A stretch of DNA of 63,809 bases from Reclinomonas americana ATCC 50394 (lineage: Eukaryota), in contig PS015503.1 in assembly GCA_048213135.1 (NCBI GenBank), positions 1 through 63,809 on the forward strand, written 5' to 3'. Below are positions 1 through 63,809 of the stretch, piece by piece. The position numbers were made by a program, and so were the translations under genes. The first letter of the stretch is position 1. Each line of letters opens with the position of its first letter. The notes under the pieces were generated by a model. That model saw only the letters and a list, made by a program, of their open reading frames with translations. It made no database searches and had not been told where the DNA came from.

Positions 1-909
1 AACCACGAAAGTGAGTCTCGGCGCGTTGAAGAGGAACTCTGTTGCACACGGCACACGCAACACGTCGCCTCCCGAGATGCGCGGCGAGACACCGACGCGC
101 TTGATGTTTGGCCTGTACGACGGCGAGCTGCTACCAGCAACGCCACCAGGAGTTCGTGGAGCCGGGGCCGACGTGGAATGTCACTAATACACGAGAGAGG
201 GGCGGATCTGCAGCATGGAAGAGGAGGGGACAGCATTGAGGTGATGCAGCAGAGGGCATCATGATGACAAACACACACACAAAAAACGAAGACGCACCAC
301 CCGTGCCACTGCCTGGATGACCCTCCTTCTCACGCCGCAACAAATAGAGACCGACTCAAGCAGAGAGTTGACGCGACAGTGGCAGCAGTAGTAGCAGCAG
401 CTGGTTCACTGTAGCCACCACACACGCACACACAAATATAGACGTGAGCACACATGTGCACAGACAGACAAGCTCAAGCAAAATTGAGGCATTCTTCCCG
501 TGTCACACGAACATGCGCACTCTCACTCTGATCTACACTAGCGACGTGCCTGTGTCTGTCTCTCCCTGTGTGTGCGCGTGCGTGAAAGACACACACAACA
601 AACAACGCGAGATTCAACAACAAAAAACCATGACAGAGGGAGACAGAGGGACGTGACCAACAACCAACCAGATCACACACACATACATACATAGTAACAC
701 AATGTGTGCGAGGGAGAGAGGGAGAGGGAAGGCCAACTGTGGTACGGACGCACATGGCCGCGCGCCCAAGCACGCGCACACACACTCACTCACTCACGCA
801 CACGAGTGACACACGCACAAGAGAGACAGACAGAGACACACACACGTGCGCGCTTGGTGTCTGTGTGTGTGAGTCTCTGTGTAAGCGAGGCACACACCGT
901 CGTCACGCG

Positions 910-3785
910 ATGATGTCGTTTAATCCACGGTCTGCCTCGGTCAATCGACTGGCGCATGATTGGCCACCGCGACACCGGCATCGTTCAATCACAAATGTCG
1001 CCGACGCCCATCACTGGCCGTTGCGCGCTGTTCAATGTCGACGACGACGACGACGACGACGACGGCCAAGGCGAAACGAGTTGCGTTTCATATTTTGCGC
1101 GCTGTGCTTACGTGTTTGTGTTTCGCTCACAATGTGGTCGATTCAGCCGCGATCGGCGTCGACTGAGGTGCGGTGTTGGGCATCATTGATTGATCGCTCT
1201 TGTCGTCGACGAAGGTGATTGACTCGTGTGTACGCAGCGACGACGTGGCGTTGGTGGTGAGGCGGCCTTGTCGCCGTACAAGAACACATCAGTGCTTCGT
1301 GAAGTGCAGGCGGCTGCGTCAATGCCGATTGCTGCTGCTGTCGCTGCTACTGCTGCGAGGCCGGCCAGCGCCGGTGGCAAGTCTCGCGCCTCTGCACGGT
1401 CTGTGTGTGTCGTTCCTACAGTGCTGCGGGAGTGTTGCTCACACGAAGTGACAAAGAGCGCTGATGATGTATCGCGGACCGGCTGCTCCCGATGTTCGTG
1501 TTCCACGGAAGCCGCGAGCGGCCTCGCCTCCGGCACCGGTGCGTTCGTCGTCGCAAACCTCGTTGCGACGACTGTTTGAGCCGCCTCCGCCGCCGAAACA
1601 AGGACACATGCCACTGGTGACAGCGAGCTCGTCGCGAGTTGCGTTTCCTGTTGTCGCGGCTTCGTTTCCTCCATCGCATTGTGTTGTTGACGCACCGCCG
1701 GCCGGCCACAGTCGTTCCACAGCACCAGCAGCTCGGCCACAGACGACAGTGAGATTGCAGCACTGGTGCATGCATTTCGTGCGACACGCGCCGCCACACA
1801 GGCGACCGCCGATGCCACTCGTCGCCGATCGGAGCGAGCGGCCACTGCCGAGAGCATCAGCGTCCCAACACGGCGTCTACCGTCCGTGCGCCGATTCACG
1901 AGTGGCGATCAGAGCATGCAGAGTTCGGGATCGGTGGCGACTGAAGTGTCGCCGACAAACTCCACATCTGCAGCGTCCAGTCGTGCCGCAGTGGCATCGG
2001 CCGTCACATTTTCGTCAACAGCAGTCACCGCCACCACCACCACCACAACAACAACAGCGACGATGATGAAAGCGACGGCGACAGCCGTCAGCGAGTCGAC
2101 GGAATCAGAGAAGCGAGTCGATGGCAAGAAAAAGTGAGTGGTTCTTTGCTTATGTCGTGAGACTCGGTGCTCATGATGCACACGCACAGACCGCGGCGAG
2201 AGGCTGCTCAGGCGCTCTCCATCGAAGTGGTGTCACCGACGCAGGCACAGAAGCACGCACCGCATGTGTCCTCAGCGAATCCCGGCATCACAATCGCTGT
2301 TGTCGACAGTGACTCCACGCCGGTATGCAACCAAATTCAGTTTTGTTCTTCTGCGCACGTCAGCTGACTGCAATCTTGTTTGTGGCAGGTGTCTGCGGAA
2401 ACTCCGATGATCATCCAGACACCACCACCGTCATACACATTGTCGACGGTCACCGAAGCGCCATCGCTCTCCATCGCAGTTGCGTCGGGATTCATGTAAC
2501 TGCTTCCTCGTTGTCATACCAACTGCTCTTGACGTGCAGGGCATGCCATCGCAGCGCACACAGGTACCGCAGTCTACTGTGGTGGTACTACTCTCCCTTT
2601 GTGTGTACTCATCTGCGTTCGACGTGGTGCAGGGTCGTCGACAGTCGCTTTCGGTAGGCCCCAACGCACTCGGGCTTTTGTCGCCCTCATCACCCGGAGT
2701 TGCGTTTCACTGCATGCCAAGCAGCGCGACCCTCGCACACACATTGACACTCTGCATGGGGGACGCAGAACGGAGGCACATCGGGACGCTTCAATCCAGA
2801 CTCGGCCCGATCGACAGCATCAGCGGTCGCCCAAGCGCGCCAAACGCACAGAACAGCGCGCATTCTGGACGAGAATGTGCGCATGTGGAGACGCAGAATG
2901 ACCTTCACAACCTCGCCGTCGTTGATTATTTTGTTTAATGTGTGTGTGTGTGTGTGTGCAGTGGCAACCGGCCACCTTTACGCAAGAGGCACCGCTGGCG
3001 ACGGTGATTACAGTGCGAGCGCGCGACCAGTCCATGCACGCCGCCGTCCCGCTCATGCTGGTGACCGCTGCCGACCTGCTGTTGAATTCCGCGAGTGCGA
3101 TTCCCGCCCCCTCGGCCAACAACATTCAGACCGACGACGACATTATGCGTGAGAATGTGATGAAGGACGCCATGCGTGCAGCAGCTGCGGCCGCCATGGC
3201 GTCGGCAGAGAGCCATTTGTTCCGCGTTCGCCGCGGATCAGTGATTGATCCAACGCAACAACGCCGTCTATCGATGGACGTTAGTCTGGTTCCCACGCGT
3301 GTGCCGGCCGCCACCCTGCTGACGTCGTCGCATGCGGTCGACTTTGAGTGGCAGCAGTTTGCCGCCACACTACCACGCATGATACACGTGGACCTGGCAC
3401 GCTCCGAGGCACGAGTGTGGCGCTCACTTGACAAGAACGGCGAGTTCACCGTGTCGGTGCTTGGCGGTCACCAAGTACTGGCGTACGAGGTTGCGAGACG
3501 GGTACGTGGTGGCAACATCGGCATCTCATTTGTCTCGCTCTGCCACCCACTGCTGTTTCTGCAGACGGCCACAGATGGAGTAGACGGCGCCGGCGCCTTG
3601 CACGACATGGACTTTACATTTGCTCCACCGGCCACACTCAAGTGTCCCAGTATTGCCGGTGTGTGTGCATGTGTGCACTGTTCCACTTGTGATCACGAAA
3701 GACTCATCGTCGCGGCACAGATTGTCTCTTTGTCCTCGAGTGCAAAGTCGAGCGCATTGTGGAAGTCGATGAGAGATGGGAGATC
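910..3785 (+). CDS. Uncharacterised multi-exon protein with a low-complexity N-terminal half; 3' end runs into a gap
   Basis: Long exon-like segments flanked by GT..AG introns, e.g. WQPATFTQEAPLATVITVRARD...VLAYEVARR. No family recognised and the start codon is uncertain. Confidence 0.45.
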
Positions 3786-4214
3786 NNNNNNNNNNNNNNN
3801 NNNNNNNNNNNNNNNNNNNNNNNNNNNNNNNNNNNNNNNNNNNNNNNNNNNNNNNNNNNNNNNNNNNNNNNNNNNNNNNNNNNNNNNNNNNNNNNNNNNN
3901 NNNNNNNNNNNNNNNNNNNNNNNNNNNNNNNNNNNNNNNNNNNNNNNNNNNNNNNNNNNNNNNNNNNNNNNNNNNNNNNNNNNNNNNNNNNNNNNNNNNN
4001 NNNNNNNNNNNNNNNNNNNNNNNNNNNNNNNNNNNNNNNNNNNNNNNNNNNNNNNNNNNNNNNNNNNNNNNNNNNNNNNNNNNNNNNNNNNNNNNNNNNN
4101 NNNNNNNNNNNNNNNNNNNNNNNNNNNNNNNNNNNNNNNNNNNNNNNNNNNNNNNNNNNNNNNTCCGCATAAATGATAAGTCATGAAGCACCGCGATTTT
4201 ATACTGTGCTGGTC

Positions 4215-6555
4215 TCAGAACAGGTCCAGCTGCTCAAAGAACGTCAGCATGCCCTTGGCACGCATGTTCCACAACTTGATGCAGCGGTCCGCCGAACCAG
4301 TGGCCAACTGCACCAAATGCACGTTAGCAGAGGCAGAGGAAAGCGAGACACCCACGGCGCCAACTCACCACATGTTGATGTGTGGCAAATGCACAGTCGT
4401 AAATGCCGCCGCCGTGAGCACGGAAACGCACCACCGGCTCGCCCGTGGCCACCGTGTGCACACTCATGTAGTTGTCGAGGCCGACGGTGAACATGAGTGA
4501 GTCCGTGAACTGTGATAGCACGACATGAACATCTTCTTGCACATTCAGCAACGGGGGTGAGCAACCATAGCCACCATACCTCGATTCCGTGCACCGCGCC
4601 ACTATGCACATTGAAGGATCGAAGAATGGCATTGTTGAGGCGCCAATCGCGCAGCTGTGCTTCGACATGCAGTGAGCGGCGAAGCACTCTCAACTGTGCC
4701 CTTTCCCTTCCAGTACGCACCTCGACAACACCATCGCACGACGATGAAGCAATCTGGTTGCCAGTGTCGGCGAGTTTCAGTTTCAACACTGAACTCGTGT
4801 GTCCTCGGTAGAGGCTCACACAGTGGCCACTCCGCATGTCCCAGATCTGCATCAACGAGGTACGACATGAACGCATACTCTTCCAGTGCAGACAATGGCT
4901 TGTGATCGCACCTTGACTCGTCCGTCGTCTCCAGCCGTGGCCAACAACTCGCCGTCTGAGTTCGGCACAAAAGACGACGTGTAAATGTTCATGGAGTGCG
5001 CCGCCTCCAGTGTCGTGACCGCCTGAACAGGAAAGGAAAGGAATTATGAGAAGGCACACAGCGTGCATGGGAGTCGATCGCCGTGCACACCTTGCCCGTC
5101 TCCACATCCTGCAAGTAGATGCGCCGGAAACCACCGTATGCAACCTGATTGCAATGCGTACTCCAGGCCACCGTGCGCAGACACTCGTTCGAGCGGCCAG
5201 TGAACGTTGCCATGCATTGCAACTGCATCCGGTTGGCATGTGAATTTTGAAGCACATCCGTGGATAACACAAACACAGCGCACGTACTTCTCGAATGTTC
5301 CACACACGCATGGTGCCATCAGCCGATGCCGACGCCAGCAAATCACCTGCGCGTCACTGATGAGCACACTGCAACTGAACAAGAGCAGGGGAGAGCAGCA
5401 ACAGCGCACCAGCAGAGTTGAAAGCAATGTGATGGATGGCCGCGGAATGCCCAGTGAATACGTGCAACTTCAATGCCTCCTGTGTTATGAAAGAAAAAAT
5501 GAGTCACAGAGGGAGGAACAACGGAGATGACTGACAACGCACCTTGCCAGCTGTGCGACATTCAAATTGTGCCCATGATCAAGCAGTGCGAGCGTGAGTG
5601 ATACAGAAAAATGAACTCTTCAATGAGTAGTGAGTTCTGGGGCGCTCACCAACATTCCACAGAATGATTTCTGCATACAAGACCATGAGCACGAGTAGCG
5701 AAACGTAGCACAAGACAGGCACGCTGCGCAACTCTCGTCATTGCCACCGGAGCACATGAAGACCTGATCGATGGGGTTGAAGGCCAGCGTGTACACAATG
5801 CCACCATCTGCAGAAAACGCGGCGTCAGCGCATGCTTGTCACGAGAAGTACAAGGCCACACGCAACGTCCACGACATGTAGACATCAGCATGTCCTTTGG
5901 TGTAATGTGTGGTCTGGGCAGTGGATCGTCGGTCGCCATAAACGTCTGGTTGCGAAACATGCTGGAGCCGGCGGTGCCGACGACGGTTCGGTGAACCGTG
6001 GTGTCGGCTGACTCATCGAACCACACATGACTTGGTGAGCCGAGCTGCATCCCTGGTGGGGCCAAAGAAAAAAACGATGAGCAAGACACGCCACATACAG
6101 AAGCACAGGTCAACAGACGCAGCAACACAGACCAGGAAGGTTGCAGGGAATGTTGAACTCGGTTTCCGAGTCGGAGTCGTCGGTTGTCGACGATGCTGTT
6201 CCTGACGGCGACGACGACAAGAGAGCCGACTGTGGCACAAGACGATGAGTGCAACAGCACAGCAGCAACAAGCAGCATGGAGCATTCCACAAACATCGCC
6301 AGCTGGTGTTGCTGGCGGCAGCGATGGCGGCGACAGGACAATGCCAGTGGGTGGGCTCTTGATGGTGGAGGAGCGTGGCGATACCTTGGCCGACACGCAT
6401 CGACTGGGTGTGTACTTGAGGAAGGCAACATCAGTCGACGCGCGGTCCAGGAACTGCACACGGTGCGGTGAGCGAGGCAATCGCGATGAGGGAATCAGCA
6501 GCAGTAAAGGCGTGCAAATCGCACCGACTGGCTGTGAATCATGTCTTGCCCAGAG
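4215..6555 (-). CDS. WD40-repeat protein; 5' end lies in a gap
   Basis: Several WD repeats across exons: LASASADGTMRVWN, LATAGDDGRVK|IWDMRSGHCVSLYRGHTSSV, LATGSADRCIKLWN. Stop TGA at 4217-4215. Confidence 0.85.
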
Positions 6556-7148
6556 NNNNNNNNNNNNNNNNNNNNNNNNNNNNNNNNNNNNNNNNNNNNN
6601 NNNNNNNNNNNNNNNNNNNNNNNNNNNNNNNNNNNNNNNNNNNNNNNNNNNNNNNNNNNNNNNNNNNNNNNNNNNNNNNNNNNNNNNNNNNNNNNNNNNN
6701 NNNNNNNNNNNNNNNNNNNNNNNNNNNNNNNNNNNNNNNNNNNNNNNNNNNNNNNNNNNNNNNNNNNNNNNNNNNNNNNNNNNNNNNNNNNNNNNNNNNN
6801 NNNNNNNNNNNNNNNNNNNNNNNNNNNNNNNNNNNNNNNNNNNNNNNNNNNNNNNNNNNNNNNNNNNNNNNNNNNNNNNNNNNNNNNNNNNNNNNNNNNN
6901 NNNNNNNNNNNNNNNNNNNNNNNNNNNNNNNNNNNNNNNNNNNNNNNNNNNNNNNNNNNNNNNNNNNNNNNNNNNNNNNNNNNNNNNNNNNNNNNNNNNN
7001 NNNNNNNNNNNNNNNNNNNNNNNNNNNNNNNNNNNNNNNNNNNNNNNNNNNNNNNNNNNNNNNNNNNNNNNNNNNNNNNNNNNNNNNNNNNNNNNNNNNN
7101 NNNNNNNNNNNNNNNNNNNNNNNNNNNNNNNNNNNNNNNNNNNNNNNN

Positions 7149-8110
7149 AGAGAGAGGAAACGAGAGAGGAAAAGGGAAAGAGAGCTGATTCTCGCACGCA
7201 CTGCCAGTGCTGGAATCTGTCGATCGATAATGTCACGCGTGGCGTCGGCGGCACTCACACCGGCCGGCACCGAGTGCGCACCGAGATACGTCACCGAAAC
7301 ATCGATGGGGTGCGACTTGGCCACGTCGTTGATGACCTGCAAAGGGGGGGATGAGCTGCAGCTCTTCACCCTCGCAGTTTCATGCAGGTTCGCAACTCGC
7401 AGCATCTTGGTCTCCGTTGACAACTCCAACCCATACCCCGACTTGGCCTCCACGAGAACCGTGCCGAACTGCAACATCCGATCGAATCGCTCACGCAGCA
7501 ACGCACCGAGTTCCTCCTCCGAGCTCGCCCGCGTGTGTCGCACCTGCACGTCCGTGAGCAACAAAAAAAACACAAAGCCACACTCGCTCCTTCCTCCCTC
7601 CCTCTCATCCAACGACGCAACCGTGAACCCAATGCCACCACCGGCCTTGTGCACCTCCATGTACGTCGCACCGGCAAGTTTCATGGCGAACTGCATTGCA
7701 TGCAGAGTCACTGACAAAGCCCACATCGACAACTCGCCCAACACACAACGAACCTCATGCACACGATCGCCACTCCAACACGGGTGCGTGTGGCCGTCGA
7801 CGAACCCCGGAACCACGCACATGCCACTGTCGCCATTGTCATAATCACCATGCAGACAAAGACACACACACACACTCCTTCCACTTACACACCGCGCATC
7901 GATTCGCCGCTCAAACACCGCATCAGCATACTGCTGAGCAATGTCGGCGGCCGCGCCCACCGCCGCCACTCGCCCACTCTGATCAATCACCACACTGGCA
8001 TTCTCCAACACCGCAACCTCGCGCATGGCCTCGGCGCACTTGAATCGCTCCCCGTGCGCACACACACGCACCACTTGCGCCGCATTCTCAATCAGCAATC
8101 GACACTGCAT
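7149..8110 (-). CDS. hutI: Imidazolonepropionase (HutI/AMDHD1); 3' part lies in a gap
   Basis: Motifs PGFVDGHTH, FAMKLAGATYMEVHKAGGGIGFT, GTVLVEAKSGYGL and TYLGAHSVP. ATG at 8110. Confidence 0.95.
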
Positions 8111-8213
8111 GACTGAACGCACAAAGGTAGCTCCGCGCAGACAACTCTGACCGACAAACCGATCGCTTTCACACGCACTACACCACAAAAGGGGAGAGCG
8201 TGACACTGAGAGT
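8111..8213. promoter_or_regulatory. Putative bidirectional promoter between hutI and hutU (103 bp)
   Basis: Divergent ATGs at 8110(-) and 8214(+). Confidence 0.6.
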
Positions 8214-11212
8214 ATGGCAGAGCCCTCACAGAAACGACGCAAGACAGGTGTGCGCGACGCATGATTCTGAGATTCTCTCACTCTCACTCTCTCACTCTCT
8301 GTCTCTCACAGGTGGCAACTCTGCGGCAGTGGTGACTGCGCGTGCCAATGGGCACGGCTTGTCGGCAGAAGTGTACGTGGACTTGTCGGTGTTGGCGCGC
8401 GGATTGCCGGTGGAGTTGCCTGGGCCAGCGGGTGCATTGGACCCGAGTGTGCCGCACGCACCGCGACGCACGCCTAACCTGACTGCACAGGAGCGAGTGG
8501 TGTGTGAGAGCGGAGAGAGCGGAGAGAGAGAGAGTGTTGTGACATCGTGTGATTCATCTCTTTTCGTGTCTTGCAGCTGGCGGTGCAGAATGCGTTGCGG
8601 TACTTCCCTCGCGATTGGCACTGCGTGCTGGCGCCGGAGTTTGCGGAAGAGCTGCATCTGTATGGTCATATCTATATGCACCGGTGAGTCGGTGTTCTTC
8701 CTGTTTCGCCTTGGCGACATTGCTCTGATTCTCGTGAGCAAGGTTCCGACCCACGGAGTATGCCATGAAGGCGTACCCGGTGGACATGTACCCGGCCAAG
8801 TGTGTGCAGGGTTCATAGTCCCGTTTTTGCCTCTCGTCGCTTCCATGTGGAAACACTGATGTCATCACAGCGGCTTGCATGATGCTGATGATTATGAACA
8901 ACCTGGATCCGCGCGTGGCGCAGTTCCCGCACGAGTTGATCACGTACGGCGGCAATGGCAGCGTGCTGCAGAACTGGTCGGTCTTGAAGGCTTGCACACG
9001 TGCCTTCTCCCTTCTCTCACTCGCTCGCGTGCACACGTGCAGGGCACAGTACCTGCTGGTCATGCAGTACCTGTCGGAGATGACCGACGAGCAGACTCTG
9101 GTCATGTACTCGGGTCACCCTCTCGGTCTGTTCCCCAGTCACAAGGAGTCACCGCGCGCTGTCATCACCAACGGCATGGTGGTGCCCAACTATTCCTCCA
9201 AGCAAGAGTTGCGCGACGTGGCTCTCGCATCGCTCTCATGCCTGCCTCTCACACTCCCTGCAGCTACGAGCGCATGTACGCTGTCGGGTGCTCCATGTAC
9301 GGGCAAATGACGGCCGGCAGCTACTGCTGTTGCGTTGTGTTGTGTGCTCACAAGTCTCCGTCGGCGTGTCGTGCACTCATCTCCACGGCAATCACCTCCT
9401 GCGCAACACAGACATCGGACCGCAGGGTTGCGTCCACATCTCCTCGACTTGCGTCGCACTGCGCGCTCATTATTCTTGCAGGAATCGTGCACGGAACAAC
9501 GCTGACTCTCCTCGGTGCATCGCGCAAGTACTTGCACACGGGCGACCTCTCGGGCACCATTTTTGTCACCTCTGGCCTCGGCGGCATGAGTGGCGCACAG
9601 GCCAAGGCCGCTGTGATTGCCGGTGCCGTGGGCGTGGTGGCCGAAGTGAGCGGTACGTGCACTATGGAGTCTTTGATAGATCCTGGCCATGCTAGTCTCT
9701 CACCCTATCCTGCACAGAGGCCGCGCTGCGAAAGCGCCACGAACAGGGTTGGGTGATGGAGGTGCAGACCGATCTCGACTCGTGCATTGCGCGCATGCGC
9801 GAGGCACGTGAGGCACGGCAGCCACTGAGCATTGGCTACCTGGTGCGTCATATCGCGACATCTCTCTTGTTCTTCACTGAACCTCACATGCACGCCAGGG
9901 TAACGTGGTCGACCTGTGGGAGCGTCTCGTACACGAGGAGGATCTGGAAGTTGCACTTGGTTCCGACCAGACCTCCTGCCACAACCCGTACGGCGGCGGC
10001 TACTATCCAGCGGGCCTGTCGTTCGAGGAGGCCAACGAAATGATGGTGCAGGATCCGCCGCGTTTCAAGTTGCGTCGAGACAGGAAAACCCACGAAACAG
10101 AAACACAGTCTTATCTGTCTGACATGTTGGCACGCGTGCAGGGAGTGTGTGCAGGCCAGTTTGCGTCGGCACATTGCCGCCATCAACTCGCTGACGACGG
10201 CGCGTGGCATGAAGTTCTGGGACTACGGCAATTCGTTTTTGCTCGAGTGCAGCCGTGCCGGAGCCGATGTGATGAGTGCCGACGGCACACACTTCCGCTA
10301 TCCCTCGTACGTCGAAGACATTATGGGCGACATTTTCAGTCTGGGCTTTGGTCCTTTCCGCTGTTGCGTTGCGCGAACGTGGCGTCGCGATAGAATGCCC
10401 ACTCATCGGTGATGCAGGGGTGTGCACGTCGGGTGATCCGGCTGATCTCGAGCTTACGGATCGGATTGCGGCCGAGATCACGGCCGAGAAGGCGACGGTG
10501 GCCGATGAGCTGTCCAAGCAGCAGGTTCATTCCCTTGTGATGATTGCCATGAGTTGCCCGTCGCTATTCTCATTTCCTTTGCAGTACGAGGACAACCACA
10601 AGTGGATTGTCCAGGCGGGAGCAAACAAGATGGTCGTCGGCAGCCAGGCTCGCATTCTGTACAGCAATGCCGAGGGTCGTGTGGCAATCGCCGAGGCGTT
10701 CAATCGCGCCATTGCGAGTGGCGAGATCTCCGGACCGATTGTGCTGTCGCGCGATCACCACGACGTGTCAGGGGCGGACTCACCGTGGCGAGAGACCGCC
10801 AATGTCAGCGACGGCTCACGCTTCTGCGCCGACATGGCCGTGCACACGTTTGTTGGCAACACGTTCCGTGGCGCGACATGGGCGGCACTGCACAATGGCG
10901 GTGGCACAGGTTGGGGCGAGGCGATCAACTGCGGGTTTGGATTGGTGCTGGACGGCTCCGCCGCGGCCGCCGCCCGTGCCCACAACATGCTGTGGTGGGA
11001 CGTGAACAATGGAGTTGCGTTGCTTTTGCTTTCTCGCCACGAGAGATGAGCTCACACGCTCGCAGTTGGCGCGCCGCGCATGGGCCGGTCATCCACTTGC
11101 GAGGTCGACGGTGCGAGAAAACATGCGCGTCGACCCGACACTTCGCATCACGGTGGCAGAGCTCGCCGACGACGATCTCGTGCAAGATGCCGTGTCGGCA
11201 GCATTCAAGTAA
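8214..11212 (+). CDS. hutU: Urocanate hydratase (eukaryotic long type), 15 exons
   Basis: Motifs NNLDPRVAQFPHELITYGGNG, YGQMTAGSYCYIGPQGIVHGT (rebuilt across a 15-nt micro-exon at 9412-9426), SGLGGMSGAQ, GSDQTSCHN, RDHHDVSGADSP and LHNGGGTGWG. Confidence 0.97.
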
Positions 11213-11326
11213 CAACCGCGACAGTTCCCCGTTTTACCCACCCACACACAAGTGCAATGAACAGCCACAAGCTTCACTGGTTTCGACAGCAACTCTCGCC
11301 TGCCCATTCTACATTAGCGTTCTCGG

Positions 11327-14300
11327 TCAAGTCTCGATAATCTGCAGCGCGACAGTCGGTTAGAAACACACGACTAGGGAAAAACTTCGCCAGCATCGCC
11401 CGCAACAAACCTCCTTCTCTCCCAAAAACTCCTCCACATAATATTCCTCCTCCACGTACTCTTCCTCCGCGTCGCTGTCGTAGCCCTGAATGGCTGTCCG
11501 GCGCTCTTTTTCCTCGGCGTATTGCCTCTCCCATTGGCGAATGAAATACTCCAACTCCTCACGCTGCCGTGCCCGCGACTCCATCTCCTCCCTTGAAATC
11601 GCACCGAGCTCCTCCAAGTCGGACTTTTCGTACCGTGCAATGTAGGACTGGATGTTGGAGCGCACACCCTGTGTAATAATAATCACACCATCGTCTGTAA
11701 GCAACCCATAATCACACTGCTGCTCGCTTCTTGCATCACAAACCTCTTCGACATCGGGTGGCAGCAGCGACTTGGGTCGTGGTCGCCACAAGAACTGCCA
11801 AAAGTGATCCTTCTTCTGCTGGTCGAGGAGGCCACCAAAGAACGTCCACAATGAGAAGCCGTTCTCCAGTTGTGTGAAGAAGTACGACGACAGTGTTGTT
11901 ACAAAGCGACCCGTTGGATCCCACTCCACCGACGTGCACATAAAGTGCTCGCCCTCGCCCATTCTGTGTGTCAAGAGAGAGTAGGAGTGGTCAGCGTGCG
12001 TCACAAGAGAGAGAAACGATGCCGAGTCACTCACGTGTGCTTCTCTGTGACATCGTAGAACTCCAAGTGGCCATTGAACGCACGCAGACCCGCCAACACA
12101 ATGAATCGACCGCGTGGTGACCAGAATAGTTGATTGCAGTTCCGCTCACGCAGCGTTACTAAACAGGGGGAGAAATGAGTTGGCGTCGGAACTGAAGTGC
12201 GAGAAACAACAACAAACCGAGTTTCCTGAGTTTCTTGGCGGCGCGGCCCACATCGTAGAACGACACATGCAGCGGCGGCTGTGAGCCCGTCGACTGCTTG
12301 ATGACATTGCCGTGCACCACTGCAAAGCGGCCGCCCGACGATGGTTCCCATGCAAAGGACGCGATGTCGCCCTCAATGTCGTCCACCACCTGCACTGGCA
12401 CGTCACGATCCTTCATGCGGAACAGCTCCAGATGCATCTCTGTCTTGGTCTTGGTCTTTTGCTGATCCACCACCGCACACAGATACCGTCCCTCGTCGTG
12501 CCAGTAGAATTGTACCTGATAGGAGCGTGGCAGTGAGCACACGAAGAATGGGATGTTTTTTCTCTGCCGACAGACAAACCGAGTTGACACCGAAAATGGT
12601 CTTTTGCCTTACTTCCTCCTTGCGTGGAATCGAGATGAGCGTGATGCGTGCTGGCTTTGGTCCTGCATGGGTTGCAGACGAATTCTCGCGTTAGGAAATG
12701 ATATCGACACCAGGCGAAAAAGAAAGCAGCAAACCTTCGTCGGGCACCCAGTACACCAACATATTGTCGCGTGTGGACCATGAAAAGTCGCGAATGTAAG
12801 GCACCAGAATACGCTTCTTGTCCAGCAGTTGTTGTGTTGAGCTCTCGTACACACTGGTGAGGGGAAAAAGAGAGAGAGAAAGAGGGCCTCGTCAGCATGT
12901 GCGCCCACACGAGACAAAAGACAAACGGTGGAGTACGCAACGCAATGGCACTCTCTTGGTCACTCTTGCGCTCAATACGCGCAAAGTACTTGTCGTCGGC
13001 ACTCCACTTGAAAATGGGCCATCCATCGCGTTCGAGAATGCCCTGGAACTCGCGCAGCTTGCGGCCCGTGCGAATGTCCCAAATCAGTGTGTTCTGCCCC
13101 AGGCACACGCACAGCAGTGAGTCACAGGAGCTGCAAACGTCATGCCACACAGTGCCACAAGAAAGAACAACATGGTGTGCGCTCAGGGAAGTCAAGTGTC
13201 TGTCACAGTCAAGCGACTAAGAGTTAATTCCGTTTTTCCTACATCACAGCGCGATTCTCCACTACCGTGTGCCACCCCCAAACCAACCAACCAACACACA
13301 CAACACGCACCTTGCCGTCGGGATTCATCTGCGGACCCCACGTCACGAGGAACTTGTCGTCGGGTGAGAAGTCGATGCGCTGGATACCGTTGTGCACAAA
13401 GCGGCGAATGAGGTGGAAATCGTGACCGCCCCACAATTGCACGCCCTTGGGGTGGAGTGTGGCCAGGTATTGGCCCGAGTGCGACCATTGTGCCACCGAC
13501 TCGGTCCATCGCTGTTGATAAGAGCACAGTGAGCACATGAAGGGCGAGACGGTGCACATAAGATTTGCTGCAAAACACACACACACACACCTCACGCGAG
13601 TGCTCCAGACGCGACTGCTGTGTGGGATCGTGCCAGTACACCTCGTTGCGACTGCCGTAGCGGATCAGGTACTGATCACGACCGCGCTCGTCCAGCAGCC
13701 AGTCCATCAGGTTTTCCTGCAATCGCAAGCAATCGTCAGCACAAACACAATCTCTCTTCTTGCTGTTGAGGAGGGTGTGCCGCAACTGGCTCCTTGAAAG
13801 GCTCCGGCTTGAACTCTCCATACTCGGGATTCATGCTCATGACGCGCTCGTAGTCGGAGAGCAGGATCGCCGAGAGAGTGTGTGACTTGTCAAAGAGCAG
13901 GTTATTCAACGCCTTGACGCCCTCCTCCGCCGCCTCCTCCGACGAGAACTCGATGAAAGCCAGGCCCTTGGTGCGCTCGCTATCGGGCGTGAACGGCATG
14001 CGGATTCTGTCAATCGGCACCTCCTCCACTCGCGATGCGTGCTTTGCCACGACCTTTCGCAGTCTGTCGTACTTGCTGCGATCGACCTCGGGCAGGTGAT
14101 CGACGAGCACCACATTGCCAAGTGACTGTGTCCACGTGAAGGGCAATGAGCCAAAAACAATGACCATGAATGCGGGCAAAGGGAGTGCATAAGTACCTCG
14201 TCCAACACCACGTCCTCCTCATCCTCCGGGTACTCCTGTTATGCGTCGCACGCAGACAAGTGAGTGTGAGTGTTGTGTGCACATTGCCGGACATGTCTTC

Positions 14301-14708
14301 TCACAAGACTCTGGCACACAAGCGCAAGTAGAGAGGGTAGGGCAAGCGCATGTGTACAGGAGGCGCATGTAACACGACGGATGATGCACAGATGTGGGCA
14401 GGGTGCATGGACAACGTGGACGATGTGCACATGGTGGTCACCATGCCACTGTCACACACACAGACACACACACGCACACAACCACGCGCATAGCAACACA
14501 TGCAACAACACGCATGCAGCAGCAGCAGCAGCAGCGCCGACAACAAGGCGCGAGAGGGAAACAGGGGAGAGGAGAGGGGATGCGCGGCATGCACGCTCCT
14601 AAAAAAGGGCGCATTCTTCTTTTCTTCTTCTCTCGCTCACTTCACCCTCTCTAAGGCGCGCAGACTGACCTCTTCTGGGGCTGGTGGTGGGGCCGATGAG
14701 GACGCCAT
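11327..14708 (-). CDS. EIF3B: Translation initiation factor eIF3 subunit b (PRT1)
   Basis: N-terminal RRM (VVLVDHLP...TKGLAFIEF), ENLMDWLLDERGRDQY, WPIFKWSADDKYFAR, WDPTGRFV, FWQFLWRPRP; ends EKE|IIET*. The first exon MASSSAPPPAPEE is inferred from phase; MSGN at 14294 is an alternative start. Confidence 0.93.
13179..13252 (-). ncRNA. Candidate intronic box C/D snoRNA
   Basis: Inside an over-long eIF3b intron: GCGC-T-GTGATGT(C-like box)...CTGA(D box)-GCGC terminal stem. Contains the 12-nt AACGGAATTAAC, complementary to the conserved SSU rRNA segment GTTAATTCCGTT. Confidence 0.6.
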
Positions 14709-15344
14709 TGTTTGTGCAAGAAAATTTAAACAAGTGGACAAACGAGACAAATGGCAACGTNNNNNNNNNNNNNNNNNNNNNNNNNNNNNNNNNNNNNNNN
14801 NNNNNNNNNNNNNNNNNNNNNNNNNNNNNNNNNNNNNNNNNNNNNNNNNNNNNNNNNNNNNNNNNNNNNNNNNNNNNNNNNNNNNNNNNNNNNNNNNNNN
14901 NNNNNNNNNNNNNNNNNNNNNNNNNNNNNNNNNNNNNNNNNNNNNNNNNNNNNNNNNNNNNNNNNNNNNNNNNNNNNNNNNNNNNNNNNNNNNNNNNNNN
15001 NNNNNNNNNNNNNNNNNNNNNNNNNNNNNNNNNNNNNNNNNNNNNNNNNNNNNNNNNNNNNNNNNNNNNNNNNNNNNNNNNNNNNNNNNNNNNNNNNNNN
15101 NNNNNNNNNNNNNNNNNNNNNNNNNNNNNNNNNNNNNNNNNNNNNNNNNNNNNNNNNNNNNNNNNNNNNNNNNNNNNNNNNNNNNNNNNNNNNNNNNNNN
15201 NNNNNNNNNNNNNNNNNNNNNNNNNNNNNNNNNNNNNNNNNNNNNNNNNNNNNNNNNNNNNNNNNNNNNNNNNNNNNNNNNNNNNNNNNNNNNNNNNNNN
15301 NNNNNNNNNNNNNNNNNNNNNNNNNNNNNNNNACAACGCACCAG

Positions 15345-16240
15345 GTAGGTCGCCGAGTACTGCGAGTTGTAGGCCTTGCTGCACTTGTGAATGTTGCCCT
15401 CTTCCGTACCGACAAGGAACAAATGGTCGCTGAAGGGATGGAAGTCGAAGCAAGAGCCGCCGGCGAGGCCGGCCAGTGCTTGCTCGGCATCGGGCTCGCC
15501 ACCCTCTGCCGTGCTGACCAGCTTCAGCTCCAGAATGTTCTGCACATCGCACACCACACACACAGATCAGTAACCAGCACGCCTGTCATTCTGCTCTCTC
15601 TCTCTCTTTTCGCCCTTCCCACATCCTCACCGAGTACTGCAGCTCGTTCTTGGACAGCGTCCAACAGGTGACGCGGCCGTCAGAGGCCACGGAGAAGAAC
15701 GACAAGTTCTTGCCCATGTCGTCGGTCTGCCACCGCACCTCCCACACAGGATCGGTGTGCTTGCCCGACTTGATGGTCGACTGGAAGATTGGGCGATGTG
15801 ACTTTTGTCGCACATCAAACACCATCACCGTGCCGTCGTAGAGGCCGACGGCGATCAGCGATGAGTGCTGCGGGTGGAAGTGGAGGCACATGGCACCGGA
15901 CTCAGTGGTGAACAAGTACTCGGGATACGATGGGTTCTTGAGTGAGAAGCACGCAATGCCGCCCGACGATTGTGATGAGAAGTTGTAGGATCCGTACGAG
16001 ACGGCAAAGAGATCTACGCAAAGTGGCGTGAGCGTGTGTGCCGCGCGACTCTGTGGTGAACACAAGCGGTGCGTACCTGGATACGTCGGGTTCCACGACA
16101 AGCACGTCACGTGCTTCTTGCGCATGCGATCACATGAGAACTCCCACAGCGGCAGCAAACTGCCCTCGTCCAGGTGAATGTCGTCGGCCTCGTTCTCGTA
16201 GTACTTGAAATCAATGGCGACGTCCTCGAACTGATTCAGC
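15345..16240 (-). CDS. DNAI1: Axonemal outer-arm dynein intermediate chain 1 (internal fragment between two gaps)
   Basis: [10 protein letters not shown]...[65 protein letters not shown]. Confidence 0.92.
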
Positions 16241-16880
16241 NNNNNNNNNNNNNNNNNNNNNNNNNNNNNNNNNNNNNNNNNNNNNNNNNNNNNNNNNNNN
16301 NNNNNNNNNNNNNNNNNNNNNNNNNNNNNNNNNNNNNNNNNNNNNNNNNNNNNNNNNNNNNNNNNNNNNNNNNNNNNNNNNNNNNNNNNNNNNNNNNNNN
16401 NNNNNNNNNNNNNNNNNNNNNNNNNNNNNNNNNNNNNNNNNNNNNNNNNNNNNNNNNNNNNNNNNNNNNNNNNNNNNNNNNNNNNNNNNNNNNNNNNNNN
16501 NNNNNNNNNNNNNNNNNNNNNNNNNNNNNNNNNNNNNNNNNNNNNNNNNNNNNNNNNNNNNNNNNNNNNNNNNNNNNNNNNNNNNNNNNNNNNNNNNNNN
16601 NNNNNNNNNNNNNNNNNNNNNNNNNNNNNNNNNNNNNNNNNNNNNNNNNNNNNNNNNNNNNNNNNNNNNNNNNNNNTTTTTCTTTTACGCGCACGTGGTG
16701 GAGACGGAAGCAAGGTGGCACCGGAATACTATTTGCTGTGTTTGTGGATGTGCGTGCCGCTTGTTATTTTGTCGGTGTGAGGGAAAGGGAGATTGGGGGA
16801 AACGTCAAAGTGTACACACGCGATTCATGATATTGAAAGAGAAAGAGAGAGATAAACAACAATTTGTGTTTCTGCATGGC

Positions 16881-19008
16881 CTAACTTGCAGTTGGGTGGA
16901 GGGGTTGTCGCTTGGCGCGCTTGGAAAGGCCCACTCGCCGCGGACAACACAACAGGGAGGAGGTGACCGACGTCGGCCCAGTGTTCTCCATGCCGAGATG
17001 CAAACCGCCAGGGGGTACCAGTCGTGGAACCTTGGCCATGGACAGCAGTTTGGATTTCGAGGCTGCCGGCCAAAGTGAGCAACTCTTCGAAGAAAAATAA
17101 CAAACAGCAAGGAGACAACTCACCTCCACCGGATTCCGACAGCGACGGGAGAGCACGGATGCCGCCAGCTCGTCGAATGGGTACCATGGGTGGCGCCAGA
17201 GGCGACTCGGGTGCAAAACCTCGCGGTGACAAGGCCATGGAGGAGGCGAGCGCGGTGGCCATTTCGTGGTGGTGGTGCATGGAGTTGACCGTGGTCATCA
17301 TCTCCAGCGAGAACGACGCCGCCGCCGATGCCGACAAGGAGGACGGCGACAGTGCGTCGTCCATGGGCACGTCCACCGCCGTCTCTGCTGGTGACTCTGT
17401 TCGCGGCGGCGGCGGCGGTGGTGGCATCGAGGCTGGAGGCTTCTTCTTCTTTGGCGTCGCTCGTGACGGTGGTGGCGGTGGTGGCGGTGGTGGAGGCGCT
17501 GGTGAGGGAGGGGGAGGCAGCTGCTGTGGTGGAGGCTCGTCGAGTGGAACGGCCAACGTGTCCGAGCTCGCACTGCCTTTCTTCCCCGCCTGCACAAACA
17601 CACATGCGTCAGCATAAATCGCACATACGTGTGGCACTCTTGCTGCATCACCTTGCCACTCTTTCCCCTCTTCCCGCCCTTGCCGCCTCGTTTGCCACCA
17701 CCGCCATCCTGTAATGAAGACGGCACCTCTGCCGCATCTCCACTCTGCACAGACGAGTGAGTACCCGCACGAGCAATGTGCACATGATAATGATACACAC
17801 ACCTGATTAAACACGGAGGACAGACTCCTGGCCGCGGTAATGGGCATCCGAATGGCGCTCTTGAGGGGGATGGCGGTCGCGTGGTGTGGCGATTTCCGCA
17901 TTGGCGGTGTAAACTGCAACAACTCGCCATCCGCACAATCGGCAAACACCACCCGCCGCTTTGGTGGTGGCGGCACACCAGGCTCTGCTGCTGGCGCCAC
18001 GTCCTCCGCCTCGGCTGCTAATGGCGGCAGAGGCGGAGGAGTACGTGACAGCAGCGGCGGTGGGCGCGCCGGCTTATCCGGCGACACTGGTGGTGAGGGC
18101 GCATTCAACGCAGCCGCCAAATCCGCCACCGGCGACGGCGCCGACGAGCACACCGTCATGGCCTCGTCGTCACCGTCATCACTCTCATCCTCGCGCTCCT
18201 CCTCTCGCGGCTCACCGACGCGAGGGGCCTTCACAGCCGGCAGATTCGGCATCGAGCAAATGAGCTGCGAAGGAGACTCTGTGGTGGTGGCAAAGAGTGA
18301 GGCGAGAGCGCAAGCCTCCACAGTGTGCATGTGTGGCTGTCTGACTTCTCTCTGTCTGTTGCTCCCTGTCTCTGTCTGGCTGCGTGTCAGAGAGCCTCTT
18401 GTGTCTTTCTCTCTCGGGAGCAAGTGTGTGTGAGAGAGAGACAGACAAGATGAAAAGACAGACAGAGAGCAACAAGAGAGAGACGGAGACTGTTGGCCTG
18501 CTTCTCTCTCTCTTCTCTCTCCCTACTCTCTCTGCCTGCATCTGTCTGCGTGTCAGAGCTCGTGTCCCTCTTTCTCTTCTGTCTCTCTCTCGGGGGCCAG
18601 TTGAGAGAGACAGGCAAGATGATAGACAGAGAGAGAGAGAGAGCAACAAGAGAGAGATGGAGACTGCTGACTTGCTTCTCTCTCCCTCCCTCTCCCCCTT
18701 CTCTCTCTTCCCCTCTCTCTCTCACCAGACTCCGGCTGCGTCTGCAACTCCAACTCGACAAACGCCGCAGTCACCGGCAGCACCAACGGACCGACCAACC
18801 GCGGTGGCGGCAATGGCGGCAACGGCGGCAACAGCGGCATCATCATCAAATTCATCAGCAATGCATCATCCGACGAGCTCTCCTCCTCATCACTGCTGCT
18901 CATTGACAGCAAAGAAGGAGTCGGCCGTGGTCTCTTGAGTGTCGGCTGCACAGTGCACTCTGTCTCCATTTCCTCATCCACTGCGCGCTTGTGACCGCGA
19001 CGATCGCC

Positions 19009-19039
<31 letters not shown>

Positions 19040-19210
19040 TAAGATGTGTGTGTGTCTCACATAAAGAGTGTGTGCGCGCACCACTGTCATCTGCTTGGTC
19101 GACCTCCATGGCACTGTCACTGTCACACAACACACAACAAGTGAGCGCGCGCGCGCACACACACACACACACACACATGAGTGCACAACAACGCACCCTT
19201 CACTCTCCAT
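16881..19210 (-). CDS. Pro-rich disordered protein with an RVxF motif and a C-terminal RAD51AP1-like motif
   Basis: Exons join in phase. Contains KRRVVFAD and ends PRRVGLSKRAKRQPLHPTAS*. 5' exons are uncertain. Confidence 0.55.
18360..18722. repeat. Imperfect tandem duplication of about 170 bp inside an intron
   Basis: ctgcgtgtcagag...ctctcggg..agagagacag.caagatga...agagcaacaagagagaga.ggagactg..g.c.tgcttctctctc occurs twice (from about 18380 and about 18546). Confidence 0.75.
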
Positions 19211-19390
19211 CGCAAACGAGCGAGAGCGCGCGCGCACACACAACACACACACAACACAAACAAAAAGAGAGAGGAAAAGGGCGCGTGCGCAGACGGTTCA
19301 AACGACAAACAGGGTTTGCTTGCGCTCGAGTTTGCGGGTGGCTCGCGCAAAAGGACATCGTCCCGCACGTCGACGTTCTCGCACTTGCAC

Positions 19391-20548
19391 ATGAGAGAAT
19401 TGATCGTCGTCGCCTTCCTGCTCGCGCTCTGTGCATGCGTGCACACTGCGAGTGCCTCGTATGCGCAGATCAGTGACACGAACTTTCCGATTGGCACAGC
19501 AGCCACACCAGTGCGGAGAAATGCTCTGTGTGTGAGAGAAGAAAGACAGTCTCTCACTCTTGCTCTTGTGTGTGGGTGTGTCTCGCAGCTCTCCAGTGTG
19601 ATCAACTGCTCAGTGCGTGGCACCAATGGCGAGCAGCAGGGCTTCTGTTGGATCTCTGTGCAAGGTGGAATGGGACGCACTTGTTCTTTGTCATGTCTTC
19701 TTCCTCTCATGTTTGTGAGGCAGTGTCCAACATGAGCAACGACTGGCAAGTGTCTCTCTCGCCCGCGTTTGGTGGCTCACCAGCCTTTACGTGCAATGTC
19801 GATCTGTGTGGCAACAATATCACGTTCACTGAGTGGGTCAATGTTGAGTCATTCAACTCCTCGGTTTTTGCTGCGTTTGGTTGGTTGGTTGCTCATGGCG
19901 CGTGGTGAGTACGTAGGTCGGTAACCCGGGCAACTATCGACTCACTGCGCAGTCGACCTCGGGTCAATCGACGAGCATCTCGATCAATGCCACGATCACC
20001 AATGGTGAGACAGTGTCAAGACGACAAGTCCGTTCTGTGTGCACGCTGCAGTCAGCCACTGGAGGCTTGGATACTTCAGCATTTTCTCTTCTTCGCCATC
20101 TTGCCTGTTGCATGCACTTGTCGCTCCGATCCTCCAGCGTTCTCTCGTCTTCTTCGCCGCCCTCTTTGTTGTTGCATGTTGCTATCCACCCAATCGCCTG
20201 TGTTGCTTCCGACATTCGGATCTCTCTTCTTCTTCTTCTCCCCTCTCATCCGCTGCATGCTGTGTCCATTCACGAGCCTGTTGGGCTTGCGATCCTCTGA
20301 TTTCTCGCCTTCATCACCCCTCCGCCCTCGAAACTCCATTGCTCACCTCACCTCTCCTCTCCTCCTCCCCTTCCCCTTCCCCTTCCCCCTCCCCCTTTCC
20401 CTCCACAGAGGTCTGCTCAGTCCCCACTGGCAACCCAGTGCCATCGGGCGTCGCGGCTTGCGGCTCCGGCAACTCGGCCGCCTCCGCCTCGCCCTCACTG
20501 CTCACCGGCTTTGCATTTGTGCTGCTCACACTGCTCTTCTTCGCGTAG
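19391..20548 (+). CDS. Secreted, probably GPI-anchored, Cys-containing surface glycoprotein
   Basis: Signal peptide MRELIVVAFLLALCACVHTASA; several N-x-S/T sequons; C-terminal GSGNSAA followed by hydrophobic LLTGFAFVLLTLLFFA*. Confidence 0.7.
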
Positions 20549-20648
20549 AAAGAAAGAGAGAAAGAGAGAGCGCGCGTTGGAGTAAACAATGCACGTCGCG
20601 CGAAGTCAAACGCCTGTCCTCTCCAGTTCGGTTTCCTTCTTTCTCCGA

Positions 20649-21967
20649 ATGAGTGCCTCTGGGGCTGCTGGAGGAGGAGGAGGAGGAGGCAGCAGTGGGA
20701 CACCACGATCCGCCTTCGCAGCTCCCGTGGGCGTGGTCGGGTGGCTGGCGATCAATGTCGCCAGTGTGGTCGCTCTTGTCTTGCTCAACAAGCAGGTCTT
20801 CCTGTCGGGATTCACCCTTGGTCAGTGTGTGTGAGAGAGAGAGAGTGCGTCTCTTCCCTCTCCCTCTCTCGCTCTCTCTCACACACACACACACACTTGC
20901 ACAGTGACGACATTGACATGTTTGCACTCGATTGTTGGAATGCTTCTCCTCGCCGTGTGCTATCTATGTGGAGGCTTTCCATTAAGCAGCATTGTATGTG
21001 CCTCTGCGAGCCTCTGCCTCTTGTCTCTCTCTCTTTTACACAAGCTCATGCACAGCGATGGCAAACGGTGCTGACAATGGCGATTGTGCAATCGAGCTCG
21101 ATTCTCCTCGGCAACCTCAGCCTCGGGTACAACTCAGTCTCTTTTTACCAGGTCACACATTCTCGCACCACACATCAGTGCACTTTACATAACTCACCAC
21201 GAGTCGTAGATTGTCAAGGTTCTCGTCACGCCGTGTATTGTTCTCTGCGAGTACATGTGGCTCGGGAAGCGCTACTCTCGCGAGACACTCTTCTCGCTCG
21301 TGGTGCTGTGCACGGGCGGCTTTGTGGCGGCCGCCAGTGACGTGGAGATCAACTTGGTGGGCACGCTGGTTGCGCTGGCCGGGCTGGCGGTCACCTCGTT
21401 TGGCTGGGTGGTTCGCTATCATCGTCCTCCTCCAGCTTGCGCTTCTCGTGCTCACTCGGTTGCTCGCAGTCGCTGACCGAGATGCAGCGCTCGTTGACGT
21501 GTCACCCGCTGCAGTCGTTGTGGTACATATCCTCTGCCATGTCGCTGGTGATGGCCATTGAGGTGCCGCTGGTCGACAATGTGGCCGCGCTTGCCTCGGT
21601 GAACGTGTCGTGGCCGCTGGCAGTTGCGTGCCCCGCACTCGCTGCGACGACTGTGGCCTCGCTTCGCGTGACACGTGCGCTCTTGCAGGCTGCCATTTTC
21701 GGCTCGTGCCTACTGGCCTTTGTCGTCAACATGTCGGCGTTTGTGGCGTCGAATGTCACCGGCGCACTGACCATGTCGGTGATTGGCTACCTGAAGACCG
21801 CCTGCATCATGATGTGCGGCCTGGTGTTCTTTGGCGAGCAAACCTCCCCAAAACACATGACGGGAATGATCATCACTCTCGTCGGCCTCGCCTGGTACAC
21901 CTACGCCCGCTCGCGATCAACTGACAGCGTCGTAAAACACGACGACAAGGCCGAAAAGGTCGAATAG
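20649..21967 (+). CDS. TPT/SLC35E-family nucleotide-sugar transporter (UXT/URGT/SLC35E3-like)
   Basis: NVASVVALVLLNK, LGNLSLGYNSVSFYQ|IVKVLVTP, LAFVVNMSAF...TGALTMSVIGYLKT. Confidence 0.88.
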
Positions 21968-22094
21968 ACGTAGACAATAAAGAGACTGTATGTGTGTGTA
22001 AAAAGGAGTCAGCCAGAGACAGACATGTTTTAAACAACAATCTTGTGCGCGTGGATGGGAGGGAAAACGCATGCGAGAGGCGCAGAGGAGTGGC

Positions 22095-23004
22095 TCATTC
22101 GGCAGGCTTGGCAGCGTCGCGTGCGACCTTTTCGCGGAAGTACGCAATGGTGGCCTCAAGGCCGTCACGGAGCGATACGCGCGGACCCTCCCAGCCAATC
22201 TTCTCGCGGGCGAGCGAAATGTCGGGCTTGCTGTTGGGGCGAAACGCGTTGCGATGAGTGCGCCACCCAACATGAACACAGACACACGCACAGATGAACT
22301 ACATCATACCGGATGCGCGGATCGTCAGACGGCAGCGGCATGGTGACGACCGTGGACGCGGAGCTGGCAAACTCGCGGATCAGGTCGGCCATCTCGGCAA
22401 TGGTGTGCTCCTCGGGGTTACCGACGTTGCAGGGGCCGGGGAAGTCGCTCTCGCACAGCTTGTTCAGACCCTCGAGAAGGTCCGAGTAGAAGCAGAACGA
22501 GCGCGTCTGCGAGCCGTCACCGTACATGGTCAGCGGCTCACCCTTGATGGCCTGCACGACAAAGTTGGAGATGATGCGGCCGTCTGCGTGGAAAATGAAA
22601 GGTGAGCACTTTCTGGTTTCTCCTCGTCCATAACTTGTGAGAGATGCACGAACCATTGGGGTCCATGCGCGGGCCGTAGGTGTTGAAGATGCGAGCGACG
22701 CGCACCTCGACGCCACGCGAGCGCATAAAGTCGAATGCCAGCGTCTCAGCGCAGCGCTTGCCCTCATCGTAGCAGGCACGAATGCCAGTGCACGAGGTGT
22801 TGCCGCGGTACGACTCCACCTGCGGGTGCACCTCGGGATCACCGTACACCTCCGACGTGGAGGTCAAGAAGAAGCGGGCACCGGTGCGCTCGCACAGCTC
22901 CAGCGCATTCAACGTGCCCCACACCGACGTCTTCAGCGTGAACACCGGGTCCTTCTGGTAGTGCGGCGGCGACGCCGGGCTGCTNNNNNNNNNNNNNNNN
23001 NNNN

Positions 23005-23036
<32 letters not shown>

Positions 23037-23513
23037 AGTCTCTCTCTCCGACTACTCACCCGCGTCACCGTGGCCGCATCCAACGGCTGAATGACATCGT
23101 AGTTGGCAAAGTGGAAGCGCTCTCCGCCCACACGCTGCGCCTCCTCCAGATTCTCCATGCATCCCGTAAACAGATTGTCAATGCAGTACACCTCATGCCC
23201 CTGTCGCAAAAGCAGATCGCACATGTGCGACCCGAGGAAGCCGGCTCCACCTGCACACAGAGGAAGACAGAAAGAGAGATGAGAGTTGAGTGATGCAGAA
23301 AAAAGCTCTCATCATTCATCATCATTTGAGAATGCAATGCATGCTTGCGTGTGCATTCACTGGTTGACTGTCTTTCATCTTCACTCTTCACTCTCGCTCT
23401 CTTCGCGAGTATGGATTCTCTTGTGCATGTGCGTGCCTTTCTTACACACTTGCTCATCTTCATGCCATGCATGCACACACTCGCACACACTCACCAGTCA
23501 CAAGGCACTTCAT
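22095..23513 (-). CDS. UXS: UDP-glucuronate decarboxylase (UDP-xylose synthase), soluble type
   Basis: [74 protein letters not shown]. No N-terminal transmembrane anchor. Confidence 0.95.
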
Positions 23514-23623
23514 ATCCTCTTCACTCGCTCTCACACACACACACACTCCTTCTCCTCGCGCACAAAGCCACGATGTGGATAACGATGAATGAGCGAACCG
23601 AGGACGAGGACAACAAAACGACT

Positions 23624-26356
23624 TCACTTGCCACTCTGTTGTCGCAGCATGAGCTGCAGCGCAGAGCGTGGCGAATCCGGTGCCCCTGCTGAGCCTGCAG
23701 CAGCAGCAGCAACACCACCAGCGGGTGGAGTAACAGGTGCGGAGGCTGGAGAGGAGTTGGTGGAGGAAGAGTCGCCGCCTCCCACGGGCGACGTCGGGGC
23801 CGAGCGCGAGGAGATGACGGCGGCGGCATCGGCGGCCGCTGCAGCGGCCGCTGCCTCGGCTTGAGCGCGCTGGCGCATGGCCTCGAGACGCGCCTTGTTC
23901 TTGGCTCGCCTGAGAGAGAGGAGAGTGAGGACAAAAAAGAGGCATACATGCAGGCGAGGAATGGTGTACCTTTCGCGCAGTTCCTCCTCTTGCTGCTTGA
24001 CCACGAATTTGCATTCTTCTCGCATCTCTCGCAGGTACGCTCGATTCAATCGTCGAATACGGAACATGGACTGTGTGGACGCTGGTCAGCGCGATGATTC
24101 AACATCTCGGCGTCATATCCACTCACCTTCAAGAATGCGTGCTGGTGATACTCGAGGTGAACGGCACGGTTGAGCCAGTGCATCATCTCACCCTGAGTGC
24201 GCTTCGACAGCAGCGTCTTTTCGTGGTGGCTGAGGAACGCCAGGCCAGCACGGAACAGGATTTTGGTGCCTGTCCATCGAGTCAGTGCATTACACATCAT
24301 GACTCAAGTATGGTGTCGTCTCTCGCGTGTCTGTACCTTCCGCAAACAGACAGTCCCACACACGCAGCGAGGTCTGCACGGGAAACACGTCCACAAACAG
24401 GCGCAGGAACCAGCCCGTGGTGAACATGCTGGTGGAGATATCGAGCGTCCGCAAGTGCTCGTACACGCTCGGTAGTTTGCGCTCGACACATCGCTCAAAC
24501 ACCTCTTGCTCCACGCGCAGACCCTGCAGGTTCTTGGAGTAGAACTGCGCCGGAAGGATATCTGTGTGCGGGGCCGACGTGGTTGAGGAAGAAAAAGTAA
24601 GTGCGTCCATCGTTGCACTGCACCGTACCTTCAATCATGGTCACCAGCGTCCAAAATGCGTGCTCCTCGGGCATGAAGATGAGCAGGGTGCCGGTGATGA
24701 AATTCAAGCTCTGTGTGTAGCCCAGTGCCGGGTTGCGCCAGCAGAACGCTCGCAGCACACGTCGCAGACTTGTGAGACCGCGCATGGCCAGCAACGCATC
24801 GTCCGACGAATTCAGTGCACGCTGCCGCTGCCGTGGCGTGGGAATGAGTCCCTGCGCCGAAGGCGATGCACGTGCCGAATTCGTTGCTGGCGACGACCGG
24901 CCGCTGCTGGCCCCCGCAGCAGCTGCAGATACCGATGACATTGTCCCACGTGGAGAAGCCCCGCTACTCGCCGCCGCCGCTGCTGCGGCTGCTGCCGGTG
25001 ACAGCGTGGCTGGCGAGGGAGTCTGCGACTCGCGACCCATTGACGGCGACATTATCCGCACAGGTCGCATCGACGCCGTGTGTACCACGGCCACCTCGTC
25101 CTGGCGCAGAATCGAAGCATTGTACAGCGGATGGTCGGGAAATGTGCGCTCAAGGTCCTACAGATGCTTGGTTAATGGCGAGGAGGAGGAAAGGTGGAAA
25201 GGAGAGTAGCGCACCATGTCGATCTCTTCATCAAACGGTGCGTCGACGCCGGCGTGTCTCTCCAGCACGGCATCGTAGTAGCCCTCGTTGTCTTCCATGT
25301 GCGTGCGCGCACCACAGATCTCGAACCACACCTGCGCGAGAGTGAGCACCAACCGTGGCTGTCAGTGCCATGATTCATCGTCCTCCGCGTACCTTGCCGC
25401 GATAATGATTAGGAATGCCCTTGCGGACAAGTCGTCGAACTTTCTTTTGCTGCTCGTGCAGGTACGCAGCGCTGCAGGATGTTCCCTGCGGCCCAAACAA
25501 GTCGCGCCACCTGCACACAGCGAACGGAAGGAGTGAGCGGGCAGCAAGGGAACGCCCACCCAAACACACGCGGAGAGACCGACCTGGGGGTCGCTCGCTG
25601 CAACTTCTCCCGATAGAACATGGCGCTCTCCTCCTCCAGCGTCGCCACCAGCGCCTCCTCGCGCATGACCTCCTCATCGACCTCCTCGTACTCCAACGAG
25701 TCGTCGTCGCCATCCATCAACGCAGCAACAGCCGCCGCCGCTGATGCAGCAGCCGCTGATGGAGGAGGCGGAGGAACAGAAGTCGCTTCCCCACCCGCCG
25801 CAGTCTCCTCGTCGCTGTCATCATCCTCCTCAGAATCATCATCATCATCACCATCGTCGTCGCCATCCTCCTCATCCTCCTCATCGTCATCGCTGTCGTC
25901 CTCGCCATCACTATCTCCTCCTCGCCTTCTCCTCCTCCTTCTCCGCTTCTTCTTCTTCTCCAACTGCTGCTGCTGCTGTTGTTGCTGTTGTTGCTGCAAC
26001 TCGCGCTCCCTCTCCACCTGCTGCTGTATCTGCAACTGCCGCTGCTGTCGTCGCATTGCCGCCACCTGATGCTCATGCCAGCGCGACCGGGCAAACACGC
26101 GCGGAAATCCACACATGGGATCCACCCACAGACGCTCGCGATCCTCCTGTGTCACCCCGAGCATGCTGGGCGTCCACAGCACCTCGCGCTGACTGCTGCT
26201 CACTGGCATCTCACTCTCCACTTGTTGTTGTTGTTGTTGTTGTTGCTGTTGTTGGTGGTGTTGCTTCTCTTGTGAGAGCACCACAGCACCGAGCATGCCT
26301 GCGCCCACACCAGCAGCGGCCACCACTGCTGAGGAGCCAAACCCGGCGCGACTCAT
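23624..26356 (-). CDS. TBC-domain Rab GTPase-activating protein
   Basis: RRLVRKGIPNHYRGK|VW, R-finger IDM|DLERTFP, Q-finger GYTQSLNFI, EEHAFWTL, WFLRLF...LRVWDCLFAEG. Poly-Q and acidic N-terminus. Confidence 0.9.
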
Positions 26357-26445
26357 GTGCGCGCGCGTGTGTGTTTGTCAATACGTATACTCGCGCGTTC
26401 GCCTTGTCTCGTGATTGTCTCTCTCTTCTTCGCGCACACACACGC

Positions 26446-28181
26446 ATGAGTGGCGCACCCTTCAGCGATGAGCAGATGGCCACTGTGCGCCTGCTCAACT
26501 ACATCTTCTGCACAATCTCCATTGTCGGGTTCCGTCACTCCCCTTCCACTCTTTCCTCTCCACACTTCACTCATTCTCCCCCGACACACACAGGTCACTG
26601 TTCATCATTGCCTGCTTCCTGGCCTACTCGAATCTGCGGGAACACTTCTCTGTGCGACTTGTGGTGTTCCTGAGCATTGCGGATCTTTTTAGCTACGCCA
26701 GCACGTACTTGGGATCGCCGACTGAGGCCGGCGATGTGCTGTGTCAGCTGCAGGGCTTCTCGTTGGATGTGTTTCAGTTGTCGTCGGTGCTGTGGACGTC
26801 GTGCATTGCAGTGGCGCTGTTCACGGGCATGATGTGGCCGCGGGAGACCTATGTGCGCCGCGAACCGGTTTGTTGAAATGCATGCATATGACGACAACGC
26901 GCAGGAAAGAGTGAGGAACAAAGGCCCACCACTCGTGCGTCGATGCAGGTGTTCCACTTTGTCTCGTGGGGCATTCCGCTGATCTTTGGCATCGTCGGCC
27001 TGTCGATGGGGCTGTATGGGCCGACGTCGGGAGCGTGGTGCTGGATTCAGGAGAAGAAGCTGCGCATCACCAACTTTTATGTGCCGCTGTGGATCTGCAT
27101 GGCGTTCAACTTTACGCTGTACGCCATCATGTTTCGCACTATGCGAGCGGTGATTATGAGCGCCGAGACGTCGTCGGCGCGCTACAAGCGCAATCAGCGA
27201 CTCATGATTCAGCGTCTCTTCCTGTACCCTGTGCGTCCTCCTTCTCCACCTCTTGCGTGTCGCCGGCCCCTGCGCTCATCGTTTGTCTTGTACAGCTCAT
27301 CATGCTGGTGGTGTGGCTTGTGCCATCCATCAACCGCGTGGTCACGTTGTTCACCGACGAGCTGATCTATGGCTTGTACTGCGCGCACGTGGTGTTCTCG
27401 CGGCTGCAGGTGCGCCGCAGTCTCTCAACACACACACACACACATTCGAGACTCACACCCGCGTTTGTGCTCGCAGGGCTTGCTGAATGCGCTCGTGTAC
27501 GGTCTGAATGGAGTGGTACTGAAGAACCTGCGCGGCACCTTCCGTCGCTGCTGTCACGGCAAGCAGGCAGCACGTCGCCCGGCTCCAGCCGCACCGGGTG
27601 GCGTCTTGTCGATCAATTCTTCCGAGGGCGACGATGTTGCAGAGGTGGACTCGGAGGCGGATTTCGAGGCGCTGGCCGGTGGCGATATCGATGGTGCGTC
27701 AACGGGTGGTGACGTGCGCATGAAGGACATGAGCGAGGCGGCTGTTGGTCGCATTCGTGGCGCCCCACTGTACAAGTCGGAGTGGGAGGGCGATGTGTCG
27801 GACGACGATGAGAGGGCAGGTGGAGAGAAGGATGGTGCCGCTGCTGCCGCTCCACGGGGTACGCCATCGCCGGCCATCTCACAGTCCAGTGGCATCGCCG
27901 CCGCCGCAAGGCTGCCACACACGAGTCGCGGGTATTCGGCACGGTCCTACGACCATCGCATGCATCGACCGAGCGCTGGCCCTGCTGCTGCTGCAGCCGC
28001 CGCCGCCGTTGCCGCAGCGGCCGCCGCTGGCGACGAGGGTGGAGGTGGTGGCGGGCCCGCGGAAATGTCGGACTCGTTCATGTTGCGTCAAATGGCCGAG
28101 GCTGCGTCGTTCAGCAGACCACTACCGCTGCCACCAGCCGGACCGGGTCCAGCCCGCGGCGCACCTCATGCTCCCAGATGA
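26446..28181 (+). CDS. cAMP-receptor/GCR1-like seven-transmembrane GPCR
   Basis: RLVVFLSIAD, LCQLQGF...SSVLWTSCIA, GAWCWI, RLFLYP, PSINRV, QGLLNALVYG, followed by a long disordered tail. Confidence 0.9.
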
Positions 28182-28221
28182 CAACCACTAATGATTAAAG
28201 AACAATCCTTCGGTAGATGCT

Positions 28222-29021
28222 TTACCACCATCGCTTGGGGTATGCACGGTGCGGACACGAGTTGTGCAGCAGCACGGCCAGCACCACCAGCAGCGTGGCC
28301 GAGGTGCCCACCGGCGCCACAGGGTACAACCAGCCACTGTCGCCCGCAGCGCCCAACGAGGCCAGCAGTGCCGTGGCCACGGCCGGCGGGTGCACTGTGG
28401 AGGTCATCATCTGCGCGGCCACCGCCAGTGCCACGCCCGTCGGCGCCGCCAACACTGGCGCAATCGGCAGCACCGTCGCCGCCACAAAAACGCCCACCAG
28501 GGCCGACAACATCTGTCCGCCAATCACACTCCGCGGCTGCGCAAATGGCGACTCGGGCAGGCCGTACACCAGTGCCGCCGAGGCGCCAATTGATCCGACC
28601 AGTGCCACCGACGGCATGTCCAACTGGAAATGCATGACTGACAGAGTGCCGACCGCCAGGAAGCTTGCTGTTTGTATGTTTTTTCCGCACAGGATGTGTG
28701 GGCACAGGGCGAGCATGGCCTCACGTTTCACCACACTCAGGACTCACCTGCGGCGGGACCGGCAATCTGCTTCCAGGAGAGTGGAGGAGCGGGTGGTGGT
28801 GCGGGAGTTGGTGCGCGTGACGTGGCAAGCGCCTTGTTGGTCACTCGTGAGACCCAGGAGGATGCTACTGCTGGAGGTGGTGCTGCTGAGGGAGAGGGAG
28901 AAGATGCCGAAGATGCGGAAGATGACGGCGATGGCGATGAGGAAGAGAAGAGGGTTCTGCACAGCCTCCAAGGCCAATGTGGTGATGGAGGGAGTGCGAG
29001 CGTGCGGCGAAGGATCTGCAT
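28222..29021 (-). CDS. HPP-family membrane protein with an N-terminal organelle-targeting-like leader
   Basis: GASAALVYGLPESPFAQPRSVIGG, TVHPPA, YPKRWW*. Exon 1 is Arg/Ser-rich with no acidic residues. Confidence 0.9.
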
Positions 29022-29022
29022 G

Positions 29023-29057
<35 letters not shown>

Positions 29058-29110
29058 TAGCTCTCTGTCTGCGGTGGGACGAACATACGGAAACATCAAT
29101 GCATTTTTAC

Positions 29111-30926
29111 TTAGTCCGGTGGTCGCGGGTGTGGGCTTGGTGGGTACACGAACGCGGCGTCGAGGTCCTCCACGATGCCGAGTCGAGATCGCGGACGTCT
29201 GTTAACAAAGAGTGAGACAAGCTGCGATCAGCCGCATGTATACAATGTGCGATCGCAACTCGGGTTCCGGTGGCCGACTCGGCTCAACCTCCGGCAGGCC
29301 ACTGGCACGCCGGGCAGCTCGCTGCTTGGCATGCTCCTGTTCCACGAGTAGCATCGACTCGGCGGCCTCGTAGTCGAGACCGGCAGCAAACTCCTCCTTT
29401 AGCGCCGACAGACTCTCCGCACGATCAAAGAGAAACTGCGACACTGAGTCAGGCCTCTCTCCCTCCATTCCTCTCCCGCTCTCTCTGCTTCGATGGATCG
29501 TACCTGCGAGGTGAGCAAGCCGTACGAGTCGTGCGCCACATCGTAGTCCGCCACGGCATCAGTGTGTCTGCCCATCAGCGCATACAGCGATCCACGTGTG
29601 TGGAACACCTCGCCGTGCGGAACCACCGTCAGGTGATCGAACAGCGCCCCGTCGTACAGATCGAGCAGCGCATTCAGTGTGCCAAGGCACTTGTCCAGCT
29701 GTTGCACTTTGAGGTAGACCAGTGCCAACAGGTACACCGTGTTGCCGGCGTCGATCCACTCGGCCTTGGAGAGAGTCAGCGGTGCGCCTTCGACGCGCGC
29801 ACGCTGCTGTGCAATCGAGACGGGATAGGAGGGAGCGCGTTGCGGTCGAGGTGGCGACGGCGACGGTTGCTCCTGCGGATCCAGCTCACGAAATCTAGCA
29901 TCCTCACGGCTGAAGATTTGCGGTGGCGATCCGGGTCGTTGCGCCCCAGTCGGGAGCGTCACATACGTCTGCCACGGCACGTATTCAGGGACAACAACAC
30001 GACAAGAAGAAGACATCAACACAGCCCTACAGACCGGCAGATTCGGCGACGCTGGTTGCTTCTGCGCGGGAGCGAGGCCAGAGCGTTGGGGCGAGCCGGG
30101 AGACGTGGGCGACGGTGCCTTCTCCTCCAGCATGTGCGGCGGCACATACGGCTCCCGATCGTCCGAGATGAACTCCAGCAAGTACGTGTTGAGATCGTCA
30201 ATGGCCAGCGCAAACTCTTGTCGCTGGAGGCGAAAGATGGCGCGCTGGTTGCACCACCCATTGAGTACGCGCACGCGCAGAGAGATCAAGTGACACGCGA
30301 GCGAACCTGTCGCCACACTTCTCGTCGTTCCGGGTGCAACAACACAGCGCAATCAAAGTCCATGGCCGCTCGTTGACTGTCTCCCTACGCCGCGGAGCTC
30401 ACTCAGTGAGTGAGCGTGACCCTTCTGCAAGTGCAGTAGGTCTCTCACCAATCGCTCCAACGCACAACCGCGGGTCAGCAGCGCATGCACATTGTCTTCT
30501 TCCGACTCCAGGGCCTTGGAGGCCGATCCCACTGCCCGTTCGTGCTGGCCTGCGTACGCACAGAGAGAAGGAGGAAGAGTGCAAAGAGAGAGAGAAGAGA
30601 GCGAGAGCGCAATCAATGACCAATGATCGTCCGATGCTGCATCCACTCCCTCCCTCTTTCTCTCACACACACCCATGCGATGAAACACAATGGCGCGGTT
30701 GGTGAGGGCGGAGACATCACTGGGGTTGCGCTGCAGGTGCTCGTTGTAGAAGCGGAGAGAGATCTCCAGCTGACCCTGCCGTAACGCTGATGGTGTTCCC
30801 GGGTGTGCGAGAGAAAGGTGTGAGTGGTGAGAAGAGGCATGCTGTCTGTCAGTGCATGTGCGTACCATTGTCGGCCAGTCGTACCTCCATCGGTGCGACT
30901 CTTTCTGGTGATGCGATGTCATGCAT
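29111..30926 (-). CDS. TPR-repeat protein
   Basis: ALTNRAIVFHRMG, ALLTRGCALERL, FHTRGSLYALMGRHTDAVADY. Confidence 0.75.
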
Positions 30927-31037
30927 GACGATGACATGAACGACGTTCTGCGTTTCATTCCCAGTCACGACGTTGGCTGTCTGGAAGTGAAAGCACCGGC
31001 GATGCAGAGGTGCGTGTGTTGTGTATGCGTGTGTGTC

Positions 31038-34000
31038 TTAGAAGAGCGACAACGACTTCTTCTTCTCGTCACGTCTCCACTTTGGCAGCTTTGCAAAGTC
31101 GGCACGACTCGAGCCAAAGAGACGGTCAAAGTCGGCATCCTGCGCAAAAGAGCAAAGTGAGCAGGGGCCAGGAGAAGTGGAGGCAAGGCCATGCGCCTCA
31201 CCGACAAGTACAGCTCGCGGCACGAAGGATCGACACCGGCCGGAGTCTCGGCGCCGGCCTTCAGCAGCTCGTACGCAATCGGACCGGTTTGGGCCGGGGT
31301 CTGCAGTGGCGCGCAAAGTGATGAGTGTTGCACACAGCAAGAGAGATGACAAGGTGCAACAGTCGATGGACCTTGAATCCACCACCGGGGGCCGCAGCCG
31401 GGGATGCCGGCGCTGCAGCAGACGGGAAGCTGCCAGAGGCCGCGGCGGCGGCGACAGCCGGAGACGCAGGCGCATGCTTCAGCTGCACTGCCGGAGAGGC
31501 GGGTGCTGGTGCTGCCGCTGCCGCGGGCTTTGGCGGCGGAGCGTGCAACTGCACCGACGGAGCCGCGCTGCTGCTGCTTCCGCTGCCGCTGCCACTGCCA
31601 CTGCCCGAGGAGCTGGCGGCCTTGGCGGCGAACGGATCGACCCATTGCTGCAGAGTTTTTGTTGGTGAGAAGGAAGACAACAACATGGCCGAGCAAGAAG
31701 CTGCAGTGAGCCAAGAAAGGAACGAACCGGGCGGTCGTACTTCCAGTCCAGGAAGTTGGAGGTGAACGGCACAGTCTCGTGACCGGCATGCACAGTGACC
31801 GTCGTCACTGAGCGAGAGGGCAGAAGTGAGTCGACAATAAAACAGCCAAGAGCTTGACCCAACCATCCCAATCACAGACCTCGCTCACGGCCGCTGAGAG
31901 CCAGGTACTTCTCCACAGTCTCGTTTGCGGCCTTGATCTCGGCCGCGTTGCTGGTGGAACCGATCCACACAAACACCGTGTTCCACGCATCGAGCAGCAT
32001 CACATCGTCGTCGGCAAGGTCGTCCTGTGTGAAGTTCGGGATCTCCTCCGCCTGGCTCACAGCATGAGAACGACATTAGTGTGTGTGCTGTGTTTGTGTA
32101 TGTGTGTGCGCACGCGCACAGACCTTCATGGCGCCGTACTTGTTCGTGATGTGGAAGAGGCGCGGCTCGTGCTCACCCTCCACCGACTTGCCCGTCGGGT
32201 ACTCGGCATGTCCGCCGAGAATCGCCCAGAACTCCTCCGACTCAGCACCCTCCGCCACATGCACCACCGAGCGGCCGGCAGCCAGACGGCTGGCCACCGC
32301 CTCGCCAGCTCGCTGCTCGGTCGTCGAGGTCAGCAGGCCGTTCCAGATGTACATGGTGCCGGGCACTTGCACGAGGAAGGTGTCGCCAGAGTTCAGGTTG
32401 CTGGCACGCTGCGAGGTGTGTGCTGGCTCAGATCAGAAACAAGCACGCATACGCACACGCGCACAAGAGAAGGAGACGCAACAGCTGTGATCTGGTGGAC
32501 GCGAGTGGCGTCGGCATCGTTGCCGCGAATGCGGAACAGCGCAATGCCGTTGGGGTCGTACTGCTCGCCGGCCAACTCGGCACCGTTGCTGAAGCCTGAC
32601 GGCGAGCCGCCCTGCAGCACCACAAACTGGCCGTGGAAAATGCGGATAAAGTGGCGCGGCTCCTTGCCTTGCGTCACGCGGACCTGCGTAGCGTGTCCGC
32701 CCATGGAGTTGTCGAGCTCCACCGTCAGTGCAGCCGCAGCGCCTTGCTCGTCCTTTGTGTGGGAGAGTCAGCATGAAGGAGGGAACGAGATGCGAGAGTG
32801 CAGAGGCAGTCTACCTTGGAGCTGTACTGGCCCAGCCAGTAGTAAATGACAGTCTCCTCACGGTTGCGGACGCGGTAGCGGTACACGACAATGTACGAGT
32901 CGCCTGCACGACAGAATGAGGAGAAGCACGACCACGATTCACCATTTCAAGCACATACCCGAGTAGAAGGTGCCGTACTCGGACTTGGGCAGCGGCTGCT
33001 TGGCGAAGCGCTCAATGCGGAACACCTGCTTGCATCGCCATGAGCACGAGGACAAGAATTAGACAAGGCTGTGCGTAGAAAAACAAACCTCGACATTGCC
33101 AGCGCCGTCGTCAAAGTCCTTGGCAGCGTACTCGGACTGCGCAGTGCCGGCGAGCAGGGCATCGACCTGTGCATGCACACGATCATCAGCATCCTCATTC
33201 AACTTCAAATGCACTCCGATTCATCCCAGATACCCACCTGGATCTGAGCCTCCTCACGCGACGCCGCGGCAGTGGCGCGAATGTCGGCCGGTGCCACGAC
33301 GCGGAACTTCCACGAGGGGAACTTGGCGCGGAAGCGCTCCTCCTCGTGGCCGCTCTGCTGGCGGGTGATGGCCGTCCACGTGGGGCGACCCTGCGAGTTC
33401 AGGAAGTTCTGCACGCCCACAGAGACAATGGTGAGTCACAAACAAACAAACGATGCTTGACTGCAACACGACACAAACCGTGGCCATAGTCATGCTGTTG
33501 CGCTTCTCCTCCGCCGACGCACCCTTGCCGACCCACACAAAGATCTCCGAGCCAGCATCGAGCACAAACGCATCGTTGTCTGCTGGTCAACACACCGCGA
33601 TGAGAGATGTGGCAAACACACTTGCACACACACGCATGCGCCCACCGTCCAGCGACTGCTGCGTAAAGTTCGGGATCTCGACCAGCGCCGCGACATTGCC
33701 CTCGGGCACACTGGCGACAACAAATCAGCCACAGTGCGCACATCCGAGGCCAACACCGCCACTCACCGGTACAGCTTGGCGGTCTGTGCACGCTCATGAG
33801 CCTGATCATCGCCACCAGCCGCCGCCGGCTTCACATCACGCGGGCTGCCGCCCAGCACATGCCAAAACTCCGAGTCGCTGTCACCCTCGCCCACAATGAC
33901 AATCTCGGCCTTGCCGTGACGCTCCTCATTGCGAATGTACTCGGCGCTCTGCGTGACCTTGATGCGCTCCTTGCGGTTGGCCTCGGCGCCGACCCACACA

Positions 34001-34752
34001 AACAGGCGCTCGCCCGCATCGAGAATGAACGCATCGCCGTGGTTCAACGAGCCCGCGCCCAGCTGCACCTGCGTGAGACGCGGAGCCGCCGCGCCCTTGA
34101 CCTGGAACAGTCGCGGCTGGTACGCCTTGGGGTCGACGTGACGGAAGCCCGACTCGAAGCCGCCCTGCTCGTAGCGCACACCCGCGGGCTTGAAGAGACC
34201 CAGGAAGGCCGCCGACTCGTGGTTTTGCACCTATGTACATGGATGCTCTCCTCAGTACACCTCTCTCTCCTCTCTTGTCACAGTGTGTGTGTGTGTGTGT
34301 GCAAGAGACTGACCTCGCGGTGTTGCGTGGGAGAGCCTCCCAGGGACTCGTCCAACTCGCAGGCCTTGATGGCTGCAGTGCCGGCCTCATCTTGCGAGGT
34401 GTCCGCGCCCAGCCAGAAGTAGATGTGCCAGTCGCGGCGACTGCCCACCAGGCGTGTCTGCACAACAAAAGAAAGAAGAGTGTGTGTGTTTCTCCGACAT
34501 GAGCCATGTCTCACGCATATGAGAGACAAGTCGCAAACCTGCAACACAATGTAGCTGTCGCCGGCGAAGAAGTGACCGTGGTCTTCGCGTGGGACGCGCT
34601 CCGCTGCAAAGTTGTGGATGCGCCACACCTTTGTTATTGAAAAAAGAGAGACAGACAGACAGCAATGAGCATGTGCAAGGAGAGTGTGCGGCAAGGGAAG
34701 GATAACGTGCCTCGAGGCCCTCGCGCTGTCCGGCACCACTGAACTCAGCCAT
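31038..34752 (-). CDS. Villin (gelsolin repeats plus headpiece)
   Basis: GLE|VWRI, FFAGDSYIVL, YFWLGADTSQDEAGTAAIK, LNHGDAFILD, VRVTQGKEPRHF, FTQDDLADDDVMLLD; headpiece DFAKLPKWRRDEKKKSLSLF*. Confidence 0.95.
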
Positions 34753-34856
34753 GTGAACGCGTGTGAAGAGAAAGTTAAGTGATAAAACGATAATGAGGAC
34801 AAAGTTGTCACAGCAACGCTTTCATTTCCCCACCCTTCGTTGCTTATCCCCCCATT

Positions 34857-36205
34857 TCACAAGGCGGTGCCACGCTCGAGATTTTCCTTGATCGGCGCCG
34901 TGTACTTGTCGTAGTAGCGCGAGAGCGTCTTGTTGAACTTGCGGTTCTGGTCGTTGATGTAGGTGACGTCCTCGTCCTCGTACACCTGGCGGCGGCGGCT
35001 CCACGGGCGACCACTGTCATATATCAACAAGAAGTGAGCAGACGGGCACTGCTGCAAGTGGTGCACCTTCATCTTGGAAACGCAACGCCTTGGTGAGATC
35101 CTGAATGAGGTACTCGACGCGCTCCGGCTTCACCTCGCCCTTGCCGCCATAGTGCATCGAGTCCACATCGCGATACAGCTCATCGTCGGGCTTCTCGGCC
35201 TTGGCGACCTCGTAGCCCTCCACGTCCAGTGGCGCCTGCNNNNNNNNNNNNNNNNNNNNNNNNNNNNNNNNNNNNNNNNNNNNNNNNNNNNNNNNNNNNN
35301 NNNNNNNNNNNNNNNNNNNNNNNNNNNNNNNNNNNNNNNNNNNNNNNNNNNNNNNNNNNNNNNNNNNNNNNNNNNNNNNNNNNNNNNNNNNNNNNNNNNN
35401 NNNNNNNNNNNNNNNNNNNNNNNNNNNNNNNNNNNNNNNNNNNNNNNNNNNNNNNNNNNNNNNNNNNNNNNNNNNNNNNNNNNNNNNNNNNNNNNNNNNN
35501 NNNNNNNNNNNNNNNNNNNNNNNNNNNNNNNNNNNNNNNNNNNNNNNNNNNNNNNNNNNNNNNNNNNNNNNNNNNNNNNNNNNNNNNNNNNNNNNNNNNN
35601 NNNNNNNNNNNNNNNNNNNNNNNNNNNNNNNNNNNNNNNNNNNNNNNNNNNNNNNNNNNNNNNNNNNNNNNNNNNNNNNNNNNNNNNNNNNNNNNNNNNN
35701 NNNNNNNNNNNNNNNNNNNNNNNNNNNNNNNNNNNGGTGGGCGCACGCAACAATCTTCATCTTGATCTCAAACAGACGCTTCTGTGTCGGTGTCATTTGC
35801 AGGTACTCGTCAGTGCTCTTGTAGTTCTCCAGGTCAAACGTCGCTGGCTCCTCTGGATCCAAGCCCAGCTCCTCTTTTCTCTTGAGCTCCTGCTCATGCA
35901 CCCATGAGCAACAACAACAACTCATCGCGCGCGCGTGACTGAGAGAGACACTCACCTGCTTCCTCTCCTCGCGTCTCCAGTCGACCTCGGCCTCATCATA
36001 CGAAATCGGCATGTTCTCCTCCAGCACACGCAAACGTGCTGCGCGCTCTGCTGTTGACTCACCAAAGTACGTCACCGGTTGCCCTGTGTGTGAGAGAGTG
36101 TGTGTGTGAGTGAGTCGACAACGGACTTGACACTCAAATCACTGTCTGTCAGAGAGTACCTCGCAACCTCAGTCGCTGTATGACCTCGTCCTCAGACAAC
36201 TCCAT
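34857..36205 (-). CDS. SYF2: Pre-mRNA splicing factor SYF2 with an N-terminal PRP4/PRP18-type SFM motif (internal gap)
   Basis: C-terminus SRRR...[38 protein letters not shown]-terminus [29 protein letters not shown]. Confidence 0.85.
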
Positions 36206-36334
36206 GGTGAGCGCGCGCGCTTGTGCTTCGTTGAGTGTGAGAGAGACAAAGGACAAAAGCAACGTCCTGGTCGCTCCTTTCGCCTGCTCGCCTCCGTCCT
36301 TGTTTTGTTTGCCTGCGTGGTTGCGTGAGAGGAG

Positions 36335-36559
36335 ATGGTGTTCGGCAGTTACGACGGGTGGCGCAAGACGGGAGCGATTTCACGGGGCGCCAACCTGCGC
36401 GCCATGTTTCCGGGCATTGCTATCGGCACTGGCCTCTTCCTCACGTACTGGGCCTACGAGACGGTGACGGGTGGTTCATCACATGGTCACCACGATAATC
36501 ACCATCATCATGCACCTGCAGCAGCAGCAGAGGGCCACAAGGCAGAGGAGAAGCATTGA
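36335..36559 (+). CDS. NDUFB3: Mitochondrial complex I subunit B12 (NDUFB3-like), intronless
   Basis: DGWRK...LRAMFPGIAIGTGLFLTYWAYE plus a His-rich tail, 74 aa. Confidence 0.78.
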   Translation: MVFGSYDGWRKTGAISRGANLRAMFPGIAIGTGLFLTYWAYETVTGGSSHGHHDNHHHHAPAAAAEGHKAEEKH

Positions 36560-36734
36560 GAGTTGCGCTCTGTGTGAGTGCGTGTGTGTTTGTGCGCGCG
36601 TTGGTTGTGCTGACGCGGTGTGTGTCTGTGTGTGCGCAGGAGAGTTGTGACTGACGATTGTCTCGGTGTTGCGGGCAGAATGAATGTCACTTTGTGTGTG
36701 CATCTCTCGCTTTGTACATTGATAGCTTGTAGAT

Positions 36735-39700
36735 TCACACCATGGCTTCTGGCTGCTCGCCACTGTCTTTTGCGTGCTTCGCTCTCTTTTGCAGTGGTTC
36801 TCCCGTTTCGGCGTCGCTGGGAGCTGCAGAAGAGGCTGTGCTTTCCGTCTCGTCCATGGCTGACGACAGCGAGCGTTTGCGGGCGATTGTGTGTGGATCG
36901 CCCAGTGGCAGATGGTCGCCGCGAATGGTGTTGGGGGATCGGCGGGGTGGTGAGTTTGGCGCAGACGAGGCGGCGGCGGCGGCGGACTGTGTATGTGTGT
37001 GAGCGGCGAGAAGGGATGCGATGCGGCGATGCAGGATCGTTGCTGCTCACCGCGGCCTCAGATTCGTGGTGCTGCAAGTCGAGTGGTGGTGACTGCTGTG
37101 ACGACAGCACCAGTCCTCCAGCACCTGCATGGCTCTTGTCCTACATGGCAACATGAGTGGGGGAACATGCGATGCAGCAAGGGATGAGTCGATCGACGAC
37201 GCACCCGACTCTCGCGAGGGGAAACGAATCCCGATGCCTGTGTTGGCGCGCAGTGAGTGTCGAACAGCAGGGGACGCACGCATGCTGGGTGTGTGCACAC
37301 TCACCATGTCCAGTGACGAGTCGGTAAGTGAATTGGTCAGCGGCTGCGAGTGGACGGACGGGTGTGAGTGAGCGGATGGAGAATCGAATGCCCATGACGG
37401 AAACCAACCTGGGAGTCGGGAAGCGACATTGTCGGCTCTTCCATCACGTGATCCTTGTCAACATGGCGCGGGCGGATCAACTGCAGAAAGGTGGTCAGGG
37501 CATATCAGCACGGGACAGCGCATGCCACACGAGACGCAACTGGTTGCGACGAGTAGTCCTCGGTGCTATCCGACGTGCCCATCAGCGCCTTCAGGCCAGA
37601 CGGCAGGTCATCGAGCGACTGCGACAACTGGTCGACCATGCGCGATGCTGGTTCGGCCGGTTTGGCCCACTGCACACACACACATAAGCAGAGTTAGCGT
37701 CGGCTACACCACAACACGCCTGCAGCTCCACGACAGCAAAGCTAACCGTGTGCTCGGGTGTTGGGGCATTGGTATCGAAGCGCACCGTCTGCCACACAAG
37801 TGAGACCCGTGCCAACCACAACCATCTCTTTCCTTCAACAACACACCTTGTCCCGAATGCCGGCACCTGCAGCCGCAGTTGGTATCGCTGAAGACACACG
37901 CGAGTCTGCGGCAGCCGTCGGTGTGGTTGTTGTCGTCGTTGGTAATGAGTGGCGAATGGCCGATCGCTTCGCAGCGGCCAGCGCAGTACCACTCGACGCC
38001 GAGTTCTGCACGCACACACGCACGCACGCACAGATCAATCGGCTGTCAGTGCATTCCGCCAATAGAGGGGGGACGACAAACCGCGGTAGCCGGTGGTGTG
38101 TTCTTCGGTTTCTTCTTTCCCATGCCCGTGAGTTTGTCACGCGCAAACAGCCGGACGACGGGTGAGAAGGCAAACTCGACACCCGTGAAGCCGTCCATGA
38201 CCATCACCACCAGACAGAGATGCTCGGCGTAGCCGGTGATCTTGAACTGGAACGACACCCGGTTGGGCGACGGCGATGATGAGCTGGCAAAGCGGCGAGC
38301 CATGGTGCTGACATTGCGAATGGTGCCATTGCGTGCCCGCCACGCGAAACAGTGCCCGCCCGACGGCATCTCCTCCAGCAATTGCTGCACGCGGACAGAG
38401 TGAGTGGGTGGAGTGAACAGAACATGCAACACGGCCATTCTACCTCGGTAGAGTAGTCGTACAAGCGCACGGCGGCAATGTGGGAGCGCAGCTTGGCTTC
38501 CGGGACACCCTGAATGGCGACATCCAGCACATACAGGCGGGTGCGTGCTAGCAATCGCGGGCACTGATTGTAGACCAGGAGACTCTCGCGCTTCGGTCGC
38601 ATCTGCGCGTAAAGAGTGAAGCCCGAGTTGGTTCGCATGGCCGCCTCCACTGGTGACATCTGCACACATCACCAATCAGGTCTCCGAGAAGCAGAAGACG
38701 AAACACACGCACACGCAAACACGTGCACGCAACTGCAAACAGTGACGAGGACCAAAATGGCCGATAGTGGTGCAGACTGAAAAGGCATTTGGAGACCAGA
38801 TCCGCGCCGCGAATGTTGTCGACCTGCACGACGAGTCAGCGAGCCGTGTGACGCACGTGCGAGAAGGAAGGCTCACGCAACAGAATGCAGCAACTTGTCG
38901 AGTTCCTTTTCTACAGTGGAAGCACCCTGCGCCAGACCCTTGCGCAGCGACTGCAGCTTGGTGGCCAGTCGCACGAGAGAGACAGGCACCTGCGACGGGG
39001 GGGGGGGGGGGGGAGGGGACTACGTACGTNNNNNNNNNNNNNNNNNNNNNNNNNNNNNNNNNNNNNNNNNNNNNNNNNNNNNNNNNNNNNNNNNNNNNNN
39101 NNNNNNNNNNNNNNNNNNNNNNNNNNNNNNNNNNNNNNNNNNNNNNNNNNNNNNNNNNNNNNNNNNNNNNNNNNNNNNNNNNNNNNNNNNNNNNNNNNNN
39201 NNNNNNNNNNNNNNNNNNNNNNNNNNNNNNNNNNNNNNNNNNNNNNNNNNNNNNNNNNNNNNNGTGCCTTCGTCACGATTGGTCTGGCTTCGTTTGGCAG
39301 TCGACGCGCAGCCAGCAACTGCGTCCGTGCATCCGACATCTGGCGAAACGCATCAGGGGACTGCATTCACACACACACACACACCTCTGTCCATGCATAC
39401 CTCAGGTAGTGCAGCATTGCGTTGCAAGGCGTCGAGATCGGGAAGTGAGAGGAACCAGCTCTGGCCCTGATTCAGCAGCAAAACATGAGTGCAAGTGGAA
39501 GGAAGAAGAAGAAGGAAAGAGCTAATGCCACACCGCATTGGAGCTTCCGCTACTGCCGCCGCCACCACCGCCAGTCATGGTCTGCGTCCATGTGTTGTGT
39601 CAGACCGTGGTCGAGGTCGGAGAAACAAAAGAATACATCGAATAAACCTCGTCTCCAGGCGGCACCGGCGACACATCGTCATCGTCGTCCTCATCGTCTT

Positions 39701-40912
39701 CATCCTCCTCATCCTCGTACTCGTGGCCTCGGTCGTCGTCGCCATCAGCTGGCGGAACTGGTGTCTCATCACGCTCGCTGCCACTCGACGAACTCAGCAT
39801 CTCGGACGAAGTCGACAAGTGCTGCCATAGGAGCAGGTGAGTGATTGTAGCCAGACGCATTGCAGCGTGTCACGCACACACCGAATCGGGGTCAATTATT
39901 ATACGAGCAGCGATCGTCGTCGTCGTCGTTGTCGTCGTGGTCGATGTCGACCTCGACGAGGACCGCCCAGCTGACTGCCGACCTCGCGACGCAGGTGCCG
40001 CCAGTGGTGGTGGTGGCGGTGGCACGGGTGCAGCAGACGCCGACGGCTGTTGGAGCGAGGTGAGTCGATATGAGAGAGAGAGAGTGAAGACATGCAGCGG
40101 CGTCTGTGACAAACCCGTCGCCGAGACTTGGTCGGTGCTGGGTACAGCATGGGTGCAGACCGCGGCTTGAGTGGTGGCGGCTTGGCGATACCGGAAGTGG
40201 TGCTGTCGTATTTTTTTTTTTTGTGAGGACGGGCGGAAATCACAATGCATGACGATATGGCGCAACTTGCGACTCGCGTGATTGCTCCTTCTGCCACGCT
40301 GCACTGATTTGTTGGCGGCAGTGGTGCCGTGGCTGGCGGCAGACGGCGTCGTGGTGGCGAGGGAGGCGAGGAGAGCAGCAAACTTGTGCATCTCGGGATC
40401 GACAGCTGTGGCTGCATGCACATCACGACTGTTCAGCACTTGCAACTCGCGCAGCGACACAACAACAACAACCGCGCACAGACGCAACGACTGTCGCCCT
40501 CCATGGAGGAGCCATCGCTCTCCATACCATCGTCATCTTCCTCCGCCTCGTCATCGTCATCGACAGCCTCATGACGGTCACCGTAGTCGCTGTCGACATC
40601 CTCCACTTCTTCTGCGTGATCGTCCACACGCATCGATCGCCCTCTCGATCGATGCCCACTCCCCTGCTGCTGCTGATGCGGCACACGGCGAGCACCACTG
40701 TGGTGGTGATGGTGTTGATGCAGCGCAGTCATGGCTGTGTGTGTGTGTGTGGTGGGTGGGGAGAATGGGAGAGAAGGGAGCGCGGGAGAATGAGATGACA
40801 AGGAAATATGCACAAGGCATACACACACGCGCGCGCAACTTGCGGAGGAGGCGACAGTGGTGCTGGTGCGCAGCGACGATGGAGGCGATTGTGCCCAGGT
40901 TTCCATCTGCAT
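36735..40912 (-). CDS. Large, mostly disordered putative nuclear protein with a central beta-rich domain; may be two genes across the gap
   Basis: Acidic and His-rich exons; folded region VSFQFKIT...LCLVVMV...FAFSPVVRLFARDKL; basic NLS-like RKRS and QKRAKH near the stop at 36735. Confidence 0.45.
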
Positions 40913-41291
40913 CGTGTGTGTGAGTGTGTGTGAGTGCAAAAATTTCTTGTCAATCGCCTCGCACACACGCACACATGAGCGACCAAGAGGGACTCCCGAG
41001 ACAGAGCACAATGAAGGGGAGAGAGAGAGAGAGCGTGTGCGTGAGAGAGGGAGAGGGTGTGTGCGTTGAGGGGAAATGGCCGACTGAGAAACACACACAG
41101 AGGACAAGACACGCGCCCCACTCGCTCGCACACACAAGCACACACGTGGTTCCCTCGCGACACAGACCGTGCAAAGAGAAAGCGCGCGCACACTCTCCTC
41201 TGTTTCACACACAGGTTTGTGATCGAAAGCGGGTTGCTCGCGCGATGCGATCTGTCCATGTGGAACGTTGCTTTGTCGCGAGTGACGAGAA

Positions 41292-41457
41292 ATGTCGGGT
41301 CCTCCTCCGACACTGGCGGGCCCTCCCAAGTCATTATCGTCGCCACCCACTCGCAAAGCACCACAACCACCCATGGACTCGGGAGTTACATTACCAGCAC
41401 TTCCTGAGGTGCTCGAGGCACGGGAAAAGGGAGGAAAGGAGAGAAGAGCACTGATTG

Positions 41458-41544
<87 letters not shown>

Positions 41545-44103
41545 CGACGACGNNNNNNNNNNNNNNNNNNNNNNNNNNNNNNNNNNNNNNNNNNNNNNNN
41601 NNNNNNNNNNNNNNNNNNNNNNNNNNNNNNNNNNNNNNNNNNNNNNNNNNNNNNNNNNNNNNNNNNNNNNNNNNNNNNNNNNNNNNNNNNNNNNNNNNNN
41701 NNNNNNNNNNNNNNNNNNNNNNNNNNNNNNNNNNNNNNNNNNNNNNNNNNNNNNNNNNNNNNNNNNNNNNNNNNNNNNNNNNNNNNNNNNNNNNNNNNNN
41801 NNNNNNNNNNNNNNNNNNNNNNNNNNNNNNNNNNNNNNNNNNNNNNNNNNNNNNNNNNNNNNNNNNNNNNNNNNNNNNNNNNNNNNNNNNNNNNNNNNNN
41901 NNNNNNNNNNNNNNNNNNNNNNNNNNNNNNNNNNNNNNNNNNNNNNNNNNNNNNNNNNNNNNNNNNNNNNNNNNNNNNNNNNNNNNNNNNNNNNNNNNNN
42001 NNNNNNNNNNNNNNNNNNNNNNNNNNNNNNNNNNNNNNNNNNNTTGAAGAGCGATCGTGACGCGTTTGAGACTCAGGTGAGCGAGAGACACGCGATACGC
42101 CTCTTGTTTGCTCTCGTCGCTCACCACTGTGAGTAGACGGTGGAGATGGGGCAGATGGTGAAGCGGCTGGAGAGCGAGATTGATCGCATTCGTCGCGAGG
42201 GCGACATGGAGCTGGGCATTCTTGTTGCGCCTGTCTCTTCTTCGTTTGTTCACGTACGGGTGAGCTGGCGCTGATACTGCGTGCAGCGACAACACGCCGA
42301 CACGGAGCGCAACGTGCGTGCCACTGAGCTGACGGAGCTGGCGCAAGCGGCGCAGTCCGAGTATCGGTTACATGATCGCAAGGTGCGGAGCAGACAGAGG
42401 GAGGCTGGTGTGGTATGCGTTGTGCTCATGATGGCGTGTGCAGCAATCGCTGAGCATACGACGGGCACGTATTGTGGAGGAACTGAAGCACGTGGAGACA
42501 AAGACCGCGGTGATCAGCACGACGCCGGCTCCGAACGGGATGGTGTCGCTGACTGAGCCGCTGACATCGCGCGTGCAGCGACAGCAGGAGTGCCGCATTC
42601 GCAAGCAGGTGCTTGAGTCAGAGCTGGAGACGTTGCAGCTGGAGGAGTACTGGTTGGAGCAGGATGTTGCGTGTGGAGGAGAGAGATTGAGCTGGTGTGA
42701 GAGGTTGATGCACGGACAACTCATCTCGTGGAGTGACTGCAGACTCTGCGGTTACAACAGTTGCAGGTGAAACGCAAGGCCGACGCGGAGGACACTGTGC
42801 GAGCGATTCTCCTCAAGAAGGAAGCAAGGGTTGGCAAGACAGTGTCGTCTGTGAGTGGTGGTGCACTTGGATTGGTTCTCACGGAAAGTGCACGCAGGAA
42901 CGGGAAATCAATGAGCTGATTCACGGCAAGCAGTTGGAGTTGCAGAGTTTGCGGAGGCGACTGGCCATGCATCAGAAGGAGGGGGTGCGCGATCTACACA
43001 ACTCGCTTTGTGCCGCTGGGAAGCTCAGCTGACTCTCGCTCTCGCTGTTTGAGCAGTCGGAGAGACTGGCGAAGCGTGGAGCCGAGTTGGAGGCGGAGAT
43101 TCAGCAGGCCATTCGTGATGCTGGTGATCGCATGCGAGCCGACAGGGTATGTACCATCTGTAAGGCCAGCTGGTATGTGAGTGTGCGCTGGGACTCACGA
43201 AAGCCTGCAGGATCGGCAAGTTCGTGAGCAAGCGGAACGGGAGGCCGATTTTGAGAATGCATGGTATGCGCGACAGAGGTCACTTTCGAAACGCGTGCGC
43301 GAGGACGAGGATGTTAGAGTGGCTGCCGAGGTACGTACAGCCGTGCGACAGATATGTGTAATGCTTTGTTGTGACTCGTGGATGCTATTTCTTCTCAGGT
43401 TGAGGCCGTGGAGCATGAACGAGCAGAAAAGGAGCTGTGGCAGTGTGTGCAATGTGGCGAGTTCACCTATAATATGGATCCAACCATGTGCAGATACCAC
43501 GCTGGAGTTGCGCACCTTGACTTTCCATCTTCTTCTTGTGTCTCGTTATCTCACCATGCTCTCGTTGCAGGAGGTACATTTCTGTTGTGCGGTGTCATGC
43601 TGGTGATGCAGGTCCCTTACTAACACAGCCTTCTCCTCATTCCCTGCGGTGGTCGTCCGCGCCACACAGTATGTGAGTGACTGTCCTCTTGATCACCCCC
43701 AATCCTTCACGGTGCTGACATGCATTCTGCAGGCTCCACAGGTCCGATGACTGCTTCCATTGCTGCTCTCCTTCTCGTTACTCATCGTGTCCTCTGTTGT
43801 CTGCTGCATGCAAACAGACGGTTGGCGAGGGAAGAGTGCGTCACAACCACGCACCCTGTCGCTTGCATCGTTCTCATGTTCACTCACCCTTCCCTTCCTC
43901 CTCCTCCTCCCGTCACAGATTCAATTCGTTGTTGCGTACCACAGCACCATCATCACCACTCGTCCCACCGCACTGCTCACCCCACGTCACCCACATGCAC
44001 ACAGTGGACGTGCTGCAATCAGACCGGCCACTACGCCCCGACTTGTCGCGTCTCCCAACGACACCGACGATACGGCAATCGACCACAACTCACCATTCTC
44101 TAG
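41292..44103 (+). CDS. Coiled-coil protein with a C-terminal Cys/His zinc-binding module
   Basis: Heptad-rich exons, then CVQC...CRYHAG...WTCC...APTC...H assembled through micro-exons. Linkage across the gap is assumed. Confidence 0.6.
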
Positions 44104-44179
44104 AAGCTCTCCCTTTTATGGTCCCTCACGACGATCCTTGTTTCCCCACCACACTCAAGTACACTACGACTCCTCATCT

Positions 44180-44523
44180 TTACGTACTGGTGGTGGTGGT
44201 GGTGGTCGGAGGAGGAGATGATGATGCTTGTTTTCGCTCCGGAGACTCCTCCAGCGCCTTTTGCGCCATGGCGCGAATGCCAGACAGTGTGTTGGGTGGC
44301 CTCTCACCCTCCGCGGGGTACACCACGTACTCGCGCTGTGTGCATGTGTGCGTCGTGTGAGTGACTCAGAGAGAGAATGATGCATCAGAGATGCGAATGG
44401 CGCAACATTAAGAAGGACGCCTTCCAGCACCTCCGGGTGAGTGATCACCACAAACGAGGCCACTGGCAGTGTCAGGTAGGTGGCGAACTTGAAGACCTCG
44501 AGGAAACCGCGGCGACCAGTCAT
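44180..44523 (-). CDS. PET100: Cytochrome c oxidase assembly factor PET100
   Basis: GFLEVFKFATYLTLPV...N|REYVVYPAEGERPP. Confidence 0.82.
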
Positions 44524-44606
44524 TCTACACGCACGCACAGGCAAGGGACGGAGAGTGAATTCGAAGTCGCGATGTCCTGCTTCTCTACTCTCTCTTATCT
44601 CTTGTG

Positions 44607-45364
44607 ATGAGGTGCTTAGTGCTGCTGCTGCTGGCACTAGTGGCCTTGTCAAGTGTGGCGCACGCATTCCCCGCAGGGAGCACGCCACAATGCACAGAGC
44701 TGCAGACGTATCAGTTGCGCACACACACTCTCTCTCTCTCTTCACACTCCTCTCTCTTACACACGCGCGAGTGCAGGTTCACATGCGATACACCGTCGCC
44801 GTGCGAGCCCAACAACCTCAGCACACGTTGCGTCTGCACATGCGCACTCGTTCCCACACACACGCGCTCATTGCAATCAAGCAGAGACATGCACGGTGCG
44901 ACAGGGCGTCACGTGCACCGGAAGCACCACCTTTACACGCAGTCGAGCATGTGCCTATACGTTGCGTGTGCGCGCATGCTCACTTGCTTGTCTTCAAGCT
45001 CTCTCACCCCTCCAAACAGGAGTGGTGTTAAGTTTAGCACGGCGGTGGCGCTGTCGTCCATCTTTGGCGGTCTCGGCTTTGATCGCTGCTACATGGGATA
45101 CCCGTTCTTGGGCGTGGCCAAGTTTCTGACTGTTGGTGGAGCACTGGCGTGGGGCTGGCTCGATTTTGTGTTAATCTCCACGCAGGTGACTGTCAAAACT
45201 CTCGTTTGTTTTTGCGTGTTGTCAGTCGTTGATTGACACGCACACGCGTGTGGCAGGCGATTGGACCGGCGGATGGCACAGCGTGGGATGTGGGACCTGG
45301 AGGCCAGCGGTTCTACTCGCTAGGCGGTGATCCGACGCCACCAGATGGCATGGTGTGGAACTGA
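44607..45364 (+). CDS. TM2-domain protein (TM2D-like)
   Basis: Signal peptide, Cys-rich ectodomain, LSSIFGGLGFDRCYMG...GVAKFLTVGG...LDFVLI...GPADG. Confidence 0.88.
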
Positions 45365-45417
45365 ATTGCCGCGTGTATTACCACATAAAAGAAAACTATC
45401 ACCACAAGGGACCCCAC

Positions 45418-48400
45418 TCATCGCCCGGATCCTCCCGCCATTCCGCCGTCGCCACCTGGTGCGGCGATTGCGTTGCGCAGGAAGGGGTTTTGCACCTGGC
45501 GCACACGGGCACCGAACTGCAGCGTCGACAGTGATTCGCTGGTGTTCAGGCCGCTCGGGCAAACCGTCAGGATCATGACAGTCTTTGAGTTGCCGCCGAG
45601 TGTGTCCTGTCACGGAGTGGAGAGAGAGAGTGTGTGTGTGTGCGTGGTGAGCGACTGGAATGGATAGCATACGGAGAGAGTGACGAGGAGAGCGCACCTG
45701 CAACAGCAGCGTGAGCTTGGAGTTGCGGTAGGGAATGTGCGCTTCGCGATTGGAGAGAGCGGACACGACATCGCCAAGAGCCGACAGGCTCTTGTTGATG
45801 TGCATGGCCTCCTTCATGCGATCGCCGCTCGAGCCCGACTTGGAGATGCGCTCCGAGCCAGCCAGATCCACAAACACCAATTTGCTGCATGGCGTGTGGG
45901 CGGTGAGCGACAAGAAGAGAGCGAGACAGGGAGACGAGGAAGCACTTGCAAAAAACCTCTTGGTGACAAAGCCCTCGCGCTGATGGTGCACGTCCAGATA
46001 GAGCGTAAAGATGGTGTGCGACCGTGACGAGCGCACATTGACGCCCGTGCTGTGGACCTGTCGCAGGCGGTTGCCACGGTCCAACAGATCCAACACCTCG
46101 ATCGGTGTGTTGGCGTACTTGACGGTGGCATTGTGCACGTACGAACCGAAGCTGCGCAACAAAGGACGGTGAGCATGAGCAGGCCATCAACAACACCAAC
46201 AAGAGCACCACTTCAGCACGCAACATTCCGTTCGACTTGACCTCCAGTCGGTGACGTGCCGTGGCCGCCGGACCGGCACCACGCATGGTGGACGCATTGA
46301 CAACCGACTCGTCGGCCAGCAGGTCGTGGAACTGATCGAGGTACAGCTGCGAACGGGACGATCACAAAGTGTCAGATGCGCGCCGATGAATGCATGTAAA
46401 TACGACAACACATCACCAACCTCGACCATGGAGCAGCGCACAGAATAGCGCGTGTTCTCTGTCGAGTCGCCCTGCGTCAGCAGGTGGAACAGCTCCTCGA
46501 CAGCCCGCGACACCACGCCACGGTTCGACGGCTCGCCGTGAATCGTAAATGTCTTGCCACTGCCCGTCTGCCCGTACGCCATCACGCACACATTGTAGCC
46601 ATCAATGGCGCTTTGCATGAGGGGCGCCACTTCGGTGAACACATCCTCCTGTGTGTGACGTGGCGAGAACACGCTGCGGGAATGGAAGTGAGAAGGAGGG
46701 CAACGAGAGAGACGATGATGAATGGGAAAGTGAGCAAACGAACCGGAAAAAGTCGAATGGTCGTGCGCCCGTGGACGTGGTGCGCACCACCACAGTCATG
46801 TCGTCCATGAGCTCAACAGCGCCCTCGTCGTAGTCGCGCGACGGATGTGCCTCCTCTGTGTACATCATGCATAGCAAGAGTGAGAAGAGAGAGGGCAACG
46901 GCACGAGAAACTGTTGTACCAGACACCCACCGTGCGGCAGCGTTGGTCGCATGCGGACCACCACACGAATCGTGCCCTTGAGATCCTCCAGCGTGTTGTG
47001 CAGCGACTTGCGCAGACGAGTCTCCTCGCGTAGCCTGGTCACCAGCATCGTATTCTGTCGCTCCAGCTTCTCCGCACGGTCCTTCTCAATGGCGCGCTCC
47101 GTGGCGGCATTGACAACCACCGTGGCCAGCTCCACATCGCCATTCGCAATGGCCACTAGCGATTGCCGCAAGTCGTCCACGGCAGCTCGAGCACTTTGCG
47201 CCATCTGCATGCCACGAGACAGTGAGGGGGCGAGAAAACACAGAAAAACAGAGAATGCGTCAAGACGAACCTGCTCATGCTGATCGGCCGATAATCTGGC
47301 CTGATGCAGGTCGCGCTCCATGCTCGCAATGTCGGCCTTTAGTGTGTCACACGCACTGCGATACCTCGCAATGTTCGACTCCAGTTCGTTAATGGTTTCT
47401 GTGTGTGAGAGCGTGACGCAAGGTGGCGATTAGTCGCGCAAAAAGACACACAATCAACAAGGATCATCGCTGACCTTCGTGTCGCTTGTGGAACACATTC
47501 TTCTGGTCGGCAAGCTCCTGCATCAGCGACAGCTTCTCGTCGTTCCACTTGTCCTTGTCTTGCTTCCAGATCTGCGGCGCGATGTTAGGAAGTGGGCTCA
47601 TCGCATAGATTGAGTGACCATAGAGTACCATGGTCAAGATCTCAGTCTCCTCGCCCCAGTTGCGCAGAATGTGCTCCTTGTCGACCTCCCAGTCACGCTT
47701 GCCACTCTGTAGCGCCTGCATCACCTTTTCGCGCTCACGAGCCACGAAATCCTATGCCACCACGCGTGGTGAGGTGAGCGTCGACAACAACTGAACCATG
47801 CCCCAAAAGGGATGGATGATGGTACCTTTTCAGTGGTGACATTGCGGGTGGACTCGGCATACTTGCGCTTCTCTTCCTCCCACAACTGTCGCTCCTCGTG
47901 GATCTTGGCCAGCAGGTGCTGCCGTTCTTGCTCCCACGTGACGACGGCACTCTCCTTGGCCTCGCCGAGCTTTCGCGCTTCGGCCTCCTTGCGGCGCAGC
48001 ACCTCGCCACGCTCCATTTTCCAGTTGGTGCGCTCGCGCTCCACCTGCGGGCGAGAAAAATCAACACAGCTGTGTGCGACGGATGCCAGACCGACGTGCA
48101 GGCTATCGAACCTGCGCCACGAGCGAATCACGCTGCTGAATGAGCGCGGCGCAGCGCTTTCTCCACTCCTCACGCTCCCGCTCAAACTCGGTGACAATAG
48201 TGCCGCTGGAGCGATCGAGCTCCTGCCGCAGCCGCTGATTCTCCTCAAACAGCTCACGCTTCTGCACCTCGGCCTGACGCAGGATCTCGTGCTTCTCCTG
48301 CTCCAGTGCAAAGGCATCGTCGGACGGAATCTCAATGCCGGCAATCACCACCGGAGAGCCAGCTGGTCTGAGCATGGCTGTCGCCGGCGACACGGCTCTG

Positions 48401-50004
48401 AATGGTGAAATGTACTTGGAGCCATTGGCGCTGCCGTTGGTGGAGGACAGATCGGCGGCGGCGGCGGCGGAGGCGGAGGCATTCACCGACAGTCCCGTGG
48501 GCGGCACCGTGGTCATCTCGCCCGTCACCGCCGACCACTGCTGCGAGCGTTGCAGCTGCGAGAACTGATTGCGCAGCTCCTGCTGCTGTCGCTGCAAGAG
48601 CAGCTGCTCCGCCAGGAACTGCTGCTCACGTGACATGCCGCTCTCGGCGGGAGCGTTGGCGGGTGACGACAGTGGCGGCGCCTTGGGCGCGGGCCGAGAG
48701 GGTCGCCCACCGGGACGACTGACGGGCGACGACAGCGACGACTGTCGTTCGCGCTCAGCCTGCTGCGTGGTGAGCAACAGAGCTGCAAGGAGGGCCGAGA
48801 GCACACACACACACACCTGTCGAGCAACTTCGTTCTGATGCTGCTGCAACTGCTGGCGAATGAGATCATTCTGCTGCGTCTGCACCTCCTCCATCTTGTG
48901 GAATTGCTGTTCGAGCGACAGCGACGGCGCTTGGCGACTCGGAGGCGGCGATGGACCGCGGCTTGGCAGGTTTGGCACCGGACGCGGCGCAACGTATGTC
49001 GTGGCTGCGCGATATGCGTCAGCCGGCAAGAGAAAACGAACCCACATGATGAGTGCGAATAACGCAACGAGACATGGCGTAGCGCGCAAGCATCTCGGCG
49101 GCCGACAAGCCACCGGCGGGTGAGGAGCGCTGCGGCGAGTCGGGACGCGTCGATGACATGGCTCCCACCGGTGTGCCGACGGGCTTGATGGACAGCGCCG
49201 ACGGCGGCTGTCCGTACAGAATCGAGGCCGGTGTGGCTTGCGATGCGGGCTCGTCGGACAGATACCGGGCCGGCTGCGGTGGCGCGCCCGACACCACCGG
49301 TGGATGCGAGGTGGCATTGATCACCGAGTTGGGTCGGCTTTCCAGAGGCGAGATGAGAGTGAGGAGGAGATGGAGATGGAGAGAGGGAGAGAGGAGGAGT
49401 ACCTGTCGGTGGTGACACCGGCCACTGGCGTTGAAATGAGCGCAGAGGGATCGGTCTGCGGCGGCGGTGAAGCACCGGGCTCACGCGGTCCGCGCATCAG
49501 CGTCAGCTGCGTGCTGTCATTCAACTCAAAGTCCTTGCCGGTCCAGTGATCGTGCAACTCACGCCCGTTGATCAGCAGCGTCTGGGTGATCGAGTGAGCA
49601 AGAGAGAAGGGAGAGATAAGGATGTGTGTGTATGTGTATGTGGTGAAGAAACCTGTTCCTCTGCTGGCACACCGGTGACCTTTTGCAGGTTCTTCTTGAT
49701 CTTATCGACGCGGAGTCGTTGCAGATCGCTGCGCGTGTTCACCAACGTGAGACACATTTTGTCGTTCCACCGCGCACACACACACAGAGATAGAGAGAAG
49801 AAGAGAGGGAGAGGGGAGGAGAGAGCGCGCACACACAATAAGAGTGGCGACGCAACGCTTTCTTCAGCACCACTCGATATCGCTTGTTATCGCTGGTCGA
49901 GAAGACGCTGAACGAGATTTTCTCCTGTGTGCGCGTGAGTGAGTGACTGTGCAAATGCGAGCGAGGGAGAGAGAGAATGAGAGAAAAGGCACCTCCTCGG
50001 CCAT
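45418..50004 (-). CDS. Kinesin-14 (C-terminal motor) with an N-terminal ubiquitin-like domain, Pro-rich linker and coiled coil
   Basis: Neck RKSLHNTLEDLKGTIRVVVRMRP, AYGQTGSGKT, SSRSH, VDLAGSER, HIPYRNSKLT. Confidence 0.9.
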
Positions 50005-50259
50005 TGCGTTCCGCGTGCGTGTTTTTAGGTGGCCCGGTACGCCGCGAGCACTGTCCTCTTCCCGGTGCCATTTCCAATGCGCGCCACTTTCCGATCGCCT
50101 TTCATTGGCATCACAATCCCCCTCCCGCACAAGCACACACAAGCACATTCCCCCATTCCTTCGCCCGGGCTGCAATGCAAAAAAAGAAGAAGAAAAAAAC
50201 ACGAAAGGCAACACAAAAAAGAGGCCAGCACATTCTTCGCCCGTTCTCCCCGTTCCTCC

Positions 50260-50523
50260 TCAGTAGTCGTAAAAGCCGCCGACTTGCGCGACAAACACAT
50301 CAATCACATCGCCATCCTCCAGACCGGCCTCCTGTGCCGTTTGCGCATCCTCCAGGCGCCTGGTGAGCACGACGAGAGAGAGAGTGAGAGACAAGCTGCT
50401 TCGTTTGTTTTCGTTTTGCTTACTCCGCGCAACTCTCCGTCAAAGGCAAAGCGCAGACGTGAGATGTCAATGTCTTGCCTCTTGGCGTAGGCGTTGAAGA
50501 GCTTCTTCAGTGGTGTCGATTTC
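50260..50523 (-). CDS. SUMO: SUMO-family ubiquitin-like protein (3' exons; 5' part in or beyond a gap)
   Basis: KSTPLKKLFNAYAKRQ...LRFAFDGE|RL..AQT...GLEDGDVIDVFVAQVGG-FYDY*. Confidence 0.85.
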
Positions 50524-50636
50524 TGCGTAAAGGAGGGAGGAGGGAGGGAGGAAGAGGGAGGGAGAGGGACACACACACACACACACACGCGTGTGCAGGT
50601 ACAGACACAGGCACACACCCAGAGTGTGTGTGTGTG

Positions 50637-50792
<156 letters not shown>

Positions 50793-51891
50793 NNNNNNNN
50801 NNNNNNNNNNNNNNNNNNNNNNNNNNNNNNNNNNNNNNNNNNNNNNNNNNNNNNNNNNNNNNNNNNNNNNNNNNNNNNNNNNNNNNNNNNNNNNNNNNNN
50901 NNNNNNNNNNNNNNNNNNNNNNNNNNNNNNNNNNNNNNNNNNNNNNNNNNNNNNNNNNNNNNNNNNNNNNNNNNNNNNNNNNNNNNNNNNNNNNNNNNNN
51001 NNNNNNNNNNNNNNNNNNNNNNNNNNNNNNNNNNNNNNNNNNNNNNNNNNNNNNNNNNNNNNNNNNNNNNNNNNNNNNNNNNNNNNNNNNNNNNNNNNNN
51101 NNNNNNNNNNNNNNNNNNNNNNNNNNNNNNNNNNNNNNNNNNNNNNNNNNNNNNNNNNNNNNNNNNNNNNNNNNNNNNNNNNNNNNNNNNNNNNNNNNNN
51201 NNNNNNNNNNNNNNNNNNNNNNNNNNNNNNNNNNNNNNNNNNNNNNNNNNNNNNNNNNNNNNNNNNNNNNNNNNNNNNNNNNNNNNNNNNNNNNNNNNNN
51301 NNNNNNNNNNGCGGAAAGGAAAGACAAGAAGAGAGAGAGGGGGGAGAGAGGCAGCACCTTGATTTCGGGCGGTGCCACCACATAGACGCGACTGTCGACT
51401 GCGTGCTCGTGGATGACCATGACCCCGGGCAGTGCGGCCGTCGTGTTGCCCTGCTTGTCGGCAGCATTGAGCCACTTGGGCGCTGCCGTTGTTTGTGACT
51501 GTGGCCACCACTGCGTCTGCACCGAAACCTCCACTGTGCTGGGCGTTGTCGGCGACGAGACGTCCATGGGTGAATGAGAGAGAGAGAGGAGGGAGGGAGG
51601 GAGAGGGAGGGAAGGGAGTGAGGAGACGAGAAAGGAAGTGTGCAGTCAAGGACTGTGCGTGAGTGGGGCAGGGAGTTTTTCTTTTCTCCGACCACTCGAA
51701 AAACAAAAAACGAGATCGCGTCCGGCGGTTATATTTTGTGTTGTAGTGGTGATTGGTTGTCGATTCCCCCTCCACCGATTGTTCGGAGCAACGTGGAAGA
51801 CACAGTGGCGATGGATGCACGTGTGTGAGCGTGCTGAATCGAATGAAGTCGACAAAGACGAAAAAAGGAGAAAACTGTACATGTGCGTTTT

Positions 51892-53018
51892 TTACAAGCC
51901 GGACGTCAGTTTCGCGCTCGCACTGCACGCGGCGGGAAGTGGCGGGTCCAGGCGTTGGCAGACCACCGTCAAAAGGTCGTTCTGTGCCTGCAGCTGCAGC
52001 GATTCGGTGTGCACGCCGTTCACAGTCAACCATGGCTGGCAACAGGAGAGAGTGTGAGCAGTAAAAAACACGCACGGACGATTTAGTCCAGCAGCGAATA
52101 TATTGCAACGCAACCACATATCGCAGCGGAGGATTGAGGGCACCCGTGCGCACCGCCATCTCGTGCACCAAAAGCGGAGCCTACAGTTGCTGTTGAGAGG
52201 GAGAACGCGCAAGGAATAAAAAAGCCCATCGTATTCCTTTTTCCGCACCTGTGAGCCCTGATAACATAGTTGCAGTGTGGCCCACGACAGACCGAGCTGG
52301 GTGGCGCACACCTGACCGGCCTGCGCAGCGATGAGAAAGCATGCGACGACAGCAACAAGCCACACACACGCGCTCACTTGGATGGGATTATCGGCGGCCT
52401 CCAAGCAAAACGTGTACTCGATCGCCACGGCCGTACTCGTCATGTTGAATGCGCACGCCTGCAACGCTTGAGCGTCGCACTCGTCGAACCCATGCGGGCA
52501 TGTGTAATACCACGTTCTGCGCGTGTGTTGATCACCAGTGTGAGAAGGCAGTGAAACACAAAGAGATCGGAAGTGCATGCGAAACTTGCCCATTGGCGAT
52601 TCGGTGGTATTTCCTGCGCCCGACAATCAGCACACAGACACACTCATAACACACACACACACCGCGCACACGCACTCACCATACGGCACCAGCTCCAGGT
52701 TCAAGCGCGCACTCATGCCGTCGCCGTGCCACACATCACTCAGCACACCACTAATGAACTGTGCACAAGAGAGTGAGGACAGAGACGCATGCACACACAC
52801 AGAGAGACGGAGCACGCAACTGCTTGACTGTACGGGCATCTCGCGGCAAAGTACTGCGTGTGTCACACACATGAGTGTCTTTCAACATTGTGTTTCCCCG
52901 CTCTTCGCCCTTGACTCACCACTCCCACGTCCACAGTCTTCACACCGTGCGCAACCGTGGAGGCCACGAGCACCGCAGCCGCGAGAACGAGCACGAGTGC
53001 GACGGCGCGCCCACCCAT
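51892..53018 (-). CDS. GILT/IFI30-family lysosomal thiol reductase
   Basis: Signal peptide, YFAARCPYSQ (CxxS), LELVPYG, TCPHGFDECDA..LQAC, YV|PWLTVNG. Confidence 0.9.
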
Positions 53019-53073
53019 TTGATGAAAGTGCGGTGGAGTGCCGGTCGACGGAACCTCACTTCATTCATCAACC
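53019..53073. promoter_or_regulatory. 55-bp pseudo-palindromic spacer between divergent GILT and PDI start codons
   Basis: The ends TTGATGAA and TTCATCAA are reverse complements, and a GTCGAC palindrome sits at the centre. Confidence 0.55.
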
Positions 53074-55118
53074 ATGCGCGCGGCCGCAATCATCGTCTTG
53101 GCTCTGTGCGTTCTGTTCGCCGCGTGGTCGGTGCTCCCCGCGGAGGCCGGCATTGCGTCCGGTGGTGCAGTTGCGTGCCTCTCTTCCCCCTTTGTTTTTG
53201 CGTCATCTGCCATTTCCCTCTTGCACGCCTCTCTCGTCGTTGTCTCTCTTTGCTCACTCACTCGCTTGCGTGCAGGTGGTAAAGTTGACAAACAGCAACT
53301 TCAAGGAAAAGGTGTATGACTCGGATCAAGTGTGGATGGTTGGTTTGCATCGACTGTGTTTCGCGCTCCTTTGCACCGCACATTCGTGTTCTCACGCGCG
53401 CCTCTCTCTCTCTCTTCTCCACTTGTGCGTCCATCTCCCGCTCAGGTGGCATTTGTGGCGCCGTGGTGCGGTGAGTGTGTGTATATATGAAGAATGCGGC
53501 ACGCGCGCAGTTGTCGTCACGTGCTGCTTGTGCCACGTGTTAGCCTCGTCATCCAATTTGCTCTTCACTTTTGTTCACCATGCGTCGTGCACAGGTCACT
53601 GCCAGCGATTGGCGCCCGAGTGGGCCAAGGCCGCGGAGAGCATGAAGGGTATTGTGCTGTTTGGCGCCGTCAATTGCGACGAGGAGAAGGATCTGGCGTC
53701 CAAGTACGGCATTCAGGGCTTCCCCACGATCAAGGTGTTCGGCCCCGGCAAGAAGTCGGGCCCGTCGTCGGCCTCCAGCTACGAGGGCGCTCGCTCGGCT
53801 AACGCCATTGCGAACCATGCGGCCAGCCTGCTGCCCAACTTTGTCAAGCGTCTGAAGAAGTCCGAGGAGGCACAAGCGGTGCGTGCAATCCCCTTCGTCC
53901 CCTTTCATCTCCCTTCCTCATTCTCTCTCTCTCACACACTCCATCACTCCTGTTGCACAGTTCTTTGTAAGCGAGAAGCCCAAGGCCGTGCTGTTCACCA
54001 ACAAGACCACCACGCCGCTGCTGTTCAAGAGCCTGGCTCACGACTTCAAGAAGGTGATGGACTTTGCGGAGATTCGCGAGTCGGAGAAGGATCTGGTGAG
54101 CAAGTACGCTGGCGAGGGTGCCACGCTGCCGCTGGTCAAGGTGTTTGCCGAGTCGATCCCGATCGACCAGGAAGGTGTGAATGAGCAACCTTTCTCTTTC
54201 TCTCTCTCTCTTGTCTTCTTCCACCCTCCTCTCTCTCTCTCTCTTATCTTCTTCCACTCTCACTCACTCCTCGCTCTGGTCCTCGCAGCCATCACCACCG
54301 GCACTGCCTACGAGGGCAAGATCGACAAGATCAAGCTGGGCCTGTGGCTTGCCGGCTTTGTCAACGTCAACAACAACGCCGAGGATGTGGCGGAGAGTGT
54401 CGGCGAGAAGAAGATGAAGATCAAGAAGGTGGTACGTTTCATGGACCATGTGCTTGCGGGTTGCTTGTTGGTTTGTGCTCTGTCCTCATTGATGTGTACG
54501 TACAGGCCGTGGAGCCGGACTATGCCGTGCTGCACACTATTGAGGAGCTGCGCGAGACCGCCAACAGGTCGGCACAGCACAACCGCGTGGTCGCCATTTT
54601 CATTGTGCCCGAGGCTGGTGTGTTGTCTCCTCCACCCCCTGCCTCTTATTTGCTCTTCTCACGGTGCCTCGCAGCTGGCCGCGCCCATGTGCGCGACGTG
54701 GCTGAGGCGTACCACAACGATCCGATCGCCTTTGTCGCCACCGTGGCCGACTCCCCTATGGCCGAGGTCTGGAACCCCGTTGCCGGTGCTCCCAAGGTCG
54801 GTGCCGACAAGGCGCGCTTGCTCTTGGTCAAGCCCAAGAAGGGTCGCGTTGCCTTTGTGACCGACATTGAGCCGACCGACGACGACGAGGAGGGCTTCCA
54901 GTTCAGCATGACAGCCGTGAAGGTCAGCAGTTGTGTGTTATCTTGTTTGAAATGTACACCTCTCTCACCCCGATGTCCTGTCGCAGACGGCACTGGATCG
55001 CGTGGTGGGCGGCGACCTGCAGTTCAGGGGTCTCCCCATCTCGGAGGATGGTCGGGATTGGATCGATGTGCTGATCCACCCCAAGGGCAGCAGCGATCTG
55101 CGCTCTGACGAGTTGTAA
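53074..55118 (+). CDS. Protein disulfide-isomerase (PDIA6/MPD1-like, one active thioredoxin domain)
   Basis: Signal peptide, VAFVAPWCG|HCQRLAPEW, YGIQGFPTIK, C-terminal SDEL* retention signal. Confidence 0.92.
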
Positions 55119-55313
55119 TCGGCTCAGTCAGTTGTTGCAGGCCTCAATACTCGCTGCACCCGCCGTATTTGTCCTCCTTCTAGAGCGATGCGTCAGCGAG
55201 TAAACACCAGATGGACTGTGCCGATCACAAACAACTTTTTTTCACTCCCATTCCTACATTATGCTACGCCCCCCTTTTTTTCCTTCCTTTCTCTCACCGT
55301 TAACTAACATTAC

Positions 55314-57467
55314 TTACGATCGGACGCGAGACGCGATGGCGTTCGCTTGTCGATTTGGCAGCACCAACGCCGCCGCCACCTGTCGCTTCTGCGGCTGTCC
55401 CTGTGCCGATGTCGGCCGCCGACCCGAAGCCGATCCAGTCCGATAGCCGCGAGCGCTGAGATCGGCTCCCTCGCCATCGGAACCCGACGGCGACCATTCC
55501 GAGTCGCCAATCGAATCCGCGGCAGCAGCCGCAGTCGGCAGCGTTGGCAACCTTGGTCGGCTGCCAATGTGCAGATCCTCGAGTGTCATTGGCGGTGCCG
55601 GTGGCGGGCCGGCCAGCACCGGTGGGGTCGGAGGCGAGTTGTCGCTGTCGCGCAGCTTGCCCAGGAATCGCCGACCAAAGCGCATCTTGAGGACGGCATC
55701 TCGAGCCACCTCCCCAAACGTGGTCTTGCCCTGCGAGTCGCCCACGCTGGCCGACAACTTGCCCATGACGCCACTGACGAGGCCACGCAAGTTGCCGCCA
55801 GAGGTCTTGCTGCCTGCAGCTGTCGACGACACCAGCTTTTCCGTCGATGCCACCATGGCACTAAACGGATCGGCAGGGTTGCTGCTCGGCGCCTGCGGCT
55901 GTCGCACTGACGTGCCTGGGGTTCGTCGAGGCGACGAATTGGCGCTGGCCGCCAAGCGTGGCGCCGACACGGGTCGGGTGGCTGTTGTCGGCGGTCTGTC
56001 GTTGACATTCAACACGTTTCTGAGGAGCACGATGTGTGAGCCTTGCTAGTTTGACGAGTAAGTAAGGGAAAAGGCAATGGAGATGTGCACGCACCCGTCC
56101 TTCTCATGCTGCCGCTTCTGGCGAATGGCATGCTCGCGAGCGTGCATGCGGTCGTGCAAAAAGGCGCTCCGATCGTAGAAGATCTCTGTGCGCTTGTCCT
56201 TGACGCGCTGCGAGCGACGCTGATAGGCCGAGTACAGCACGTCGCACGTCGGGTGCGAGGCATGCAGTGTCTCCTCGGCAAACTTCAGGTAGTCCTCCAT
56301 GTTGCACGTGTCGGTCCACAAGTCGACCAGCTCGTAGGACGCGTCGAAAAACATCGGCCATGAGATGGCGGTCTGACCACGGCAGTCGTTCTCCCACTCA
56401 TCCTCCAGCAGCTTGCGCAGTTTCCTCTCCGACAGGTCGCAGTCGAGCGCCAGCATGATCTTCTGGAAGAAACCAATGTACTCATCGTGCGAGATGATGC
56501 CGTCAAAATTGCGGTCGCACACGCTCCACCACTTGAGCAGCGCCTCCTTCATGCGCGGATCACGGCGATTCTGTTCGCGCTTCTTGAAGTTCTCCGCATC
56601 GTACATCTCCATGTTGACCTGCAGAGAGGGAGAGAGAGAGAGAGAGGTGAGCAGCTATACAGGAAAAAATAACCGACATGAGATCGGAACTTGCCTGTCG
56701 TGTGTACGACTCGTACGACATGGTTCCCGTCGGCACATCCACCAACGCTCCCGCGTCCACACGCTGCTGCAACGCAGCAGCTTCGCGTTCGGCGCGCACC
56801 TCAATGTCAGGCCGCACCATGTGACACGCCTGCAAGGCGCCACGGACGCGCGACCACACCGCCTTGGCCGTCTCGCGCACCTCCACGCCGTGCGAGGTGC
56901 CCGCCATCTGCAGAATCGTCTCCTGCGTCTGCTGCCGCGCGAGTACCGGCGGCGACGCATTCCTCGTGCCCACACTCGGCGTGCGGCTCAGCGGCGCCGG
57001 CTTGCTCAGCAGCGCCGGCTGTGACGGTTGCCGCCGCGGCGAGCGTCGCGACGGAGATCCGCCCGCCGACGGTGGCGGCGCCGGGACCACCGTCCCCACG
57101 CGTCCCACCAGCATCATGCCGTCGGCAAGCGACGCCGAGGCGGTCGGGGGCGGTTGCGGCGACGTCGTGCGCGAGCCGGGTGCCGAGATGGACATTGGGG
57201 TTGCGCGGTTGCCTGACACGCCACTCTGACGCTGCGCGCTCCGCGGGCGTGCTGGTGACTGCGACGATCCGCACGTGACCACTCGTCGCGGGGCGGCGGC
57301 CGCGGTTGTTGTTGACGACGAATTACCAGTACCGTTCAATCGTGCCGAGGAAATCGTCATTAGCGATGGTGCTGGTGCCGTCTGCGAGAGAAACAAGAGG
57401 AGAAGGAGAAAAGTCAGTAATGAAAGCGCGCGATTGATTACACGGGGAGGGGCGCAACTCGTTGCAT
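55314..57467 (-). CDS. EF-hand protein, paralogue A
   Basis: DRNFDGIISHDEY EF-hand; FFDASYELVDLWTD; first exon MQR. Confidence 0.8.
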
Positions 57468-57622
57468 GGTGACTCTCTCTCGCACGACACTTGAAGAACA
57501 GTAGAATTTTCCGAAAAACGAAAAAAACCGAATGAAGACAAACGCGCCACGTCACCGTCTGTCCCGCAGTTGATCAATTTGGTGCCTCGTCGTCGCGACT
57601 CATCAAAACGCCTCCATCTCCC

Positions 57623-59492
57623 ATGCAGCAGCGCCCAGTTGCGTGAAATCTCCTCCCCACTCATCTACCTAGCACATGTAGAACAGCGCGCGTGTATGTG
57701 TTTGTGCGTGAAAGAACTGATGCGTTTGGTGGTGATGAGAGCCAGTTTGTTACAATGTCCGAGCTCATTGATGTGTTCCTCACTCTTCTCCCTTCTCAAA
57801 CAGCGCCCGCCGCTGTCGAGCGGCCTCATGCGTGGTCACTCGCCGCCTCCTGTGCACTCGTCGGCATCGTCGCCACCACAAGCACCCGTGGCGCAGTCGC
57901 TGAGTCGACCTGGCTCCTCTGCAGCGACTCGAGGTCGCACACCACTGCCTGCGCCTGCGCCCTCCATGGAGACCGCGAGCAGTCTGATGCAGGTGCGTGG
58001 CTCGTCGCGGCCCGGCACTGCAGCTGGAGCAGCACCAGTGGGAGGAGGACGAGATGAGCCGCCAAGTGTGACTCCTCCAGGCTCGAGGTGAGTGCGTGCG
58101 AGAGAGAGAGCGCGAGAGAGTGAGCATCTGTGTTGAGTGTGGCGGCTGATGTGCGTCGCAGGCACGGCACACGACGACGCTCGGACATTGACGATGTATC
58201 ATCGCAGTTGCGTTGGTGCATAGCTTCTCTTTGCGTCTCCGTGTTGTGTATTGACCGCCTTTGTAGTGCGGCGGTGGAGCGCGGTCGGTCGCCGATGCTC
58301 GCGGCAGCAATGCAGGCGCGCGGTTCGATGCCGCTCACGGCGTTCAACAGCAGTGCGGTGCCGCTGAGTGCGCTGCAGGCGCTGGTTCGGCAGGTGACCG
58401 AGTCGGGGTTGCCGACGTCGGATGCGCTGCGGCAGGAGAACCGCACACGTGCACGCTCCATGTGGACGAGGGTGCGAGCGGGTGTGCAAGTGGCGCACTT
58501 CACCAAGGATCACCTCGTTGGTGAACGAGCACGGCACGAGCTGGACGATGTGGCGAGGAAGATACAAGCTGGTGAACTCACCGACGTCATGTCGACCAAC
58601 AGGTGAGTGTGTTGGAACCCCCGGGTACTGCGCTGCGGTATGTCTGTGTGTTTTCCTTAAGCAATATGGGTGTGCGCAGAACATATGCGGATTATGTGCG
58701 CGAGGTTAATGTTGACATGTATGCCACGCCGGCGTACAATCAGCGTGAGCACAACCGGTCCAACGAGGACCTGCGGCAAGTCATTCTGCGCTGGTGGAGT
58801 GTGTGTGATCGGTGAGTCCGCAGCAGTGAGCAAAGAGTGGTCGCTACGCTCGCTGTTTAAGCTCACTCCCCTGCTCAGCAACTACGACGGTGTCATCACC
58901 AAGGACGAGTATGTCAAGTTTTTCACAAGAGTCATGGAGGTCCTCGACTGCGACCTCAGTGCGCGCCAGCTACGAGCGCTAATGGACGAGGAATGGCAGC
59001 ACGATTCCAAGGGCAACGAGGCCGTCACTTGGCCGCTCTTCTTCGACGCCAGCTTTGAGCTCATCGATTGTTTCGTGGGAGGAGCCCCATCTTGTATGTC
59101 TTGTTCTGTGCTGATTGGTGTCGCTCACCGTGTGCCTGCTTGACAGTGTGGACGGATTCTTCGGAGGCGCAAGATTATGTGACATTTGCCACCGACGTCA
59201 TCCGTCAGGCGTTCCCCTCCTACGAAACCATTTTCGCCGGCTACCAGCGGCGTGCACAGCGCGTAAAGGAGAAGCGCACTGTCATTTTTCACGACCGCGC
59301 CGAGTTCCTGCGGGAACGCATGCAGGCCCGTGATGCCGCCATTCGCCAGCGCATGCAAAAGCTCAAGGACAGCGAGCAGTACGCGATTGCGAAAGTACGT
59401 ACGGGATCAAGGAGCATCAGCACGCCACCGCCTCTGACCCGACCGCTGAGCGCCGCCGCTGGCGTCTCCCGCATGCCGGCCATTACGCCGTT
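57623..59492 (+). CDS. EF-hand protein, paralogue B; 3' end lies in a gap
   Basis: DRNYDGVITKDEY; FFDASFELID-VWTD; first exon MQQRP. Confidence 0.8.
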
Positions 59493-60385
59493 NNNNNNNN
59501 NNNNNNNNNNNNNNNNNNNNNNNNNNNNNNNNNNNNNNNNNNNNNNNNNNNNNNNNNNNNNNNNNNNNNNNNNNNNNNNNNNNNNNNNNNNNNNNNNNNN
59601 NNNNNNNNNNNNNNNNNNNNNNNNNNNNNNNNNNNNNNNNNNNNNNNNNNNNNNNNNNNNNNNNNNNNNNNNNNNNNNNNNNNNNNNNNNNNNNNNNNNN
59701 NNNNNNNNNNNNNNNNNNNNNNNNNNNNNNNNNNNNNNNNNNNNNNNNNNNNNNNNNNNNNNNNNNNNNNNNNNNNNNNNNNNNNNNNNNNNNNNNNNNN
59801 NNNNNNNNNNNNNNNNNNNNNNNNNNNNNNNNNNNNNNNNNNNNNNNNNNNNNNNNNNNNNNNNNNNNNNNNNNNNNNNNNNNNNNNNNNNNNNNNNNNN
59901 NNNNNNNNNNNNNNNNNNNNNNNNNNNNNNNNNNNNNNNNNNNNNNNNNNNNNNNNNNNNNNNNNNNNNNNNNNNNNNNNNNNNNNNNNNNNNNNNNNNN
60001 NNNNNNNNNNNNNNNNNNNNNNNNNNNNNNNNNNNNNNNNNNNNNNNNNNNNNNNNNNNNNNNNNNNNNNNNNNNNNNNNNNNNNNNNNNNNNNNNNNNN
60101 NNNNNNNNNNNNNNNNNNNNNNNNNNNNNNNNNNNNNNNNNNNNNNNNNNNNNNNNNNNNNNNNNNNNNNNNNNNNNNNNNNNNNNNNNNNNNNNNNNNN
60201 NNNNNNNNNNNNNNNNNNNNNNNNNNNNNNNNNNNNNNNNNNNNNNNNNNNNNNNNNNNNNNNNNNNNNNNNNNNNNNNNNNNNNNNNNNNNNNNNNNNN
60301 NNNNNNNNNNNNNNNNNNNNNCGTGCAGCGAGCAGGCTTTCCATCCCCCCCTTGTATTTTTTCTCATTCATCTTACCCCCTACAG

Positions 60386-61879
60386 CAACTACGCGCCCTG
60401 CATCTACCCGCAGAAGCTGGCGCAGATGGACGGCCTCGACCAGGTGCTGTGGTTGTACGACTACGACCACAAGATCACCGAAGTCGGCACGATGAATCTG
60501 TTCTTCTTCATCATCAACGAGGCCGGTGCGTTTTCTTGGAGGGTTGCTTCTCTTGCCCTTCTCTATTGCTGTGGTTTGGAGTTTGTGTAGCCGTGTCTCA
60601 CGCGTTTCCCTCCTCCTGCGCGCAGGTGAGCGTGAGTTGGTGACCGCCCCGCTGGATGACATCATCCTGCCCGGAGTCACTCGCGACACGGTACTAAGGC
60701 TGTGCCGCCAGTGGAACGAGTTCAAGGTGACAGAGCGCTACCTGAACATGGGCGAGCTGATTGACCTGCACTCGAAGGGCCGAGTTGCGTGATGAATGCA
60801 GGCCGCTGCCTCTCTTTCTTGTTTCCTCTGACATGTCTGTTTTGTCGCCGCCTCAGGTTCTCGAGTCCTTTGGCGCTGGCACGGCGGCCATTATCGCTCC
60901 AGTCGAGGGTGTCAAGTTCGAGGACAAGGTGCGTGAGAGAGAGAGAGGAGGGACAGAGTGTCGAAAAGGGCGGATGCTCTCCTGTGTCCCTATTCTCTTT
61001 CCTCCAATCTTTTCGTGTATTCCCATTCCGTATCTCTCAACTCTTCCTCTCTCCTCCACATTTGTCTCTCTCTTCCTCCGTTGCCCTTTCCTCATTTCTC
61101 TCCCTTTCGCCACCTCAGCTCTTCCTCTCATTTATTCTTTTTCCCTTCCTCCATTCTTCCCTTTTCCTTCCTCTCATGCTGCCGCTTTAACTCTGCCACT
61201 TGTCCTGTGTCTCTTTTGCATTTCTTCCATTTTCTACCCATTCTTTGGACCTGTTCCTTTTCCCTTTCCGTCCTCCTCTCCCTTTCCCGTCCTCGTTTCC
61301 CTTTCCCATTCTCCTATCTTTTCCCTGTCCTCCTCTCCCTTTCCCCGTCCTCCTCTCCCTCTCTTGCCGTCTTCTCCCTTTCCCCACCCTCCATTCCCTT
61401 TCCCATCCTCCTATCTTTTCCCTGTCCTCCTCTCCCTCTCTTGCCCTCTTCTCCCTTTCCCCACCCTCCATTCCCTTTCCCATCCTCCTTTCCCTTTCCC
61501 GCCCTCCTCCCTCTCCCGTCCTCCTCTCCCTCTCTTGCCCTCCGTCCCCTTCCCTTTCTCCTTCCTCTTCCCCCTCCTCTCCTTCCCCTTCCCGTCCTTC
61601 CCCTTCTCGGCCTTCCCCTTTCCCGCCCTCCTCTCCCCTCGCTCACCCTTCCCCTTTCGCCCCCCTTCACCTCGCAGTACATGCAGTTCCCGCTGGACCC
61701 CGAGAACCCGAAGGCCGGAGCTGGCCCGCTGGCTAAGCGTCTGACCAAGACCATTCTCGACATTCAGGTGCGACACCCTTTTCCTCCCGTGTGAGTTTCC
61801 CATCTTGCATCTCCCTCACGCCGTCACTATTGTGCAGTACGGCCGCACGCCGAGCGAGTGGTCCGTCCTGATCAACTAA
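60386..61879 (+). CDS. BCAT: Branched-chain amino acid aminotransferase (3' half)
   Basis: [54 protein letters not shown]. Confidence 0.95.
61020..61670 (+). repeat. Polypyrimidine tract with degenerate tandem units in a BCAT intron
   Basis: Almost entirely C/T; ctccctttccccaccctccattccctttcccatcctcct recurs with a spacing of about 80 nt. Confidence 0.85.
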
Positions 61880-62579
61880 GCCGAACGCCCGGCTTCCTTT
61901 GTGTGCAAACTCGTCATGCCTGATTCCTGTTGCACAAGTTATTTCTGCTGTGTATCGCGTACCAACGCGGACGGGGCTTTGGTTTTTCCCACGGCTTCAA
62001 GGCGCACAGCTTGACCCATTCATTTTTCCTGCACTTCGTGTGTGTGTGTTCCTTTGGTGGTGGTTGTCTGCTCCCTTCCACCCTTGTTTTCCAGGTCCCG
62101 CACAGTGTTGGCTTGTTTTTTTCCCTTCAGTTTTTTTGATGTGATGGTGGCACCAAGAATTTGTTCACTTTTTGTGCCTTTCATCACCTCCCGCTGTTGT
62201 TTCCTCTGTTATCATTTTGCTTCGACTTGTCTTTTGAGGTTTTTTTGGCGGTGGTTCTCGGTAGTGGTGGTGGCGGTGGTTCTCGGTAGTGGTGGCGGTG
62301 GTGGTGGTGGTGGTGGTGGTGAGGGTGATGACGATGTGTGTGTGCGACTCGTGTGTGGAAGTCGAGTCGCATAGGTTTATTCTTCTGTCATTCAGCTTGC
62401 GTGTGTATGGTTCTATTTGTGTATGCTACGGGATGGTGGGGGAGGTGGTGGATGTGAGACGCAATGAGTGAAGATGGTTGGTTTGGTAATTGAGAATGGT
62501 TGACTTGACAGTCTTTAGCAATGTCAGGAATGGTGGGCGACAGGAGACCAGGGAATCTGCTGCGGTGGTGACCGGATTG

Positions 62580-63035
62580 CCATCACATCATCTACCGCGA
62601 CACTTGTGCGCCGTACCCTGTGCACGGGAGACCAGGATGTGCAAAAGAACAGACCACGCTTGAACGTCTACATCTTGCGCAGCGAGGTCTTCCTTGCCGT
62701 CGATCCATCACCGCGACTTGCAGGGCGGATCAGGAGGCAGCAAAAGCCGTGCTGAACAAGTAGAAGTCTCGGCTTCGTTCTGCCACCAAACGCCCATCGG
62801 GATGCTTCTGCGGTATCCTGCAGCGAGGTCTTTCATGTCGTCGATCCATCACCACGACTTGCACGGGAGAGCAAGAAGTAGAAGAGGACGTCCGGTTTGC
62901 AACCCTTGCCTTCGTTCTGCCACCGCAACGCCCAGCGTCGTACCCTGTGCCGCGAGGTCATGGAGAGCAGGAGGCCGTGGAAACCGTCCTATGTGGTGAA
63001 TAAGTGACAAGTTCCGCCACCGCGACTTGCACTGA
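62580..63035. repeat. Degenerate tandem repeat of about 140 bp
   Basis: gcagcgaggtctt...gtcgatccatcacc.cgacttgca...aagtagaag...cttcgttctgccacc..aacgccca at about 62679 and 62820, with partial copies on either side. Confidence 0.7.
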
Positions 63036-63109
63036 GCTGCTAGCGCAGGCAGGAAAGTTGCCGAGCACTCTGTCGATAGTGAACTAGGCACGACAGAAAG
63101 CAATACCGT

Positions 63110-63580
63110 TCACTCCTCTTCCTCCTCCTCGTCCTCCTGCACCAACTCCTCCAGCATGTCGTCATACGACGGCTCCATCAGCACCCCATCCTCCACCGCC
63201 AGCTCCTCCTGCTGCTGCATCGCATCCTCACCCACCTCGACATCCTCCAGCACCATGCCGCGTCGGCCACCCCGCGCCTGCTGTTGCTGCCGACCCTGCG
63301 CTCCCCCAGCACCATCCTGCACAGGCGGCGGTGCTCCCGGAATCGGAGGCAACACCGCCGTCAGCTCCTTGTAGACGGCCGGCAAGAAGCGACCCAACAC
63401 CCACGCCACCTCCGCGTCCGTCAGCGAACGCGGCATGCCCGGTGGTGTCGGTGGTGCGCGTCCACCCCCACGAGGCGGCACAGCCCCGCGTCCGCCCCTG
63501 GGTGGAGTGCGTTGGCCCATGGGTCCACCCGGTGGTGGTGGAGGTGGAGGAGGTGGAGGCGGTGGAGGAGGAGGAGGTCC
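63110..63580 (-). CDS. Terminal exon of a poly-Pro/RGG-like protein with an acidic tail (partial)
   Basis: Acceptor TTCAG, then an open frame GPPPP...RGGRG...EEEEEE*. Confidence 0.5.
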   Translation of the reverse strand, partial: GPPPPPPPPPPPPPPPPGGPMGQRTPPRGGRGAVPPRGGGRAPPTPPGMPRSLTDAEVAWVLGRFLPAVYKELTAVLPPIPGAPPPVQDGAGGAQGRQQQQARGGRRGMVLEDVEVGEDAMQQQEELAVEDGVLMEPSYDDMLEELVQEDEEEEEE

Positions 63581-63633
63581 CTGAAGAAGAGTGAGTGCAT
63601 TTGCGCAAGAAAGAGAGAGAAGTGGGAGGGAGG

Positions 63634-63684
<51 letters not shown>

Positions 63685-63809
63685 GACGACACGTACCGAC
63701 GACGTACCGACGACCGACGACGTACCTACGTGTTCGTCTTCTTACTACGTACGTACGTTACCGTACGTACCGACGACGACGCGCGTCGTCGTACGTACGT
63801 ACGTACGTA

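What the first reader, a model, noticed from the sequence alone, without database searches (positions are those of the whole stretch)
7396..60789. A second, abundant 5' splice-site class /GTTGCG that anticorrelates with exonic -1 G: candidate shifted-register splicing system
Seen in sequence: 28 hand-mapped introns start GTTGCG. Plus strand: 9208, 9329, 9427, 10069, 10363, 11014, 21623, 42666, 43507, 43931, 44714, 44961, 53170, 57638, 60784. Minus strand: 7396, 7621, 12941, 13786, 29259, 32482, 35086, 44406, 49856, 50433, 52114, 52820, 57458. That includes 6 of 14 hutU introns, and conserved motifs fix the frame for many (SYC-Y-IGPQG, FR-W-VC, YV-PW). In 25 of the 28 the last exon base is A, C or T. 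By contrast, 17 of 18 other donors in hutU and eIF3b (GTGAG, GTGCG, GTGTG, GTTTG, GTAC, GTC, GTTCA) follow an exonic G. Established knowledge: U2-type donors normally have a purine at +3 and G at +5, pairing with U1 and the U6 ACAGA box. GTTGCG has T+3 and C+5, and moves the G to +6. It equals this genome's GTGCG donor with one extra T. The rare mammalian atypical GUUAAGU donors are read by shifted or bulged U1 pairing. Inference: this organism uses a +1-shifted or bulged register, or a variant U1/U6, as a mainstream donor class that compensates for missing exonic -1 G contacts.
Basis: partly seen in the sequence, partly recalled or inferred. Interest (0 to 1): 0.88.

Follow-up and report, generated by a model that had tools for sequence, protein, structure and literature searches.

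The report
One-base-offset GTTGCG intron start class
About a quarter of the short introns in this unidentified protist-like genome begin with GTTGCG(T), which looks like the normal intron-start signal slid by one base, so the cell may read the signal and cut the RNA one base apart.

Summary
All 28 listed sites carry GTTGCG. GTTGCGT occurs 38 times against 13.8±3.4 in shuffles. My own profile-guided spliced alignments and family-profile coordinates confirm 11 GTTGCG introns firmly, plus one likely, in hutU, eIF3b, villin, hutI and BCAT. Five more are supported only by a coding-potential parser. Eleven could not be checked.

In the homology-verified set, 1 of 11 GTTGCG donors follows an exonic G, against 30 of 31 other donors (Fisher p=8e-8).

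New here: the exon side is shifted too. Position -1 of the GTTGCG class (A 49%, G 11%) matches position -2 of ordinary donors, -2 matches -3, and +7 matches +6. The class therefore reads as the ordinary motif MAG|GTGCGT with its +1 G replaced by T and the cut made one base upstream. This favours a one-base shifted U1 register over a bulge.

Branch-like motif, 3' end and intron length match ordinary introns, there is no U12-type motif, and the introns share no further similarity.

No RNA reads, snRNA genes or genome were available, so the mechanism is inferred. I rate it a new variant of a known kind.

The parts
9208..9263 (+). hutU intron, GTTGCG donor, -1 A, phase 2
   Evidence: Spliced profile alignment, (same position without any dinucleotide rule)
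9329..9411 (+). hutU intron, GTTGCG donor, -1 T. The split codon gives the invariant Y of CYIGPQG
   Evidence: alignment
9412..9426 (+). 15-base micro-exon of hutU lying between two GTTGCG introns
9427..9481 (+). hutU intron, GTTGCG donor, -1 G (one of the few with G)
10069..10141 (+). hutU intron, GTTGCG donor, -1 A
10363..10417 (+). hutU intron, GTTGCG donor, -1 T. Restores the invariant GPFRW
11014..11065 (+). hutU intron, GTTGCG donor, -1 A
   Evidence: The unconstrained run places the boundary 4 bases away for a marginal gain
13717..13786 (-). eIF3b intron, GTTGCG donor, -1 A
12854..12941 (-). eIF3b intron, GTTGCG donor, -1 C
32409..32482 (-). Villin/gelsolin intron, GTTGCG donor, -1 T
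7337..7396 (-). hutI intron, GTTGCG donor, -1 A
   Evidence: Flanking exons abut at TIGR01224 positions 130|131
7544..7621 (-). hutI intron, GTTGCG donor, -1 G; likely real
   Evidence: Downstream exon starts at TIGR01224 position 82 at its first residue. The upstream fragment matches the same model in 2 stretches, but the end of the second was not printed
60784..60856 (+). Branched-chain aminotransferase intron, GTTGCG donor, -1 A
   Evidence: Exons abut in PRK13357 (248-293 for residues 4-50 of 52; 297-319 for residues 2-24). My parser wrongly read through this intron into a stop
35014..35086 (-). SYF2-like gene intron, GTTGCG donor, -1 C; parser support only
   Evidence: The downstream exon hits Pfam SYF2 at 112-154; the upstream exon has no hit
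53170..53275 (+). PDI-like gene intron, GTTGCG donor, -1 A; parser support only
42666..42760 (+). Coiled-coil gene intron, GTTGCG donor, -1 T; parser support only, acceptor uncertain
44336..44406 (-). Small-gene intron, GTTGCG donor, -1 T; parser support only
49729..49856 (-). Kinesin-gene N-terminal intron, GTTGCG donor, -1 C; parser support only
21623..21628 (+). The 66-base candidate intron is in frame and open, so splicing is not decided
43507..43512 (+).
   Evidence: weak coding flanks
43931..43936 (+).
44714..44719 (+).
44961..44966 (+).
57638..57643 (+).
29254..29259 (-).
50428..50433 (-).
52109..52114 (-).
52815..52820 (-).
57453..57458 (-).

Best explanation
These are ordinary GT-AG introns removed by the major (U2-type) spliceosome. 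Their 5' splice-site signal sits one base out of register with the cut.

The genome's ordinary donor is (A/C)AG|GT(G/T)(C/T)GT. The second class is (G/C)A|GTTGCGT. That is the same nine-base motif in its GTGCGT form, with T in place of the ordinary +1 G, and cleavage occurs before the G that fills the ordinary -1 slot.

The most likely working:
- The 5' end of U1 snRNA pairs with these sites shifted by one position. The intron's +1 G pairs where exon -1 G normally does, and exon -1 A pairs where -2 A normally does. One mismatch faces +2 U.
- The later steps (U5, U6, Prp8) then choose the only available GU as the cut site.
- U6 ACAGA pairing with +5 to +7 would then need one uridine (+2 or +3) looped out.

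Shown: the introns, their abundance, the -1 association and the one-base shift of composition on both sides.
Inferred: which RNA reads the motif, and how.
For: 1. Real introns. 11 firm and 1 likely are confirmed by homology.
2. Abundance. 11-12 of about 43 verified introns. GTTGCG is also the top donor hexamer in a parse that uses no donor model (9 of 109; 16 of 155).
3. Composition shift (37 GTTGCG against 89 other donors).
   - -1 of the class resembles -2 of the others (chi-square p=0.37) and differs from their -1 (p=4e-12).
   - -2 resembles their -3 (p=0.69) and differs from their -2 (p=0.0045).
   - +7 resembles their +6 (p=0.45) and differs from their +7 (p=0.0017).
   - -1 is A in 18 of 37 (binomial p=0.004).
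4. Pairing with the standard U1 5' end, as printed in PMC4856993: 4.43 pairs in the normal register and 6.38 shifted, against 6.76 for ordinary donors in the normal register.
5. Same 3' half as ordinary introns: median length 73 against 75, the same CTCAC/CTCAT/CTGAC branch-like motifs about 17-18 bases from the end, and the same CAG end.
6. Shifted U1 pairing is an experimentally proven mode for rare human sites (PMC4856993, introduction and passages read).
Against: - No RNA evidence of the junctions, and no U1, U5 or U6 sequence from this organism.
- Pair counts do not separate shift (6.38) from bulge (6.49). Only the exon-side composition does, and it rests on 37 sites, of which 12 are homology-verified.
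- The class is almost only GTTGCG. If any ordinary donor could be shifted, GTTTTGT, GTTTCGT or GTTGAGT should also be common. I saw one GTTTCGT. So either extra stringency applies or a dedicated reader exists.
- With the standard U1, C at +5 faces a uridine, so GTTGCG is not the best possible shifted site.
- In the normal register U6 ACAGA would pair with none of +4 to +6, which is hard to reconcile with a quarter of all introns.
- The branch-motif comparison is partly circular, because my parser rewarded that motif in both classes.
Confidence: 0.5

Rival explanations
1. Bulged register. U1 pairs with +1 G and +2 U as usual, the extra U at +3 (or +2) loops out, and GCGT then pairs like +3 to +6 of GTGCGT.
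For: Pair count 6.49 of 11, as good as the shifted register. A +2/+3 bulge register is validated for a few human sites; 68 are predicted (table in PMC4856993). It would also suit U6 pairing.
Against: It keeps C9 of U1 opposite exon -1, so G should still be favoured there. G is depleted (4 of 37) and A enriched (18 of 37), and -2 also looks shifted.
Confidence: 0.15
2. A dedicated reader. This would be a variant U1, for example one with a changed base opposite the +2 U, or another small RNA or protein that recognises GUUGCGU. The genome would then run two parallel 5' splice-site recognition particles feeding one spliceosome.
For: The class is extremely uniform (GTTGCG, with T at +7 in 68%), whereas ordinary donors are loose. 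Shifted versions of other common donors are almost absent. Expressed variant U1 genes exist in humans (search listing and abstracts only, PMC3561869 and PMC10870369).
Against: No snRNA could be looked at. The exon-side preferences equal those of ordinary donors after a one-base shift, which is most simply one and the same reader.
Confidence: 0.17
3. A transformed minor-spliceosome (U12-like) intron class that has expanded, as U12-type introns did in Physarum.
For: Like U12-type introns, the class has a long, rigid intron-side motif and no exonic G preference. Physarum shows that a minor class can reach tens of thousands of introns (preprint 10.1101/2020.10.12.336362, passages read).
Against: The motif bears no likeness to RTATCCTT. 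In Physarum the expanded class keeps GTATCYTT and has its own branch motif. Here the branch-like motif, its distance and the 3' end are the same as in ordinary introns. RTATCCTY is not enriched (3 against 1.3 expected).
Confidence: 0.05
4. A relic of mass intron gain. The GTTGCG introns descend from a mobile 'introner' that brought its own donor, so they sit at sites without an exonic G. The shared motif would then be history more than mechanism.
For: It explains insertion at non-AG|G sites. There is a possible clustering in one gene, 6 of 13 in hutU against 1 of 13 in villin (I did not test this difference for significance).
Against: There is no similarity beyond +7. Pairwise local scores among 28 GTTGCG introns (mean 7.04, maximum 12.5) are no higher than among 60 of the 105 ordinary introns (mean 7.41, maximum 20). 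Decayed copies would keep the motif only if it works, so a recognition mechanism is still needed. The A at -1 persists although it lies at third codon positions in a G+C-rich coding sequence (my reading of the contexts).
Confidence: 0.08
5. Artefact. The sites are not donors, or the junctions are misplaced by a base.
For: 11 of the 28 sites are unverified, and my parser is imperfect.
Against: Homology fixes 11-12 of them. At 9329 a one-base slide of both ends would replace an invariant tyrosine. The heptamer is enriched nearly threefold with no gene model involved.
Confidence: 0.03

Closest known systems
Shifted-register 5' splice sites of human genes (Roca and Krainer 2009, as described in Tan et al. 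2016, PMC4856993)
   Same: GU-initiated U2-type donors with U at +3 and the consensus G moved to +6. Complementarity to U1 is poor in the normal register and is restored when every pair is moved by one position. Cleavage still occurs at the GU.
   Different: In humans these are rare exceptions with A-rich cores; the related +2/+3 bulge class has 68 predicted sites in PMC4856993. Here one rigid G+C-rich form, GTTGCGT, makes up roughly a quarter of introns, and the exon-side preference is visibly shifted across the population. The 2009 paper itself was not held; I saw only its description in PMC4856993.
Bulge +2/+3 U1 register (Roca et al. 2012; Tan et al. 2016)
   Same: One extra uridine after GU, and equal pair count with U1.
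   Different: It predicts a retained G at -1, which is not seen.
Two major 5' splice-site classes, AG//GU and //GURAG, also called left- and right-handed sites (PMC9803359, PMC11732430, PMC11842720; abstracts seen)
   Same: A negative association between exonic -1 G and the strength of the intron side of the donor.
   Different: Those classes share one register and keep G at +5. Here the intron-side motif has C at +5, G at +6 and T at +3, and the exon preference is displaced rather than weakened.
U12-type introns, including the expanded Physarum set (preprint 10.1101/2020.10.12.336362)
   Same: A rigid, long intron-side motif without exonic consensus, and a second class at high abundance in Physarum.
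   Different: The motif is unrelated to RTATCCTT, there is no separate branch motif, and the 3' end and length match the bulk introns.
Strict GTGCG(T/C) donors of Ostreococcus
   Same: GTGCGT as a favoured donor core in a G+C-rich small genome.
   Different: That is a single class in the normal register. No one-base-offset sister class is mentioned there, and I did not read that paper.

Membership tests
Major (U2-type) GT-AG spliceosomal introns | GT...AG termini whose removal restores a conserved reading frame | tested here: met
   11 firm and 1 likely GTTGCG introns
Major (U2-type) GT-AG spliceosomal introns | Same branch-site-like motif and 3' end as the bulk introns of the genome | tested here: met
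   the same CTCAC/CTCAT/CTGAC motifs, distance 17.5 against 18, CAG end. Partly circular, because my parser rewarded the motif. It is also visible in the raw contexts
Major (U2-type) GT-AG spliceosomal introns | Spliced in RNA; dependence on U1, U2, U4, U5 and U6 | not testable with these tools
   No run listed, no genome held, no snRNA in the window
Shifted-register 5' splice sites | More pairs with the U1 5' end when shifted by one than in the normal register | tested here: met
   6.38 against 4.43 of 11, using the standard U1 5' end. The organism's own U1 is unknown
Shifted-register 5' splice sites | Exon positions pair one step along: -1 takes the role of -2, and +1 G the role of -1 G | tested here: met
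   composition tests on 37 against 89 donors. Statistical, not biochemical
Shifted-register 5' splice sites | Rescue by compensatory U1 mutations only in the shifted register | not testable with these tools
   Needs experiments
Bulge +2/+3 register sites | Exon -1 still faces U1 C9, so G is preferred | tested here: not met
   G at -1 in 4 of 37; 1 of 11 verified
U12-type (minor) introns | 5' motif RTATCCTT | tested here: not met
   RTATCCTY occurs 3 times against 1.3 expected, none at a mapped donor
U12-type (minor) introns | Own branch motif close to the 3' end, distinct from U2-type introns | tested here: not met
U12-type (minor) introns | Presence of U11, U12, U4atac and U6atac | not testable with these tools
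   No genome
Introner / transposon-born intron family | Sequence similarity along the intron among copies | tested here: not met
Introner / transposon-born intron family | Target-site duplications or terminal repeats | not tested
   Not examined systematically
AG//GU versus //GURAG donor classes | Intron-side class has R at +3, A at +4 and G at +5, read by U6 ACAGA in the normal register | tested here: not met
   T at +3, G at +4, C at +5

The most novel reading that the evidence does not exclude
In this lineage about a quarter of all introns are defined by a recognition helix that is offset by one nucleotide from the scissile bond, both for U1 and, necessarily, for U6 ACAGA. Alternatively, they are read by a second U1-like RNA. 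Either way, signal reading and choice of the cut site would be naturally uncoupled on a genome-wide scale. That would also show that the exonic AG preference is imposed by the early reader and not by U5.
Probability: 0.3. Interest if true: 0.9.

Novelty: new variant of a known kind. Interest (0 to 1): 0.74.

Why it matters
Shifted pairing between U1 and a splice site is known only as a rare curiosity of a few human sites. A genome in which it is a mainstream class would be a natural experiment on a long-standing question: how the spliceosome passes from recognising a 5' splice site to choosing the exact phosphate to cut, and which preferences come from U1, U5 or U6.

It also has a practical side. 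Gene finders trained on ordinary donors will miss or mis-place about one intron in four here. My own parser read through the BCAT intron into a stop and dropped conserved residues of hutU.

The claim rests on one 64-kb window of an unidentified organism, so it needs genome-wide and RNA confirmation.

Tried and rejected
Blanks and dead ends:
- Sequencing runs: none was listed, so no RNA holder is listed and no reads could be laid.
- Whole genome: none held.
- Rfam on the window: no snRNA or any other family.
- Earlier notes of this scan on this genome, or on look-alike sequence: none.
- Metagenome scan for relatives of the eIF3b exon: 359 pattern matches, none a relative.
- Organism identity: not found. 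The best hutU hit is 76-78% identical, the best eIF3b hit 53% and the best villin hit 52%, with no self hit. The protein atlas gave no useful taxon.

Literature:
- Full-text searches for GTTGCG with 'splice site', and for GUUGCG, GTTGCGT or GUUGCGU, gave nothing on splicing signals.
- 'Shifted register' with U1 snRNA, introns and species gave only human work and a passing remark on tunicates.
- Sequence logos in figures cannot be searched, and supplements were not looked at, so the pattern may be in print for this lineage without my seeing it.

Methods that fell short:
I used single exons instead. Many short exons gave no hit there (GILT, PDI, SYF2 upstream exon, sugar transporter upstream exon).
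- Kinesin. A candidate GTTGCG donor at 46224 from my parser could not be settled. The aligner preferred a 44-base intron, or a GC-AG intron, in a variable loop.
- In villin, 4 GC-AG 'introns' called in unconserved linkers were dropped as artefacts before counting.
- The unconstrained eIF3b alignment was uninformative because conservation is low.
- A local coding-score ranking of all 84 GTTGCG sites was too blunt to classify them.

Ideas tested or considered and rejected:
- Introner family.
- U12-type class.
- A one-base slide of both intron ends, rejected at 9329 because it would replace an invariant residue.
- Origin by intron sliding from ordinary donors, rejected by reasoning because the 3' end could not follow.
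Full report
**What the window is.** The 63,809-base window is eukaryotic nuclear DNA of about 55% G+C, with ten masked N runs. It is densely packed with genes broken by short introns. Genes I could recognise include:
- urocanase (hutU) and imidazolonepropionase (hutI), head to head;
- eIF3b, a villin/gelsolin, a SYF2-like gene and a C-terminal-motor kinesin;
- a PDI-like gene and a branched-chain aminotransferase.

No genome is held for the window. The window contains no Rfam family, and no sequencing run was listed. The organism could not be named. The best database relatives are 76-78% identical for hutU, 53% for eIF3b and 52% for villin, with no self hit.

**Is the observation there?** All 28 coordinates carry GTTGCG. 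The hexamer occurs 84 times on both strands against 59.2±8.3 in shuffles. The heptamer GTTGCGT occurs 38 times against 13.8±3.4, a level reached by none of 100 shuffles. That enrichment involves no gene model. The printed contexts show a CTCAY/CTGAY branch-like motif and a YAG within 50-230 bases downstream of nearly all 28 sites, and G at -1 at only three of them.

- hutU: 13 introns. The seven others start GTGTGT, GTGAGT, GTTCAT, GTCGGT, GTACGT, GTGCGT and GTTCAT, each after an exonic G.
- With no rule on terminal dinucleotides, five of the six GTTGCG boundaries come out at the same base. The sixth moves four bases for a marginal gain.
- At 9329 the split codon yields an invariant tyrosine. 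Sliding both intron ends by one base would destroy it.
- eIF3b: 9 introns, two of them GTTGCG. The seven others have -1 G, except one GTGAGT that follows C.
- Villin: 13 robust GT-AG introns, one GTTGCG after T, and twelve others all after G. I dropped four GC-AG calls in unconserved linkers as artefacts.
- Kinesin: five robust introns, all after G. One possible GTTGCG donor at 46224, in a variable loop, stayed unresolved.
- Profile coordinates of single exons confirm 7396 in hutI (130|131 of TIGR01224) and 60784 in BCAT (about 295|296 of PRK13357). They make 7621 likely.

The verified set has 11 GTTGCG donors, 1 after G, and 31 other donors, 30 after G (Fisher p=8e-8). Adding 7621, which has -1 G, does not change the picture.

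**A less biased look at the whole window.** I wrote a parser that uses codon statistics, GT...AG and, in one version, an acceptor/branch bonus, but no donor information.
- It ranks GTTGCG first among donor hexamers: 9 of 109 and 16 of 155.
- In that parse, 2 of 16 GTTGCG donors follow G, against 82 of 139 others (p=4e-4).
- With a donor model built only from intron positions, the figures are 3 of 28 against 71 of 101 (p=2e-8).
- The parser finds only about 15 of the 22 introns verified at that stage, so its absolute numbers are rough.

**What the class looks like.** Ordinary donors (n=89) have this composition:
- -2: A 47%, C 27%
- -1: G 76%
- +3: G 37%, T 35%
- +4: C 38%, T 31%
- +5: G 75%
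- +6: T 60%

GTTGCG donors (n=37) have:
- -2: G 38%, C 30%
- -1: A 49%, T 24%, C 16%, G 11%
- +7: T 68%

The key result is that the class equals the ordinary motif moved by one base on both sides of the junction.
- Its -1 is indistinguishable from ordinary -2 (p=0.37) and very different from ordinary -1 (p=4e-12).
- Its -2 resembles ordinary -3 (p=0.69) and differs from ordinary -2 (p=0.0045).
- Its +7 resembles ordinary +6 (p=0.45) and differs from ordinary +7 (p=0.0017).

So MAG|GTGCGT and SA|GTTGCGT are the same nine-base word, except that T replaces the ordinary +1 G and the cut falls one base earlier. The verified subsets agree, by my count from the contexts. A is at -1 in 6 of the 12 GTTGCG donors. 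A is at -2 in 15 of the 31 ordinary donors.

**How it most likely works.** A reader that spans exon and intron and sits one base out of register with the cut fits the 5' end of U1 snRNA in the 'shifted' register. That register has been proven for rare human sites (PMC4856993, passages and introduction read).
- With the standard U1 5' end, the class forms 4.43 pairs in the normal register and 6.38 shifted. Ordinary donors form 6.76 in the normal register.
- A bulged-U register gives the same count (6.49) but predicts G at -1, which is depleted.
- The cut would then be set by the later machinery at the only GU present.
- In the normal register U6 ACAGA would pair with none of +4 to +6, so U6 must either tolerate a looped-out uridine or do without this helix.

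These last steps are inference.

**Things that do not fit neatly.**
- The class is nearly monomorphic, although ordinary donors are loose. Shifted forms of the other common donors are almost absent.
- With a standard U1, the C at +5 is a mismatch.

These points keep two options alive: a variant U1 or other dedicated reader, or a non-standard U1 5' end in this organism.

**Rivals tested.**
- U12-type class. The motif is unlike RTATCCTT. RTATCCTY is not enriched. Length, branch-like motif, its distance and the 3' end equal those of ordinary introns. In Physarum, by contrast, the expanded minor class keeps GTATCYTT and has its own branch motif.
- Introner family. There is no similarity beyond +7.
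- Artefact. Excluded for the verified dozen.

A weak extra observation: GTTGCG is rarer on the sense strand than on the antisense strand of predicted exons (6 against 16 in 30.3 kb).

**Novelty and limits.**
- A negative link between exonic G and intron-side strength is known in general (two donor classes; abstracts seen).
- Shifted and bulged U1 registers are known as rare human exceptions.
- What I did not find in print is a rigid one-base-offset class forming about a quarter of a genome's introns, with the exon preference displaced along with it.
- Logos in figures, supplements and subscription papers were not searchable, and the organism is unidentified. The pattern may therefore already be documented for its lineage.
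- Everything rests on one window and about 43 verified introns.

Noticed in passing
window 6539-11212: hutI (minus strand) and hutU (plus strand) lie head to head with only a few hundred bases between their starts. Two consecutive enzymes of histidine breakdown thus form a divergent gene pair in a eukaryote.
   Followed up: partly
window 9412-9426 (+): A 15-base micro-exon of hutU encoding part of the invariant IGPQG stretch, flanked on both sides by GTTGCG introns.
   Followed up: yes
window 55144-57360 (-) and 58310-59400 (+): Two divergently oriented genes encode clearly related proteins, sharing a conserved stretch that includes a WWSVCDRN..DG.I..DEY motif. They look like a head-to-head paralogue pair of unknown function.
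   Followed up: no
window 24554-24561 (-): A perfect ATATCCTT sits exactly at the start of a predicted exon of the TBC-domain gene. This may be chance (3 matches against 1.3 expected for RTATCCTY), but it is worth checking as a possible U12-type donor if RNA data become available.
   Followed up: partly
window 12034 (-): The only homology-verified ordinary donor without exonic G is a GTGAGT after C, the kind of strong intron side that usually compensates.
   Followed up: partly
window 3786-4163, 6556-7148, 14761-15332, 16241-16676, 22985-23004, 35240-35735, 39030-39263, 41553-42043, 50793-51310, 59493-60321: Ten runs of N (4,567 bases) interrupt several genes (hutI, a WD-repeat gene, the SYF2-like gene, BCAT) and limit the gene models.
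   Followed up: no
window 46152-46346 (-): A possible further GTTGCG donor at 46224 in a variable loop of the kinesin motor. Three different intron solutions are possible there and none is decided.
   Followed up: partly
whole window: The branch-like motif of nearly all introns is CTCAY or CTGAY, with C or G where most eukaryotes have a purine before the branch A, about 17-18 bases from the 3' end. The 3' splice site is almost always CAG.
   Followed up: partly
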